This document shows positions 1-64,000 of a stretch of DNA of 64,000 nucleotides, piece by piece. Under the pieces are notes generated by a model that saw nothing but the letters and a program-made list of their open reading frames with translations, made no database searches and was not told where the DNA came from. This DNA comes from Histomonas meleagridis 2922-C6/04-290x (Eukaryota > Protista > Parabasalia). Numbering within the stretch: position 1 is the first letter of the stretch; each line of letters starts with the position of its first letter. The position numbers and the translations under genes were made by a program. The stretch spans positions 186,001 through 250,000 of the forward strand of contig JAANOX010000243.1 in NCBI GenBank assembly GCA_020184695.1, written 5' to 3'.

Positions 1-679
1 CAAAATGAACTTTAACTGAAGCATGCCCAACATTTGGATGCATTGAACTTTTATGAATTAAATCTATAAGTTTTGGTTGACGAATTCGTTGGGCTCTAAA
101 GCCAAAAACAAAAAGTAAAGAATCTATTAAATTTGATTTTCCTGAACCATTAGGTCCGACAACACATGTGAACTGTGGATGAAATGGGCCAATTGTCTTC
201 TTTCCAAAGTATGTTTTGAAATTATTTAATTCTATTTTTGTTAAAATTAGCCTTTCTTCCTCTTCAATCATTTAAGGCCGTTTATTAATTATATAAACGG
301 AATTTTAATCACTTTTACAGATTGAATTGTTTATATATTTACTTATATAAGTATGAAATTAACATAACCAAAAAATTACTTGTTCAAATTATTTTTAGTT
401 TAAATGAAAATAATATAGACAAATTTTTAAAGCCTTCCTTTGCTTACTTTTTCAGAGAATTCCCATATTCATTCAATCACATTATTTGTTGGATTGTTTA
501 TTCGCATTTTGTTTTAAAAGGTTTTGATGAATAATGTTTCTTTAATACACAAGAATTAAATTAACTTCTCAGCAAAATGGTTGAATATAAATTAATTGAT
601 TCAAAGATATGTAAAAACAAAACAACGCCATTTTTTGGGCATTATAAATCAGAGATATAAAATATTATGAGTAATCCGA

Positions 680-1326
680 ATGATCCTTTTTATCCATAAT
701 TATCAAAAGCTTTCAAAGAATGATTGGGAACTTCATTTGAAATATATTAAAGAAGGAAATAATCCAGATGAAATATCAAAAATAATTCGAAATGATGAAA
801 TAGAAAAACTTCAAGATATATCAACACATACAAATTTTGATTTTAATCAAGAGATTATCCCATCACTTTATGAAAGATATTTATTTATTAATCAAGAAAA
901 TGATCCATTTATTGATTATGCAGCATTTTTTGTATCAATAAAATGTTTTAAAAATTTGCTTATGAATGTCTCTAATTTAATATGTGGAAACGAAGAAATT
1001 ATTCATGCTTTTACAAACCATGCGAAACTGCAATTTCATCGAAATAATATCTTTTATTATTTATTTAAAAACAAAATTGAAAAAAATATATCTATAGAGA
1101 ATTAGAAAAGAAATGTATTAAGTATTATAATTATGAAATGTTTTTATTAAAAGAAGGAATGACTGTTAATGAAGATATTATTAATGAAATTGCAAGAAGA
1201 AAATTCAAATTGTTTTGGACACCATTAATGTATGGACATACAGATGCAGCTGAAAGAGGAGAAGTTCTTCTTAAACAAAAAACAATTGATATAAATGCTA
1301 AAAATATATCTTTATTAGTTTTATGA
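680..1326 (+). pseudogene. Fragmented ankyrin-repeat protein (trichomonad DUF3447/ankyrin type)
   Basis: ORFs 680-1105 and 1138-1326 carry the ankyrin-associated motifs YAAFFVSIKCFKNLL, TPLMYG and IDINAKN, but are split by stops/frameshifts. Confidence 0.55.
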
Positions 1327-2217
1327 TTTAATTTCTAAATTTTAAATATAAAAAAATGTTGAAATTTATATAAAACATTTTAATCAGCGCTTAAAGTGCG
1401 CAATTATAAGGTCGTAATGAAATTGTTAAACATAAAGAATTGATTTAAAGTTAAGTTTATGAAATTATATTAATTTTTATAATTTTCTATTTAACGATAT
1501 TTGTACATATGTAATATATATTAAAGACAGCATTTCTACCTTCTAAACTATAGAAGATTTGGATTTTTTTTTAATTTAATAAAATGAATATTTAGATAAA
1601 ATTATACAATAATAGAAAAGAGAAGTTTGTTTTATTAAAATTGAACTTATATTTTCTTGTATAAAAATGTTGTTAGATATTCTTTGAAAACATAAAAGAA
1701 GATGATTGAAAAATGGCAAAATTGGCAACATTTTGGGTATTTTGTATAATGAATTCAAAAATTGTTTTTTTAACTTTCTTAACATTTTAAAAAAAAATAA
1801 TTTCACAGTTTTCCCGATCGAATGTTAAAAATAATTGTTCATTTTTGAATGAGTGTTTTTTCAACACTCTTATCAAAATTGAACCAATTAAAAGATGTTT
1901 ACGAATAATTGCTTTTGGAATTGAGTTAGATTTACATTCTCAAAAACATGGCAAGAAATCACAAGAAAGAATTAATGATTCTTATTAATAGCTTTACTAA
2001 ATATCTGCGTCATAATAAATTACTAAAATCCCTTTATAAAAATGTGATCTTTTTTGATTTATCTCCTTGATTCAAAAAATGTTATAATTTTCTTAGATTT
2101 GAGGGTTAACATTTTCAAACGTTATCTAACATTGTATGCAAACACTTTATTCAAAGTGATTTGCAAAAATAAAATAAGAGATTGATTCAAAAATTCATTC
2201 TAATTTTTGTTGATTTA

Positions 2218-2805
2218 ATGTTAACTCATCAAATTCACTTTCCTTCTATTACTGAATTGCCTCTTCCTCCATCAGTTGAAAATATGTTTCAAAATAGAAT
2301 TCCTTTATTTGTTGAGATAACAAAACAAAGGCAAAATAGTAAGATTACTACTCCTGGAAAAGGACAATGGACAATTGCAGAAGATAAAATTTTATTAGAA
2401 GCGATGGCATCATTCACAGGACATATTTGTTGGGAAGAACTTTCAAAAAGAATTCCTGGGAGATCGGCAAAACAATGTCGCGAAAGATGGCAATTCCGAT
2501 TACATCCAGATGTTAATAAATCACCATTTCAACCATGGGAAGATGCATTAATAATCAATGAAAGAGTTAACCTTGGAAATAGATGGACACAAATTGCAAC
2601 AAAGTTGCCAGGAAGAACATCATGTTCAGTAAAAAACAGATGGTATACTGTGCTTAGAAATAGAAAATCCGAAAGAGCTCCAAGAAGAACAAAAACAGTT
2701 CAAGTTCAAGCATCTCCTTTTTATCGAGAAGCATTAGTACTTCGTGACAGAAAGGAGTTATGGGAAAGAAACTCTTGTAAAAAACCACCAAAATCAGAAA
2801 CATAA
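2218..2805 (+). CDS. R2R3-Myb domain transcription factor
   Basis: Two Myb repeats: KGQWTIAEDKILL...WEELSKRIPGRSAKQCRERW and WEDALII...GNRWTQIATKLPGRTSCSVKNRW. First ATG at 2218, Inr-like TCATT about 20 nt upstream. Confidence 0.93.
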   Translation: MLTHQIHFPSITELPLPPSVENMFQNRIPLFVEITKQRQNSKITTPGKGQWTIAEDKILLEAMASFTGHICWEELSKRIPGRSAKQCRERWQFRLHPDVNKSPFQPWEDALIINERVNLGNRWTQIATKLPGRTSCSVKNRWYTVLRNRKSERAPRRTKTVQVQASPFYREALVLRDRKELWERNSCKKPPKSET

Positions 2806-3514
2806 ATTCCGAATGAAAAAAAATAAAAGTTCAAAATCTACAGCTTATCAACTGATTAATATTCATTCATTGTGTATAAATATATTCTTAAAAATAAGAA
2901 ATTAAATTCATTAATTAAAGGGATTGTGGAAATATATAATTTTTAACTAAATGTAAAAACTTTATAATGGAATTAAAAAGAAATATAATTTAATATAAAG
3001 AATGATTTCAATTTATGATATGAAATTGAAGTAAACGCAAAAATTGTGAATAATGAACATATAATGATTTAAATATTAAGAATTTTGATTAAATTAATGA
3101 AAAACTTCTTCTTACTTTGAAAATGAATTTCTATATGAATTTTTACATAGTGTACATTATGTAAATAACATCAAGACTTAAATATCTCCAAAAATTATTT
3201 CTGGTTCAAACATTAATCTTTTCCTTTTTATCAAATATTACTTTGGAAGAGTTTTTAATGATTAATAGCTAATACAAAAATGATAATCATTGAATGACAT
3301 ACAGAGCAATTAGATGTCTGATCAAACATGTTAAGAAATAATTCCTATAATTTATTATGAAAATCGAAATAAAATAGTTTCATGTCGTGTAGACATAAAT
3401 GTTTAAATTAAAAAATTTGAAGTTTTTGTGTTTTTTTATGAAGGTGATGTGAGATTACCCAAAAACTTTGAAAGCTTTAAAAAGTGTCAAACACGTTATT
3501 TCATTCTTCTTCAG

Positions 3515-4609
3515 ATGGGGCAACCTTTGAGTGTTGAATACGAATTAAATGCAACTGGAAACCCTCCCAAAGCATTAGTTTTGTTCGTTTTCGAAAATGA
3601 TTCACTCAAACCAATCTCCTTCCTTGATTTTCTTAATGCTCCAATTTCTTTTCAAAGTCACCCATTGGCAATGATTGAAAGGTTTGATGGACCTCAGCCG
3701 AACTACAATGAACCATATATCCAAAAACAATCATTATCTGATACTGTTCATTTCATTAACTCTAATTTCGAAATATGTCCATACCAATTCAAAACATATC
3801 GTTTATGGTTTATCACATCTCCAATGATTTCACAAGCAACAAGGTCAGATTTGGTTTCGATATCAAGAAGTTATCCATTTGATAATTATTATTGTAAAAC
3901 GGGAATTGATCCCACGTCATTATTTTATGATTGCGAAAACGTCAAATCGGTTCATTTAGCGTTACGTTCCTCAAATAATTTCAGATATTCTTTGCCTACA
4001 AATTCAAATCCAATAACAACAAATTTAAAATACAGAAGATCTTATCAAACTACGTCACTCAAGACCACATTTGCCACCAATTCGAGTCCATTACAAACAG
4101 AAATTGAACGCAAAGAAAAAGAAAATGATTATGACAAAATCACTGATAACTTATATATCGGTAATGAAAACGTTGCTAACAACTTAAAGCTTCTTAAATC
4201 CATTGAAATCACAGATATTGTTTCCCTTAATGAAAATGAATTTTCAAGTCGATTTGATTGTTTCACATATTTTCGGATTAAATTGGGCGATTTTGTCTTC
4301 GAAGAGTTCAATAAAGACTTTTGGAACGGAATAACATTCATTAAAGAGGCAATACAACGAGGCGGGAAAGTCCTCGTCCATTGTAGAAAAGGTCGGTCAC
4401 GTTCTGCTGCATTATGTATTGCATATTTAATGCGCGAACAAAAAATGTCTTTCGAAAGTGCGTTTAAATGTATAAAAGAAAAAAGGCCATCGATATCAGT
4501 GAATCAAGGATTTATTCAACAGTTGCAAGCAAAAGAAGCAACATTAACTAATAATAACATACAAAAGCACTTGTTAAGACCAAATTTAAAATTATTAATT
4601 TCTAAGTAA
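3515..4609 (+). CDS. Dual-specificity protein phosphatase, probably N-myristoylated
   Basis: C-terminal DSP signature VLVHCRKGRSRSAALCIAYLM. First ATG at 3515 gives MGQPLS (MGxxxS), with TCATT Inr at 3501. Confidence 0.9.
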   Translation: MGQPLSVEYELNATGNPPKALVLFVFENDSLKPISFLDFLNAPISFQSHPLAMIERFDGPQPNYNEPYIQKQSLSDTVHFINSNFEICPYQFKTYRLWFITSPMISQATRSDLVSISRSYPFDNYYCKTGIDPTSLFYDCENVKSVHLALRSSNNFRYSLPTNSNPITTNLKYRRSYQTTSLKTTFATNSSPLQTEIERKEKENDYDKITDNLYIGNENVANNLKLLKSIEITDIVSLNENEFSSRFDCFTYFRIKLGDFVFEEFNKDFWNGITFIKEAIQRGGKVLVHCRKGRSRSAALCIAYLMREQKMSFESAFKCIKEKRPSISVNQGFIQQLQAKEATLTNNNIQKHLLRPNLKLLISK

Positions 4610-4900
4610 AATATATATAATTTGTTTTAAAAATTTCTTTCTTTAAAAATAAAATATTTAATAATTATGTTGATTTTAGATTTAGCCGGATGATAACATC
4701 GAAACTTAAAATCGTGATTATCACCAGAAATATGGGATTCATAATTAATAACTATTCATCATCAGATAAAGATTCATAAGAAAAAATATGTATTCATATG
4801 GGAGATCACTATATGACATAAATGTGATTCATGAGGAATTCTGAACATCATTTTTTAGCAAAAAAAATTTGACATGTGATGCGAAATATAGACAGGTTGA

Positions 4901-4925
4901 GCGGTTGTGACTTAATTCCGTCACT
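4901..4925 (+). promoter_or_regulatory. M3-like (GCGGTT) and Inr (TCACT) core promoter of eIF4E gene
   Basis: GCGGTT at 4901-4906 and TCACT at 4921-4925, upstream of ATG 4949. Both match known Trichomonas core promoter motifs. Confidence 0.55.
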
Positions 4926-4948
4926 TTTCGACTAAGGGACCACCCAAA

Positions 4949-5506
4949 ATGTCTGATAGCGTAATTTTCCAGCTACCTTCAGATTGGAGATTTTGGTTCG
5001 TAATGAACACAAAACCAACTAGAAACAGTGGGGCTTTGTATCAGATTGAAGAAATTGTTGCAGTCAGCTCGGCCGAGAATTTTTTCCGTTATTTCTACAG
5101 TCTTCCTAAAGTAAGCGAAATAAAATGCACAGAAACAAAGAGAATAAGCATAGCATTATTCCGTGGAAAAATTAAACCAGCATGGGAAGATCCAGAAAAT
5201 CAAAACGGATGCGAATTTATTTTCAGAATAGCACCACAAAAAGTAGATGAAATTTGGGAAAAGATACTCGTCTATTTAATTGGAGGGTCTTTTAAAGACA
5301 AAATTGAATTGAATGGAGTGATCATTACAAGGAAAACCATCAAAAGTAACGATGGAAGGGTCACCATAGATTTCTTTGAGGTACAATTTTGGTCTAAAAA
5401 CAAAGCATCAACAAAAGATAATAATACTTTCATTGATTTTATTTGTAGCCAAGAATTTGATGGCATCCCTGAGTACCATGGGATCAAAAATCATACATCG
5501 GGGTGA
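4949..5506 (+). CDS. eIF4E: eIF4E family cap-binding protein
   Basis: WRFWF, ENFFRYF, LFRGKIKPAWEDPENQNG, DEIWEKILVYLIGG and VQFW match the eIF4E fold pattern. Confidence 0.85.
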   Translation: MSDSVIFQLPSDWRFWFVMNTKPTRNSGALYQIEEIVAVSSAENFFRYFYSLPKVSEIKCTETKRISIALFRGKIKPAWEDPENQNGCEFIFRIAPQKVDEIWEKILVYLIGGSFKDKIELNGVIITRKTIKSNDGRVTIDFFEVQFWSKNKASTKDNNTFIDFICSQEFDGIPEYHGIKNHTSG

Positions 5507-5709
5507 GTTTAGAAATTAATAAAAAGGAAAAACATTTTTGATTTCAAATTTCTAAATTAAACGTAATTAAAGAGAAGTCTACAAGAACTTACAAAAGCAT
5601 TGTTTCATTGTTTTATAATTAGTTCCTGTTGGGAATACATTGCTATGTTTTTCGAATTCATTTTGTGTAAAATCTTTAGAAATTCTTTTTTTGCAAGACC
5701 ACAACAGTT

Positions 5710-6033
5710 TCATTCTACAACAATGCAGTCTTTATCTCCTAAATTTTTGTTTGTTTTTTGATGAAATTCCTTAAATAAACTTTTTGTAGATTCTTTTTTA
5801 TTCTCTTCATATACTAATTCAATTGCATCGTCATCTTTAATATTTAAAGATCGTATTATGTTATCATCAGATAAAAATTTTCCGTTTAATGTCCACTTCA
5901 AATCATCATTTTTTTCTTTCTTAAATATTTCATAAAATTCTTCTTTTAAAGTTTTAATAGTGTCATCTTTATATATTTGTATATATGCATTTTTCCCTGT
6001 GTTTTTAATCTTGATTCTGATTTCTTGGATCAT
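5710..6033 (-). CDS. Ubiquitin-like domain protein
   Basis: IQIYKDDTIKTLKEEF...LKWTLNGKFLSDDNIIRSLNIKDDDAIELVY is a ubiquitin beta-grasp pattern. Confidence 0.6.
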   Translation of the reverse strand: MIQEIRIKIKNTGKNAYIQIYKDDTIKTLKEEFYEIFKKEKNDDLKWTLNGKFLSDDNIIRSLNIKDDDAIELVYEENKKESTKSLFKEFHQKTNKNLGDKDCIVVE

Positions 6034-6112
6034 TTCATTTCACGTGACATATCACAATTTAAAAGAATTATGAAAAAATGACAAAACCGGTTAAATTCAA
6101 AGAAAATTACAT

Positions 6113-8185
6113 ATGAGCAAAAAAGAGAACGAAATATTGTATGATCTCCAACTCCATATTCAACGCAAAAACATGAATATGCAAAGATCAAGTGATGAAG
6201 CAAAAAGAATTCAAGTTTCATATGAAACTCAAATTCATCAATTTTTACTTTCCTTATATCATGCAGCTTGCTCTATTTGGCAATTTTCTTTTAAACAGCC
6301 ATCAGCAGTATTAAAAAACGAGATAACTTTGAAAAAAGATATTCCTATTCTAAACAAAACAGATGAAATGCTAGAATACATGGACAAATTCAAGAGTGTT
6401 GGGAATAAGCTGAAAACTACTCATCATGAAAATGATAATCACATTTCGTACGAACTATTTTTGCTTACGTTATCTAACTTTCAATTTTTATGGTCTGCTG
6501 AGCACATCAATACATTTCTCAAATTTCTTCAAACAACAGATTTAGCGAAAAGACAGATGTATTATTTCTGCTTCACAATTCATCCATTAACAATTATCTA
6601 TTCTAAAAATTGCCTTAAAAATGTATACTACCATTTCCATAGCATGAATGTTGAAGAGCTACTGGAAGATTTAAAGCTTAGTATGAGAAAATATGCACCA
6701 TTATTCCCTAGTTTTCTTAAAGAGATTCTCAATACCGAAAATGAAAAAAATGGCCAGATATTTTTTGAAAGAATTCTCCATCCTTTTGTTACGGCACCAT
6801 TTATTTTTGGCCTTACTAATCCAGATTTTATTCTTTTCTATGCTGAAAAATCAAATGCTTTTGTTGACCGTTTAAAAACGTTTTTTTCAAGTGAAGATGG
6901 TGACCGTTTAATTACAGAAATTATTTCTTGTCAAGACTCAGTATCAACTCTTCCAAGTGAGAATTTGTTGTTTTATGTATACCCAGAATTCAAGCGTATG
7001 ACTGTTTTTAATCTGAAGTCTTTCGAAGCAACTGAAGGAGTGATTCAAAAACCAATTATCTCAACTTCATTGTTTCAACTTATTCTCGACAACAACGAAA
7101 CACAAAAGGAAACTGTATCTGTAACAAAGAAACAAGATACATTAAATTCTTTAGTTCGAGAATTTCTTCTTCATTCATATCTTGTTAAACTCGATCGAAC
7201 TTATGATAATGTTTCTAATTATTTCCAGGACATTGCTTCGTTTTCTTCATTTGAAGTTAATCCAGAACTTGAAGAATGTTATTACGATCTTTTAGATGAA
7301 CTTTCAAGTTCTCCAACCACAATTTCTGAAATTTCTAAAAACATTGAACATGAGATGGCGAATGAAACCAATCCTGGTGAACAAACACTTAATACTCTTT
7401 CTGAATATAGTCAACAATCACAATACATCAAAGGACTTCAAGAAATTGCAGCTAAAATCCGAAAATGCGCTAGCAATACCTATGATTTCTACTACATGTA
7501 CCGTGTATACTTTGAGCTTCTTAGTGAGATCAGGGAACATCGCCCATCAACAGATGAAATCATTCAAAATCCGCAAACGTTCGTCAACTTTTTCTGTGAA
7601 TGCTCTGAAAAATTCAGCGAAATTGAGAAGAAGAAAATCTCGAGTCGAAAGATCAAGAATTTATTTTATGTTCTCATGTATGACACTAAAGCATGGGAGA
7701 CCTTTATTTCGCAACCCTCTCTTGTTGAGTATGACAAAGAAATCCAACGTTTTGTTTCTGAAGAATCCGAATCACTTTTATGTTATCATCAACTAGATTT
7801 TCTCGATATCTACAAAGAAGACAAATCAAAGCTCGAAATGTTCAACAGTGAGTTCAAACTTGCTTTTGAATGTGCTCAACCATTTGAACGTATTTCACAT
7901 ATCCATTCAGCCTATGAAATTTTGGGCGGACTTCTGCGCCTTCAGGACATAGGTGAGATAGGCGCTGACCAAATTGTACCTTTTGCACTGCTTGCGACAG
8001 TTTATGCAAATCCATTAGGTCTCGCATCGACCGGAAATTTCATTGCGGAATTCATCTCGCCACTGCTCTCTGGCAACTCGCCAGTTGACCATGCGGAGGA
8101 ATACAGCCTGGTACAGTTTTTGTCGACATTTAGGTTCTTAGAAGAGAAATATAATGAAAAGAAGAAAGCAAATGAGAATAAATGA
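6113..8185 (+). CDS. 690-aa protein with C-terminal VPS9-like (Rab5 GEF) motif
   Basis: Long intact ORF. IGADQIVPFALLATVYANP...EEYSLVQFLST resembles the VPS9 core (GADxxxP...ANP...E.xY). Confidence 0.55.
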   Translation: MSKKENEILYDLQLHIQRKNMNMQRSSDEAKRIQVSYETQIHQFLLSLYHAACSIWQFSFKQPSAVLKNEITLKKDIPILNKTDEMLEYMDKFKSVGNKLKTTHHENDNHISYELFLLTLSNFQFLWSAEHINTFLKFLQTTDLAKRQMYYFCFTIHPLTIIYSKNCLKNVYYHFHSMNVEELLEDLKLSMRKYAPLFPSFLKEILNTENEKNGQIFFERILHPFVTAPFIFGLTNPDFILFYAEKSNAFVDRLKTFFSSEDGDRLITEIISCQDSVSTLPSENLLFYVYPEFKRMTVFNLKSFEATEGVIQKPIISTSLFQLILDNNETQKETVSVTKKQDTLNSLVREFLLHSYLVKLDRTYDNVSNYFQDIASFSSFEVNPELEECYYDLLDELSSSPTTISEISKNIEHEMANETNPGEQTLNTLSEYSQQSQYIKGLQEIAAKIRKCASNTYDFYYMYRVYFELLSEIREHRPSTDEIIQNPQTFVNFFCECSEKFSEIEKKKISSRKIKNLFYVLMYDTKAWETFISQPSLVEYDKEIQRFVSEESESLLCYHQLDFLDIYKEDKSKLEMFNSEFKLAFECAQPFERISHIHSAYEILGGLLRLQDIGEIGADQIVPFALLATVYANPLGLASTGNFIAEFISPLLSGNSPVDHAEEYSLVQFLSTFRFLEEKYNEKKKANENK

Positions 8186-8344
8186 TGAAGGCAAAAATAA
8201 TATTTGTGAATAAAACAGCAGAGTTTAAAAGGTTTTAATTTAATAATTTGTTAATGATAACGAATGTGATCACATTACATAATTTTTGTTTAAATATTTA
8301 ATTTAAATTATGTTACAATTTTTTTTATTTGAATTACCAAACAA

Positions 8345-9340
8345 AATTATTCATTGTATTACATTTTATTCATTTATTCGAATTCTTCAACACGTGGTAC
8401 TGATGAATGTCCACTACTTGCTGATGGTCATTTCTTCCTTGAGTGTTAGCGCCTGGCATTCCGACTTGTGCGCCGACTGCTGCATAATGATAAGTTGCTT
8501 GTGTAATGGCTGAGCTTCGAATGTAGCAACATCTACGTATTGTTTGATTGGATCCATGCGAGTGTGTCATTGATTTCCTTGTTGTTTGTATCTTTATCTG
8601 ATTGTGTTAATGAGTTAACGAACTGTTCTTGACTTAATGAGTTACATACGCCGAAGCAGTATCTTTAGAGTGCATTTTCTGCTTCGACTTTCTTACTTAT
8701 TTCTTCATTTTGTGCCTTGTACTTCTCTGCTTCTGCAACCATTTCTATCTGTGTCTGCTTGTGAGTAACATCCTTTCTCATTCTTAGTCTCTTTCACGTG
8801 TCTTGTTGCCTTTTAAATCAAATATGTCAAGGAGGTTGTTGTTACATGTTTGTACACGTTCTCTTTCAGAAACTTTGATTGTAACTGAGCTCCTATTAAC
8901 ATTATATAGGTGACGTCTGACTTAGACATGTTCGCATCTCTTAAAACTAGTGTAACTGGAGTAATTGTCGATCTGAATAATTCATCATTTAAGTTCTGGA
9001 ACATAGTACGTGAATTGTTATCAATAAAATCGTAGCCTTCAAATAATGATCACAATTGATGCAGATATGACCACCGGTGGATAATGTTCATAATGACGTA
9101 ATGCACTTTGGGATCGTTTTAAGTCACATTTGAACTTATTTTGAAAACGATCTGTAGAATAATTATCCATACTATTATCAAAGTCTTCACTGCCAAGATG
9201 TATATCACCTTTTGAAATGCATAAATCGAAACTTCTTTTCTTCTAATACCATTTCATTAAAGAATCTTATGTATTTAAGTGGTTGCACCGAGTGACATAC
9301 TCTCATTTGTTGTAATTACTCGATCTAAAACAGTCCAATT
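8345..9340 (-). pseudogene. Decayed, internally deleted cytosolic Hsp70
   Basis: Minus-strand fragments GDIHLGSEDFDN, FQNLNDELFRSTITPVTLVLRDANMSKSDV, EMVAEAEKYKAQ and a GMPGA tail. Multiple stops; most of the substrate-binding beta domain is missing. Confidence 0.8.
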
Positions 9341-9655
9341 ATCCGAACTTTGTTATCGAAAAGCTATAGCTTCCCTGGAATTAGCCAAATGATATATTGA
9401 TCATTTTTTACATGACAAAAGAGCTTTTGAAATGACACAAGGTCCACCTTAACTATAGACTAAAACAGCTACCAAATATTACAAATCGATTTTATTTAGA
9501 TTTTGTTAATGATGAAAATTTTCCATTTAGATTATAGTATTTAATGATTATCATTCATTCATTTGAATATCGCATTTTTTCTTTTACATATTTAGGGAAG
9601 AAGAACTGATTTCGATATCAACATTATTCATAAAATGATAATTATCTGTTCTTTT

Positions 9656-10375
9656 TTATTGTTCTGCTTGTTCGTCACTCCACAATGATACGTTGTCCTT
9701 AAGGAGCTGAAGTATAAGTGTTGCTTCAGAGTATTCATCCTCGTCAAGAATGTCAAGGATATCAACAGCTTCCTTAAATGTAGTATCTGCATAGTCAATT
9801 GCCTCTTGTTTCTTACCGAGAATTTCGTAGAGGAAAACTGAGTAATTGAGAGCTAATCCGAGGAATGTTGGATCAGATTTCTTCAATTCTTCTTTAGCTA
9901 TATCAAGAGCCTTCTCATAACACTCTTTAGCTTTTTGCGCCTTTTCTTTTCGATCTGCCTCGCTCTTAAATTCGACGGAGTATCGATAATAATCTGCTTT
10001 TAATTTTTCATAAAAGACCTTTGCTGTGGCATTTGTAGCAGCACCAATGAGCTTGCTATCTGTTAAACTTATAACGTCATCGCAATATTGATCAAGTTCT
10101 TTTTCAAGAGATTCTTTAAGTGCTGTAAGTTTTTCAACACGTTCTGGAATTGTTTTCACCATTTCATCATCAAGAAATGCATTGACAGTACGGAGGGTAG
10201 AACGGCATGAACCAGTAAGGGCTTTGTAGGCAACTGATAAAAGATTTCGTTCATCAGCGTTCAAATTTGGATCAATATCAATAATTTTATTGATATACTT
10301 TAAAACATCTTTATAGCGCTCAGCTTGATCCGCAACACGAGCCATGTAAAACAACAATTCTCTTTCGCTAGACAT
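9656..10375 (-). CDS. 14-3-3: 14-3-3 protein
   Basis: ERNLLSVAYK, KLKADYYRY, LGLALNYSVFLYEIL and ATLILQLLKDNVSLW. Inr TCACT on the minus strand at 10385-10389. Confidence 0.97.
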   Translation of the reverse strand: MSSERELLFYMARVADQAERYKDVLKYINKIIDIDPNLNADERNLLSVAYKALTGSCRSTLRTVNAFLDDEMVKTIPERVEKLTALKESLEKELDQYCDDVISLTDSKLIGAATNATAKVFYEKLKADYYRYSVEFKSEADRKEKAQKAKECYEKALDIAKEELKKSDPTFLGLALNYSVFLYEILGKKQEAIDYADTTFKEAVDILDILDEDEYSEATLILQLLKDNVSLWSDEQAEQ

Positions 10376-10500
10376 GAAATAAAAAGTGACGTAGCCAACA
10401 CCGATAGCCCGCTATCAACCGCCAATTCAATTCAAATCTGTTTAACGTACTCCAGTTTATTTTCACAAGGTCTGTTAAAAAATACTTTGTTAGTTTACAG
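10376..10500. promoter_or_regulatory. 125-bp divergent promoter between 14-3-3 and the WD40 gene
   Basis: Head-to-head ATGs. Minus-strand TCACT (10385-10389) and GGCGGTT (10417-10423). Confidence 0.5.
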
Positions 10501-11469
10501 ATGGCTGGAAATGTGAAAATCATGGAAAATTTACCTGGAGACACAGTTTCTGATCTTTCTTTTTGCGAAAGATCACCGCACTTATTGGCTGCCACAAGCT
10601 GGGACAATTCAATTCGTGTTTGGGAAGTTCAACCAAATGGAACTCAGTCAAAAAATGTTTTAGTTATCCAAGAACAATCAAAGGATGCAACCTTACGTTG
10701 TAGCTTTAGCCGTTCTTCTGATTTATATTATGGAATGGCACATGGGGATATTAAAATGGTTAAAGCAGGAGAAACCACTGGTACTCTTATTGGACACCAC
10801 GTAGGAGTTGTAACAGGTCTTAGGTTCAATGATAACAAAAATATTGTAGTTTCAGGTTCAACAGATTATAAATTATGTTTTTGGGATCCAAAATCACCTA
10901 ATAAAGCAACGAACACCATCGACCTCCCAGAGAAATGCGTTTCTTTGGATACTAAAGGTGATTTTATTGCAGTTGCAATGCTTGATCAAGTTGGTTGGAT
11001 TGATGTTAAGAATCCAACGTTACAAAAGAAGAAATCAAAACTTACCACAGCTTTAACATCAATTGGTGTTGCAGGAAATGGATATTTAGCAGGAACAGTT
11101 GATGGATGTGTTGAACATCATAATGGTACAACATATAATGTTCTTAATTGTCACAGAAAAGAGCAAGCCAAAGAGGTTTACCCATCGAATTGCATTGCTA
11201 TCTCGCATGAGAAGAAAGGCGGGCTCTCTGCAGGCGGTGATGGGTGTCTTCAGTTTTTCAACCTCCAAACGAGCGCTGTCAAAACCGTCGAACAGTCTAT
11301 CGTACCAGGTCAAATGAAGCCGATCACAGCTGCTGCTTTTGCTTATTCAAATAGTGTTTATGCTGTAGCTATTGGATATGACTGGTCAAAGGGCGCAGAT
11401 GAATATCAAAAAGGTGCAGTAGCTCCTGAGATTATTTTAAAGAAATGTACATCCCAACAAATCCCATAA
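10501..11469 (+). CDS. WD40 protein of the Rae1/Gle2/Bub3 family
   Basis: DTVSDLSF...LAATSWDNSIRVWEV, SGSTDYKLCFWDP, YPSNCIA, SAGGDG and AIGYDWSKG. YDWSKG is characteristic of Rae1/Bub3. Confidence 0.85.
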   Translation: MAGNVKIMENLPGDTVSDLSFCERSPHLLAATSWDNSIRVWEVQPNGTQSKNVLVIQEQSKDATLRCSFSRSSDLYYGMAHGDIKMVKAGETTGTLIGHHVGVVTGLRFNDNKNIVVSGSTDYKLCFWDPKSPNKATNTIDLPEKCVSLDTKGDFIAVAMLDQVGWIDVKNPTLQKKKSKLTTALTSIGVAGNGYLAGTVDGCVEHHNGTTYNVLNCHRKEQAKEVYPSNCIAISHEKKGGLSAGGDGCLQFFNLQTSAVKTVEQSIVPGQMKPITAAAFAYSNSVYAVAIGYDWSKGADEYQKGAVAPEIILKKCTSQQIP

Positions 11470-11608
11470 TAAAAATATATAAGTAAATGATATTAATTAA
11501 TAAATGATGAAAGCCATTTTTAATTCCAAACAGAAGTTAAAATGTTAAAGAAGTAAATAAAAAAATGATGAAAGTTATATAAAGTTGAAAATATTATAGA
11601 AAAAATAT

Positions 11609-11941
11609 TTATTTCTTACCTTTCCTACCTTTTGGTGCAGCTTCTGCCTTTGGGGCTTCTTCAACTACTTCTTCTTTTGCACCGGCAGGACGTCCATAAG
11701 CAACAAGCTTTGAATGCTTGATCAAGCAAACAATCTTGCCGTCAGCTTCGAGTTGCTTCAAAACTTGACGAGCAACTGTAAGGGAAATCTTATAACGATC
11801 TGCAAGTTTGGATGGTGTGATGAGTTTGCTGCGTGGGACAGCCTTTTCTATTTCTTCAGCAACTTCTGAAAGAAGGACTGTTGCCCAATCCCTCTTTTCC
11901 TTGTTTGTAGTCTTTGTCCACTTCTTTTTGACTTGTGGCAT
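11609..11941 (-). CDS. RPS25: 40S ribosomal protein S25 (eS25)
   Basis: KKKWTK...KLITPSKLADRYKISLTVARQVLKQLEADGKI...HSKLVAY. True ATG at 11941 (MPQVKKKW); GCGGTT M3-like motif at 11962-11967 on the minus strand. Confidence 0.92.
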   Translation of the reverse strand: MPQVKKKWTKTTNKEKRDWATVLLSEVAEEIEKAVPRSKLITPSKLADRYKISLTVARQVLKQLEADGKIVCLIKHSKLVAYGRPAGAKEEVVEEAPKAEAAPKGRKGKK

Positions 11942-12210
11942 TACCAAATTATCATGGCCATAACCGCTGCTATCAATCAAATAAACTATTCAAATAATAG
12001 TAAGGCATTTTTGCCACTTTTTTCATTTCATCTTTTTGATGGATTGATGGAAACAACATATTTTAACAAGGAATCTCACAGCTGTATAAAACGCGCGTCA
12101 CATCCACCCTACATTTTCTTGACTGAAATTTTCAAGAAAATCACACAAATATTTGATTAAAAAATGTAAAAAAAATTAATGGAATGTTTAAGTCCATCTT
12201 TCATGGTTGC

Positions 12211-12636
12211 TTACCTTGTACCACCGGCTTTGTAAACACGAGCATTGATTTCTTGCTCATCTAATTCATCAAGTGAATCAGCATCAATTGCAATTGATAT
12301 TTGGTTGATGACCTTTTCAACATCACCTCTGTGAAGGTTCATCTTTGCCTTTGTGTTCATACGTGTTCCTTTAGCGATGTATTTAATGAAAACAAATTTA
12401 GAACGTATAGATAATTCATCACCTGTAGTTACACGAAGGTAACCATAACCAATGAACTTATCATCAATTGCAGCCTTCATTTCATCAAGACCACCTTCAC
12501 CCTTTCCATGGAGTGTCCAAACAGTTTGGTTAGATCCATCTTTGTATGTTATGAGCATCCAATTAATTGGGGATTTGTCGCTACGAACTTCTTCGTAGGC
12601 TTGCATAATTTCAGGATCAGAGCAATCAGAAGTCAT
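12211..12636 (-). CDS. Coactosin-like ADF-H actin-binding protein
   Basis: AYEEVRSDKSPINWMLITY...GEGGLDEM...GYGYLRVTTGDELSIRSKFVFI...KAGG. ATG at 12636 is immediately preceded by Inr TCACTT. Confidence 0.85.
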   Translation of the reverse strand: MTSDCSDPEIMQAYEEVRSDKSPINWMLITYKDGSNQTVWTLHGKGEGGLDEMKAAIDDKFIGYGYLRVTTGDELSIRSKFVFIKYIAKGTRMNTKAKMNLHRGDVEKVINQISIAIDADSLDELDEQEINARVYKAGGTR

Positions 12637-12957
12637 AAGTGAAGTCAAAAAAATGATGGACAAATTCCATTTGGCTTATATTGAATTCCCTTTCAATTTT
12701 TCAATTAAATTTGAGCGTTCAAGAATTTCGGAAATTAATAAAGTTATCTTTGTGTTGTCTTAACTTTGTGGCTATATTAATGCATTAATAAAAATTAAAT
12801 ATTAGAAAGTATGTTAGTATGAGTTTAGAAATTAACATGATATTGATTTTATAATTTCAAGAAAAAAATTTGAGTAAACACTTTATGACACACAAAAAAT
12901 AAATACAAATTATCAATAAGCAAACAAGGATTTTAATGTTATGAAAATGTAATAATT

Positions 12958-13212
12958 TCATTTTAAGGAACTTTGATATTTAAGGATTGAGATGCGATGT
13001 GAGATAGAAGCTTCTGTCCAAAACACATCGACTTCTTTAGGAATTTCTTGAAATGAAGGAAGACAGAAATTTTCTGATTTCCATTCTGGTTTTTGATCTC
13101 CAATTTCTTCACATAATTTTTCAAATTCATTTCTTGTCTTTAAGACAATCTTTTGGTACGTGTTGATTTTTCTCCACCATTTTTGTATCTTTTTTGCATA
13201 TTCATCTTCCAT
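12958..13212 (-). CDS. Small IQ-motif-containing protein
   Basis: AKKIQKWWRK IQ-like motif at the N-terminus. ATG start, divergent from RPA3, with ACGGTT upstream (13238-13243, minus strand). Confidence 0.5.
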   Translation of the reverse strand: MEDEYAKKIQKWWRKINTYQKIVLKTRNEFEKLCEEIGDQKPEWKSENFCLPSFQEIPKEVDVFWTEASISHRISILKYQSSLK

Positions 13213-13287
13213 CTCTAAAATTTCCTAAACGGAAAATAACCGTTTGCAACGTGAAGTCACTCCAAAAGACGTTAGAAAAAACACAAA

Positions 13288-13599
13288 ATGGCAACACCGC
13301 GTGTTAATGGCCAAACATATCGCAAATATGAAGGAGAAGTTGTAAGGATTGTTGGGGCTGTAGTTGATGGAAACGGTTCACCTAAAAAAATCAGAACGAC
13401 AGATGGACAAATTGTTTTAATACATCCAAATGGATCATCTAATGGATTTACAGCTGAATATGTTGAAGTCACAGGAAGGGTTCAAGCAGATGGAGCCATT
13501 GTTGAAGTTATGTCAGTCCCAATAACATCAACCATTGATAATGATGCCTGGAATCAAATGGTCCAACTAATGGAACAACACAAGGAAATCTTCCAATAA
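13288..13599 (+). CDS. RPA3: Replication protein A 14-kDa subunit (OB fold)
   Basis: TPRVNG...YEGEVVRIVG...TTDG...EYVEVTGRV...D...WNQMVQL. Size and pattern fit RPA3/Ssb3. Confidence 0.8.
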   Translation: MATPRVNGQTYRKYEGEVVRIVGAVVDGNGSPKKIRTTDGQIVLIHPNGSSNGFTAEYVEVTGRVQADGAIVEVMSVPITSTIDNDAWNQMVQLMEQHKEIFQ

Positions 13600-13733
13600 A
13601 TTTCTCTAAATTTTTTTCTTTTTTTTTTCACATAAAATTACAAATCATAAAAACATTTCACAATAAAATAATAAAACTTTATTGAAAACCATTTTTTTGT
13701 ATACAAACACAAACACATTTATTATTATTATTT

Positions 13734-16700
13734 TCATATATTTCCTTTCATTTGTAAATTTAATCTTTTTGTATTTATCTGTATAAACTTCTGAATTTCG
13801 ACGGCTCTTTTGTCATCCTTTGGGAGCATTTCACAGACTCTGTTCAGATATGGCAATAGTTCAGTTGCCTGAATGAAGCTTGACAAGTCGACATGTTTCC
13901 TTAGTGAGTTCAAGATCATTATTGCAGCCTTAATAATTTTCGGGTGTTGATAATTTTCGTCACATAAAACTTGGTTTATAGCCGCCAATAAATCCTTTGG
14001 GATTTGAGCTAATTTCGCATCATCAACAGCTGCAAGTAAACGAAATGATTGTAATACTATCAATGGGACGTCTTGCATTGTTAACTTTAAGATATATATT
14101 TGTAAATCTCGGACTTGTACACATCCGGGATTTTTCTTTACTAATGCGACCAAAGTATCCAAAATTTTCTCTTTTAAAGTATATTCATATAACAACGAAT
14201 GTAATAAACAAGAAGCGATTAAAGGAATTTGTGGAATTTCTATTTGGAATTTCATAGCATTTCTTAGAATTGTATAAGAAGAATTCGTATCGATTAAAGA
14301 AGAAGATACAAACATTTGTACAAACATATCAAATATTCCATTTTCGGATAATATTTTACATCCGATTGAATGGAATGACATCGAAAACATTAAACGAACA
14401 GCAGCATTTAATACCGTTTGTTCACCAGAGAAAGAAGAAGCCAAAATGTGAATGATTCCATCCATATATTTTGTGTTTAAACAAAACTCAGAAGAATCAG
14501 TAAGCGCTACAAGTATTTGTAATCGAGAAGCTATATAACCATTCATTTCTAATAATGATTGAAGGACTTCATGTTGTGATATAATTTTTGGTGATATATC
14601 TAATTTTGATAAACAAAATAATAAGAATAATGATGAAGTAATAATTTGTGGTTTATCTTTCCGTAAATAATTCGATAATATATTTAATATTGTATTATCT
14701 TTTAATACTTTCTCAAATATATGATCTTGTTTATTGTTTTGATCGATTTTTAATAAGAACTTTTGATATTTATCCGATAAATTTAAATTTAATGGTATCG
14801 CTTGAAGAATATTTATAACTAATATTGGTTGAATATCAATACTATTACCAATCAAATTAAAGATACAATCAATATAATTTTGATTAATATAATAATTCGG
14901 TGAAATAAACTCCGCAAATACGCGAAGTTTCGTAACATCAAAATTAGATAATATATGTTGACATAATAATGTTAAATGTGAAATAGAATCAAATGTACGT
15001 TGATCATCAACATCAGTAGATAAAACTGTGGGTAACGCATTTGATATTTTCTCTAAATGATTTTGTAATAAGTTATCTCCAAATTTATCAATAAATTGTA
15101 AGATATATTTATTGGGTGTTTGATCATGATCACCAAGTAAATCAATGATTTGTGGTAAGTAATCAAGTGAACGTGTTGTTAATAATTGATTAGAAATTTT
15201 TGTAGCAAATGATAAGGCTGCAACATATGAATCTTTCTTTTGCATTTCTAATGCAGAGATAAACATTTGCATTCCGCCGGAATCTAAAAATTGACTAAAC
15301 TCTTCATCACTTAATAAAAATTCACTAGCTAATAATAATATGGATGGAATATTGGTCTTTGATTTGGATAAGTTGAAAATGATCTTCTCTTTGGATAATA
15401 ATTCAATCAAATTGTCATCTTTATGATTGATTATAAAATTGGTGACACTATTGAAATACTCATCATTTGGATTTCGTAATACGGTTAACAGGTAATCTGC
15501 GCTTAAAAGTGGACAATGATGTTCGTTTTCAACAGAATCCCAGTCGATTCGTTCGGAATCTGGAAAATATATTTGGTTATTTCGAAACATTTTAACAATC
15601 TCTTCAAATGTTGGCCTTTCATCTGGATTTTTACTCCAACATCGTGTTATTAACTTCTTTAATCCTTTAGGACATTCTTTATTAAGTTCTAATCTCCAAT
15701 TACATGTGACAACATATTCATATATTTGTTCACGATTCTTGTTTTCAAATGGTAGCTTTTTACGTAGCATCTCCCATAATACTATTGCATATGAATAAAC
15801 ATCAACTTTTCGTTCATAATTTAAACCTGCAAAAATTTCTGGCGCCATGTATTGGGGTGTCCCAACTTTTCTATTGATTACATCGTCACTTTTAATTCTG
15901 CGGCATAAACCGAAATCTGAAATTTTGGCATTATTATAACTGTCAAGTAAAATATTCAAAGTTTTGAGGTCACGATGAACAAAATTGTTTTTGTGGAGAC
16001 AATCCATTCCTGATGCTACTTGGTATGCTATTTTTGTGAGTTCAGTAGAAGTAAGAGGAGTTGAGTTGCCAGAGTGAAGTCTGTCAAAAAGAGATCCTCC
16101 TGAATAATATCTTGTTAAAATTCGAAAAGGATATGAAATATGTGCACCAACAAGTTTAGCTGAGTGTATACTTCTTACTTTGTCCATTGCAAGAATTTCA
16201 GTACAAAAGGAATTGAAGATATTGACCAAATATCCATCTCTTGCAATTCGCATTTCTTTAACTGCAACAATTTCAGCTGTTTTCTTAAATATGCCTTTGT
16301 AAACAACGCCGAACGCACCTGTTCCAGTAGTTTCAAGTATAATAATTTCATTGTCATTTTTAATGAAAATATCTGATTTAACTTTTTGGAGATTTGAAAG
16401 AAATTTTTCTGTGTTGACCCTTTGCTTCTTGGTGAGAAAGAGATTGTTAGAAAAGATAAATGAAAGTGCTTTTTCTTTAAAAGGGAGATCTGATGGATCA
16501 ACCGAAATGTCATTGGTTAATTTAAATAGTTGACAGTAATTATAACACTGACTGATATCATCTTGCTCTGGATCAATTTTTATCTTGAATTTTTTTTCTA
16601 ATTTTATAAGAGATTTATCAATTTCTTCTTTAAAACGTTTTCGTATTTCATATATATTCATAATTGGACGTGTTAGATCTTCGGAATACTCTTTGACTAC

Positions 16701-16976
16701 TTTTTCAAACCAGTTTCTTTGGGTAAAATCTTGTATTAAAACTGAAAAATCTTTTAAAATATCTGCAATTTTAGAAAAGGTTGATGAATAAGCATTAATA
16801 TTTGCTGTTAGGCTTGGATTTAAAGTATAGATTTTTAAACACATTGCAAATTGATGAATTTGTTTATCAAATTCATTTACAGTGTAAGAAAATACACAGC
16901 ACTTGGAAGCATCCTTGTTTATGATCTTTGCAAATGAAAATATTTGCTCTATATAATCATTGGCTTCTGCTTTCAT
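13734..16976 (-). CDS. TKL family protein kinase with long helical (ARM-like) C-terminus
   Basis: GTGAFGVVYKG, VAVK, HRDLKTLNILL, DFG, GTPQYMAPE, DVYSYAIVLWEM and CWSKNPDERPTF. Intact 1080-aa ORF. Confidence 0.93.
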   Translation of the reverse strand: MKAEANDYIEQIFSFAKIINKDASKCCVFSYTVNEFDKQIHQFAMCLKIYTLNPSLTANINAYSSTFSKIADILKDFSVLIQDFTQRNWFEKVVKEYSEDLTRPIMNIYEIRKRFKEEIDKSLIKLEKKFKIKIDPEQDDISQCYNYCQLFKLTNDISVDPSDLPFKEKALSFIFSNNLFLTKKQRVNTEKFLSNLQKVKSDIFIKNDNEIIILETTGTGAFGVVYKGIFKKTAEIVAVKEMRIARDGYLVNIFNSFCTEILAMDKVRSIHSAKLVGAHISYPFRILTRYYSGGSLFDRLHSGNSTPLTSTELTKIAYQVASGMDCLHKNNFVHRDLKTLNILLDSYNNAKISDFGLCRRIKSDDVINRKVGTPQYMAPEIFAGLNYERKVDVYSYAIVLWEMLRKKLPFENKNREQIYEYVVTCNWRLELNKECPKGLKKLITRCWSKNPDERPTFEEIVKMFRNNQIYFPDSERIDWDSVENEHHCPLLSADYLLTVLRNPNDEYFNSVTNFIINHKDDNLIELLSKEKIIFNLSKSKTNIPSILLLASEFLLSDEEFSQFLDSGGMQMFISALEMQKKDSYVAALSFATKISNQLLTTRSLDYLPQIIDLLGDHDQTPNKYILQFIDKFGDNLLQNHLEKISNALPTVLSTDVDDQRTFDSISHLTLLCQHILSNFDVTKLRVFAEFISPNYYINQNYIDCIFNLIGNSIDIQPILVINILQAIPLNLNLSDKYQKFLLKIDQNNKQDHIFEKVLKDNTILNILSNYLRKDKPQIITSSLFLLFCLSKLDISPKIISQHEVLQSLLEMNGYIASRLQILVALTDSSEFCLNTKYMDGIIHILASSFSGEQTVLNAAVRLMFSMSFHSIGCKILSENGIFDMFVQMFVSSSLIDTNSSYTILRNAMKFQIEIPQIPLIASCLLHSLLYEYTLKEKILDTLVALVKKNPGCVQVRDLQIYILKLTMQDVPLIVLQSFRLLAAVDDAKLAQIPKDLLAAINQVLCDENYQHPKIIKAAIMILNSLRKHVDLSSFIQATELLPYLNRVCEMLPKDDKRAVEIQKFIQINTKRLNLQMKGNI

Positions 16977-17721
16977 GCACTGATACTTTTTGTAAACTAC
17001 TTAGAAACAGTTTTGGGGTGTACCAAATAATTCCATAACCGCCAATTTAACCAATTTAATCCCCTATTGCAAAAGATAGATACACATTGGATTCCTCTTA
17101 ACTTGATAGAGGAATGTTCATGTATTTGATTTTTGTCCAAAATTCTGAGTTTAAGTAAAAGTATTAAAAAAATAAAAATTATTTTAACTTTTCAATATGA
17201 GCATCAATACAATGAATTAAAACCATACAATGAATTACACCTTACCATTTTTATTGCTCATTATTGTTTAGAAATCAATACATTATAAAATATATCATGA
17301 TATGAAATCAATCAGTTTTAGCTATAAAATGAAAATAATATCATTAATTATGAATTATAGTGAAAACCATCTCAGATTTTAAAAATCTTTATAAATAATT
17401 TTTTTTTCATAGAGATAATTATTGAAGGTCGGAAAAAATCATGATGATTCTTTGATTTTTAGAATTTGATTAAAAGACAAAATTTCTTTGGTCTTTAGTA
17501 CGTGAGAAAATTTTTCTGAAAGAATCGCGCTGATTCAGTCAGGGCTGACTAAGGCCACCTTTTTTTGAATAACCAGGGATTTGAATACTTGAACCATCAA
17601 AATTCAATACTTCCTTCTGAATATATTTGTTGGAATTTGGGTTTGATTGGTTTATGGAACTTAACATCCTTCCAAATTTCTTTTGATTGGCATTTTTTTA
17701 AAAATCCTTTTCACAATTAAA

Positions 17722-20700
17722 ATGTTGGTGGCCTTTCTTTTTGCGATATTTTCAGGCAAATTTATTTCTTGCCTAGATTGTAGAACAATTACTGGGGTTG
17801 AAACTATTGAGAAATCGGAAGGAAAAGATGAATGCATCATTATTGGCGATGATGTTAAAACAATCGGAAATGGTGCTTTTAGCTATTGGAGCTCTTTACA
17901 AGAAATTACAATTGGTAGTTCTATAGGTTTAATTGATCAATATGCATTCTATAATTGCCAAAAACTAAAAACTGTAACTATTAAAAATAGTGTCACACAG
18001 ATTGGTGATAAAACATTCGAGTTATGCACACAATTAACAAGCTTAACGCTCAATGTAATTCAATCAATTGGTCAATATGCATTTGGTCAATGTTTAAATC
18101 TAAAAAGTATAACACTTGGAAATCCACTTCAAACCATTGGTGCTGTAGCATTTCAAAAATGTGAAAATCTATTAAAAATCACCATCCCAAATAATGTTCA
18201 AAATCTCGAATTACAAACTTTCATTGGATGCATCAGCTTAACAGAAGTGATTATTGGTGATTCTGTTCAAAGTATTGGCCAAAGTGTTTTTGATGGATGC
18301 TCATCATTATCATATGTAGTTGTAGGAAAATCAGTTACATCAATACATATTACAGCTTTTAGTCGTCATCGAAGTCTTCAAACTGTTATATTTAAATGTG
18401 AAAATCTTAAAGAAATTAGTGAAGGTATGTTCATTGAATGTTATGGTTTGAGTAGTCTTACATTATGTTCATCTATTGAAAGAATTGCAGATACTGCATT
18501 TGAACATTGTTCAGAATTATCACAAATTTCATTTTCAGAAGGTTTAATCTCTATCGGAAATGCAGCATTTCGTTATTGTGATCGTTTAGCAACAGTTACA
18601 CTTCCACAATCATTAAAAACTATCGGAAATTATGGATTTGAACAATGTATAAATCTTGTTGAAATTACAATTCCAGATAATGTCAATTCGGTTGGTGAAT
18701 GTGTATTTCGTAAATGTGAAAAATTACAAGAAGCTATTATTGGTAATTCAGTTCCAAATATTCCATATGGATTTTTCGAAGGATGTACAGCATTAGAATA
18801 TTGTAAGATAGGCAATGCCTGTAAAACTATTTATGAATATACATTCCATGATTTTTATGAATTGAAAACAGTTATATTAGGGGATGCACTGATAAATATT
18901 TCTGATGGACTTTTCTTCTATTGTAAAAGTCTTACTAGTATTACATTTGGAAAATCGATTGAAATAATTGGTTATAATGCATTTGAAAATTGTTTAGCTT
19001 TACCTTCTGTAATTCTTTCTGATTCAGTTAGATTGATTTATGCAGAAGCATTTATGAATTGTCGAGGATTGAAAAGTATTATACTTTCTGAATCATTAGA
19101 AGTAATTGGCTCTGATGCATTTTTGTTTTGTATCAGTTTGACTGATATTGAATTTAAGGAAGCCTTAACAGATATTGGACATGAAGCCTTTAAATATTGC
19201 TCAAATATGACATCATTTGCACTTCCACAATCATTAAAAACTATTGGAGATTATGCATTTGAAGAATGTTCGAGCCTTTTAGAAATTAAAATTCCTGATA
19301 ATGTTAATTCATGTGGTGAATGTGTATTCCGTTCATGTGTGGAATTAATTAAAGCTGTTATTGGAAATTCAGTTTCTGAAATTGAATTCGGATTTTTCCA
19401 AGCTTGTAAGAAATTACAAGATGTTATTATTGGTAATGGTGTTCAAGTTCTTGGTCAAGCGATTTTTGATGGATGTACAGCATTATCATATGTTGTTGTT
19501 GGAAAATCTGTTACATCAATACATAGTTCTGTTTTTGGATATCATCAAAACCTTAAAACAGTTGTGTTTTTATGTCAAAATCTTAAAGAACTTACTGGAG
19601 GTTTATTCATTGGTTGTTATGGTTTAAGTAATGTAACATTCGATGCTCCTATTCAATCAATTGGCGAGGGTGCATTTGATCTTTGTAGTCAATTAACTTA
19701 TGTAACTCTTTCAGAAGGTTTAATCTCAATAGGAAATGCAGCATTTCGATATTGTAAAAGTTTAGCTGAAGTTACACTTCCTGAATCATTAACATCAATC
19801 GGTGATTATGCTTTCGAGCAATGTCAAAGTCTTGTTGAAATTACAATTCCTGATAATGTTAATTCTGTTGGTGGTTATATGTTCCGTTCATGTTCAAAGT
19901 TATCAAAAATTATTATTGGTAATTCAGTTCCTGAAATTCCTTCAGGATTTTTCCAAGGCTGTTCATTGTTATCATATGTTGTTATTGGCGATTCTATTGA
20001 AACTCTTACGAAACAAAACTTTGAAGTTTGTAGTTCATTAACATACTTTGTAATTGGTAACAAAGTTACATCTATTGATGTTAATTTATTTTCGAAATCA
20101 ACAACATTAAATACTGTTATCATTGGTGATTCACTTGAAACTATTCCTAGTAAGTTGTTTTCTTATTGTGAAAATTTGGAGAAAGTTACATTTGGAAAAT
20201 CAGTTACAACTATTGAATCTTATGCATTTGAACATTGTATCAAACTTAAAAGTATTATTTTACCTGAATCTTTAATAACAATTTCAAGTTATGCATTTTC
20301 TGCTTGTTCAGGTTTTGAAGAAATAACATTACCAAATTCACTTGAAACAATTGGAGAATATGCATTTTCAAATTGTTTAAATTTACAAAATATTACAATT
20401 GGAGATTCAGTTAAAACACTTCCAGAATATTTGTTCAATGGATGTGAATCATTAGAATATTTTATTAATGGAAATAATGTTCAAAGTATTGAATCAAATG
20501 TATTTAAAGGGTGCAATAAATTGAAATATATCGAAATTGGTAATTTAGTTACAACATTATCATCAAATTTATTTGCTGGGTTACTTTCATTAAATACTGT
20601 TATCATTGGCGATGCACTTGAAACTATTCCTAGTAAATTATTTTATTATTGTGAAAATTTGGAGAAAGTTACAATTGGAAAATCAGTTACAACTATTGAA

Positions 20701-22575
20701 TCGAATGCATTTCAAGAATGCACTAAACTTAAAAGTATTATTTTACCTGAATCTTTAACAACAATTGGAAGTTATGCATTTGCTGATTGCTCGAATATCA
20801 AACAAATTGTAATTCCTAATAAAGTACAAACAATTGGAGAATATGCATTTTCAAATTGTTTAAATTTACAAAATATTACAATTGGAGATTCAGTTAAAAC
20901 ACTTCCAGAATATTTGTTCAATGGATGTGAATCATTAGAATATTTTATTAATGGAAATAATGTTCAAAGTATTGAATCAAATGTATTTAAAGGGTGCAAT
21001 AAATTGAAATATATCGAAATTGGTAATTTAGTTACAACATTATCATCAAATTTATTTACTGAATTACTTTCATTAAATACTGTTATCATTGGCGATGCAC
21101 TTGAAACTATTCCTAGTAAATTGTTTTATCAATGTACAAACTTAGAAAGCATTACATTTGGTAACTCAGTTTCAACTATTGAATCGAATGCATTTCAAGA
21201 ATGCACTAAACTTAAAAGTATTATTTTACCTGAATCTTTAACAACAATTGGAAGTTATGCATTTGCTGATTGCTCGAATATCAAACAAATTGTAATTCCT
21301 AATAAAGTACAAACAATTGGAGAATATGCATTTTCAAATTGTTTAAATTTACAAAATATTACAATTGGAGATTCAGTTAAAACACTTCCAGAATATTTTG
21401 TTCAATGGATGTGAATCATTAGAATATTTTATTAATGGAAATAATGTTCAAAGTATTGAATCAAATGTATTTAAAGGGTGCAATAAATTGAAATATATCG
21501 AAATTGGTAATTTAGTTACAACATTATCATCAAATTTATTTGCTGGGTTACCTTCATTAAATACTGTTATCATTGGCGATGCACTTGAAACTATTCCTAG
21601 TAAATTGTTTTATCAATGTACAAACTTAGAAAGCATTACATTTGGTAACTCAGTTTCAACTATTGAATCGAATGCATTTCAAGAATGCACTAAACTTAAA
21701 AAGTATTATTTTACATGAATCTTTAAACACAATTGGAAGTTATGAATTTGCTGATTGCTCGAATATCAAACAAATTGTAATTCCTAATAAAGTACAAACA
21801 ATTGGAGAATATGCATTTTCAAATTGTTTAAATTTACAAAAATATTACAATTGGAGATTCGGTTAAAAACACTTCCAGAATATTTGTTCAATGGATGTGA
21901 ATCATTAGAATATTTTTTATTAATGGAAATAATGTTCAAAGTATTGAATCAAATGTATTTAAAGGGTGCAATAAATTGAAATATATCGAAATTGGTAATT
22001 TAGTTACAACATTATCATCAAATTTATTTGCTGGGTTACCTTCATTAAATACTGTTATCATTGGTGATTCACTTGAAACTATTCCTAGTAAATTGTTTTA
22101 TCAATGTACAAACTTAGAAAGCATTACATTTGGTAACTCAGTTTCAACTATTGAATCGAATGCATTTCAAGAATGCACTAAACTTAAAAGTATTATTTTA
22201 CCTGAATCTTTAACAACAATTGGAAGTTTTGCATTTGATTATTGCTCAAGTTTGGAAAACATTACACTTTCAGAGTCATTAACCAAAATTGGAAACTTTG
22301 CATTTTCTGAATGTAAAAAGTTGAATTGCATAATATATCTCGGCGACCAAAGTCCGAAGTTGTCCACTTCTTCATTCCACAAAGTTCCATGCAAAGCAGT
22401 AATTACATCCACGTCATATGCCGATGATTCATTTGGTAATTTACCTGTTTACAAAGTTGACTTCCCAAGTGAATGCATTGAAGATATTGACATTCCATCA
22501 TCAGGAATACGAAATCATATTTCTAAATCATTGTTTTATGCAATGATTTTGATGGTGTTTGCTGCAATCATTTGA
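17722..22575 (+). CDS. BspA-like (TpLRR/LRR_5) surface protein; frameshifted in its tandemly duplicated 3' part
   Basis: Many 23-aa repeats of the type L..ITLP.SL.TIG.YAF..C. Hydrophobic N-terminus (MLVAFLFAIF) and hydrophobic C-terminus. Frameshifts between about 21.39 and 21.92 kb are single-base additions in homopolymers. Confidence 0.88.
20344..22230 (+). repeat. ~483-bp (161-aa, 7 x 23 aa) near-identical tandem repeat, about 4 copies, inside BspA
   Basis: TTGGAGAATATGCATTTTC recurs at 20351, 20834, 21317 and 21802 (spacing 483, 483, 485). Confidence 0.9.
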
Positions 22576-23200
22576 AATCAAGATAACAAAAATGATTTTC
22601 CGAAATGAGAATCAACTTAAATTTTTAAAAAATTTCACCAATTAAATTATTTTTAATGTTTTATTGTGTCAATTACTGTAATGTTATTTTTGATTCTTTA
22701 GTGATAATTCATTTGTTTTTTAAATTTTGTGTCTTAACTTTAAATTTTTAGATATGTTTCATTGAAGAAATTTGATTATCTGAAAGATTTCATTTTGAAC
22801 CGAATAATTCAATAAACAGTAACTATTTCATTAAATAAAACCATTAAAAAATATCGACTATATATTTATTTATATAATATTTTCAAAATAAATGAGATTT
22901 TATATAAATAATAATTTTATTCCATCTATTGTTGAATTTCGTGGGCGTAATTGAGGTTATCATATGTAGCAAAATTGCATGGTTTGATGCTTAACACAAC
23001 AATATGAATTGAATTATTGAACAACAATATGTTTTTTGGGATACTCTCGAGGATAGAATTAACGAATAGTGAAATGTTATTGAAAAATTTTATGCTAATT
23101 TTTTACCTTTATTACATGTAATCAATGAATTATATCATTCCCTTTTATATTTCAAGCAAAATTAAAGCAAAAAATTATTTTGTTGGAATAATGGATTATT

Positions 23201-23626
23201 TTATTTATCATAGATCCATTCACCTGTGTTTAAATCGAAAAAATCGGAAAAATGAATCAATGCATGAAAGTCTCTGCCATATTGCCTGGCTCTTGTTTGG
23301 TAATTATATTTAAATGAAATATTATAATACCTTCCAGTGTTTGTTTTGCGTACAAGTCCATTTGCAATAAAAAAATTTAATATTTTTTTATGTCTTTCAA
23401 TGTCATCACCATTTAAATAAAAACAACAAACACCAATACTTAGGTTACTATGTTTTGCTTCTACTACATAATTACCTTCAACGGCATTTTTACAGATCTT
23501 TTCAGCAAGTTCCCTATCATTAAAAAAATACATCCATTTACCAGATTTGTCACGTTGAAGTTCATCAGCATTACCAATATAATATACCCAGCTACAGTCT
23601 GAAATAATTTTTATTTTTGGAAGCAT
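23201..23626 (-). CDS. Bacterial-like hypothetical protein, DUF1917/eIF4E-like-fold pattern
   Basis: Intact 141-aa ORF. SGKWMYFF...AKHS...VCCFY...ISFK...QTRARQYG follows the DUF1917 motif order (recognised by eye). Confidence 0.5.
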   Translation of the reverse strand: MLPKIKIISDCSWVYYIGNADELQRDKSGKWMYFFNDRELAEKICKNAVEGNYVVEAKHSNLSIGVCCFYLNGDDIERHKKILNFFIANGLVRKTNTGRYYNISFKYNYQTRARQYGRDFHALIHFSDFFDLNTGEWIYDK

Positions 23627-23886
23627 AATAAATATATGATTTATACTTGAGTTACATCACTTGGTGGTTAATTATGTGTTAAATTTATTTACATTGAATT
23701 TAATTATCAAATACATTCAAATAAAAAGTACGTCAAAAAAATGGATATTTCGAAATCAATTTTTTCAAAATATATATTTTTTAAGTCCAATCTTAATTAT
23801 TTTTGATGTATATCATATTTTTTGCAAAATTATAATGATTATCATACTTTTTATTCGCGATAATAAATATCAGAACAATTCTTCGA

Positions 23887-24920
23887 ATGTCAAAAAAGTA
23901 TAACATTCCTGAGTCAACCATTCGTGAGTGGTACCACAATTGGGGAAATAATGAAAAATGGCGACCCTATGATGGGTCTATTCATGGTGCACATCATAGA
24001 ATTCTCACAGATAACGAAGAAAAATCAATTTCAGAATTCATTCAAACTATTTTTATTCAATATGATATTCTCTTTCAAAATTAAGACTTTATTAATATAG
24101 GATCACAAGGATTTTTTGAAAAAACATATTCAAGATGAAGAAATTACAGATGTGATGTTTAGCCCAAAATTTGTATCTGATTTTAAAAAACGTAATAAAC
24201 TGAGCAGCAGGAAAGCAAGGTATAGAAGAAGGTACAAGATTAATGAAAATGAAATTGATGAGTGGATGGAAACCGTAAGAAAATTGATCCAAACAAAACC
24301 TGCTGATCGAATTATCAATGGTGATGAAACATCATGGTATATTCTGCCTTCTTCCTTAAAGACATGGGAAGATGTTGAATCAGATGCTGTGAATATCAAT
24401 GTTCATGATTCCGAAAAAACTATGATCTCTGTATGGCCTCGATTACATTTGCTGGTACCAAGCTTCCATTGTTCCTTATAGCTAAAGGAACGACTAATTT
24501 GGTCGAACGAACACAGATTGACATTTCATATCATATGTCATAACGTCGCAAATCAGGATGGATGGAATAAGACAATTTCGAGACATATTTAGAGTTTTTA
24601 ACACGACAATACATTGATGATGATCCGATATACCTAATGCCCGACCAGTACTCAGTGCACCAGACAGAAAAAACCAAACAAATGGCGAAAGCATTGAAGA
24701 TAGAATTGTTTTTTTATCCCTGCTAATGCCAGGAACAAATACCAACCACTTGACTGCCGAGTATTTGGATGCCTCAAAAATGTCGCAAAGAAAAATATTC
24801 AAAAATATATTCATGAAAATCCTGGTATAAAAATCGGAATGATTCACGCAGTTCAGATTCTAATATGTGCTTGGGAACATATTAGTATGATGTAATATGT
24901 GAAGCTTGGTCAATTTACCA
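23887..24920 (+). mobile_element. Decayed pogo/Tc1-mariner (DDE_1) transposase
   Basis: N-terminal HTH (KYNIPESTIREW), IINGDETSW, and in other frames DQYSVH and QPLDCRVFGCLK. Several stops and frameshifts. Confidence 0.75.
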
Positions 24921-25701
24921 AATTCAACTTCAATAAACATTTTTGATTTTATTTTCATGCATGTATGTGTTTACTACAATATGTTGTGAGAGAGGGTTAT
25001 TTAATTAATGAATTTTGGCTATTTTAAGTTATCATAAATCAGATATCAGATAATATAATTTCGAAAAAAATTCTTAATATATTCGTCCATAAGACATATT
25101 TTTTAATTTGCTTTGGGAGGGCATTAAGATTAGTCACTAATTATTTGTTCATCGCAAACTATATGAGAAAATTCTAAATTTCTATCGGTTCGCCTATAGA
25201 ACTTTCAAATTGTATGAAATTTTGGGTAAAAAGGTGTAATACTCTTGTTTAATATATATATATATATATATATTTGTATAATTTATGATCTGGAAAATTA
25301 TTTATTTATATAATTTATAAAAAATATAATATATGTATAATAATATTTTAGTTTTTATTTATTGTGTGATGTGATTTTTTTTATCAAACAAACACAGTCA
25401 AATCATGCGGTTTTCTAGAAAAATTAGATTATTACCTCTATATTATGACATTATTCGCTACAATATTTTTTGATTCATATATATTTTGTATACCACAATT
25501 CTATAGATTAGGGAAAAAAAAAGAAGCAATTTTGAGTTTAAAAACAAAAAACCTCTTCTTTGAGAGATTTACATTTGATGCGCACGTTAGTTGATTCACA
25601 CACCCGTGTAAATTTTATCGTTCTTGATTTTTAACGATAAATTTTTCACATAACATTTCAGTCAGATCAAAAAACGGTTATTAGGGCTGACCATTCGGCC
25701 C

Positions 25702-27825
25702 ATGTCCCGTTTCTTTGTAGAATCAAGTAGTGACAACGACGAGGAAGATTTTGAAGAAGAAGAGGAAAAGGCAGTTGTTGAGGAAGAAAATAAACAACAT
25801 AAGTCATCATTTTTTGACTCAACCCCAATCTATAGAGAAACAAAACGTCAATTTATGTCTGAAAAACAAAAGCGTTGGATTGAACTTCATGGCCTTTTGA
25901 ATTCTGTTTTAGATGAACTTGAATTAGGTAATTACAAAAAATCATATGAAAACTTCCAACAATTACAAAAGAGCTACTACAAAGCCAGCAAAGCAATTAA
26001 AGAAAATGGTCATCCTGATTTCTTTATTCGTTCAATGTATGAAATTGTCACAAAAATTGAACAATTAGTAGAAACCGAAAAAGAATTAAGACGTTTCTCA
26101 CAAGATCTTAAAGCATTTTGCAAAGCGTTTGATGACATTCTTGAGGAATATAAGAAAAACCCTGATGATTTCCAAGAAGATGATTTTGACAATATGGATG
26201 AATTCCAAGAGGAGGAAGAGGAATCTGTAACTACCGGCAAGTCTGGTGGCGGAGGATGGTTTGTTAGTTCTGATGATGATGAAGTTGAAACTATCAAAAA
26301 GAAAGTTGAACAAGAAGCCAAACCACATCAATCTGCACGCCGTAAGGAGGTTAGTTTTGCTGATTCTGTTGAAGCACGTATTGAAGCAGAATCTAATAAA
26401 GTCATTGATATCAACACCGTTAAGGCCGAACTTCCCGTCTTTATCAAAAAGCGTGAAAGTGGAAAAGTTTCCACTACTACACAACACCTTAGTGAGATGT
26501 ATGATGCTGTTATTGGTGTCGACAAAGAGCTCGCAAAAAGTGTTCAATTAGAACTATGCCAAACGGTCGCTCCTCTATCGTCCACTTCACCTGTTCCACT
26601 TCATGATTGGGAACTTGTTCTCCGTTATCTTCCTGACTTGATAGATGAAGGCAAAATTTTGCTACCATTAATTGAACGTCTTAATCAAGATTTTTGGGCA
26701 CGATCAGTTAATCCACAACATCTTTTCACACCAGAAGTTAGCAAATTACATCAAATAGTACCAAAGTTTATTGAACTCCTCAAAGAGATATCAGAATGTC
26801 TCATTAAATCTAACGACAAACCATATGCAGCAAGAATATATTTGATATTGGTCGAACATTTGTATCACAAAAAAGATGAAGATATCACAAACTTGGTATA
26901 TTTTATAATAGAAACTGCATCAACGCCTGATATATTTGGTAACAAATTAGCGTTTGATATGAAGATTCGATCATCATTATATTTATGTATTAATTTAGCA
27001 ATTCGAAATCATCCTGTAGAAGCCTCCAAACTTTATTGTAGGCTTCCATATATCAATAATAAGTATCCAACAACACAAATCTTAGCAAATAGAGTTCTTG
27101 CAACTATTGGAATTGAAGCGTTTAAACAAGGAAAATATCTTTTGGCTTATCAATGCTTACGTAATTTTAGCAACATTGACTACATCAAGAAAAATATTGG
27201 ACAAAATCCATTAATATATCCGCCATGGCTACTTATAGAGCCAAATTATCTTTTGTTACTGAACTACCTTTCAGTGTTACTTTTGGATTTACCTTATTTG
27301 ACTGTAACTTTAAAGACGGAAAATATTTTAATTGATAATAACTTACATCGTGAGTTAAAGAAAATCCCAATAGTGTTCCATCCTGAAGCAATCGTCCAAA
27401 GAATAGCGGTGGCAATTTATAAAGCTAAAAACGGTGATTGGAAAAACGCATATAATATGTTCAAAGACGACTTGAAGAAATATGACAATGAAAATGACGG
27501 TTTCATTGAAAGTTTAAAACAAATTTCAATGACCTGCGTCTTACTAACCGCCAACCAATTTTATGACAATGTATCGGTTGATCTGCTCGCAAATACGTTC
27601 GAGTTAAGCACTGATAAAGTTATTGAAATTGTAAAGGGAATGATCGATGGAATTGGACCAATCGAAAATGCAAAATTAACATTTAATGGGCAATTAATTG
27701 ACGATAATAAATTCGTTTTGTTTGAACAAACAGAAGTAGAAAGTCCTTTGGTGGGATATGGACAAATGATTAGCTATAGATCGGATGTTATAGCATCAAA
27801 AATAAATGGAAAGACACAACTTTAA
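25702..27825 (+). CDS. eIF3c: Translation initiation factor 3 subunit C
   Basis: MSRFFVESSS acidic N-terminus, SEKQKRW, PDFFIRS, QILANRVLATIGIEAF and a PCI-like C-terminus. ACGGTT at 25674-25679. Confidence 0.8.
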   Translation: MSRFFVESSSDNDEEDFEEEEEKAVVEEENKQHKSSFFDSTPIYRETKRQFMSEKQKRWIELHGLLNSVLDELELGNYKKSYENFQQLQKSYYKASKAIKENGHPDFFIRSMYEIVTKIEQLVETEKELRRFSQDLKAFCKAFDDILEEYKKNPDDFQEDDFDNMDEFQEEEEESVTTGKSGGGGWFVSSDDDEVETIKKKVEQEAKPHQSARRKEVSFADSVEARIEAESNKVIDINTVKAELPVFIKKRESGKVSTTTQHLSEMYDAVIGVDKELAKSVQLELCQTVAPLSSTSPVPLHDWELVLRYLPDLIDEGKILLPLIERLNQDFWARSVNPQHLFTPEVSKLHQIVPKFIELLKEISECLIKSNDKPYAARIYLILVEHLYHKKDEDITNLVYFIIETASTPDIFGNKLAFDMKIRSSLYLCINLAIRNHPVEASKLYCRLPYINNKYPTTQILANRVLATIGIEAFKQGKYLLAYQCLRNFSNIDYIKKNIGQNPLIYPPWLLIEPNYLLLLNYLSVLLLDLPYLTVTLKTENILIDNNLHRELKKIPIVFHPEAIVQRIAVAIYKAKNGDWKNAYNMFKDDLKKYDNENDGFIESLKQISMTCVLLTANQFYDNVSVDLLANTFELSTDKVIEIVKGMIDGIGPIENAKLTFNGQLIDDNKFVLFEQTEVESPLVGYGQMISYRSDVIASKINGKTQL

Positions 27826-28817
27826 ATAAAGATAATTTTTGTAAATAAACTCTTTATTTAACAATGTGAACATAAATTTATTTCATTTTATTGGGAAAGA
27901 AATTGTTTATGTCTTTCGATTTTTCATTATATTATGTAATATAAGTTGTCTTTGAAGCCATTTTAAAATTTAAGTGTCCAGATCGAGGTTCTCTTACAGC
28001 TTTTAATATAAATAAATCCCACCACAATAGTGTGATATATTCGAATCAATGCATAGGTCAAAAATCAATTTTGTAATAAGAAATTCATATTTTAATATAA
28101 GAAATTTCTCAAACTTCCATTGAAATTCCAGAAGACAGATTATTTTGATTTTTTTATGCGTAAATCAAAGTTAAATTTAGACGATTTTCAAAAAAATTGT
28201 CTTGTGAACTTTTTTAAAATGAAATGTGTTATTGTGATTGTAGATTCTTGGTTTCAATTTTAAATTGAGAAAAATTATTTTAGAATATTTTTTTGATTGG
28301 TTTATCTTCATAAAATCACTTTTTGAGAGTATCGTGTTTTGACAAAGTCTGTTTGATGAAAAAACGCTTACACATTATTTTCACTAAGTTTGTTTATTTT
28401 ATTTTTTTTCCAAAGCTGAAAACATGTGAATTTGGATTTTGAAAAAAATTATGCATAAGAAACAAGTATAGAGGTACTTACATTTATTTTGTTAGGCTAT
28501 AATGTTAAACGGTATGTCTTAAACCAATTTAAATCCAATTGATTTTGGTGACTGACGGTTTAAACGGAAATGATTTCCAACAATTTTTCTTCAACACTTA
28601 TTTTATTATTTGGACAAAGAACATTTTTTTCTGAGATGTTTGGTTTTTGATGGATTAAATGCAATAAAATTATTTTAAAAAACAGAAACCACAAACGGCA
28701 TATATTGAAAAAGCACTATAATTCGTTTATTACATTTGAATTCAATTCACAAAAATGGAATGGCGCGTTTTTCTATACAGCTTTTTCAGGCATAAAAACG
28801 GTTAATTTTAGATACCC

Positions 28818-29933
28818 ATGTTGCTTCGGAATGACCAACTCGACGAAATAATTTTTCAATGCATCGTAAGCCATGCAGGAATAAGGAAAGAATATATAAG
28901 ACATGTGCCAGAAGATGCAATAATGAAATTGGTAAAAGATCTAGACGAAATTATTACGGAAGAGGATGTAATTCTTTTTCTTGATCCAAACATTGTTGTC
29001 GTAGGAGACATACATGGCAACATTCAAGATTTAATCAGAATTTTCGAGCGTTTTAAATATCCACCAGAAACACGTTATTTATTTCTTGGGGACTATATTG
29101 ATCGTGGATCCCATGGTACAGAAGTTATAATGCTTTTATTTGCTCTTAAAGTTAAATATCCAGAATCCATATATTTATTAAGAGGTAACCATGAGTCTCC
29201 TTTATGCAAGAGCTACTGTTTTCCAGATGAAATCCTTGGCAAATATAGTGAAAAGGCTTTAGATGCTATTATTGATGTTTTTGATGAATTACCACTTTGT
29301 GCAGTTATAGACAACAAAATTTTTTGTGTCCACGGTGGCATTTCTCCCAAGCTTGGAAATGTCAAAGATCTTATACCACTTCCTAAGCCCAACTATTTGA
29401 TGGGGTATTGCGTATTTTCAGATATGGTATGGAGTGATCCATCATCTGATGTCAGCGAATTCAAATCTAACAGTCGTGGATGCGGATGGCTCTTTGGGAT
29501 TGACTCTCTTAATCGATTTCTTGATTCAAATAATTTGACAATGATAATCAGATCACACCAATATTGTGACGAAGGTTCAGAATGGCCTTTTGAAGATGAA
29601 GAGGAAGAGTCATATCGCAAAAGGTGCCTTACGATTTTTAGTACAAGTAATTATTGCGATAATGAAAATGATGCTGCAGTTGCGTATATCAACGAAAATG
29701 CAGAGGTAAGCATCGAGAGGTTCCCTATGCAAAGCGACATTGAGTTTTTGAGGAGATGTGCGAGATATCCGAAATGGCTCCACGACACATTCTGCATAAA
29801 ACGAGACAGATCGAAGGCAATGGATAACAGAAGGATATCTGTGGCAATGTCCACAGGAATCCTGCCTGTGCTGAGGAAGGAAAAATTCGGAATAAGAAGT
29901 GCATCGCCAAGAAGATTTCAGGCGCACTATTGA
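28818..29933 (+). CDS. PPP family Ser/Thr protein phosphatase
   Basis: GDIHG, LGDYIDRG, LRGNHE, CVHGGISP, DMVWSDP, RGCG, IIRSHQ and TIFSTSNYC. Confidence 0.95.
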   Translation: MLLRNDQLDEIIFQCIVSHAGIRKEYIRHVPEDAIMKLVKDLDEIITEEDVILFLDPNIVVVGDIHGNIQDLIRIFERFKYPPETRYLFLGDYIDRGSHGTEVIMLLFALKVKYPESIYLLRGNHESPLCKSYCFPDEILGKYSEKALDAIIDVFDELPLCAVIDNKIFCVHGGISPKLGNVKDLIPLPKPNYLMGYCVFSDMVWSDPSSDVSEFKSNSRGCGWLFGIDSLNRFLDSNNLTMIIRSHQYCDEGSEWPFEDEEEESYRKRCLTIFSTSNYCDNENDAAVAYINENAEVSIERFPMQSDIEFLRRCARYPKWLHDTFCIKRDRSKAMDNRRISVAMSTGILPVLRKEKFGIRSASPRRFQAHY

Positions 29934-30399
29934 ACTTCACATAATGTTAATTCTTGATATTTCACCTAAAAATAAAGAAACTTTACTCATAATTTTAAAT
30001 TGAAATAACATAAAATCAAAAAAGGAATTTGGAATTTTAGCTAATATGTGAATAAAATTTGGTAATTCTGTATATGTGGGTTTGGACAATGTGTTTAAAC
30101 ATATTAATCCATTTTTCTTTGAGTAAAAAAAATTTTCTTTATCTCAATGTAAAACTTGTTAGTGTGAAAATTTTTGATATAACGATTTCATTACTATTCT
30201 AGACTACTTTCATATGATCTTTTTTAAATAATATTAATGGTTTCTTTGTTATGCTAATAAAAAATAAAGTTCAAATTAAATTAAACAATATTTTTAACAC
30301 CTACATACAGATAAATATACAGTTGCAGGTAGAAATTTATGTAAAGCTAATTATTAAAATCGTGTTTATTCAATATTCTTGTTAACTCTTCATTTATTT

Positions 30400-31577
30400 C
30401 TTTAAAATTACTGTTAATAGAGTTATATTTCATAACACGTCTCATATATTTGAATAATTCAATAAATCAGTATCTTTTGGTAAAATCTATCCGCGAGAAG
30501 TTAATGAAACCGTTGACAACTCGAAAAATCTTAATATGCTTCTTGATGCTGAAAATGCAATGTAAGCCTTTTGAGTTCATATGCAAAAGATATTAAAACG
30601 TCAGTTCAACCGTATTATTATAAGAATGGTGTTAATACTTAAACAAGAACATGGCAAGGAAAGGATAACAGTAATTTTTTCATTGGATTACCGTTCGCTG
30701 AAGTTGAGGACTTCTTGGGTGGAATATCAATTACAGGTACAGTACTAGTTGAATAATATAGCAGGAATGGCAAGATTATAATATTATTGGTTCGTTTGAT
30801 GTATTATTTTTGGAAAAAGCACTTCTAAATGTTAAGGGTTAAAGTCAACCTATTCGTAACTGTTCACTTTTAGGTTATTTTAAACACTTGACAATAAACA
30901 TTATATAATGATTTTAAACCAAACATCTCTTGACGTACAGCAATCACATATTTATATATTACTCAATCATTAATGTAGAAATAAAGATTTTATATGAACG
31001 GTAAACAATTGTTTTGTTGTTCTTTTTTGTAAGTTTTAGATGTTTGATGTAATCGAAAATATTTAAAGTAATCAGTAATACTTTCATTCAATAACAGTGA
31101 ATATTATTTTATATCACTTAAAAAATGTCAGTTACTAAAAGTAGTGTTTAATCTTTCAATCGAGGATGTCTTTGAAGAGTTGGAACAAATTTAAATTCTC
31201 CGAAACAAAGTCAAAGCCAAAACATTAATGTTGTTGTTAAAGGAGTACGGATGCAATATCAAAAAACGTCTGAAGGATATGAGATTGAAAGACGAAGTAT
31301 TGAAACGACAAATTAAACTTTAAATAATCTCGAAAATATGATTCACGACTAAGACTCATTAATTTAAGCGTTAGTTTTATGTTTAGATATAGTAGAAAAT
31401 AATCATTTGATTGTAAATATGTCATAGCGGAAAAAAGAAAATTAATAAAATTATCATGCGATAATAAAAAATGGAGTTAGTTAAAGCAAACACCGACGTT
31501 AGATTATGTATCGAAAATTAATGTCAAAACCGATGGCAATACTCACAATTAAAAATATAATTACTCTCCGACGTTTG
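30400..31577 (+). mobile_element. Older decayed Maverick copy, left half (capsid 3' part, 126-aa ORF and small ORF relics), inverted relative to the intact element
   Basis: 30478-30750 aligns to the reverse complement of the MCP gene (e.g. aatcttaatatgcttcttgatgc, cattggattacc). About 30990-31130 aligns to the rc of the 46120 ORF start. 31125-31250 and 31470-31577 align to the rc of ORF 45665-46080. Confidence 0.85.
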
Positions 31578-33618
31578 ACACACACACACACAGCGCTATG
31601 TGAGCTTCGTGCTACGCACTCGCTCCCACTCGCGCTACATAAACTAAAGGATGAACGGCTAAAATCGATTGAATTATCATAAATCGGTTGGTTTTGATTG
31701 AAAGTAATAAAATATATTTAAATTCATGATGACATTTATATTTAAAATGTGTGAGGCATGAATCCGGCTGAGTTGTTGTTAATACTATGTGGATTTTAGT
31801 GTTTTGTTGTTAATCCTATGTAGATTTTAGTGTTTGGAGCTTAAAGTTGTTATTAACTGAGATTTTGAATGTAAAAAGTATCATTAAAATTTTGAGGGTT
31901 AACTTTAACCTTTTTTTTAACCCTTTTTTTAACCCTTTACGAAACGGAGAAAATGAGCATTTTTTGAATGATTTAACGCAAAAGTTGAAAGTTGATATAT
32001 CGGTAAGAATTTGACGTTAATTCTATGTCGAAAGTTGTTATTAACTGAGATTTTGAATGTAAAAAGTATCATTAAAATTTTGAGGGTTAACTTTAACCTT
32101 TTTTTTAACCCTTTTTTTAACCCTTTACGAATCGGAGAAAATGAGCATTTTTTGAATGATTTAACGCAAAAGTTGAAAGTTGATATATCGGTAAGAATTT
32201 GACGTTAATTCTATGTCGAAAGTTGTTATTAACTGAGGTTTTTGAATGTAAAAAGTATCATTAAAATTTTGAGGGTTAACTTTAACCTTTTTTTTAACCC
32301 TTTTTTTAACCCTTTACGAAACGGAGAAAATGAGCATTTTTTGAATGATTTAACGCTGAAATTGCATGTTTACAGGAGCTACTGTGAGGTTAAAAAAAAG
32401 GTTAACTTTTAGGTTGACTTTTCCTTTAATTTTTTATATATGTTTTTCTGATTTTTGTGTCACTTTTTGTGTAAAGGTCGTTGGTTCGAGATACAGCGAC
32501 ATTGAATTTTTTTGTGGAACCACTTTTTTATAATTTCATATAACATTTCTGTTTTTCGTTTCACGTAACATTTCCGGTAAATCATTTCATATCACATGTC
32601 TTTCCATTTCATTTAACATGTCTTTTCATTTCATATCACATGTCATTACTTAACGGATGCCAAAAATCGCACGTTTACACCGTTTCGTAAAGGGTTAAAA
32701 AAAGGGTTAAAAAAAAGGTTAAAGTTAACCTTTGAAAAAAATTAACGTTCGTTAGTGATACGTTTACGAAAAATAAACGGACGGAGAAAATGACGGTTGA
32801 TAAATTTGAACAACCGCTGAAAAAGTAAGTTGTGAAAAATAAACTTTTTTTAACGGATTTCAAAAAATTTTTTTTAAACGTTTTTCTGTTTAAAATTTAA
32901 CGGAAATTAACGGACGGAGAAAATGACGGTTGAAGTTGTTGTAAAAAATATTTTGAATTATCATTTAATTTAGTGGCAAATGTAAAATTTTTTGAATTGG
33001 TTTTTACAAGTATTAGAATCTTAAAAAAAAATCTGACACGCGTTTCTCGACACAGGAGCATTTTTTTTTCAATGTTGTAAAAGGTAAAGTATTGAATCAT
33101 TTTACAATGAAAAAAATTTAGGTGGTAATTGAACGTTAAGGATGAAAAATTGGCGGGCAGTGATGAGATTTGAATGAGTACTGAAAATGTAAATTTGAAT
33201 GATGCTATCAATTAGTGTCAAACGTAAAATTTTTTGAATTGTCATTGAATTTAGTGGCAAATGTAAAAAATATTTTATGACGGTGTTTATGACGAAGGAT
33301 AAAGTGAACGTTAAGGAAGAACGTTAGAGTCGAACGTTAAGGAAGAACGTTAGAGTTGAACGTTAAGGTAGAACGAGTAAAAAAAGTTCAAAAATAAAAT
33401 TCAATAGGTTTGGGAATCGAACGTAAGACATTAACAAAAAAACGCACTGTACGGGAATCGAACGTAAGGCGTTCATTGAAAAAGTGAAAAACTGACATTG
33501 AAATTTAAAAATAAATTTATCTCGTTATGTGATAGTTATTTTCACATGATTTACATATCAAACGATTTCTTATTGTTTGTATTTTCCGGAAAAGTTATTT
33601 TTTCTCCTTCAAACTCTT
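31578..33618 (+). repeat. Left terminal inverted repeat (~2.04 kb)
   Basis: Near-identical reverse complement of 52441-54475, from acacac-agcgctatgtgagc to ttctccttcaaactctt. Confidence 0.93.
31842..32355 (+). repeat. ~189-bp tandem subrepeat (about 2.7 copies) in left TIR
   Basis: aaagttgttattaactgag recurs at 31842, 32031 and 32219. Confidence 0.9.
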
Positions 33619-33742
33619 TTGAAATTGCTATATTTTGATTACCAATATATGCATTTAATGATATAATTCTATTATCGATTTCTTCACGTTTCTCAACAAG
33701 TTCGTTTGTGATCTTCTTGACAATATCATTTCTGGCTTTCAT
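33551..33742 (-). CDS. Small element ORF whose 3' end lies in the TIR
   Basis: 63-aa ATG ORF; its C-terminal 21 codons are within the left TIR. Confidence 0.35.
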   Translation of the reverse strand: MKARNDIVKKITNELVEKREEIDNRIISLNAYIGNQNIAISKEFEGEKITFPENTNNKKSFDM

Positions 33743-33788
33743 AAATCTATTATTTAATTCTGCAGGAGCAATATTTACAAGTTTCTTT

Positions 33789-34013
33789 TCATTTGTTTTT
33801 AGTAAGAATGTTATCGGTAAACTTTAAATTTACTGATTCAAGAAGTTTTAAATTCTTATCATAAAATTTAACGCCTACAAGAATATTATTATGAAGTATA
33901 GGTTTATTTGTTGGTTTGTCTATCTTCACTGTTGTATTATGATTATATTTAAAATCAACAGCGGCGTAATCAATTTTATATTCTGATATCAAATAATCTT
34001 GGAATGAATCCAT
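33789..34013 (-). CDS. Small element hypothetical protein
   Basis: 74-aa ATG ORF, divergent from the ATPase gene. Confidence 0.4.
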   Translation of the reverse strand: MDSFQDYLISEYKIDYAAVDFKYNHNTTVKIDKPTNKPILHNNILVGVKFYDKNLKLLESVNLKFTDNILTKNK

Positions 34014-34053
34014 TTATTAACGGTAAAAAATTTATTTTTATAAATAAAAAATA

Positions 34054-34955
34054 ATGCGAAAAAAAATAATTCGGAGAATATAGATAAAAAATTTGATGAG
34101 ATAGAAGAATTGTTTGATAAATTAGAAAAACAAAACAAAGAAATTTTAGAGAATGCAAAGATAAAACCAATACATGAAAAATTTTTATTTGCTCAAAACG
34201 GAATAACAGCTTTTATAGCGCCGATGGGTTCAGGCAAATCATATCTTTACGTTAAACTCGGAGCGAAACAAGAAGTATTATTTAACGAACCGTTTTTTGA
34301 ATTAATAACTATTTGTAGTACATCCTCAAAATTTGATGAAACAGTAAATACTTATAAAGGAGCATTATAGAAAACGAAAATTTTTACGATAAAAAATACT
34401 GATTTATTAGACTTGATTAATAAATATATTCTGAGAATTTTAAAATATAATAATATTATCAAATATATCAAATCTGTTTTTAAGAAAACGGATGAAGAAG
34501 TAGAAAGATTATTTATGAAATATAATTTGAATAACTCAAAGAAGAAATTAAAATACATTTCTGAAAAGTTAGCGAAATATCAATGGAAAACTTATCCGCA
34601 TAGATGTTTGTTGATATTAGATGATTTTGCTAATCATCCTTTGCTGAGAAGTAAAGAAACGGAGATGTCAAGATTACTTAAAAAACTCAGACACTTTAAT
34701 ATTAACGTTATCATTTGTGTGCAAACAACAAAAAGTATACCAAAAGATATAAAAAGAACTTTATCAGATATTGTATTATTTAATGGAATTGGAAGTGAAG
34801 ACTTTTTTGATTTGTTGAAGGAATCACCAGCGAGTGTTTTTGACGCAAAAGCTTTATGGAAAGAATATAGCAAAATGAAAGACCCACACGCAACCTTCAG
34901 TATTCACATCAAAGCACGAAGAGTAATTATAAATCAAAAAATAAAAGAATCTTAA
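34054..34955 (+). CDS. Packaging ATPase (FtsK/HerA, A32-like); one in-frame TAG and a likely 5' poly-A frameshift
   Basis: Walker A FIAPMGSGKS, Walker B LLILDD, and LRHFNINVIICVQ. ORFs 34110-34370 and 34413-34955 are in the same frame, separated by TAG 34368-34370. Confidence 0.85.
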
Positions 34956-35002
34956 GATTCGGAACGGCTCTCTGAGCCTGAGCTCCTTCGGAGCGAAACA
35001 AT
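34948..35002. terminator. 55-bp GC-rich double hairpin, copy 1 (putative 3'-end signal)
   Basis: GGCTC-TCT-GAGCC (34966-34978) and GCTCC-TTC-GGAGC (34982-34994) between the convergent ATPase and mCP genes. Identical to 46473-46527. Confidence 0.5.
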
Positions 35003-35015
35003 GTTTCATAAAAAT

Positions 35016-35776
35016 TCATTTTTGATTTTGAATCTCACCGACAAATAAATCTTCATCCTGTATGCCTTGAACAGAAATTGTTATATACATTGGATTCAGT
35101 AAATGTACTTCGTGAAGGTTTGCGTCAACGAGTGTCAACTGTATATGTGACAAATCATTAGAATTTATGTCAATTTCAAAATCAGCGTTTGATACAATAA
35201 TCGGAAAAAAAAAAAAAAAAGAGTTATTGATTCTAAGAACGATTTTTGAAATGTTAATGGTTTCGTTTAAATTTCTATAAGAACTTTTTTTCCAACATTC
35301 GACAAAAGATATAATACTGGAGTTGATAAAGTATTTCCGACTGATTCAGCGAATATTTCAAATGTATCTGTACCATTAAATGTTGATGGTATAGGAAGAA
35401 TTTGTGAGTATAACCCTGATATTTGAATTATATTATATGAAGCATTATTTATTGTAAAGGCATTTGAAGAAGTAAATACAATTCTACCGGCTTCGTCGAC
35501 TTCAGACGTAACGCCTGATTCTTGGATGAGAGAGTTTAAAAGTAATATAAACGTTTGAGAGTTTAAGTCAGTGTAATCATTATTGAAATAGTATTTTTTA
35601 CCGTTAATCTGTATAAAATCATCTTTCTCAATAACAACAATAGAACATTTAGTCGTTAACGATGTTACAATCATTTTTGCTTGACGTGTTGGCGGTGACG
35701 GTAAGTTTACGTCAATTCTATTGTAATGTTCAGCGTCGTAGGAAGAAATTGTATAATCAATTACTGCATTATACAT
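35016..35776 (-). CDS. Putative minor capsid (penton, single jelly-roll) protein, frameshifted at homopolymers
   Basis: Beta-rich ORF continues after shifts near 35210-35290 into PIIVSNADFEIDINSNDLSHIQLTLVDANLHEVHLLNPMYITISVQ, resembling the Polinton/PLV penton C-terminus. Confidence 0.6.
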
Positions 35777-35819
35777 TTTATATATTGTAAAAATTTATGA
35801 ATAACATATATAAAAAATT

Positions 35820-36180
35820 CAAGGGTTAAAAAATCACAAAAAGTTAACCTTTCAGTAACTCGAGCAAACATGCAATATTCGCGTCAAATCATTCGAAAAA
35901 CGCTAATTTTCTCCGTTTCGTTGAGGGTTCAAAAAAAGGGTTAAAAAATCACCTTTGAAAATTAAAAGGTACTTTTTACATTCAAAACCTCAGTTAATAA
36001 CAACTTTAAGCTCCAAACACTAAAATCCACATAGGATTAACATTAAATTCTTTCCGATAAATCAACCGTCAACTTTTGCGTTAAAGCCTTCAAAAAATGC
36101 TCATTTTCTCCGTTTCGTTGAGGGTTCAAAAAAAGGGTTAAAAAATCACCTTTGAAAATTTAATGATACTTTTTTAACAT
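35820..36180 (+). repeat. Internal diverged copy of TIR subrepeats
   Basis: Contains cattcaaaacctcagttaataacaactttaagctccaaacactaaaatc and aaaatgctcattttctccg, same orientation as the right TIR (about 54180-54230 and 53815-53835). Confidence 0.85.
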
Positions 36181-36339
36181 TTTAATTTATGTAAAATGTT
36201 TTTTATTGGTGTTTGGATGTGTGTTATTGGAACCATTTACGTTTTAAATTCAATCGTAAATACAATGATAAAAATATATGTTGTATTTAACGAAGAGGAA
36301 GGAGATAACAAAGATATCCGTGAAGATATTAAAAAGGTC

Positions 36340-37172
36340 ACTTTACTCTTAAAGTACAACAGTTTTTTTCTGTAATTATAAAGAAATACTAATTGAATAA
36401 TAAACCTGCAATATTTCGGATAAATATTATTTTTACCGTTTGTTGTAAATCTAATGTTAAATGTTGAGCCATCAGTTGGCGCGTTATATAATACAGTAAA
36501 AAAAAAAAAAAAATCACCTTTGATGCCAATGAATCGTCTCTTCGAATCACTAAATGAAGCATGAAATTCTAAATACTCTCTGTTCCAAACATTATTAAAA
36601 GTCATTACTTCCTTTTGAGTTGACAAATAACTTATACTTTCTGACGTTACATCTTGATTTAAGAATTTCAAAAAACTTTCTAAATTAGATGTAGTACTTC
36701 CTGAATCAACAATCGCAAATTTTTGCGACAAGATTTTGGCTTTCATCCGAGCCTACATAAGTACAAGCAAAATATAAATTGCCTGAGTCTTCGTATTCAT
36801 AAGATAATCTATAACTCGCAAATGAATTATTAAAACTATTACAAATTGACGTTAAAATTTCAAATAAAGTATTTTGCGCCATAACTTGAATTTTTAATGA
36901 TACGTGGATTAGGTGAAGAACCACTGACGCTTTCAGGTTTAGTTACTTCAAACTGTAATGAGAAAACGTGAGCGGTCGGCGTTATATCTAATCTTCTTAT
37001 GCCAATAGCTTTATTCTGTGACGGAGACTCTAACCAACGTTGAGGATAACGGAAAGTATAACCATTTTGAGGATTTAATACTTCATACTTATCTAAATCA
37101 AGATTTGTATAATTTTTGTTCAATCGGTAACTGAGACGCAGTTGTTGTAAATTGATTTTCAGTTTTATACAT
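36340..37172 (-). CDS. Element beta-rich protein (possible second structural protein), frameshifted
   Basis: ORF pieces 36860-37123, 36706-36924 and 36237-36746 appear to be one gene starting at ATG 37172. The 3' end is approximate. Confidence 0.45.
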
Positions 37173-37188
37173 TTTTATCTTATTAAAA

Positions 37189-37413
37189 ATGTCAAATTCA
37201 CAGTTTGAAAAAATTGAAAATATAGTAAGAGCATTAATGAATAAAAAAAACACTATTGTATACAGTAATCAATCAAAAAAATCTAATACATTATCAAATA
37301 GTATATGTACATTACAGAAAAATAGTTATGACAAATCATTTGTTTTCACTTACGGAAGAAATCATGTTGTAATATCACCGTTAGATAATAGCATAAAAAA
37401 ATTTAAAATATAA
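37189..37413 (+). CDS. Small element hypothetical protein
   Basis: 74-aa ATG ORF, head-to-head with ATG 37172 (16 bp apart). Confidence 0.45.
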   Translation: MSNSQFEKIENIVRALMNKKNTIVYSNQSKKSNTLSNSICTLQKNSYDKSFVFTYGRNHVVISPLDNSIKKFKI

Positions 37414-37483
37414 CAAAAATAATATTAAATGTGATGATATAAATACTGGAAAAAATAAAAAAAAAAATGCATATATAATTGAA

Positions 37484-40400
37484 ATGTTCGGTAAAATAAA
37501 TAAAGTATTGGATTTATATAAACAATTCGTAAAAATCAATGAAGATAGTAATAATGTTTCAATTACAAATTTAATTATTGATACCATTAATGGTTATTCA
37601 ACAGATGATTTTGCATTAAAAAATCATACACATGAAATAATTAATAATGATTTAGCTATTAATGGTAGTCTTGTCGCAAATTCCATTAACGGATATTATA
37701 TTTCAAACAGTATTGGAGGAGGTTCTAATTCAACAGTAAATATTCCATCAATCGCGACTATTAAATCAGATGGAGTCATGGAAGTCGGTGAGTATATTGA
37801 TTTTCATTATAGAGATGATTATAATAAAGATAATACGTGGAGAATTAGAGCAATAACCGATACATAAAAAAAGATGGAAGTACAATTAGTTTTAATAATA
37901 ACGGTAATATAACAGTAAATAGTATTAATGGTATTTCTACAAATGATATATCACTAACGACGCATAATCACGACGACAAATACTCTCCGTTAAATCATAT
38001 TCATAGTGATTATCTAACTAATGCTAACTTAGAAAGTATTAATCATAAATTAACAGGAATATATTATAATGAAGAAACGATTACTAATGAGGAAGAAGAA
38101 GAGGATATTACTGAAAAATATACTTTAATAAATCAAGATCTTATAGTTAATGGTACGATTAATGATATTAACACAGAAGAAATAGCTTTAGTTCGAGACG
38201 GAATTTTATCTACCGGAGACGTTATATCATTTGAAAACGGAGTCAGTATATCAACTTATGATAATACTACTGATGAAGGAATTACTGAAAATAATTTATT
38301 AATAAATTTTTCTAATGGTAATAGTATCATGTTAGAGGATAGCGGACATACTTATGGTATAATTAATAATGAAAGAGAAATAAAAACAGAATACTATTTA
38401 ACAAAACAAATGATCATTGATGATGAAGACATACAAGAAATTTTAATGGGACCTCCAGGAGAAGACGGTGAATCCACATATAAAGAAAGTTTTGTTGATA
38501 GTATATTTGATATAATAGATACATTTTTTACAGCTGCTGATACAGCATATACTATAGCTCAAATTGTAAGTCAAATAAAAAATTTTGGGTGGGCAGGATT
38601 TTTATATAATAGTTTTGGGATTAATGTTATGAAGTCAAAAGGTTATTTACCGTTACCATCATTGAAATCAGTAGTTTTTGATGAATATGATATATCGACA
38701 GGTGGAATGTTGGAAGATTTAGAAGTTCCAAACGCTGATGATATTGACCAAGAATTTAATGAATATAATTATTTAATAAATCTATTCCCAGAAATGAATA
38801 TTATATTTAAAAATTTGAAGTATTATTATAAAGACGTCTCTAAAGGTCAAAGAACAAATGAATTAGGTCTTTTTATTAGTCGATTGTCAGATATATAAAC
38901 GTTTCGTTAATCATAAACATGATAATTATTTAATAGCTGCTGATTTAAATAATTATACAGGAATAACTTATCATAAAGATTTATTAGAAACTAATGAAGA
39001 GGAGGAAGAAATATATGAAATCTACACGTCAATTAATCAAGATTTAAAGGTTAATGGATCGCTGATCTCCGATAGCTTTAGCTGTCGCGGTAATGTTGAA
39101 TGTACAACAATTAATGGTATTGATTTAGATGAATTATCTGTTATCAGTAATGATATATTTAATATTAACAATAAATTAACAGGTATTACTTTTAATAAAG
39201 ATTATGTCGAAACAAATGAAGAAGAAGATATTTATGAAATTTACACGTCAATTAATCAAGATTTAAAAAAATAAATGGTAATATAGAATGTACAACTATT
39301 AATGGTATTGATACTAATAACTTTTCTTTAACAAATCATACTCACAATCAATATTTAACTAATGATAATTTAACTGATATAAATAAGGCTTTAACAGGAA
39401 TATCATATAATGAATATGGCGATTGGACTAAGATTAAACATGATTTATTAGTAGGTAATGATATTTCATGTAGAATATTGACAGCAAGTCGTAATATCAA
39501 TATTGATTGTAGTAAATATTCAGATGATACAAATATTTATAAAGGATTGTTTATTCATAGAACTAATGCAATGCCGGGTGATTCTATTAGGATGGAAATA
39601 GGTGTATTGCCTAATGGAGATGATTGTAGCGTAATAGAACATTACGTAGGTTCTGATGATAATATTGATACTTGTCTAAGATTCAAAGTTTGTGATGGCA
39701 ATTATGTAAGTATATATAAAAATGGTAATATTAGTTGTAATAGTATTAATGGAATTGATACTAATAATATTTCATTAACAACACATAATCATGATGATAA
39801 ATATTCTTTATTAAATCATAATCATACAGAATTTAATAATGCTATTACTATTAATGGTGAACTTATTGTAAATAGTGATATATTTATTGATGGTAATATA
39901 AATTGTATTTCTATTAATAATATTTCTGTTGATAATTTCTCATTAAAAAATCATACTCATGATACTATTGATAATGATTTAAATGTTAATGGTAATTTAT
40001 ATTGTGAAACAATTAATGGAAAAATACCTGAAGAATTCTCATTAAAATATCATAATCATGACGATAGATATTCTTTAACAACACATAATCATGATGATAA
40101 ATACTCTTCGTTAAATCATACTCATAATGAATACTCATTAACAACACATAATCATGATGATAAATACTCTTCGTTAAATCATACTCATAATGAATACTCA
40201 TTAACAACACATAATCATGATGATAAATACTCTTCGTTAAATCATACACATGAAATTATTAATAATGATTTAGCTATTAATGGTAGTCTTGTCGCAAATT
40301 CCATTAACGGATATTATATTTCAAACAGTATTGGAGGAGGTTCTAATTCAACAGTAAATATTCCATCAATCGCGACTATTAAATCAGATGGTGTAATGGA

Positions 40401-41278
40401 AGTTGGACAATATATTGACTTTCATGATAATAATGATTTAAATAGTGATTATTCTTGGAGAATAAGAACTGCCGGCAATGTTATGTATTTCGGTAAACTT
40501 GATAATAATGATGGTGTTATTAGTTTCAATGGAATTGATGGTAATATAAATTGTATTTCTATTAATGATATACCTGTTAATAATTTTTCTTTAAATACAC
40601 ATACTCATAGTTATAATGATATTACTGATAAACCATCAACATTTACTCCATCATCTCATACTCATCAACCTGCTGATATTGTTCCTTATCAAAATTCTGT
40701 ATTAAAAACACGAAGATTTTTTTAGATTTCGTTTTTCATAATAATTCAACAGAAGCACCAGGTATTTATACTTGGAGAATAGCATCATATGAAAATGAAT
40801 TAGGATTTTGGCATATATCAGATGATACATACAGAAAAAGCTATTATATCAGATTGAATGGTTTTTGATATTGGCTCTCCTGTATTTATAACAGGTAACG
40901 TATATAAATTAAATAATAATAATTATACTTCAGTTACTGATTCTACTAATTGTATTCCTAGTGTTAAATCATCAGGAACTTATAAAGAATTTATCGGAAT
41001 TTGTACAGCAAAAACATAACTCTGGTGAAATTTTTTTTTTTTTTTACACAATTAAACAAGACATATCGATTAATCAAGATACAATTGATTTTGCAACTCA
41101 CGGAGATTATTATTTTAAAGTTACTGATTCATCAAAATATAATATTGGCGATACAGTGCTTTATGATGAAACTATATTAGATGACGAAACACCATTAACG
41201 GCAAAAATAAATAATATGATTATTGGAAAAGTCACCGCTATTATATCTGATTCTCTGTTAGCTGTATTTCGCTCTTAG
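37484..41278 (+). CDS. Large fibre-like protein with HxH repeats and phage tail-fibre motifs, split by frameshifts
   Basis: Fragments 37484-37867, 38329-38898, 39478-40725 and 40961-41278. Motifs THNHDDKYS, LKNHTH, KSDGVMEVG(E/Q)YIDFH twice, ITDKPSTFTPSSHTH and GPPGEDG. Confidence 0.6.
40075..40250 (+). repeat. 63-bp (21-aa) tandem repeat in fibre gene
   Basis: ttaacaacacataatcatgatgataaatac starts at 40075, 40138 and 40201. Confidence 0.92.
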
Positions 41279-41598
41279 AGCTCAAAGGCATTTTCTGCCA
41301 TTTCGGCAATAATATCTCGAATTCTTTTTAATGATTCATTCACATAAATTAACACTTCATTTATTTTTTTATGTTGTTCTGCAATAATATTTTTATTCTT
41401 TTTACTTCTTTTATCCTTCGGTTCGTTAATTTCTAAATATTGTTTACAAATTTCTAATGGTGATTTTTCTATTAAATCATTTTCTACAATAAAAGTAATC
41501 AGTAACTGAATATAAAATTCATTTAAATTAATTTTTGCAGTTTCTATTTCTTCGTCAATGTTTTCATATATTTTATTTATATCAAAAAATCTTTCCAT
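41275..41598 (-). CDS. Element hypothetical protein (107 aa)
   Basis: Intact ATG ORF preceded by TATATAAAATG; its stop overlaps the fibre-gene stop. Confidence 0.55.
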   Translation of the reverse strand: MERFFDINKIYENIDEEIETAKINLNEFYIQLLITFIVENDLIEKSPLEICKQYLEINEPKDKRSKKNKNIIAEQHKKINEVLIYVNESLKRIRDIIAEMAENAFEL

Positions 41599-41694
41599 TT
41601 TATATAAAATAAAAAAATAAAAAAAATAAAAATTAACTTTAAAAAAAATTAATGCTAATTTTTAAAAAAATTTATTTTTTTAATTTCTATAAAA

Positions 41695-42657
41695 ATGTTA
41701 ATGAAAAATTCTTGTTCTGCTCTTGTTTCGGAAAATCAAACGTCTGCTTTATGCTTAACTAAATTAAATAATATAAAGATTGAAAATAAAATTGATGATT
41801 CAGTAAATGATTATGCAAATACTATTAAAGAATATAAAAATAAAATTTTGAATCATCAGCTTCCCGTTGAAGTTAAATTAGAAAGAAATCAACAATATTT
41901 AGAACAAATTTTAGAATTTGCAAAATCAATTCCTGCTGTAAGCATTCCTGAATTAACGCTTGATGTTTCGGTCAAAAGTTTTCCAAAAATTGAGATTGAA
42001 AAAAGTGATTCAACAGAAATAAAAGCGTTAATTAGAAAAATTAACAGAAAAACACAAACCTTTTCTTGCGATCACTCAGCGCTCGAACGTAAAGCATTAA
42101 CATATAATGCTGATGCCTTAAAATTACGTAAAAGGTCTGAATTAAAGATAATTGATGATTTTTATAAGGTATTAGCCGAATATTGCTGGCGAATTAAAAA
42201 TAAAGATATAAGAGGAAAGGAATTTAATGAGTTTAATATTGAAATGTATGATGTTGATAAAGTTATTGAAGCTTCAATGAATTTTTCGGCTGAAGTTTAT
42301 AATTTCAACGCTAAGTATCATTCACTGAAATGTGATAAATGTGAAAAATTGATGAAAGAATATGAATATTCAGTTGAAGATATAGAGGAAAGAAGAAAAG
42401 AAGAAGAAGAAAGATTAAAAGATGAAATTAAAAGAATTCAAGAAGAAGTTGAAGAAATAGAAGATATTAATGATTTCGTTGAAGAGTATTTTCCAAATAA
42501 AGAAAGAATTTATGTTATGTCAATCGTTAAAATGTGGAAAGCAGTTAAAAAGTGCATGATTCGAAAAGATGAGATTAAAGGAATGCTTGAAGAAACAGGA
42601 AATTGGAAAATAACAAACGTTCATAATACACTTTATGCTACAAAAATAAAAGAATAA
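41695..42657 (+). CDS. Element protein with coiled coil and small C-terminal domain (possible DNA-binding)
   Basis: Intact 320-aa ORF; Glu/Arg-rich coiled coil followed by a ~60-aa compact domain. Confidence 0.6.
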   Translation: MLMKNSCSALVSENQTSALCLTKLNNIKIENKIDDSVNDYANTIKEYKNKILNHQLPVEVKLERNQQYLEQILEFAKSIPAVSIPELTLDVSVKSFPKIEIEKSDSTEIKALIRKINRKTQTFSCDHSALERKALTYNADALKLRKRSELKIIDDFYKVLAEYCWRIKNKDIRGKEFNEFNIEMYDVDKVIEASMNFSAEVYNFNAKYHSLKCDKCEKLMKEYEYSVEDIEERRKEEEERLKDEIKRIQEEVEEIEDINDFVEEYFPNKERIYVMSIVKMWKAVKKCMIRKDEIKGMLEETGNWKITNVHNTLYATKIKE

Positions 42658-42723
42658 AGAATTAATTTTAGAAAAAAATTAAACTTAGTTTTAAAAAAAA
42701 TTTATTTTTTTATTTTTGATAAA

Positions 42724-45009
42724 ATGCCAAAAAGATTGAGCAAAAAAGAAGTTAGAAGTTTATTTGAAAAATACGGATACACTTTACCGAAAAATTTTGA
42801 TTATAGAAATACTTCAACACCGCTTGAAGTTTATGACGAACAACATCAAAGTTATAAAAGATTGAGTGTTAATCAATTAAGATATAAAATATCAAGAGGA
42901 AGATCTGAATATATTCCGGAAGAAATTAATAATTTAATGAATCTTCCTTTAAGTGATAATGAACCGAAAAATAAAGATTCATTCGAACGTTTCAGTAAAA
43001 AGAAAGATGGATTTTTCAAAAATGAATCAGAAGATTTTAAACGTGAAGTATTTAATTTAACAAATAAATTGACAAAAAATTTAATGAAACAAAAAGATTT
43101 TACGTTTGAAAACAAATCAAGTATTGATACATTTCTTTCTGCTTTGATGTATGCGATTGAAACATGTGGTACTAAAATTAATAAAGATATTAAAATGACT
43201 TTAATTGATGAAGACGGAAGAGAACAATATTTGCATGCAAATAAAAATACCGTTGAATTTTTACGTGCTGGATTAAGTAATGAAAGAATCATTGGTGATA
43301 CAAATGATGTTGTATTTGAACATATGTTATTTATTAAAACCATTCATTTTGAATTTAAAGATTTCAAAAAAGGAAAGAGAATAAATCCAGGATTCTTTCC
43401 TTATATCAACACGTCAGATATTGATTTAAGAAAATTTGGAATATTTACAGACGTTAATGATTCTAATATAAATGAATCATGTTTAATTCAAGCATTTATT
43501 GCTTCAGAAGTATTGAAAGAAGATGAGTTAGAATTACTGAAGAGCTTTATTCAAACGCGAACTGTTCCAAGAAGTGAGTTAAAGAGAATTTCTGATTTAT
43601 TGAAAATCAAAATTGAAGTCAAAATATTTTATCCAGAAACCAAACATACACGCGTAAAGGTTTTTGGTGAGAATTACAACAGAGAAATAAAATTAATAAT
43701 TATCGAAGACCATTATATGCTAAATTCTAAAGTTAATGTTTCAGAATGTTATATAAAGAATTATGATAAAATAAATGCTGATTCAAGATTTAAAAATCAT
43801 AACAGAAAAATGATGTTATTAAAGTTTGACGACAAAAGATATTCATTTTCTAAAAAATGTTTGGGTATAAGAAGTTTGATTTATTTAATGATACAACATA
43901 AACTTTTAATGCCAATGAATCAACAAACAATAAATAAACTTTCATGGAGTTATAAGAAATCAAAAAATAAATCTTTTAACTCTTATAGAAAAATATTTGT
44001 TACTGATAAAAAACCTTTATCGATTTATTCTAAAAAAGTTAATCAAACAAAAAGTTTCTTTGGATACATTCCAGAAGAAAATGAAATCCCGGAGAGATTA
44101 AAAGAACTTCAAGAAGTTATTGATTCGTTGAAATTAAGAAAAAGAATTAATGTATCAAGATATTATAAATTTTCTGAATTAATGCAAAAGATAATGTTTG
44201 AGTTCGGATGTTTTGATAATGTATATTCATTTTCTGGAGAGATTGCAGATAAAATAAGATCTGAAATTCATTTTCCAAAAATTATTTGGAATAAGATTTA
44301 TTTAAAACAAAAACTTTATTATATTGATCAATGCGGAGCGTATATGTCAAGTGTTCAATCAATTCCTGCTGGATTACCTGATGCTAACGGAAACTTTAAA
44401 GAAGAAAACACAAAAATAAAAGAGTTAATAGAAAAATTATATGATGCAAGAATGAAAGCCAAATTATTGGGAAAAGATAAATTATCAACAACACTTAAAT
44501 TTTTGATGAATAGCTGCTGGGGATTTTCGATTCAAAAACCAAAAATTATAAAACATAAATTTGTAAATAACGTTAATAAGTATATTGATGAATTCGCACC
44601 TTATGTATTAAAATACACTTATAATGCAGATGGAATTTCAGGGTTTGTTGATACAATTAATCCTTATGTCGAATGTTTCACTTATCCACAATTTGCAAAA
44701 AGTGTATTAGATAATTTTAATGAAAAAATGAATCTTATAAAAGATCTTGTGAAAGTTTATTACTCAAAGGTTGATTCTGCGTTAGTGTCGGAGGAAGATT
44801 TTAAATTACTAAAAGATAAAGGATTTATTGGTAATGAACTCGGTAAGTTCAAGATTGAGCACGTTTTCACTGAAGTGTATTTTAAATCTCCCGAAAATTT
44901 TATCGGTAAGCATGAAGACGGAAGTTATTACTATCACTGCACGCCAAAAATAAAACAATACTGTGAAAATTCAAGTGATCCGATAAAGAAATTAATGAGT
45001 ATGAGCTAA
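42724..45009 (+). CDS. Divergent protein-primed family B DNA polymerase
   Basis: Intact 761-aa ORF. Motif A YYIDQCGAY, motif B KFLMNSCWG, motif C YYSKVDS, then LGKFKIE. Confidence 0.8.
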   Translation: MPKRLSKKEVRSLFEKYGYTLPKNFDYRNTSTPLEVYDEQHQSYKRLSVNQLRYKISRGRSEYIPEEINNLMNLPLSDNEPKNKDSFERFSKKKDGFFKNESEDFKREVFNLTNKLTKNLMKQKDFTFENKSSIDTFLSALMYAIETCGTKINKDIKMTLIDEDGREQYLHANKNTVEFLRAGLSNERIIGDTNDVVFEHMLFIKTIHFEFKDFKKGKRINPGFFPYINTSDIDLRKFGIFTDVNDSNINESCLIQAFIASEVLKEDELELLKSFIQTRTVPRSELKRISDLLKIKIEVKIFYPETKHTRVKVFGENYNREIKLIIIEDHYMLNSKVNVSECYIKNYDKINADSRFKNHNRKMMLLKFDDKRYSFSKKCLGIRSLIYLMIQHKLLMPMNQQTINKLSWSYKKSKNKSFNSYRKIFVTDKKPLSIYSKKVNQTKSFFGYIPEENEIPERLKELQEVIDSLKLRKRINVSRYYKFSELMQKIMFEFGCFDNVYSFSGEIADKIRSEIHFPKIIWNKIYLKQKLYYIDQCGAYMSSVQSIPAGLPDANGNFKEENTKIKELIEKLYDARMKAKLLGKDKLSTTLKFLMNSCWGFSIQKPKIIKHKFVNNVNKYIDEFAPYVLKYTYNADGISGFVDTINPYVECFTYPQFAKSVLDNFNEKMNLIKDLVKVYYSKVDSALVSEEDFKLLKDKGFIGNELGKFKIEHVFTEVYFKSPENFIGKHEDGSYYYHCTPKIKQYCENSSDPIKKLMSMS

Positions 45010-45098
45010 AAAAAAATTTATTTTTCGGCTGATTTTGCAAAATAAAAAATTAAAGCTAATTTTAAAAAAATTTATTTTTTTATTTTCTATAAAATAGA

Positions 45099-45662
45099 AT
45101 GAGTTGGATTGATTGTGTTGCAGATGCTGATTATCAAATATTCACAGAATTTCCGTTTCAAATAAGAAGAAAATCAAATAAAAGAATCATTAGCGAACAT
45201 GTCGATGAAACACGAGGCGGATACGTTCAATGTCGCTTAAACGGCAGAAAATATCTTAAACATAGAATAATAGCAGAACAATTTATACCAAATCCTGAAA
45301 ATAAACCTTTTATAGATCATATTAATCATGACAGAACAGATTTTCGCATTAATAATCTCCGCTGGGTTTCTTCATCAGAAAATAATTCAAATAAATCATC
45401 ATACCTTGGGAAAGATTATGAATATTTTGATGAAATTAACGAAGATTCAATTGAAGTTAGAGAGTATAACAATTATCTATTTGAGGATTATTACTATGAC
45501 AATGAAACAGATTCGTTTTACTTTTGGAACGGTTTGCAGTTCAGAAAATTGAACATTTGCTATGATAAGCGCGGTTATGCTTTAGTTTATGCACGCGATA
45601 TTAATAATAAACAAGTTCAGATTTATTATGCAAAATTCAAAAGAATTTATGGTTTCGACTGA
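45099..45662 (+). CDS. HNH endonuclease (HNH_3/homing type)
   Basis: HRIIAEQFIPNPENKPFIDHINHDRTDFRINNLRWVSSSENNSNK. Confidence 0.9.
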   Translation: MSWIDCVADADYQIFTEFPFQIRRKSNKRIISEHVDETRGGYVQCRLNGRKYLKHRIIAEQFIPNPENKPFIDHINHDRTDFRINNLRWVSSSENNSNKSSYLGKDYEYFDEINEDSIEVREYNNYLFEDYYYDNETDSFYFWNGLQFRKLNICYDKRGYALVYARDINNKQVQIYYAKFKRIYGFD

Positions 45663-45664
45663 AT

Positions 45665-46080
45665 TTATTTATAACTTATTTTTCCTGATGACTTAACAAA
45701 TTTTGTTGATATTTTTCTTTCGCTTAAGAATTCACAGACGTCAGAGTAATTATATTTCAAATTATAAGTATTACCGTCTTTCTTTACATATATTTTTGAT
45801 ACATAATCTAACGTTGAGCTTTTGCAACATCCGGCGTCGGTGTCCGCCTTCACTAACTCAACTTCTTGAGTATCACATAATAATTGAACAAGTTTAACTA
45901 ACTATTTTCTGTTGCATTAACATTAGGATAAACCGCTACATTTTCATAAGGATTTGATACTCCTTTTACCACAACATTAACGTTTTGACTTTGACTTTGT
46001 TTCGGAGAATTTATATTAGTTCCAACTCTTGCAAGAAATCCTCGATTGCAGGATAAAACACTACTTTTAGGAACTGACAT
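45665..46080 (-). CDS. Element hypothetical protein, one frameshift
   Basis: ORFs 45898-46080 and 45665-45853 join if one T is restored near 45900; the same sequence is conserved in the older relic. Confidence 0.55.
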
Positions 46081-46119
46081 TTTTTATAAGTGATAAAAAT
46101 TTATTTTTACTGTTATTAA

Positions 46120-46500
46120 ATGGAGGAATCTCTTATTCCAATAAATATTTTCGATTTCATCAAACATCTAAAATTAAATAAAAAGATAACAACAAAACAA
46201 TTACCGTTTATAGAAAATATTTATTTCTATATTAATGATTGCGTAATATATAAATATGTAATTGCTGTACGTCCTGAAATGTTTAAAAGAGCGAAACGTT
46301 TCGGTTTGGAATCATTATATAATGTCTATTGTGGAATTAATGTTAAGATTTATGAACCAATACCAAATACAGCAAAAGGAAGATTTATTTTGATGTGGAA
46401 TCCAGGCAATTGTGAAATTACAGTTGCTGAAGGTGAAGACGAATTACCAAATAATTTTGACAAAAATAAAAAAATCTTAAGATTCGGAACGGCTCTCTGA
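46120..46500 (+). CDS. Element hypothetical protein (~120 aa)
   Basis: ATG ORF in TAAATG context; a homologous relic is present at about 30990-31100. Confidence 0.55.
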   Translation: MEESLIPINIFDFIKHLKLNKKITTKQLPFIENIYFYINDCVIYKYVIAVRPEMFKRAKRFGLESLYNVYCGINVKIYEPIPNTAKGRFILMWNPGNCEITVAEGEDELPNNFDKNKKILRFGTAL

Positions 46501-46527
46501 GCCTGAGCTCCTTCGGAGCGAAACAAT
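46473..46527. terminator. 55-bp GC-rich double hairpin, copy 2
   Basis: Identical to 34948-35002; lies between the convergent 126-aa ORF and the MCP gene. Confidence 0.5.
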
Positions 46528-46549
46528 ATTTTATAAATCAATAATATTT

Positions 46550-48165
46550 TTATCTTGCTCCTCCGGCAATTATCTGCTCGATTGATGCGTTGGTAATTTC
46601 AATTTGACTTCTACCGTCAGGCTTCATTGCTCGAACTTTCAACAGTGCATCTTCAAAATAAATTCCAGTCGGTGCGATAAAGTTTACATTTTTCATTGCG
46701 GTATTTGCCAAACGATCGCCAAATAATTCAATCTGTACCGTCCCAGTTGTTGATATTCCACCCATAAAATCTTCTCCCTCAGCAAATGGTAATCCAATGA
46801 AGAAATTACTGTTATCTTTACCGTGCCACACTCGTGTTTGGGTATTAACGCCAGTATTATTATAAGTATTCTTGAAGTAATACGGTTGAACAGAAGTTTT
46901 AATATCTTTTGACAAAGAACTCAGCAAGCTTCCATTAAGATTTACTGCATCAAGAAGCATATTAAGATTTCTTGGATCATCAACTGTTTCGTATGCTTCT
47001 CTTGGATAAATTTTACCGTCAATATTAAAACTATATCTTATTTGAGGATTTAAGAAGCATGTTCGTGAATATTGTGATTCTCTGAATACAGTAAACATAG
47101 TATCACAATGTTTAAGTCCTATTGTTGCTGCTGTGTTAAATGATGTTGGAGCACTTGTTGAATTACTTCCGAGTGGTTGTGTGAAATCTCTTACTTGACA
47201 AACGTGAATTGGAAATAGCATCGGAACTTGAATATATTTTGCAGCAAGAGCATTAAACACATCCATTTTCAAAAAGATATGTTGCAAGCTTAATTTTAAC
47301 ATCTTTTGTAACTTGGCTATTGCAAACAAATTTTTTGAGGTGCATCCATTGTTGCGTAAGTTGTTGAACCGCTTCCTGCTGTTGCTTTAATGTTGCTCTT
47401 TACTGATTCATTAACATTTCTAAATCCAAGGTCACATAAATAATCTCCTTCAACTACAGCTTTTGCAGCAACTAATGATTCATGATCGCATACAGGAGCA
47501 ATAACAATATTTTGATATGAAGGCATCAGTTCGATTGAAAGCTTGCCGCTCCAGTTAGGATAATATCGCATATTAAATAACATTAAGAAATAACTTAATG
47601 GAATTCTTAATGGAATCCTGACTATAACTTCTTTAGATGCAGTAATTGCACTAAAGTCACAGTAAACGCCAGGAACCATTGAATCATGAGCTCTGATTTT
47701 ATCAATAGTTGCGAAACAATCATTACCGGCTTTAGCTTCATCAGATAATGAATTAGAAAGCATGAACCATTCATACCTTGCGTTATGAACGTCTTGAATT
47801 TTATCTGTGTTTGAATAAATTCTGTATTGGTCTATAGCATCGCATGAACATTTATAACCGACATAATATTCTTTAAACAAAAGATTTGATTGTGACGGAA
47901 CGGTAATTGGTACTTCTTGTTCTAAAGTAATATATGAATTATCTAAACCAATAATCTTAAATCTATCCGTGAAAATGTCAACGTATGTTGTATCTCCTTC
48001 GTTTATATCTCCAACATTGCCGTAAGAAGTAGCTGTCGTGTATTCATAATTGCCTGGAATGATTTCAGAAGCTTTAACTGCTTCATCAACTTCATTATAC
48101 CAATCTTGAAGGTTTCCAGTCATTGCATCAATAACATTTGGTTGTTGATTTTGTGGTGCAAACAT
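46550..48165 (-). CDS. Putative major capsid protein (double jelly-roll), ~537 aa after removing two homopolymer insertions
   Basis: ORFs 47317-48165 and 46550-47329 join. Size and beta-rich motifs (LDNSYITLE, VRIPLRIPLSYF, RYYP..SGKLSIEL) fit a Polinton MCP; position within the Maverick supports this. Confidence 0.65.
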
Positions 48166-48191
48166 TTTATAGTGATAAAAAAATCAAAACA

Positions 48192-49944
48192 TCAATTAGA
48201 ATCTAAGTCTTCAACAGTTACTGTATTTGTTAACGGTAACAATCTTCTATTAGAAAAAGTTCTTAAATCATTATAAAATTGAAGTAGTAAATCAGGTGCT
48301 AATTGACTTTTATTTGTTCTAGTAAATCCAGCATATTTATGTTGATTTTCTGCTAAAAATTGATTAAATCTATCATCTCCAATTGAATTAATCAAAGCAT
48401 CAATATTATATTCAAGTTGTATTCTTTGATTATTTTGATTTACAACTTGTTGTGCAATATCTGATTGTAATTGATTTGTTATTGCTAATTTTCTTGTCGG
48501 TGATAGATTACCGCTAAACATTTGTTGTTGTATTTCAATTTGTGCTTGACTTTCCATTGCTTTTTTTGTATACTCATTCGCTAACTCAACATCTTGAGCT
48601 CTTCTTTGATTTTGTAACGTTGCTATTTTTCAAATTTGTATTTTTCTGTATTTGTGCTTTATGTTCGGCAGAATTTAAATATTCTAATTCAGCATCAAGA
48701 GCTATTTTATTTTCTTCGGTTGCTTGTAATTCCTCTCTTCTTTTAATTTCTTTTTCACGTTCCTTCGTTTGAACTTTTTTCTTAGCGTTCTTAACAATCG
48801 ATTCTTTGTGCGTCTTGCTTATTTCTGGTTTTGGTCCAACGGCTGTTTGATATGCTCCTAATTCTTGAGCTTTAATTTCTTCATCAACTGTTTTTCGTTG
48901 TTGCTCAATTTCCGCTTCTTTCAATCTTTCAAATCTTGCTCTTGCTCTTAATCCAGGTCGTTGTTTTTTTCTTCTTCAGCAAGTTGTTGTTGATATAAAC
49001 CATTAATGCTTTCCATGTATTGATTATCTAACGCCTGATATTGCTCCGGAGTTAATGCTGTTATTCTTTTAATTCTTTCTTGTTCAAATTTTTTTTTTTA
49101 GCTTCATTTTTGAGCTTTTAATAGTTCATTTTTCATAACGTGCTCTTTCTAATTCATATTGTGTCTGTGCTCGCATTTCATTTGCATTCTTATAATCTTC
49201 TGATTTTAAAACTTTCTGTAAAGTTTCATTTTCATTCTTTACTTTTTCTAACTCACGTTGCAAGCTACTTTTAATTCGCATTTGTTCATTAGCTTCTATT
49301 TCATGTTGGCGTTCAATAGTAAGCATTTTTGCTTCAGCTAATTGAGCTTGAATTGTTGCGTTTTGATCTTTTAATAAATCAATGTCGCCTCTATACTGAG
49401 TTTTTTTAAGTTCTGCCAAAGCTTTTGCGTAACGTTCAGTTTCTTGTTGAGCTTTGTTTGCTAATTCATGCTGACGTTCAATCTCTCTTTCTGCCATTTC
49501 ACGTTTTTGCTTTTCTTCGTTATACTTTGCCTCAGCAGCTTTTGTTGCTTTTTTCATATTTCTTTCTTGTTCATCCAAATTCTTTTTTCTTGCTAATTCA
49601 TCTTGTTTCTCTCTTCGCGTATCATTAATTTGTTGTTGACGAACATCGTTTTGATTTCTCATATTATGTATTGCGTCAAGATTTACGTTTTTTGGCGTTT
49701 GTGATTAAGCAACAGGAAGAGATGGGTTTTGTAAATTTGCCATCATTTGTGACCTAGCAGAACTACTATTTTGATTTTGCGGTAAGGGAAGAATATTTGA
49801 TCTAACACTAGCGTTTGGGTTAATTGTTGGTGCTTGAGTAATTAGTCGATTCGCGTGCGAACTTTGCGATAGCAAATGCCTTAATCCACGTTTAACATTT
49901 TTTTTTGTTTTTCTAATTCTTCGTTTGACTGCTTTCTTTGTCAT
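48192..49944 (-). CDS. Long coiled-coil protein with highly basic N-terminus, multiply frameshifted
   Basis: Starts MTKKAVKRRIRKTKKNVKRGLRH; fragments 49705-49995, 49126-49662, 48586-48924 and 48192-48557. Confidence 0.5.
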
Positions 49945-49967
49945 TTTATAAAAATAAAAATATTGAT

Positions 49968-50600
49968 TTATAAATATTGAACTCTTGCTCTCCATCCGCG
50001 TTGTACCGGCACGTTATAAATTTGTTCTTGAGGTTCAGAAACTTGAGCTTCGGACGAAAATATAACTTCCTTTTTGTTCTTGTTCTTCATTTTTGTTCTT
50101 CATTCTTTGTTTGTTCAACTGTTGGAATTTCTTCTGAGTCAATATAAATGTCATTCTTTAAACTTCTGTATTTCTTCTTAAGCTTTTTTTTGTTTACCTG
50201 TTAATTTATCTAATCTTGAATTTAATTCAATTATATGCTCCATTAATAATTGGTCGTTTGATAAATAAACTTTACCGTCGTTGTTGTTTTTTTTTTCTTT
50301 TTGACTTACCGTTGGAGTTTTTGATTTCTTTGCTATAACTCTAGCGTTACCGTTCTTGAAAAATTTGACGTCAAAGAATTCATTTTCAATTCCTTTTTTA
50401 GCATTAGCAATTATAATTTCTTTTTCTTCTTGTGTTAAATCTTTTACCGACCTTTTGGAAGGATCGAGCCTCGGCGAGACTGCTTTCTTTGTTATCTTAA
50501 CATCAGATGTTTTTTCTTCATCAACATTTTCGGTTTCCTCTCCCAAAACAATTTCTGTTTCAGTTTCGTGACTCAAAACTTCATTCTCTGTATCAGTCAT
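49968..50600 (-). CDS. Element hypothetical protein, frameshifted
   Basis: ORF 50178-50600 continues past a poly-T shift to PVQRGWRARVQYL*; a homologous relic is at about 62950-63410. Confidence 0.55.
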
Positions 50601-50638
50601 TTATTAAATATAAAAAAATGAAAAAAATTCATTTTATT

Positions 50639-51121
50639 TTAAGATGCAAACTTAGTATCTCCCGGAGCATAAGGCATCACTGCGGGTCGAGGTTGACCGG
50701 CACCATATCTTCTTCCTCCAAGTATCACATCACCGGTATATTTTGGTTTTGTTAACTGACCATAAATTTTTCCTCCTGCTTGAATCCAAGGTTGAGTTTT
50801 ATCCGAAATCTTTTTGACCTGTATCGATTACTCTATCGGCTACTTCTTTGCCTTTTTTTCAACTGCTTGTCTTATTTTGTCTTTAATCTTACCGTCAGGT
50901 ACGGCATCAACTATTTTATCTATTTTATCTGTTATATCTCCTTTACGCTTTCTTACCGTATCAATTATTCCTGGAATCTTTTTTTTTTTTTTTATTCCTC
51001 GACTGATTATTGGCGAGACCTTACCGTAAATTCTCTTTCCTTTATCAATAACTTTTCTTACAAGTCGTCCTGCATTTTGAATAAATTTTCTTATTCCACC
51101 GAATATACGACCTAATCCCAT
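50639..51121 (-). CDS. Putative myristoylated amphipathic-helix (membrane-penetration-like) virion protein
   Basis: MGLGRIFGGIRKFIQNAGRLVRKVIDKGKRIY: Gly2 followed by an amphipathic basic helix. The 3' part is frameshifted and its end is approximate. Confidence 0.45.
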
Positions 51122-51158
51122 TTAATATAATTAAAAAAAACGTTTTAATAACTCTTAA

Positions 51159-52314
51159 ATGAGTCTAAACATTAATAGAGAAATTGACAAAACACATTTT
51201 AAAACTTACAGTCACGTCAAAAAACACGTGCAAAATAAATTTCCAAATGTTAGTGAAAAGAAAATTAAAAAAGTAATATCAAGGAGATTGAAGGATAAAT
51301 TTATTAAAACAAAAGATATAAAACCTTATATGATAAAAATATTTTCAACTGTTCCAAATTGTTGGTTTCATGATTTATACGATAATACTAAAGGAAAAAC
51401 TCCTCGTTATTGGCATGTGTTTATTGGCACAAATAATAGATATGTTTATTGTCTGCCGTTAATGTCAAAGTCAGCTGGAGCAGTTCATGAAACATTAAAA
51501 CGATTTATTGAAAAATTCCATCCGGTAAAATTAACGTCAGATGAAGAACCAGCATTTATTGAAAAAAATAATTTAAAACTTCTTTCTGATAATAAAGTTG
51601 CCGTTCATACAATATCAGATAAAAACCATTCGTCTTTAGGCATTATTGATAGATTCATGCGAACAATAAGAGATATGAATACTCCAACGGAAAAAACTCT
51701 AAAAATCAATGACATGATGAAAAAAATACACATTTATTACTCCAGAAAGAATGAAAAAGTTTCTGAATATTTATAATAATACTTACCATTCAGCCATCGG
51801 TTGTTCTCCAAAAAGAAATGTTTGATAATAAAGATTTAGAAAAAAAGAATATATATTTAAAAGTTTAGAATCTTCTGAAAAAAAAAAATGTATTAAGAAT
51901 TTAATTCTTCCTGTTGGCTCTTTTGTACGCTATATATTACCGCGTCATAATGGCATAACTAAAAAAAGATTTCAAATAAGTCGTGAATGTTATAAAATTG
52001 ATGAACGGAAAGGAAATATGTACGTTTTAATTGCTCAAGACGGAACGGTAATTACTAAACCAAGATACAAACTAATACCGATTGGTAAGAATAAACCAAA
52101 TAATATTAAATGGGCGTCAACTATTCCTGGTAAATGGGTTGGTTCTGTTGAGTCAATTTTATCATTTAATCCTAAAACAAATAAGTATAAAGTACTTTTT
52201 ACCGTTCCTGGGCAACGTTCATATCAAGATGAAATTCCTGCTTCATTTCTCCGAGGCAATACTCCTCATAAACAATCAGAAATTGAAAGAGAATTTTTTG
52301 CTAAACATAAATGA
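51159..52314 (+). CDS. Retroviral-like (rve) integrase, frameshifted
   Basis: WFHDL, LTSDEEPAF and LGIIDRFMRTIRD core; the C-terminal fragment 52018-52314 is beta-barrel-like. Confidence 0.85.
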
Positions 52315-52440
52315 TATTAATATTTATTTTTATACATGACAAACTAACTAACTAACTAACTAACTAAAAAAGAAACTAGCTAAAGGAAATTCAAAATTGT
52401 TCCGTGAGTTTCTCCATTCATGTGAAATCACTTGAAAATC

Positions 52441-54475
52441 AAGAGTTTGAAGGAGAAAAAATAACGTTTCCGGAAAATACAAACAATAAGAAATCGTTTG
52501 ATATGTAAATCATGTGAAAATAACTATCACATAACGAAATAAATTTATTTTTAAATTTCAATGTCAGTTTTTCACTTTTTCCATGAACGCCTTACGTTCG
52601 ATTCCCGTACAGTGCGTTTTTTGTTAATGTCTTACGTTCGATTCCCAAACCTATTGAATTTTATTTTTGAACTTTTTTTACTCGTTCTACCTTAACGTTC
52701 AACTCTAACGTTCTTCCTTAACGTTCGACTCTAACGTTCTTCCTTAACGTTCACTTTATCCTTCGTCATAAACACCGTCATAAAATTCGTCATCAAATAT
52801 TTTTTACATTTGCCACTAAATTCAATGACAATTCAAAAAATTTTACGTTTGACACTAATTGATAGTATCATTCAAATCTTGTTTTCAGTACTCATTCAAA
52901 TCTCATTACTGCCCGCCAATTTCTAATCCTTAACGTTCAATTACCACCAAAATTTTTTTCATTGTAAAATAATTCAATACTTTACTTTTTACAACATTGA
53001 AAAAAAAATGCTCCTGTGTCGAGAAACGCGTGTCAGATTTTTTTTTAAGATTTCAATACTTTTAAAAACTTTTTCAGAACTCATTCAAATTCATTTCCCG
53101 CCAATATTTTTCAGTACCTATTCAATTATTAATCGTTTTGCCACCAAATTAAAAAAAAAAAAAAAAAATTTTACATTTGCCACTAAATTAAATGATAATT
53201 CAAAATATTTTTTACAACAACTTCAACCGTCATTTTCTCCGTCCGTTAATTTCCGTTAAATTTTAAACAGAAAACGTTTAAAAAAAATTTTTTGAAATCC
53301 GTTAAAAAAAGTTTATTTTTCACAACTTACTTTTTCAGCGGTTGTTCAAATTTATCAACCGTCATTTTCTCCGTCCGTTAATTTTTCGTAAACGTATCAC
53401 TAACGAACGTTAATTTTTTTCAGAGGTTAACTTTAACCTTTTTTTTAACCCTTTTTTTAACCCTTTACGAAACGGTGTAAACGTGCGATTTTTGGCATCC
53501 GTTAAGTAATGACATGTTATATGAAATGAAAAGACATGTCAAATGAAATGGAAAGACATGTGATATGAAATGATTTACCGGAAATGTTACGTGAAACGAA
53601 AAACAGAAATGTTATATGAAATTATAAAAAAGTGGTTCCACAAAAAAATTCAATGTCGCTGTATCTCGAACCAACGACCTTTACACAAAAAGTGACACAA
53701 AAATCAGAAAAACATATATAAAAAATTAAAGGTTAAAGTTAACCTAAAAGTTAACCTTTTTTTTAACCTTACAGTAGCTCCTGTAAACATGCAATTTCAG
53801 CGTTAAATCATTCAAAAAATGCTCATTTTCTCCGATTCGTAAAGGGTTAAAAAAAGGGTTAAAAAAAAGGTTAAAGTTAACCCTCAAAATTTTAATGATA
53901 CTTTTTTACGTTCAAAACCTCAGTTAATAACAACTTTCGACATAGAATTAACGTCAAATTCTTACCGATATATCAACTTTCAACTTTTGCGTTAAATCAT
54001 TCAGAAAATGCTCATTTTCTCCGATTCGTAAAGGGTTAAAAAAAGGGTTAAAAAAAAGGTTAAAGTTAACCCTCAAAATTTTAATGATACTATTTACATT
54101 CAAAACCTCAGTTAATAACAACTTTAAAAGGGTTAAAAAAAAGGTTAAAGTTAACCCTCAAAATTTTAATGATACTATTTACATTCAAAACCTCAGTTAA
54201 TAACAACTTTAAGCTCCAAACACTAAAATCTACATAGGATTAACAACAAAACACTAAAATCCACATAGTATTAACAACAACTCAGCCGGATTCATGCCTC
54301 ACACATTTTAAATATAAATGTCATCATGAATTTAAATATATTTTATTACTTTCAATCAAAACCAACCGATTTATGATAATTCAATCGATTTTAGCCGTTC
54401 ATCCTTTAGTTTATGTAGCGCGAGTGGGAGCGAGTGCGTAGCACGAAGCTCACATAGCGCTGTGTGTGTGTGTGT
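52441..54475 (-). repeat. Right terminal inverted repeat (~2.04 kb)
   Basis: Reverse complement of the left TIR, with differences in subrepeat content. Confidence 0.93.
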
Positions 54476-54480
54476 GTTTG

Positions 54481-54556
54481 TGAGTTTTTAAGTGAGAAAA
54501 AAATAAACATAAAATTCGTGATAAGTTCGATAAAAATAACGAATAAATAAATGCTA
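54481..54556 (+). mobile_element. Continuation of the interrupted older Maverick ORF
   Basis: Joined to the left flank it reads ...gacGTTTGtgagtttttaagtgagaaaaaaataaac (DVCEFLSEKKI), matching DVCEFLSERKI of ORF 45665-45853. Confidence 0.85.
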
Positions 54557-54767
54557 TCAACCTGACCTAACTTGACTTAACCTAACAATAGAATTCGAGA
54601 TAGCATTTCATTTTGCGAATTAAATGAAATATTTTTTGATAGAAGAACTCCACGAATCAATATTTCTCTCTACTTCTTCGAGCCTTTTTTATTATTTCTT
54701 CGTATTCTCTGATATTATTTCTCGCTTGCTCCCATCGATCCAAAGTTATGCCGGAGTCTCTATGATC

Positions 54768-55022
54768 TTAACATGTTCTATTCTTTAGCTCTCTGTAGAT
54801 TGTTGGTGGTATTGATTTTGCAACTTCAATAAATACTGGTTTTGCATTTTCAACTGTACCAGGTAATTGTTTTTCATTTAATACTTCGTGGACTTTGTCG
54901 TTGATGGAATCCATGATTTCTGCAACAGTAAAAGCATATTTAAAAGAGCAATACTCCGCCACAAAATGAACAAGCTTTATATGAATATACTTTTCGAGGA
55001 ATTTTGGCGCCGTTTGACTCAA
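54768..55022 (-). CDS. Hypothetical ORF, unknown origin
   Basis: 84-aa ATG ORF with less AT bias than its surroundings; no recognisable motif. Confidence 0.25.
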   Translation of the reverse strand: MSQTAPKFLEKYIHIKLVHFVAEYCSFKYAFTVAEIMDSINDKVHEVLNEKQLPGTVENAKPVFIEVAKSIPPTIYRELKNRTC

Positions 55023-55439
55023 ATGATATATATAATGATATATAATGACAAATTCCTGCCACCTTCACCGCTGTCCAGAAGCATTTTTGACTGATTTCCA
55101 CCACATATTAGTAATTTAATTAAATCTCCATGTTTTCTCATTTGAAGGACACATTTGCGATGCATTCACATAACCATTTGAGTTGCAAACGTAATATTTT
55201 TATTTATTATGATAATTAAAACATCGTTACAAGTTTTTGTGGTGAACTCCTCAGCTGACATATTTATATAGTAAATAAAAAAATCGAATTTTATATAAAT
55301 AATAAAGTTTCTTTTTCCTGAGGTTTGAGGCATTTTTGGCTTGTATCATAAGGTGGCAGGATCCTGTCATCTTCGCCACAAGCCTGTTTCTTAACATGTT
55401 TCGGGAATATTGAAATCTCATATTCTTCAATTTTGGATC

Positions 55440-56010
55440 CTTTAAATTTCTCAGATATCTCTTAACTTCTGCGGTGGTATATGGGAATAATAACTGCCGT
55501 TTTCATGTTTGCCAATCCAACAAGCAGCAGATTTGGAATATATTTATGTAAATACATGTTCAATGATTTTTGATATAGCGCAGAATCTACTTCATAATAA
55601 TAGACGTTAACGAAATTCTTTATTATATTCATTTTGTTATTAAAATTTTCTAAAACACTTTTCGAGAATTGAGAATAAGTGAAATTTTCAACATAAAAAT
55701 TTACAATATCAACAACAAATCCCGAAATTTCGTCTGCGTTATACGTGTATTTTAATACATAAGGCGCGAATTCATCGATATATATATCAACGTTATTTAC
55801 AAATTTATGTTTCATAACTTTTGGTTTCAGTATTTAAAAACCAAAACATGAATTTAAGTGTGATTGACAATTTATCTGTTCCCGATAATTTGGCTCTCAT
55901 TCTTGCTACATATGATTTTTTTATTAGCTTTTTTTTATTAGCTCTTATATTATGGTGTTTTCTTCTTTAAAGGTTGCCATTAGAATCAAGCAATCCAGCT
56001 GGCTATAGCT
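55440..56010 (-). pseudogene. Decayed pPolB of the older Maverick
   Basis: KHKFVNNVDIYIDEFAPYVLKYTYNADEISGFV...YYYEVDSA, close to the intact pPolB C-terminal half. Confidence 0.88.
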
Positions 56011-56199
56011 GTTATAACAAGTAACCTTAGAAAATTTATTTACTGTTTTATAACTCCAGCATTATTTGTTATATATATTAATATTCATAAATTTTAATAA
56101 ATTTTGAATGATTTAAATTTGTTCTAGTATTTATAAATGATTTTAACATATTAATTACATTATCTGTAAATATATTACTTGCAATAAATGATTGTATCG

Positions 56200-56460
56200 A
56201 ACAAGACTCACTGATAATCACATTATCGAAATCGAGTTATTTGACGATAGATATTCAACAATTATATTTGCACGACCATATTTATATCGATTATATTTTA
56301 AGCAGGCATTAGTTATAACTATGTAAATTTAATCAATAAAAAAAATGATATTTAATGAATTTATATCAATATTAATCAAGATTTAACAATGAATGGTAAT
56401 ATAGATATCAATACTATAAATAATATATCTACTGATAATCATAATCATAATATCAGTGAT
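56200..56460 (+). pseudogene. Fibre-gene relic
   Basis: attaatcaagatttaacaatgaatggtaatatag and gataatcataatcat resemble fibre gene segments near 39250-39340. Confidence 0.4.
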
Positions 56461-57599
56461 GAATATTTCGGATTTTCATTAAAATCGTTATGATGTTTTT
56501 TTTAAAGTTCCATCAGGTACACCTTTTATTGATTACATTCCTGTCAATTATTCACGATCATATAGACCTGGTGAAATGAATTATTTCGAAAAAAAATATT
56601 TTGAATGAAAATAAAGATATAAATGATTCGTTTTGTTGACATATTTAGTTGTCGATAAGTAATTGTTGATGATTGATCGTTGTTTGTAATTATTTCTTAA
56701 TTATTTCGACTTTTGGTACTCTCCAATCAAATAAGATTATTTGAATACCATGATATGCCTTTCAAAGATCTTGAAAAATTTACATTCAAAATATTTTTGT
56801 GAGAAATTATTTTATGTCAAATTCGATTTCTATGTTTTACATTTTTCGACATTAAATTTTCTGATAATTTATAAAATGTCAATCAACATCGGGTACATCG
56901 CTTGAATAATTAAAACATAATTTTTCATCAAATCTGTTTATAACATACTTACCAGCGTAAATGTGATGCTGATGTTAAATTTACATTGATACATGTCATA
57001 ACTTATTTCTTTAATGTATTTTCATCAATCAAAATAAAATTCAAAAAAGAGATTACACAATATAACTTTTTTGTCATTGATAAAATAAATAATACAAAAA
57101 TTCAAAAAAAATCAATTTTTCTAATTTTCAAATTTTTTTATAGGCTTTCGAAATATTTTATTTTTGATTTCGGATTTCTCATTTATTAGCTTGAAAATAG
57201 TTACTCGTTATCATAGTTTTGCTTATGCCTATCATTAGTTGTATATTTTATTATTTTCGCCATACCAGAATCTAATTTTTTATGAAGAAATTTGAAAAAA
57301 ATCATCAACAATTTTTTTTACTGTTATAAAATATTCGATGTACCCAGTATTTGAAAAACAATATAGTTTAATTTGAATAAGTTGTTATTTTCGTAAAAGA
57401 AATACGGATGCGCGCGAATTCGGAGCACCATGAAAATGATAGCAAATTTGCATATATATATATGAGCGATATGAAGGTGGTAGAATCATTTCATCTTTTT
57501 ATATATCATTTCTTAAAACACCTCATAAATCAATATTTTTCTTCGCCTTCTACAACAGTAATATCATTTTTGTTAAGATTGTACATAAGTATGAAACGA

Positions 57600-58450
57600 T
57601 TTCCAAATATGTTATATTAATAGGTGGTTTATCATATTATTAACATTATTACTTGTTTTTTTTCCATAGTCAATTCTCGTTGGTTATCCTCCAATGTCCA
57701 ATCAACATCATGTCTTAGCAGAAATGTATTGGCTTCTTCTATTATCAAATTTGTTGTAAGATCTATTCGTGTTTTATCATATTTAGTCTACTTAGAATCA
57801 GTGAATTGATAATGTCTAATTTTTTTTGAAATATTTAGTTTTACAGTGCATTGTAATACATATTCAAATCGAGTGATAATCCCATATTTTTGGGATGAAT
57901 TTACAATATCGCTTGTAGTTGAGGCCCATTGAATGGCTGATAACAATCTTATTATATCATTTGTTTGAGGGCTTAACCCATCAGTTTTACGTTTGTTTGG
58001 CATCACTTTTTTTGTCATAAAATACAAAAGTAAGTCAAGTCATTGCACTTGATCACTCGAATGGGATAAAATTATTGCAAGATCCACGTCAAATGCATTT
58101 GCCGGAAGATCTACGATCATTGATGTCAATTCTTCAGAATAGCTGTCAATATCTTCTGGTGACGCATCTAATCTTTTAATTTTCATTGGCTTCCCCCAAA
58201 TTGGTTTCACCATTTGCGTATAATTGTTCCAAGTGTGTTAGAGGATATGATAATGTTGTATGTCATATAGCCATTCTGAAAGGATGTGGTTCTTATAATC
58301 CTCACACAACTTTTGCTTCACTGATTACATTTATTATGAATCTAGGATCTGTGGCCTTTCAATAAGATTTACTCCGCCTTGTGAGATTTCACGTAAAGGT
58401 CTTTCGATGTGACTAGCGATGGTTGTGAAAAATATTGGCGATCGCCTGTA
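57600..58450 (-). mobile_element. Highly decayed pogo/DDE_1 transposase relic
   Basis: Minus-strand FDVDLAIILSHSSDQV resembles the I.FIPPHSSDQ.QPLD segment; many stops. Confidence 0.35.
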
Positions 58451-59779
58451 AAGATTTGAAATTTATTATCAAGTTATCGATATTATATATCTGTTCCCTC
58501 ATCTACAGGTTTTTCACCTCAATCTATATCAATTTCATTGTTTGAAGTTGTAAAACAAAGCTTCTTTATTTATATAAGTATCATTTTCATCATATAATGA
58601 AATATGTCAGTTCCTCATAATAAAGATTTACTTATACAAGCATCGGTTTTATGATTAGATATCTATGGAAAATCCTGGATAACTTGAAATTCGTTTATGA
58701 AGTAGAAAATAATAGGAGTTTGACGACCATTGACCCAGTTTATTCTATAGAAAAAATGAAGTGTGATATCAAATTTTTTTATGCATATAATGAAAAAATG
58801 GGGGGAATTTTGACACCTGTTGCAGATCTGATCATAGAAAATATCGATGGAATCAAAAGAATCCACTTGGACGGAAAATATCGCAAAATAAACAATTAGC
58901 ATAAGATATTTTATTGTTATATATGTTAAAAATGAATGGAAAATTTTACATAATCAATGTTGAGTCTGTTGAATCTATTTAGTTCAGTTAGACAATTTTG
59001 TTGGTTTAAAAAATGATAAAATATAAGCTAATAATTTTATTTTGTCAGAAAACGATAAAATTAGTCAATATATGTTTATAATTTATTCTTATAATTTACT
59101 CTTATGGTGGTCAATATCTTTGATATTTTAGTCAGTAAATTCTAAATATTTGACGAGATATTTTTGTTGTAATTTTCTATTCAATTTTGAATAGCATTTT
59201 ATACTATGATTTACATCGATAAATTTTGAAATGGGTTTTGGATGTGCTTTTATTAAAATATAATAAAATATTATACTTATGACAAATTGATTTCGAAATA
59301 CGCCAATTTGATTTTTGAATTTGACAAATTGATTTTGAAAAACGACAAGATGAAATGAAAAAAGTATATTAATATGTTAAAAATCGTCTGGATATGTATA
59401 ATTATATTTATTGAACAATTCTATTACTTGTTGTTTGCTTTTTTCGCATTATATTTATTAAATATAAAAAAACGAAAAAAAAAAAAATTAAAAATCATAT
59501 TTTAGAAATCAATGTTCATTATAGTGATTACTTATATGTCATACCTTCAGTGTATTTTACAAACTTGAGTGATATTTTACGTTTATCTATTAACTTTATT
59601 ACATCAGGGTAGCTATATTTTATGTTATAAGTTTAACCAATTCTATATCATTAGTATCACATAATAATTGTAATCATTATTTCCATTCAAATGGTGATCA
59701 TTTACCAAATTTCCATTTTGAATTTTGTCATATAATTCAGGAAATTTGATTCTTAGAGAAGTGTCCATTGCATATTGAC

Positions 59780-60966
59780 TAAATATAGAAATTTTTGAAT
59801 TTAATAAATATAATCCTGAGGCTCAAAATCCGATTTGAATATTATCAATTGAAGCAGCTTCTGATAATGCAGACCACCAAATAAACTTAGCTCATATTGC
59901 AATAACTTTTTCTTATATATTGTCTTCAATGGTGAAGTTATAGCAACATCAAAAGGCTGTAATAAATGAGAAGTATGCCCAGGAAATACTGATATATCAA
60001 TCCCAAACATCTCAAATAATCTTGCAACATTATAATTGGCCCTACTTTTATGTCCATCAACCAGCAATCAAATCCTCTGTTTTCTCAGTTCTGGTTTAAG
60101 CTGAAGTCTATAAATTCGAATTTCAGCTAAGAATGCATATGCCAGTAAGTGAATAGTTTTTTGTTGGTCCAACCTGTTGGTGATGTTGCAAAATGCCCAA
60201 GTTCTTTGACTTCTTCAAGTCCACTAAATGTTTTTTTATCCTTTAGGATAAACCATGGTTTCATAACATATCCACTTGCAGATACCTTTATACAAGCGAT
60301 GATGTGTGGAAATACTGGAGATGATTTCGTAAGTGGGATTTTGCCTTGAGTTACCAATACCTCATATTTCTTTTTTGATGAACCCATAATTTTATCCATG
60401 TTAAAAATTGATGCAGGATCCCTCTTTAGTAGGTGAGAATGCTTGGAAAAAAAGTCTTCTATTGCAACTATATCACAAGCAATTCTTCTTAATGTTTCCA
60501 ATTCAGCAGCAAATTCCACACTTAGATAATTTGCTTTAGCCATTTTTTGAAGCCAAGTTACATCATAATGTATTTCTCTCACTTTCGTTAATATTTTTTT
60601 GCTGTTGCATATTTCCAATTATTTTCTGGCTTTTTAAGCTCTCTCTTTTATGAGAGTTGTTGCTATTTTCATTGCCTCACATGTTGACGAACAATTTATA
60701 TCATTTTCTCTTTTATGAACTATATCTATGAACTTCTTCATATTCAAATCACAGAGGATTGCCTCCCCACCTTCCATTGAGTTTTTGTCCCGATATTTTT
60801 CACAAGCTGTTCTCAAAAATATTCGTCCAACAACTTTATCACCACATAATTTATGCTTTTCTCTTATTTGTGCGAAGGTCTTTCCAGTAAGTTTTTGTAT
60901 GTAAATCATTACCTGTTTCGTAGAAAGGATGGATTCGTTAGTCGATGCATTTATCAATTCTATCAA
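59780..60966 (-). mobile_element. Decayed pogo/DDE_1 transposase
   Basis: IFNMD, IIACIKVSASG...P, GWTNKKLF and LVDGHKSR...FPGHTSHLLQPFDV across three broken ORFs. Confidence 0.8.
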
Positions 60967-61443
60967 AAAATCAAATGTAGAGTATACAAAACATAACGTT
61001 TTAACTCAATTAACCGTATAATTAAATGTATCAATTCACATTTTCCTATCAATTATTGTATCGTTTCTATCGGCACCCTTTTATTCTACATAACTGTTCA
61101 CATGATGATGAATTCTATGTGCTATCACGAAATCAGTATACGGCCATTCCGCTCTCTGTATTATATAAATTGATTTGAACTTTTTTTTCTCATAAATTTA
61201 CGAATTATGACCCATATGGGTCTTATTTCATCTCTTATCCGACTTTTTAATTTTGCTAAATCTTTAAAATTTATTCTCATTCAAAATTCAAAGAACTTTT
61301 AAATTATTTAATGATCAATTTATAAATACACTCAATTAGCACACAATTTTCATTACAAATTTTCAATTTTTTGATGATTGGACTGATTTCTAACCAAAAG
61401 TTGATTTTCAACTCACTTCACATTCTATTCATATTACTTAAAT

Positions 61444-62030
61444 ATGAAACACTATTCGTCGAAGGAAAAGGACATTGATATTCTTATCAATACAATGCTA
61501 TCAGGAGGTGATCCATACATTGTTGGAAAGGCATTTGGTATGTCGAAGAGAACGATTCAGCGCTACATGAAAACAATTTTATTGCTTGTGAAATTCAAAG
61601 AAAGGTGGTGCTTCCAACATAAAAATTAACGATGTAATTGAAGATTGGATGATTCAATTTGTTGAAGAAAACAGCTCAACCACCCTTCAAATCATCGAAG
61701 ACAACATGTGCGCTGTTTTTCCGCAACAAGGTTTGAATAACATTTCTCTTATGACAATTCACAATCACCTTGATGCCAAATAGATTTCATACAAAAAGCA
61801 GCGCTACATTGCTCCAGATGCTAATTCCGATGAAACACTTTGTTTGAGGGCGGAATACGTCAATGAATTCAAGAACTTAAACGTGAATATACACCGAATT
61901 TATATCTATGAAACTAATGTCACAATAATGAACAGGAGGAATTATGGTAGATCAAAAGTTGGGACATGACAGTTCAGCCTTTTGTAATCAATGGCTGCAA
62001 AAAAGTAAATATAATTGCAGCAGTAAGTTG
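61444..62030 (+). mobile_element. Decayed Tc1/IS630-type transposase
   Basis: HTH GMSKRTIQRY, then MIQFVEENSSTTL, TIHNHL, IYIYETN and RNYGRSKVG in broken frames. Confidence 0.65.
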
Positions 62031-62059
62031 AAGCTTTAATTGGGTGTATCATGAAAGAA

Positions 62060-64000
62060 CACTTGATATTTATCTGTTTGGAGTTTAAATGATAATATTA
62101 TTTCAAAGGTACCGTTCCACTTACCAGGAATAGTTGACGCATATCGAAAATTATCAGGCTTATTCTTACCAATCGTATTAATTTAGATCATGATCTAAAC
62201 CAAGGTTTTGTTATTACCGTTTCGTCTCGAGCAATTGAGACAAATATGTTTTTTTTTCTTTCATCAATTTTATAATATTCACGGCTAATTGGAAATCTTT
62301 TCTTTGTGATGCCATCATGACGAGATAATATATCACGTACAGATGAACCCACTTGAATAATTAAATCTTCAATACGTGTTTGTTTTTCAGGAGCTTCTAT
62401 ACGTTAAAATATATATTCTTTCTTTATTATCAAACATTTGTTTTGAAGAACAACCGATGGCTGAATGATTCGTATTATAAATATTCAGAAACTTTATTAT
62501 TTAATCTGGAGTAATAAACGTATATTTTTCATCATGTTTCATGAACTGCCGAAGCTGATGTTTACATTAACGGTAAACAATAAACATATCTATTAATTGT
62601 GCCAATAAATACATGCCAATATCTAAAATTTTTATTTTTATACTTCATCGTATAAGTCATGAAACCAACAAATTGGTATAGATGTGAGTATTTTTGAATT
62701 TGGCAAAAAGATTCCTGGAATAATTGATACAGTAAAAAGCGTAAAAATGATATAACAGATAAAATAGATAAGATAGTTGATGCAGTTCTTTAGCAGTCCA
62801 GCCATACACCTCGGGAGACTCGAAGTTCGTATCTTCTAAATAAAATGATTTTTCAATTTTTCATTTTATTTCAAATGATTGAGACAGAAACAAAAATCGT
62901 TTTGAAAGGAACAGAAGATAAAGTCTTGCCATAGGCTCGAACCTCACGAAAATCTAACAATAAAAACATCAGATGTCGATATAACAAAAAATACTGTTAA
63001 AGATCTTATAATAGCTAACGCCAAAAATCATGTTGAAAATGAATTCTCTTACGTCAAATACTTCAATAACAGCAAAAAAATCAAAAACTACAACGGTAAG
63101 TCGAAAATTAATTAAAAACAACAACGACGGTGAAGAGTATTATTTATAAGATGACCAATTATTAATGAAGCATATAATTGAATCGAATTCACGATTAGAT
63201 CAATTAACAGGTTAGCATAAAAAGCGTAAGAAGAAATACAGAAGTTCAAAGAATGATATTCTGAGGAAATTACAACAGTTGAGCAAACAAAGAATGAAAA
63301 ACAATCAAAAGAAATTATTACGGAACATCAAGAACCAAAACATCACGAACAAGTTTATAATGTGCCGGTCCAACGCGGATGGATAGCAAAAGTTCAATAC
63401 TTATGAATCAATATTTTTATTTCTAATTAAATGGCAAAAAAAGCAGTTAAAAGAATCATCGAAAATACAAAGAAATATGTCAAACGCGGATAAAGGCATC
63501 TATTTATTACTCAAGCTTCAACATTGAATTCTAACGCTTTGGTGAAAACAAATATTTATCCTCTACCGGTAAATTCCGATTCAGCTCGGTCACAACAAAT
63601 GATTGCAAATTTACTAAATCCATTTCTTTTTGTTGCAATATCACAAACACCACAAAACGTAAATCTTGACGCAATACATAATATGGAAAATTTAAACGAT
63701 GTTCGTCAACAAATCAATGATACGCGGAGATAAAAAACCAAGATGAATTAGCAAGAAAGAAAAATTTGAATGAACAAGAAAGAAATATGAAAAAAGCGAC
63801 AAAAGCTGCTGAAGCAAAGTATAATGAAGAAAAGCAAAAACGTGTAATGGCAGGAAGAGAGAGATTGAACGTCAGCATAAATTCGCGAACAAAGCTAATC
63901 AAGAAACTGAACGTTATGCAAGAAGTTCCAATAACGCTACCGTTCCATTACATTCAAATCTACCTTTTAAAGAATATTAAATTGGTTATTTACCAATATC
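62060..64000. mobile_element. Second decayed Maverick segment, inverted relative to the intact element
   Basis: Minus-strand integrase C-terminus (62060-62400). Plus-strand homologues of the amphipathic protein (62710-62790), the 50-kb ORF (62950-63410) and the coiled-coil ORF (63430-63920). Confidence 0.85.

Follow-up and report, generated by a model that had tools for sequence, protein, structure and literature searches.

Is the Maverick/Polinton-like element in this part of the genome of Histomonas meleagridis, a parasite and pathogen of poultry, an intact endogenous virus or the remains of one? In a preliminary description of the window, i.e. the whole 64,000-nucleotide stretch of contig JAANOX010000243.1 analysed here, it had been described as complete, with the suggestion that it represents a distinct lineage and may still be able to form particles. 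Parabasalid Mavericks are known mainly from Trichomonas vaginalis, where these virus-like DNA elements (TvMav) measure 10-28 kb, carry up to ~19 genes and are often nested (Sullivan et al., 2025, PMC12289875; also Pritham et al., 2007). It took until 2023 for their capsid genes to be recognised, and parabasalid Mavericks remained without a group in a survey from 2026. In the H. meleagridis genome paper, DNA transposons account for only ~0.2% of the genome and Mavericks are unmentioned.

The element spans positions 31578-54475 (22,898 bp) and its features are listed in Table 1. At both tips, (AC)7 is followed by AGCGCTAT. Besides this tip, the left terminal inverted repeat (TIR) contains the 12-nt motif TTTAACCCTTTT in triplets as well as a 188-bp tandem repeat. 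The left and right TIRs are ~97-98% identical (MAFFT) if two indels (roughly 100 and 84 nt) are disregarded. A paralogous uninterrupted site (reverse-complemented) aligned over the joined left and right flanks and harbors the pentamer only once, as GTCTG for GTTTG; the ends of the element and the 5-bp target-site duplication (TSD) are therefore exact to the base. The sequence AGCGCT(GT)7 also terminates two further genomic copies, whose flanks are unrelated. The ~2-kb TIRs, the (AC)7 ends and the 5-bp TSD of the preliminary description were thus verified, and two features of Mavericks/Polintons, long TIRs and a TSD of 5-6 bp, are present.

The sequences on either side of the element are halves of one older related copy, severed precisely at the insertion point, so that the element is nested within it. 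The host part of the window includes a 14-3-3 protein with an exact match in H. meleagridis WSYJ01000029.1, where the same WD40 gene adjoins, and seven uninterrupted host ORFs of 251-1249 aa. No tRNA genes, Rfam families or giant-virus sequence were found in the window.

Table 1. Features of the element and of related remnants in the window.
Feature	Position	Strand	Remark
Older element remnant, left half (MCP end, p119 and p196 homologs)	30362..31577	.	75-81% similar
TSD, left copy GTTTG	31573..31577	.	checked against paralogous empty site
TIR, left	31578..33618	.	~2,040 bp
p158, homolog of conserved 148-163-aa protein, frameshift	33554..34013	-	
A32/FtsK-type genome-packaging ATPase, one in-frame stop	34071..34955	+	Pfam Pox_A32 E 2.6e-9
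Predicted penton (minor capsid, single jelly roll), frameshift	35016..35776	-	fold of relative
Intergenic copy of TIR repeat unit, two TTTAACCCTTTT motifs inside	35844..36175	.	
p270, homolog of conserved 268-270-aa protein, frameshifts	36237..37174	-	
Fibre-like gene, His-x-His repeats, several frameshifts	37189..40725	+	relatives 1014-1187 aa
p219, homolog of 219-aa protein, frameshift and in-frame stops	40681..41278	+	
Open 320-aa ORF, Pfam DUF3839	41695..42657	+	E 1.8e-25
Open 761-aa gene, candidate family-B DNA polymerase	42724..45009	+	
Open phage-type HNH_3 homing-endonuclease gene	45099..45662	+	Pfam E 1.9e-13
p196, homolog of 186-196-aa protein, broken and partial	45665..46080	-	
Open homolog of 104-119-aa protein	46120..46500	+	
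Predicted major capsid protein (MCP; double jelly roll), one frameshift	46550..48165	-	fold of relative
Homolog of 539-566-aa basic-headed coiled-coil protein, broken, partly lost	48192..49995	-	
140-aa ORF, part of relatives' 203-215-aa protein	50178..50600	-	
Open 93-aa ORF, basic, Gly-rich, MG start	50840..51121	-	divergent from integrase
rve-family integrase, frameshift and in-frame stops	51159..52314	+	Pfam rve E 3.6e-8
TIR, right, (GT)7 tip	52441..54475	.	
TSD, right copy GTTTG	54476..54480	.	checked against paralogous empty site
Older element remnant, right half (polymerase gene end)	54476..56440	.	
Separate older remnant (integrase to coiled-coil region)	62039..63989	-	75-90% similar

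For the two capsid genes, sequence searches against Pfam, PHROGs and PDB returned no match, and only structure prediction of relatives was informative. A relative of the MCP (family length 530-575 aa), 65% identical over the whole gene and 70% over the N-terminal piece, was modelled with AF2 at a pLDDT of 87.5; the top fold matches in Foldseek were the MCPs of Sputnik (E 1.6e-13), mavirus, iridovirus, PBCV-1 and PRD1. For the penton (homologs 243-269 aa), the modelled relative shares 96% identity in the N-terminal piece that was searched and 88% across the whole gene; its AF2 model matched the mavirus penton best (E 6e-6), followed by the pentons of Sputnik and adenovirus. The double jelly-roll MCP and the single jelly-roll penton are thus confirmed by proxy, on folds modelled for relatives of genes that are broken in the window, and the proposal that both products are jelly-roll proteins withstood this comparison. 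With an alignment profile of the MCP, the best 120 of 340 matches all fell within the same family; none of 45 family members matched Pfam DUF4106 at E <= 0.01, and a scan of IMG/VR with penton patterns yielded no relative. The packaging ATPase was recognised directly by its Pfam match despite the interruption of its gene, which shows 76% identity to that of an intact 307-aa relative.

His-x-His (HxH) repeats are a feature of phage tail-fibre proteins of the T4 gp37/gp12 type. In the fibre-like gene, which is adjoined by the p270 gene in relatives as well as in the window copy, they are encoded by a 33/63-bp tandem repeat at 40049-40253. A C-terminal motif matched PHROG tail and tail-fibre families with E 2e-7 to 1.5e-3 over only ~35 residues, while phmmer against PDB returned no match. 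The likeness to phage HxH tail fibres would accordingly lie in the many HxH units and this C-terminal match. The fibre-like gene noted previously is real, although broken in this copy, and its repeats are of the phage type. A D5-type helicase, considered for the interrupted ORFs at 37-41 kb by analogy with the relative L001, was rejected: tblastn gave no match, and this stretch is occupied by the fibre gene.

Next to the virion genes, the element carries an integration and a putative replication module. The integrase that had been reported is supported by its rve match and shares 61% identity with an intact relative of 383 aa; it is likewise broken in this copy. The product of the 761-aa gene shows 77% identity to an intact relative of the same length. 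Its family gave no match to Pfam DNA_pol_B_2 (0/22 members), to PHROGs or to any of 50,697 phage records (tblastn), and the sole PDB match was E. coli Pol II (E 0.3-0.6), covering motif B and a collinear motif C. A very divergent family-B DNA polymerase is therefore a plausible, weakly supported assignment: of the protein-primed polymerase (pPolB) that had been proposed, an open gene with weak motif-level similarity to family B remains, and a Pfam pPolB match is lacking. The HNH gene matched PHROG HNH families with E as low as 9e-21 and was not found in the metagenomic relatives examined (L001, L002; gene lists of L011-L013). The DUF3839 family of the 320-aa ORF is a Trichomonas family. This copy has no recognisable KilA or D5-type helicase; such a helicase is carried by some relatives, e.g. 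L001, and a gene for a Pox_A22-type resolvase is present in a sister copy and missing from the window copy. HNH endonuclease, poxvirus-type A22 resolvase and D5-type helicase would be accessory genes that differ among copies and relatives. An adenain-like maturation cysteine protease was searched for among all ORFs and the small proteins of intact relatives, with no match in Pfam, PHROGs or PDB; a very divergent protease may be hidden among the unassigned proteins.

Informative matches in Pfam, PHROGs or PDB were likewise absent for p158, p270, p196, p219, p203 and the coiled-coil protein. The open 93-aa ORF is by position and sequence the homolog of a 132-142-aa protein of the relatives and, judged from sequence, the best candidate for the 'entry peptide' that had been suggested earlier.

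Comparison with intact relatives revealed that at least 10 of ~16 recognisable genes are broken, among them MCP, penton, ATPase, fibre and integrase. The in-frame stops in ATPase, integrase and the 219-aa homolog are lesions of the substitution type. The source genome was assembled from Nanopore and Illumina data and the element is repeated, so that some of the frameshifts may have arisen in assembly. This does not account for the in-frame stops, for the missing and partial genes or for the 2-3% divergence of the TIRs, and the seven host ORFs of the window are free of interruptions. With at least 10 genes interrupted and one missing, the copy cannot make particles by itself. It is a decayed relic, a molecular fossil, and any activity would require proteins from other copies. 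Consequently, the suggestion that it may still form particles is not supported, given frameshifts or stops in genes including MCP, penton and ATPase and the loss of the resolvase. In a functional sense 'complete' is not supported either, and the virion-type gene set exists in that every named gene class is there in some form, with most of them interrupted.

Intact and tightly packed relatives occur elsewhere in this genome as well as in gut metagenomes. A further copy in WSYJ01000146.1 has 92-99% DNA identity to the window element. Lesions differ by copy: in L003 the ATPase gene is open and the polymerase gene broken, the opposite of the window copy. Both L003 and L004 show decay and lie inside older copies. 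In L008, a sister lineage in the same genome, seven genes are in one frame without stops and the whole virion module is open. For the intact metagenomic relatives, dN/dS of MCP, ATPase, penton, p270 and p196 was 0.00-0.19, based on few substitutions (dS 0.015-0.066), which points to purifying selection on their virion genes. Penton proteins identical to one another reappear on contigs from 34 collection blocks (24 contigs read).

We consider it very probable that the region is an endogenous DNA virus of H. meleagridis of the Maverick/Polinton type, present as one copy that integrated and then decayed, and that its lineage formed particles until recently. An rve-type integration event placed a linear element into the older related copy, duplicating 5 bp. 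By homology and fold, the virion module consists of double jelly-roll MCP, penton and A32 packaging ATPase, and the element also encodes the long fibre-like HxH protein; replication of the linear genome from its inverted ends would fall to a very divergent family-B polymerase. Decay of this copy followed integration. The lineage as a whole may have been a particle-forming virus family until recently, as suggested by the intact relatives, genomic and gut-metagenomic, and by the purifying selection on their virion genes.

Among the alternatives, a purely intragenomic transposon lineage, in which the capsid genes are functionless relics also at the level of the lineage, appears improbable. It would fit the decay and nesting of the window copy, L003 and L004, which resemble TvMavs in T. 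vaginalis in this respect, but is at odds with the low dN/dS in the virion genes of intact relatives, the recurrence of identical penton proteins and the wholly open virion module of L008.

Somewhat less likely still is a satellite-like, virophage-type element that needs a large parabasalid DNA virus, e.g. an egovirus, to propagate, rather than an autonomous Maverick. The best structural matches of both modelled capsid proteins are indeed to the virophages Sputnik and mavirus, and the ATPase and the sister copy's resolvase belong to the poxvirus-type families Pox_A32 and Pox_A22. A preprint furthermore connects egoviruses to Parabasalia and their polintons through KilA, in place of which some relatives have a D5-type helicase. 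However, integrase and polymerase-like gene are both the element's own, neither KilA nor evidence of giant-virus-type promoters was found in it, and the window is free of giant-virus sequence. Moreover, virophage and Polinton capsid proteins share their structure anyway. From mavirus and Sputnik the Histomonas element differs in that sequence identity is only 8-12% and no cysteine protease was recognised. Mavirus combines an rve integrase with a protein-primed polymerase.

It is very unlikely that the provirus is intact and complete, belongs to a distinct lineage and may form particles unaided, as the complete and nearly identical TIRs, conserved termini, perfect TSD, presence of every module type and possible Nanopore frameshift errors are outweighed by the interrupted genes with their stops, the absent resolvase, the partial coiled-coil and p196 genes and the clean host ORFs of the same window.

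With the decayed virus copy as the preferred reading, the element shares with the Mavericks of T. vaginalis a parabasalid host, a size within 10-28 kb, an rve integrase, TIRs and nesting. It differs in its tritrichomonad host, in the lack of a DUF4106 match in any MCP family member tested, in that neither KilA nor a Pfam pPolB match was found, and in its HxH fibre and HNH genes. The accessible part of Bellas et al. (2023, PMC10120064) equates the T. vaginalis MCP with Pfam DUF4106 and reports, in its Metamonada group, 61 and 72 MCP genes for the H. meleagridis assemblies WSYJ01 and JAANOX01; as these were counted despite the missing DUF4106 match, the link to the T. vaginalis MCP is probably one at the level of profiles or structures. 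That part gives counts and MCP clusters only, and no boundaries, TIRs, TSD, penton, fibre or state of decay. The 'distinct lineage' proposed earlier is thus only partly new: the capsid genes of the lineage were already catalogued, and the present analysis adds element ends defined to the base and a complete map of the genes for this family in Histomonas.

A living virus lineage in gut parabasalids is suggested by the HxH fibre in combination with gut-metagenomic relatives that are intact and whose virion genes are under purifying selection. We tentatively propose, at somewhat less than even confidence, that the element is a fossil of such an extant polinton-like lineage with virions, an HxH fibre, a replication module that evades profiles and variable accessory genes. 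Its hosts would be Histomonas and probably relatives such as parabasalids of the mammalian gut, and it would be a lineage that recent surveys have assigned to no group. The copy in the window is in itself an ordinary dead provirus; the living lineage, if true, would be worth describing.

The ends of the Maverick/Polinton-like element are formed by inverted repeats, and (AC)7 followed by AGCGCTAT was found at both tips, with GTTTG directly outside each end. When aligned, the arms are ~97-98% identical outside two indels (~100 nt and ~84 nt), one of which is a copy-number change of a 188-bp tandem repeat. The element is inserted within an older related copy (75-81% similar). The ends are most strongly proven by this older copy, because an uninterrupted paralogous site was found for it: reverse-complemented, it aligned continuously over the joined left and right flanks and contained the pentamer once. 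This confirms that the element is an insertion of 22,898 bp that duplicated 5 bp of target, and the ~2-kb terminal inverted repeats (TIRs), (AC)7 ends and target site duplication of the preliminary description are borne out. AGCGCT(GT)7 also terminates two other genomic copies with unrelated flanks. The older copy is divided precisely at the insertion point, and a further 8 kb rightwards there is a third remnant; one element family has inserted repeatedly into this genomic region. A 12-nt motif, TTTAACCCTTTT, occurs 26 times versus 1.5 expected. It is grouped in twos or threes in both TIRs, is present twice between the penton and 270-aa-type genes, and could serve the family as a protein-binding site or promoter element.

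Features of the element (genes from left to right, conserved proteins named by their length in intact relatives), its surroundings and related copies. Interrupted, frameshifts and/or in-frame stops; open, uninterrupted in the window copy.
Feature	Location	State
Left TIR	31578-33618	
Right TIR	52441-54475	
TTTAACCCTTTT clusters in TIRs	31904-32723, 53432-54149	
TTTAACCCTTTT pair	35934-36142	
1. 158-aa-type protein		interrupted
2. A32-type packaging ATPase		interrupted (1 in-frame stop)
3. Penton		interrupted
4. 270-aa-type protein		interrupted
5. Long fibre-like gene		interrupted
His-x-His tandem repeat	40049-40253	
6. 219-aa-type protein		interrupted (4 in-frame stops)
7. DUF3839 protein		open
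8. 761-aa polymerase-like protein		open
9. HNH_3 endonuclease	45099-45662	open
10. 196-aa-type protein		interrupted
11. 119-aa-type protein		open
12. Major capsid protein (MCP)		interrupted
13. Basic-headed coiled-coil protein		interrupted
14. 203-aa-type protein		
15. 93-aa basic Gly-rich protein		open
16. rve integrase		interrupted (3 in-frame stops)
Older related copy	30362-31577 + 54476-56440	
Third remnant	62039-63989	
BspA-type gene	17665-21411	
Pox_A22-type resolvase, sister copy L003 (WSYJ01000146.1)	L003:2680-3156	
Second HNH_3 copy	L003:13418-14046	
DUF5906/VapE-type helicase, metagenomic relatives L001 and L002	L001:6893-9541, L002:14089-15495	
DUF5906/VapE-type helicase, further decayed relative L004	L004:3928-5805	
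Sister-lineage element L008	WSYJ01000151.1:531282-543532	

Genes were assigned using Pfam and tblastn with intact relatives from metagenome contigs and the genome, and their state in the window copy was judged against these relatives. Of the complete provirus proposed earlier, the bounded full-length element stands but the intact gene set does not: ten genes are interrupted, two of them additionally partial, and the Pox_A22-type resolvase is missing. Since the genome is a Nanopore and Illumina assembly, errors could account for some frameshifts, but not for the stops, gene losses and TIR divergence. Host ORFs as long as 1249 aa are uninterrupted in the same window. The lesions differ from copy to copy, which suggests that the copies decayed independently once inserted. 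Taken together, the element is real and well delimited, and the window copy is dead.

To assess the capsid genes, intact relatives were modelled. With the N-terminal piece of the MCP as query, 136 representatives were obtained among 1.84 billion proteins, full-length members having 530-575 aa. A 561-aa relative (70% identity over the N-terminal piece, 65% over the whole gene) was modelled by AlphaFold2 from a 45-sequence alignment and yielded two beta-barrels (pLDDT 87.5, pTM 0.85). In Foldseek searches of the PDB the Sputnik MCP was the top match (E 1.6e-13), followed by iridovirus, mavirus, PBCV-1 and PRD1 coat proteins, and virophage, adintovirus and giant-virus MCPs matched in a viral model library. 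Penton relatives have 243-269 aa; the model of one with 96% identity over the searched piece and 88% over the whole gene (pLDDT 72) best matched the mavirus penton (E 6e-6, probability 1.0), with the pentons of Sputnik and adenovirus next. Because these models of close intact relatives match capsid proteins, both jelly-roll assignments hold by proxy. One full-length MCP homolog, P0336, is assigned at NCBI to Methanobrevibacter sp. (hypothetical protein), most likely through mis-binning of a contig into a gut or rumen MAG.

The proposed fibre-like gene likewise found support. Intact relatives (1014 aa, and 1187 aa in another lineage) are rich in His-x-His units, encoded in the window by a tandem repeat, and a C-terminal motif of ~35 residues matched tail, minor-tail and tail-fibre families in PHROG (E 2e-7 to 1.5e-3). 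Judged by these sequence matches, 'fibre-like' appears a fair description.

The polymerase-like ORF shows 77% identity to an intact relative and had no match in Pfam, PHROG or phage sequences. In the PDB, E. coli DNA polymerase II was the only match, with two different profiles (E 0.3-0.6); the match spans motif B and a second collinear stretch spans motif C. The protein is probably a divergent family-B polymerase. The A22-type (RuvC-like) resolvase gene of L003 lies between the DUF3839 and polymerase genes (Pfam E 4.7e-14) and is also present in the metagenomic relative L005. The phage-type HNH_3 gene follows the polymerase; a second copy, 71% similar, lies near the L003 element terminus. Its absence from the metagenomic relatives examined suggests that HNH_3 may be a mobile homing-endonuclease gene carried by the element. 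The window copy yielded no recognisable KilA, protease or D5-type helicase, while some relatives encode a DUF5906/VapE-type (D5-like) helicase; therefore, the replication module is variable within the family.

Outside the element, the window harbors intronless eukaryotic genes typical of parabasalids, encoding a BspA-type leucine-rich-repeat (LRR) protein, a Myb protein, 14-3-3, a kinase, eIF3c and a phosphatase. The BspA-type surface protein (1249 aa, Pfam LRR_5 in 11 stretches) is encoded 10 kb to the left of the element. An exact match to the 14-3-3 protein, adjoined by the same WD40 gene, is present in H. meleagridis GCA_020186115.1 (contig WSYJ01000029.1), and another contig of that assembly carries an element copy with 92-99% DNA identity. 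In a second H. meleagridis assembly, a copy shows 73-92% identity, rising to 99% over a terminal stretch.

Of the T. vaginalis genome, roughly 40% or more is Maverick sequence (PMC12289875). According to Bellas et al. (2023, PMC10120064), the T. vaginalis Maverick MCP is Pfam DUF4106, a Metamonada group of MCPs was defined from five parabasalid species, and the two H. meleagridis assemblies contain 61 and 72 MCPs. None of the 45 members of the MCP family studied here matched DUF4106. Parabasalid elements are still ungrouped in a 2026 preprint. In the full-text collection searched, Mavericks or Polintons of Histomonas are the subject of no paper; the three papers in which these words occur together treat other topics. 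The H. meleagridis genome paper gives DNA transposons as ~0.2% (about 100 kb) and never mentions Mavericks (PMC8529796). If ~20 kb each, the 61-72 MCP-bearing elements (PMC10120064) would amount to >1 Mb versus the ~100 kb reported (PMC8529796); therefore, the repeat content of this genome seems under-annotated.

Intact members of the lineage were found both in Histomonas and in metagenomes. L008, at a contig end, carries single-frame, stop-free MCP, penton, ATPase, polymerase, 196-aa-type, 270-aa-type and fibre genes, so that its whole virion module is open; its gene annotation comprises the MCP alone. Fully open, tightly packed relatives occur on 15-17-kb contigs from three samples (metagenomes or sequencing runs), of which one is labelled gut metagenome. 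Between these, dN/dS was 0.00-0.19 for the MCP, ATPase, penton, 270-aa-type and 196-aa-type genes, with few substitutions. One penton protein recurred without change on contigs from 34 collection blocks (24 contigs read). The open relatives, the low dN/dS and the recurring penton fit a lineage whose capsids had to be functional until recently.

What the first reader, a model, noticed from the sequence alone, without database searches (positions are those of the whole stretch)
37484..41278. Phage-tail-fibre-like gene in a eukaryotic Maverick
The ~3.8-kb gene has many HxH motifs (THNH, NHTH, SHTH; HxH coordinates metal in trimeric T4-type fibres). It also has two copies of a SDGVMEVGxYIDFH module, DKPSTFTPSSHTH, a short collagen-like GPPGEDG and variable-number 21-aa repeats. 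I recognise these motifs from bacteriophage tail fibres. The C-terminal domain (GSPVFITG..IPSV..FIGI..FATHGD..IGD..IGKV) resembles intramolecular-chaperone/peptidase-type fibre termini. A receptor-binding fibre is not part of the canonical Polinton core, so this argues for an extracellular virion and module exchange with gut phages.
Basis: partly seen in the sequence, partly recalled or inferred. Interest (0 to 1): 0.85.

Follow-up and report, generated by a model that had tools for sequence, protein, structure and literature searches.

The report
Maverick fibre with His-type self-cleaving cap
This is a broken copy of a likely virus-particle fibre gene in a Maverick element of a gut protist; phage-like fibres in such elements are already known, but its end domain is predicted to fold like the self-cleaving chaperone cap of the phi29 tailspike, with histidine where phi29 has its catalytic glutamate.

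Summary
The motifs are real and belong to one gene, but it starts at 37189 (not 37484) and is broken into eight pieces. It lies in a 22.9-kb Maverick/Polinton-like element in a likely parabasalid genome. Intact collinear orthologs of 1,091-1,234 aa exist (38 of 120 listed hits). Shaft modules match phage fibres (Bxb1 collar fibre, a crAss-like phage protein). Phage-like fibres in Polinton-like viruses, including T. vaginalis ones, are in print, so the headline is not new. GPPGEDG is not collagen, and nothing shows recent exchange with gut phages. The less ordinary part is the C-terminal ~155-aa domain. It has no S74 or Peptidase_G2 Pfam match, forms a family of 276 representatives, ends the protein, and is swapped on and off identical N-termini. 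Its model (pLDDT 89) is a tandem beta-tulip matching phi29 gp12 D4 (Z 8.2-8.3, tied with capsid cement proteins). Its invariant T-x-x-H falls in register with gp12's cleavage motif D692-x-x-E695. Best reading: a His-type self-cleaving trimerisation chaperone that would stand in for S74, which is reported absent from parabasalid elements. Cleavage and trimer formation are untested. This copy has lost the T-x-x-H motif.

The parts
31578..54475 (.). Maverick/Polinton-like element, 22.9 kb, with ~2-kb terminal inverted repeats, AC/GT-repeat ends and a 5-bp target-site duplication
37189..41278 (+). whole fibre gene, broken into eight pieces (about 1,370 codons summed over pieces, which overlap)
   Evidence: 52-78% identity to N-termini of intact relatives
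37484..37867 (+). piece F1: one HxH and first SDGVMEVG-YIDFH module
   Evidence: 229-nt duplicate of 40239-40467 at 91%
37849..38898 (+). piece F2: two HxH, acidic stretch, and a conserved helical insert (~38400-38890) with an amphipathic segment; GPPGEDG lies at its start
   Evidence: model unusable (pLDDT 42)
38867..39274 (+). piece F3: shaft repeats (INQDL-NG type)
39256..40725 (+). piece F4: main shaft, 13 HxH, three 21-aa repeats, second YIDFH module, DKPSTFTPSSHTH phage-fibre repeat
40719..40841 (+). piece F5: small beta module just before the C-terminal domain
   Evidence: 54% identity to P0252 residues 13-53
40861..41278 (+). pieces F6 and F7: C-terminal tandem beta-tulip domain; its T-x-x-H start is missing in this copy
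   Evidence: 62-67% identity to P0252; model and fold searches of P0252
34044..34955 (+). A32-type packaging ATPase, in two pieces
   Evidence: PF04665 E 2.6e-9
46550..48165 (-). likely major capsid protein, in two pieces (inferred from size and a weak match; not verified)
   Evidence: E 0.003 to the 539-aa gene of L011; no family or PDB hit
42724..45009 (+). divergent protein-primed polymerase B-like gene
   Evidence: E 2.5e-5 to the L011 polymerase, which is PF03175
51159..52314 (+). rve integrase, in two pieces
   Evidence: PF00665 E 3.6e-8

Best explanation
The region is a frameshifted and partly deleted copy of a gene that in intact elements likely encodes a homotrimeric virion fibre, whose C-terminal tandem beta-tulip domain is predicted to act as a self-cleaving trimerisation chaperone. 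Shown: one gene, phage-fibre repeats in the shaft, a strictly terminal conserved domain, its predicted fold, and tips swapped on identical N-termini in relatives. Inferred: the N-terminus docks on the capsid vertex; the HxH repeats from three chains bind metal along the fibre axis, as in T4 gp37 (recalled); the terminal domain trimerises first, nucleates folding of the shaft, then cuts itself off just before T-x-x-H, using His (with the invariant Cys, His and Asp) where phi29 gp12 uses Glu695; the exposed tip then binds the protist host. This particular copy would not make a working fibre.
For: 38 of 120 listed hits match pieces F0, F2, F4, F6, F7 in order as single ORFs of 1,091-1,234 aa. Relatives are named 'minor tail protein' and 'tail fiber domain-containing protein' in Histomonas meleagridis. 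Shaft: PHROG tail families E 2e-7 to 2e-2; Bxb1-type collar fibre 9D93 shares DKPSTFTPSSHTH, E 6e-6 (phage name recalled); YIDFH module in 52 phage records at E<=1, best 8e-6 in crAss-like cr125_1. In L001, L011 and L017 one fibre gene lies among capsid-like, ATPase and integrase genes; 17 of 26 loci hold such a core gene. C-terminal domain: 276 representatives at E<=0.001; of 125 full-length domains among the 150 listed, 122 end within one residue of the protein end, on bodies of 0-2,137 aa; T, H, C, H, D all present in 118 of 125. Model pLDDT 89.2 aligns to gp12 D4: 3GQH Z 8.2, rmsd 3.6, 104 residues, 66-219 on 692-854; uncleaved 3SUC Z 8.3, rmsd 3.5, 109 residues, 61-219 on 687-854. The same offset of 626 puts the invariant Thr on D692, the first residue of the released fragment, and by three-residue extrapolation the His on E695, which is Gln in the uncleaved structure. 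Identical N-termini occur with and without the domain (L003/L016 versus L001/L006; L011/L009 versus L017; L010/L024 versus L022), so the domain is not a required anchor. S74 is reported absent from parabasalid elements (PMC12220804).
Against: The D4 match is tied with phage capsid cement proteins (9KMG Z 8.4-8.7, 9KMH 8.3, 7KMX 8.2, 8QSY 8.2), and Z near 8 is a middling score. Sequence profiles do not link the domain to Peptidase_G2 (hhalign probability 2.5%; scores below shuffled controls), and its only recurring Pfam hint is Phage_cement (6 of 19 members, best E 8e-4); the Atlas look-alikes are also cement-sized proteins. No member has Glu at the catalytic column (0 of 125). The register rests on range ends, not a residue-level alignment. 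The model is of a relative (P0252), not of the window's broken copy. Only 9 of 125 family bodies have four or more HxH, so the shaft type is a subfamily trait. The capsid genes of the element were not verified.
Confidence: 0.55

Rival explanations
1. It is a fibre, but the terminal domain is an uncleaved trimerisation cap or receptor-binding knob; the invariant His, Cys, His and Asp bind a metal or a ligand.
For: The catalytic Glu of G2 is absent in all 125 domains; His/Cys/His/Asp is a plausible metal set; relatives replace the domain with another short beta tip, as receptor tips are replaced.
Against: The domain is far more conserved than the bodies it is fused to, unlike variable receptor tips; conservation begins abruptly at the position of the gp12 cleavage site.
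Confidence: 0.22
2. The terminal domain is a cement-type anchor: its trimer sits on capsomer three-fold sites and the N-terminal body projects outward as the fibre.
For: Fold scores tie with or slightly exceed D4 for cement proteins; weak Phage_cement hits; the conserved end of a fibre is usually its anchor, and here the C-terminus is the conserved end across the family.
Against: Fibre genes with the same N-terminus lack the domain in 17 of 24 gut loci; in phi29 gp8.5 the beta-tulip base is N-terminal (chain range 3-113); cement needs no invariant His/Cys/Asp.
Confidence: 0.18
3. The gene was recently assembled by module exchange with gut phages.
For: Best phage hit of the YIDFH module is a crAss-like gut phage (E 8e-6); 45 of the 81 listed hits without the terminal domain carry the KPxTFxPxxHxH repeat, and many carry phage-tail Pfam labels; one near-identical relative is labelled as from a Bacilli bin (P0011, 98% to P0024).
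Against: Hits are short and mostly 27-51% identical, and include Mycobacterium, Aeromonas, Cellulophaga and Vibrio phages; no phage, IMG/VR or prokaryote-genome hit for the terminal domain (low-sensitivity searches); the best predicted-structure matches are algal giant-virus proteins; GC is like the element's. Old shared ancestry of modules explains the data.
Confidence: 0.12
4. The pieces are unrelated ORFs or the motifs are low-complexity chance.
For: Eight separate frames; no Pfam hit above threshold for any piece; Asn/His-rich composition inflates some E-values.
Against: 38 intact collinear single-ORF orthologs; non-repetitive N-terminal, helical and C-terminal parts match at 39-78%.
Confidence: 0.02

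Closest known systems
Bacteriophage-like fibre proteins of Polinton-like viruses (PMC12220804; Ltf of Gezel-14T/PgVV, bioRxiv 10.1101/2022.07.28.501842)
   Same: Long modular gene with phage-tail repeats inside a Polinton-like element; T. vaginalis elements are reported with phage tail repeats; Ltf was found in purified particles.
   Different: No S74 chaperone, no true collagen, no laminin G; ends in a tandem beta-tulip domain not mentioned in the section read.
phi29 gp12 D4 autochaperone (Peptidase_G2, PF11962)
   Same: Predicted tandem beta-tulip fold, last ~155-163 residues of a spike or fibre, conserved motif at the same register as the cleavage site.
   Different: T-x-x-H instead of D-x-x-E; extra invariant Cys and His-Gly-Asp; 11% identity, no profile match; attached to an HxH shaft, not a beta-helix.
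Beta-tulip capsid cement proteins (T1/FCWL1, XM1, E217, Pam3)
   Same: Same fold at equal Z; weak PF22758 hits.
   Different: They are small stand-alone proteins; this domain is nearly always the end of a longer protein and carries invariant polar residues.
Terminal domains of algal giant-virus proteins and the Colwellia phage 9A tail fibre J
   Same: Best predicted-structure matches (E 4e-8 to 2e-5); the Colwellia protein has T-G-S-H about 150 residues from its end (by eye), so a His-type may be wider than parabasalids. PBCV-1 fibre P22 has a weak G2-like match.
   Different: No sequence-profile link to this family.
Mycobacteriophage collar fibre (PDB 9D93) and T4 gp37-type HxH fibres
   Same: 13-residue identical repeat core with 9D93; HxH motifs.
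   Different: Similarity is confined to short repeats; no T4 gp37 hit by sequence, only weak Atlas leads.

Membership tests
Maverick/Polinton-like element | terminal inverted repeats and 5-6 bp target-site duplication | tested here: met
Maverick/Polinton-like element | rve integrase and A32-type ATPase | tested here: met
Maverick/Polinton-like element | protein-primed polymerase B | tested here: inconclusive
   no Pfam hit; E 2.5e-5 to a PF03175 protein; motifs A and C altered
Maverick/Polinton-like element | double jelly-roll major capsid and penton proteins | tested here: inconclusive
   candidate by size and weak match only; not folded
Phage-like viral fibre | repeat modules homologous to phage tail fibres | tested here: met
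Phage-like viral fibre | homotrimer with metal-binding HxH sites | not tested
   complex prediction queue was full
Phage-like viral fibre | present on particles and binds host cells | not testable with these tools
   needs particles
Peptidase_S74 chaperone (PF13884) | Pfam match | tested here: not met
   0 of 19 members at E<=1
Peptidase_G2 / gp12 D4 (PF11962) | Pfam or profile match | tested here: not met
   0 of 19; hhalign 2.5%; control gp12 scores 281 bits
Peptidase_G2 / gp12 D4 (PF11962) | tandem beta-tulip fold at the extreme C-terminus of a spike or fibre | tested here: met
   (score tied with cement proteins)
Peptidase_G2 / gp12 D4 (PF11962) | D-x-x-E motif with catalytic Glu | tested here: not met
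   T-x-x-H; Glu in 0 of 125; D and E invariant in 9 of 9 G2 sequences
Peptidase_G2 / gp12 D4 (PF11962) | self-cleavage after trimerisation | not testable with these tools
   needs protein
Collagen-containing fibre | run of G-X-Y triplets long enough for a triple helix | tested here: not met
   two triplets, not kept in P0024-type orthologs

The most novel reading that the evidence does not exclude
Parabasalid Mavericks are active gut viruses whose fibres are matured by an undescribed class of self-cleaving chaperone: the phi29 D4 fold with a His/Cys/His/Asp site in place of the catalytic Glu. The domain is swapped on and off fibre tips between elements, and a related His-type may cap giant-virus and some phage fibres.
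Probability: 0.4. Interest if true: 0.7.

Novelty: new variant of a known kind. Interest (0 to 1): 0.5.

Why it matters
T. vaginalis-type Mavericks were long cited as capsid-less transposons, and no particle is described in the papers seen here. Intact fibre genes with swapped tips in gut metagenomes suggest that these elements do move as particles, and give a protein that can be expressed to test host binding. If the terminal domain cleaves itself, it explains why S74 is reported missing from parabasalid elements and adds a new catalytic type to fibre chaperones, testable with one construct and one His-to-Ala control. The fibre itself is expected for this kind of element.

Tried and rejected
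No whole genome is held for the window. Pfam gave nothing above threshold for the seven pieces scanned or for intact relatives. PDB sequence search with the C-terminal profile: best E 0.22. Foldseek PDB: no match at E<=0.001. No S74-type structure appeared in the fold lists (inconclusive). Profile links to G2 and to the Colwellia domain failed. Pattern scans for the terminal domain in IMG/VR and prokaryote genomes found nothing, and the shaft scan of IMG/VR gave 0 loci; these are low-sensitivity. The trimer prediction never ran because the queue was full, so there is no verdict. The model of the helical insert was unusable (pLDDT 42). No listed holder is on record as RNA; two runs guessed to be RNA gave a few low-depth contigs of divergent copies, which is no evidence on expression. 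Summed contig depth is hundreds of times that of single variant contigs, suggesting many copies, but it is not a copy number. Whether the breaks are real or assembly errors cannot be settled: other copies differ at several breaks, the host BspA gene is also broken, but the missing ~20 codons are not a homopolymer slip. Three look-ups of earlier findings returned nothing. Collagen and S74 readings were rejected.

Full report
Setting. Inverted repeats and a 5-bp target-site duplication delimit an element at 31578-54475. It carries an A32-type ATPase, an rve integrase, an HNH gene and DUF3839, a divergent polymerase B-like gene and a likely capsid gene (neither verified by a family hit). The flanks hold eIF3c, a phosphoesterase and a BspA-type repeat gene. 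With named relatives of the fibre in Histomonas meleagridis and Tritrichomonas musculus, the host is likely a parabasalid; the species was not determined. That DUF3839 is a Trichomonas family is recalled.

Observation. Every motif named is present. HxH occurs 17 times in the gene's pieces, of 23 in all window ORFs of 100 aa or more. The gene lies in eight pieces. Of 161 hits to the largest piece, 120 were listed, and 38 of these 120 match five pieces in order as single ORFs of 1,091-1,234 aa. Five of seven breaks lie at A/T runs; contigs of other copies differ at 38870, 39265, 40835 and 41010 and leave the window sequence at 40838 and 40863. About 20 codons at the start of the terminal domain are missing here. 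The copy is therefore probably dead, though some breaks may be assembly errors. GPPGEDG is two triplets and is not kept in the P0024 group.

Shaft. The main piece matches seven PHROG families, four of them tail or tail-fibre, over about 30-45 residues, the collar fibre of PDB 9D93 (E 6e-6) and 12 phage records. The YIDFH module matches 52 phage records at E<=1, best a crAss-like gut phage (E 8e-6, 40%) and an Aeromonas phage (E 1e-4, 51%), then Cellulophaga, Vibrio and Clostridium phages. So the modules are shared with phage fibres, but not specifically or closely with gut phages. Atlas leads for this part were weak (0.91 with about 100 of 256 features).

Relatives in context. A metagenome scan gave 26 loci. 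Of these, 24 hold a fibre ORF of this kind and 17 of 26 hold at least one core gene of the L011 type (the labels capsid and penton for those genes are my inference, the polymerase is PF03175). Seven of the 24 carry the terminal domain and 17 end otherwise; three N-terminal types each occur with both endings. Tips are thus exchanged, and the terminal domain is not needed as anchor in those elements.

Terminal domain. A profile found 276 representatives at E<=0.001. Of the 150 listed, 125 had the full domain; 108 end with it and 14 one residue later, on bodies of 0-2,137 aa, of which only 9 have four or more HxH. Thr, His, Cys, His and Asp are all present in 118 of 125. These records have no genomic context, so their source is unknown. 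There is no S74 or G2 Pfam hit; Phage_cement is hit weakly by 6 of 19. The model of P0252, which is 54-67% identical to the window's last three pieces, has pLDDT 89.2. It aligns to phi29 gp12 D4 at Z 8.2 and 8.3 and equally to cement proteins at Z 8.2-8.7. D4 is a tandem beta-tulip autochaperone for trimerisation (bioRxiv 10.1101/216911, passages read). Both gp12 alignments have the same offset, placing the invariant Thr on D692, where the released fragment begins, and by extrapolation the His on E695, which is Gln in the uncleaved crystal form. That E695 is catalytic is recalled from Xiang et al. 2009, not read here. Sequence profiles do not support the link. The best predicted-structure matches are large proteins of Pyramimonas and Tetraselmis viruses and a Colwellia phage tail fibre; the last has T-G-S-H at a similar place by eye, without profile support.

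Mechanism. Most likely (0.55): a trimeric fibre anchored by its N-terminus, folded from a terminal chaperone that then cuts itself off by a His-based variant of the D4 reaction. Rivals are an uncleaved cap or knob (0.22) and a cement-type anchor (0.18). That the gene encodes a fibre at all I put near 0.9. Trimer, metal, cleavage and binding were not tested; the complex queue was full.

What is known. PMC12220804 (section 13 part 1 and passages read; supplements not seen) reports phage-like fibres as widespread in Polinton-like viruses, phage-tail repeats with collagen in 20 T. vaginalis elements, and S74 absent from parabasalid elements. bioRxiv 10.1101/2022.07.28.501842 (passages) found the fibre Ltf in particles of a Polinton-like virus. 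PMC10120064 (passages) reports capsid genes in parabasalid elements. PMC9617893 (passages) shows trimeric fibres, including P22, on PBCV-1. Searches for a D4/G2 or beta-tulip domain in Polintons found no such paper: two of polinton, peptidase G2, beta-tulip, autochaperone, pre-neck appendage; one unrelated hit; listings only. The library lacks most subscription journals.

Verdict. The fibre is a new, broken member of a known kind. The terminal domain is a new variant with a concrete, cheap test. Interest 0.5.

Noticed in passing
window 42724-45009 (+): The polymerase B-like gene is open but has no Pfam hit; motif A reads DQCGAYMS and motif C YSKVDS, against DAVSLYPS and YQDTDS in the L011 polymerase. 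It may be an inactive or unusual polymerase.
   Followed up: partly
window ~38400-38890 (+): A conserved helical insert with an amphipathic segment (hydrophobic moment 0.53) sits inside the fibre of this subfamily only; a membrane-active role is conceivable, but the model was unusable.
   Followed up: partly
window 50840-51121 (-): Short basic ORF starting MGLGRIFGGIRKF, recalling adenovirus protein VI or Polinton PX membrane-lytic helices (resemblance from memory); similar N-termini occur in L011 and L001.
   Followed up: no
window 35016-35794 (-) and 36860-37174 (-): Candidate penton or minor capsid pieces next to the fibre gene; no family hit.
   Followed up: partly
window ~30480-31260 and ~55470-63930: Decayed remnants of related elements flank the element on both sides (capsid-like, polymerase-like, integrase and a fibre remnant near 56335-56440).
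   Followed up: partly
L001, L009, L011, L017: Polinton-like elements with open reading frames occur in gut metagenome contigs; L011 has a transposase-like eukaryotic-type gene at its left end, suggesting integration in a gut protist genome.
   Followed up: partly
window 17665-22575 (+): A long BspA-type leucine-rich repeat gene with 483-nt repeats, broken near its 3' end.
   Followed up: no
P0011: A 98% relative of the gut fibre family is labelled as from a Bacilli metagenome bin, probably a mis-binned contig.
   Followed up: no

Follow-up and report, generated by a model that had tools for sequence, protein, structure and literature searches.

A reduced pPolB-like DNA polymerase lacking exonuclease and TPR1 in a Polinton/Maverick-like element of Histomonas meleagridis

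How much of a family B DNA polymerase that is primed by a protein (pPolB) can be lost before it stops being one? The question is raised by a gene of the parabasalid Histomonas meleagridis. The window, meaning the whole stretch of DNA that was analyzed (64,000 nucleotides of contig JAANOX010000243.1), contains an intact open reading frame (ORF) at 42724-45009 on the + strand, which codes for 761 amino acids (aa) with 0 internal stops and whose start codon matches the MPKR- start of its closest full-length homologues. An earlier note, made from the letters alone, had described the ORF as a short pPolB with noncanonical motifs, and the motifs it named are there: DQCGAY from aa 535, NSCWG from aa 596, and YSKVDS from aa 680. 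The motif C it gave for a relic of the gene, YYEVDS, is also found, in the longer form YYYEVDS.

44326-44343, + strand: motif A, DQCGAY; Asp535 is invariant and Tyr540 is the steric-gate position
44497-44523, + strand: motif B, KFLMNSCWG; Lys592 and Gly600 are invariant, and the Tyr is changed to Trp
44761-44778, + strand: motif C, YSKVDS; the first Asp is missing, and the invariant Asp684 lies at the hairpin turn of the model
44884-45006, + strand: degenerate KxY region and short thumb; 78 aa after Asp684 versus 129-179 in full-length relatives
about 55454-56215, - strand: polymerase relic of the same family with stops and frameshifts, without TPR1; motif C is YYYEVDS

A Pfam single-sequence scan of the 761-aa protein gave one match only (E 0.094) and no DNA_pol_B_2 match, and sequence searches with it found 0 PDB sequences, 0 PHROGs, and 0 phage records. 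The consensus YxDTDS with both aspartates is absent as well, the first Asp being gone in 40/40 members of the TPR1-less family to which the protein belongs (N in 30, K in 9, W in 1). Is it a PolB at all? When the ORF was shuffled 5000 times, a loose three-motif pattern, composed after seeing the sequence, turned up once; stronger evidence comes from phi29 polymerase, to which the protein is tied by a fold match and by a profile comparison. The full-length model (mean pLDDT 88.0, pTM 0.76) has phi29 polymerase as its best solved match (Z 17.1, rmsd 4.3, 274 aligned, mostly model residues 427-761), and in this match the palm and fingers fold of a PolB is recognizable. Among the matches listed, the next family scores 12.9, and all PDB fold matches of the full model are PolBs. 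The top viral match in Foldseek is the mavirus pPolB, whether the query is the whole model (E 6.8e-13) or the N-terminal one (E 1.4e-4). Profile comparison, in which a profile of all grades of the family reaches phi29 polymerase at E 1.7e-13, aligns the retained Asp535 and Asp684 with Asp249 and Asp458 of phi29. The proposal that the protein is not a PolB was rejected on the fold matches to PolBs and this profile link. The earlier note was thus right to call it a PolB that keeps the essential aspartates, which are invariant in all 77 proteins compared. A few short pieces matched the polymerase ORF in sequencing runs presumed to be RNA, a result that speaks neither for nor against expression.

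The protein is more than a polymerase, and its layout can be read from the model and the alignments.

42724-45009, + strand: reduced protein-primed PolB polyprotein, 761 aa; N-terminal domain, terminal-protein (TP)-like domain, vOTU, linker, palm/fingers/TPR2, and short thumb
42724-42918, + strand: small N-terminal alpha/beta domain, aa 1-65; kept across the reduced family, no Pfam match
43096-43359, + strand: TP-like domain, aa 125-212; four strands with helices in the secondary structure of the model
43300-43302, + strand: Thr193, predicted linking residue, in a disordered loop ahead of the last TP-like strand
43387-43923, + strand: vOTU-like cysteine protease and its extension, aa 222-400; OTU-type fold matches
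43480-43482 and 43711-43713, + strand: vOTU catalytic pair, Cys253 and His330, both in 77/77
43924-44298, + strand: linker remaining after the exonuclease deletion, aa 401-525; FFGY motif, helices into the palm, no Exo motifs
44371-44409, + strand: TPR1 deletion site, aa 550-562; a short loop in place of about 80 residues
44536-44673, + strand: TPR2-like insertion, aa 605-650, kept; beta-alpha-beta-beta in the model

The TP-like and vOTU domains account for the N-terminal half of the protein. Together with the TPR1 deletion and the replacement of YxGG and KxY, they are additions beyond the earlier note. The aa 1-65 domain may have a DNA-binding role, a guess made from similar domains. The topology of aa 125-212 and one residue make this stretch a candidate terminal protein: the disordered loop (aa 188-195) precedes its last strand, Thr193 comes after Gly191, and the column of Thr193 holds Ser, Thr, or Tyr in 71 of the 77 proteins. 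For PRD1-like terminal proteins, Krupovic et al. (10.1101/2024.03.18.585575) locate the linking residue in the loop that leads into the last strand. When aa 81-425 were modeled separately (pLDDT 92), there was no TP or PAD chain among the best 50 of 48,161 chains, a result that alone is no exclusion. The vOTU assignment comes from OTU-type proteases occupying ranks 1-11 of the 48,161 chains (VIA-align), at modest Z scores of 4.3-5.3; the best of them is itself low (Z 5.3, rmsd 2.7, 88 aligned).

The exonuclease is gone. About 180 of its residues are deleted relative to full-length pPolBs, and YxGG has become FP at aa 517-518 in the linker. The failure of the earlier note to find Exo I, II, or III upstream is explained by a real absence: neither the 761-aa protein nor any of the 52/52 reduced proteins among the 77 compared has these motifs, and the Exo-bearing span measures 92 aa in the window protein versus 259-457 in full-length relatives. 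There was no exonuclease chain among the best 50 matches for the N-terminal model, which alone is no exclusion either. Neither outcome that the earlier note had named against itself, a complete exonuclease domain or a protein other than PolB, was seen. A degenerate exonuclease at aa 340-400 was considered and rejected, as this stretch aligns to the vOTU extension, upstream of Exo in full-length relatives.

TPR1 is regarded as a signature of protein-primed polymerases, required for terminal-protein binding. It too is missing: the distance from motif A to motif B is 57 in the 761-aa protein versus 131-144 in full-length relatives, and the model has a short hairpin between motif A and the fingers. 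The missing stretch corresponds approximately to phi29 residues 261-350 in the comparison with the profile of all grades (E 1.7e-13), which include the TPR1 loop at residues 304-314. TPR2 is near full length, as the span from G600 to D684 is 76-94 in the TPR1-less family versus 90-103 in full-length relatives. The window protein is pPolB-like in its predicted working, yet two defining features are missing from it.

Are these the scars of one bad copy? A single-sequence search gave 236 proteins from 7997 candidates, and 1351 matches came from a profile search against 1.84 billion representatives; of these matches, the best 150 were used. From 149 profile ids and 11 single-sequence ids, a length of at least 690 aa left 76 proteins, which with the window protein make a comparison set of 77. 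Three grades can be told apart among them. Grade I (25/77, 957-1363 aa) has the Exo motifs (all three in 23/25), a motif A-B distance of 131-144, and motif C as YxD(T/C)DS, and Pfam DNA_pol_B_2 matches 21/21 of the grade I proteins scanned. Grade II (12/77, 755-900 aa, A-B distance 86-131) lacks the Exo motifs and the first motif C Asp, and DNA_pol_B_2 matched 0/10 of those scanned. Grade III (40/77, 698-833 aa), which includes the window protein, has an A-B distance of 48-58 and no Exo motifs. The Exo-bearing span, 259-457 aa long in grade I, shrinks to 82-170 aa in grade II and to 87-116 aa in grade III. Grade II (P0220, P0230, P0232, P0236, P0252, P0255, P0263, P0268, P0288, P0291, P0314, and P0317) keeps TPR1 without the exonuclease, P0220 having only part of TPR1.

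What is kept is as regular as what is lost. Cys253, His330, Asp535, Lys592, Gly600, and Asp684 are present in 77/77, as is an aromatic residue (Tyr or Phe) at the steric-gate position 540. Down to about 30% identity, 40/40 grade III proteins keep both aspartates that bind metal, the lysine for the dNTP, and the aromatic at the steric gate. YxGG, which is GGR in 25/25 grade I proteins, gives way to F/Y-P in grade III, and KxY decays. By these alignments, the loss of the exonuclease and TPR1 and the replacement of YxGG and KxY are family traits, common to 40 of the 77. Decay or sequencing error in one copy was rejected as the source of the motif changes, as they are common to the whole family.

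A tree was built on 358 shared columns, with the Exo and TPR1 regions removed, from the pPolBs of the comparison set, which does not include those of mavirus, Tlr1, and transpovirons. In it, a branch with support 100/99 separates grade III from all the others, and grade I is supported at 100/100. A tree with grade II as one clade has an AU p of 0.84 and scores about 2 log-units above this tree. The root is assumed to lie with the exonuclease-bearing forms, from established pPolB biology; if it does, one exonuclease loss followed by one TPR1 loss would explain the grades. Scans of IMG/VR gave 2 loci with long pPolB ORFs when P0256 was the query and no locus with alignment A1, P0230, P0184, or P0263.

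Selection was estimated from 40 coding sequences: the copy in the window, plus 39 taken from a set of 63 metagenome loci. The 17 disjoint close pairs, which have mosaic alleles in common, are not independent, and do not include the window copy, give a palm dN/dS of 0.11, with 0.13 in the vOTU, 0.19 in the linker, and 0.33-0.36 in the N-terminal parts. When all 447 pairs with pS 0.02-0.6 are taken, the values are 0.44, 0.71, 0.54, and 0.41-0.45, respectively. In the human-gut family (P0007-P0120, L001-L032), alternative alleles of the TP-like region are seen within the N-terminal 250 aa, with a variable tandem motif at about aa 65-100; these alleles are shuffled among copies whose vOTU and palm are nearly identical.

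The gene has an address that also bears on its function. It lies within a complete 22.9-kb Polinton/Maverick-like element at 31578-54475, between inverted repeats of about 2 kb that are 95-99% alike in their main blocks, and it is the sole polymerase gene between them.

31578-33618, strand not applicable: left terminal inverted repeat, opening with (AC)7; target duplication GTTTG at 31573-31577
34044-34955, + strand: A32-like packaging ATPase, in two frames in the window copy; Pfam Pox_A32 E 1.5e-9
41695-42657, + strand: DUF3839 protein; Pfam E 1.4e-25
45099-45662, + strand: HNH endonuclease; Pfam HNH_3 E 1.9e-13
46550-48165, - strand: conserved gene of about 540 aa, in two frames in the window copy; 61-72% identity to intact ORFs of related loci
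51159-52314, + strand: rve integrase, in two frames in the window copy; Pfam rve E 3.6e-8
52441-54475, strand not applicable: right terminal inverted repeat; target duplication GTTTG at 54476-54480

Long terminal inverted repeats, a 5-bp target duplication, an rve integrase, an A32 ATPase, and a pPolB are features of a Polinton/Maverick, and the element has them all. The gene at 46550-48165 is presumed from its size and context to code for the major capsid protein, and its homologue in locus L014 has Histomonas meleagridis relatives at 61-65%. No protease family match, as for a maturation protease, was found among the element ORFs scanned. Several element genes are frame-split in the window copy, and the polymerase gene is intact. 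In two DNA runs, 35,000-39,000 short contigs of varied likeness match a 19-kb part of the element, which fits a many-copy element family, the contig figures being no copy number.

The enzyme can now be compared with the known systems. Full-length Polinton/Maverick pPolBs (TP-vOTU-Exo-palm; 25 long homologues) come from the same kind of element and have an alignable TP-like domain, vOTU, palm, fingers, and TPR2, but the reduced family is shorter by a median of about 325 aa and is without Exo, TPR1, YxGG, the first motif C Asp, KxY, and part of the thumb. The polymerase of phi29 shares the palm, fingers, and TPR2 fold, with the catalytic Asp pair in register, but it has Exo and TPR1, its TP is separate and unrelated, and it has no vOTU. 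The TP-vOTU-palm enzyme of mavirus, as reported, is like the reduced family in its fused TP (in the reduced family a candidate one), intact vOTU, exonuclease remnant, and missing first motif C Asp, and both have an rve integrase and a separate SF3 helicase, for the reduced family in sister elements. Exonuclease-less TP-vOTU-palm enzymes of the mavirus and Tlr1-like kinds are described in sections of 10.1101/2024.03.18.585575 as missing the first motif C Asp and having TPR1 and TPR2, and grade III differs from them, and from the other truncated pPolBs reported, by having no TPR1. The pMVRE clade is likewise defined in PMC13215967 by truncated pPolBs that retain the palm, TPR1, and TPR2; the window protein, without TPR1, falls outside that definition. 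The main text of PMC13215967 makes no mention of parabasalids. Tlr1-like and transpoviron fusions of pPolB and SF1 helicase, as reported, share the vOTU and palm, the absent exonuclease, and the changed first motif C Asp, but they have the fused SF1 helicase and TPR1, and the reduced family has neither. Among the matches listed, the nearest sequence relatives of the reduced family are exonuclease-bearing polinton-type pPolBs, suggesting an exonuclease loss separate from that of mavirus. A literature search lying mostly outside subscription papers and supplements found no TPR1-less pPolB; parts of PMC12721341, PMC10120064, PMC12289875, PMC3511435, 10.1101/2024.03.23.586382, 10.64898/2026.06.19.733378, and 10.64898/2026.10.13.758929 were also used for comparison.

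What would such an enzyme do? The catalytic residues are kept despite the lost exonuclease and TPR1, so it is likely a minimal, probably error-prone, protein-started enzyme. Our best explanation, to which we give about an even chance, is an active, terminal-protein-primed, nonproofreading, and poorly processive replicase that needs a helicase. Opposite the (AC)n end, the palm would attach the initial dNMP to Thr193, a residue of its own TP-like domain, with slide-back. As primer and enzyme are one polypeptide, tethering of the primer would substitute for the grip of TPR1. The vOTU would then release the TP by cleavage, a step put forward as a hypothesis in part of 10.1101/2024.03.18.585575. 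Opening of the ring around the DNA and of the template tunnel would leave extension poorly processive and reliant on an SF3 helicase supplied in trans by sister elements or on host factors. Errors would escape proofreading, so that the fidelity may well be low. The fold, the invariant residues, the close-pair dN/dS, the kept TPR2, the hydroxyl at the linking position, the SF3 helicases of related loci (a parallel to mavirus), and the standing of the gene as sole polymerase speak for a replicase; the absence of a helicase from the complete copy, the weaker all-pair dN/dS, and the tentative TP assignment count against it. Loss of the first motif C Asp occurs in several active PolBs, according to passages in 10.1101/2024.03.18.585575 and PMC5695915. 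Point changes in the phi29 TPR1 loop already impair TP binding and stabilization of the primer terminus, as reported in PMC6921018, and the portion of PMC4974454 on processivity has TPR1, the thumb, and the exonuclease domain helping to build the processivity ring and the strand-displacement tunnel. Given these roles, it is doubtful that the reduced enzyme could copy 23 kb.

The main alternative is that the enzyme only primes or patches ends, placing the first nucleotides onto the terminal protein, after which an AEP-SF3 primase-helicase or the host replisome would copy the bulk. We consider this possible but well short of probable. What is lost (exonuclease, TPR1, YxGG, KxY, and half the thumb) serves to hold duplex DNA, and what is kept (TP, vOTU, and the dNTP and metal ligands) is what priming needs. 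TP-primed patching of ends is known from Streptomyces, as treated in part of PMC3273824. A separate SF3 helicase gene is present in loci L030 (10715-12823), L043 (1816-3630), and L052 (2226-4778), with fragments in L022 and L026; a gene or fragment is thus seen in 5/63 related loci, most of which are too short to span an element. The helicases of L030 and L052 have an N-terminal domain with DxD and SxH motifs (DxD in 16/16 homologues), which we take to be AEP-like, and both loci encode the reduced polymerase as well as the AEP-like-SF3 protein. However, the AEP assignment comes from motifs alone, and the domain has no Pfam, PHROG, or PDB sequence match; no AEP motif was seen by eye in the L043 helicase; and the complete element of the window has neither a helicase gene nor an AEP gene. 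Also speaking against a mere primer are TPR2, an insertion for processivity and strand displacement that is near full length, and the rarity of the canonical PIP box, which occurs in 1/40 grade III members and not in the window protein.

A dead or merely DNA-binding palm, with the gene kept for its TP and protease and a full-length pPolB of another family replicating the element in trans, is very unlikely. All polymerase motifs do deviate from consensus and there is no Pfam DNA_pol_B_2 match, but the metal aspartates, dNTP lysine, and steric-gate aromatic stand in every one of the 40, and the palm has the close-pair dN/dS of 0.11 given above. Unlikely, too, is a specialized nonreplicative role, such as making the (AC)n ends by synthesis that needs no template or that adds repeats, or the filling of gaps after integration. 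An open active site, altered fidelity residues (motif A Ser changed to Gly and motif B Tyr to Trp), and the simple-repeat ends would suit such a role, but the element has no other replicase, and ordinary slide-back priming, the mechanism reviewed in part of PMC4974454, fits short terminal repeats.

A lost exonuclease and a missing first motif C Asp have precedents in mavirus and Tlr1; the new part is that a whole family invisible to Pfam lacks TPR1 as a conserved trait. Either the fusion of primer and enzyme makes TPR1 dispensable or priming and elongation are divided between enzymes. The full, exonuclease-less, and exonuclease- and TPR1-less grades form a natural deletion series for the functions of the pPolB parts, and they also bear on the published idea that a helicase offsets the loss of the exonuclease. 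Since the family has no Pfam match, surveys of Mavericks in gut protists that are based on pPolB likely miss it. One could even consider, as a tentative and rather doubtful idea, that in a widespread family of endogenous viruses of gut protists a phi29-type replicase has been reduced to a self-cleaving TP-protease-palm primer synthetase, free of TPR1 and exonuclease, that caps ends only, leaving the bulk copying to a primase-helicase or the host.

Other observations concern the element and its surroundings. An 83-nt A/T-rich motif, possibly a shared promoter, lies at 41612-41694, 42642-42724, and 45012-45094, ahead of the DUF3839, polymerase, and HNH genes. In DNA runs X1 and X2, a joint from 41682 to 45130 starts inside the first of these motifs and deletes DUF3839 and the polymerase, so polymerase-less derivatives of the element appear to exist. 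The stretch 37156-41278 holds a long gene of fibre-like type whose His-rich repeats are made of THNHDDKYS units; it is spread over several frames in the window copy, and in L026 and L030 its product has about 1200 aa. The 188-bp repeat region that belongs to the inverted repeats recurs internally at 35799-36181 in a diverged form (about 74%). Element genes appear a second time, inverted, at the contig ends of L014 (1-1932) and L022 (1-45); these copies could stem from long inverted repeats that contain genes, from head-to-head elements, or from misassembly.

The intact element is set within a nest of relics, and decayed pieces of related elements (ATPase, capsid-like, KilA-N-like, polymerase, and integrase) lie at 30350-31577 and 54696-63989. 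Fragments at 59801-61005 on the - strand presumably resemble a DDE transposase of the pogo/Tc5 kind, the two ORFs scanned there having no Pfam match at E 0.05. The flanking eukaryotic genes include a kinase, 14-3-3, and eIF3c, and a host gene at 17683-22575 carries 69-bp and 483-bp repeats, which we take to be BspA-like leucine-rich repeats.
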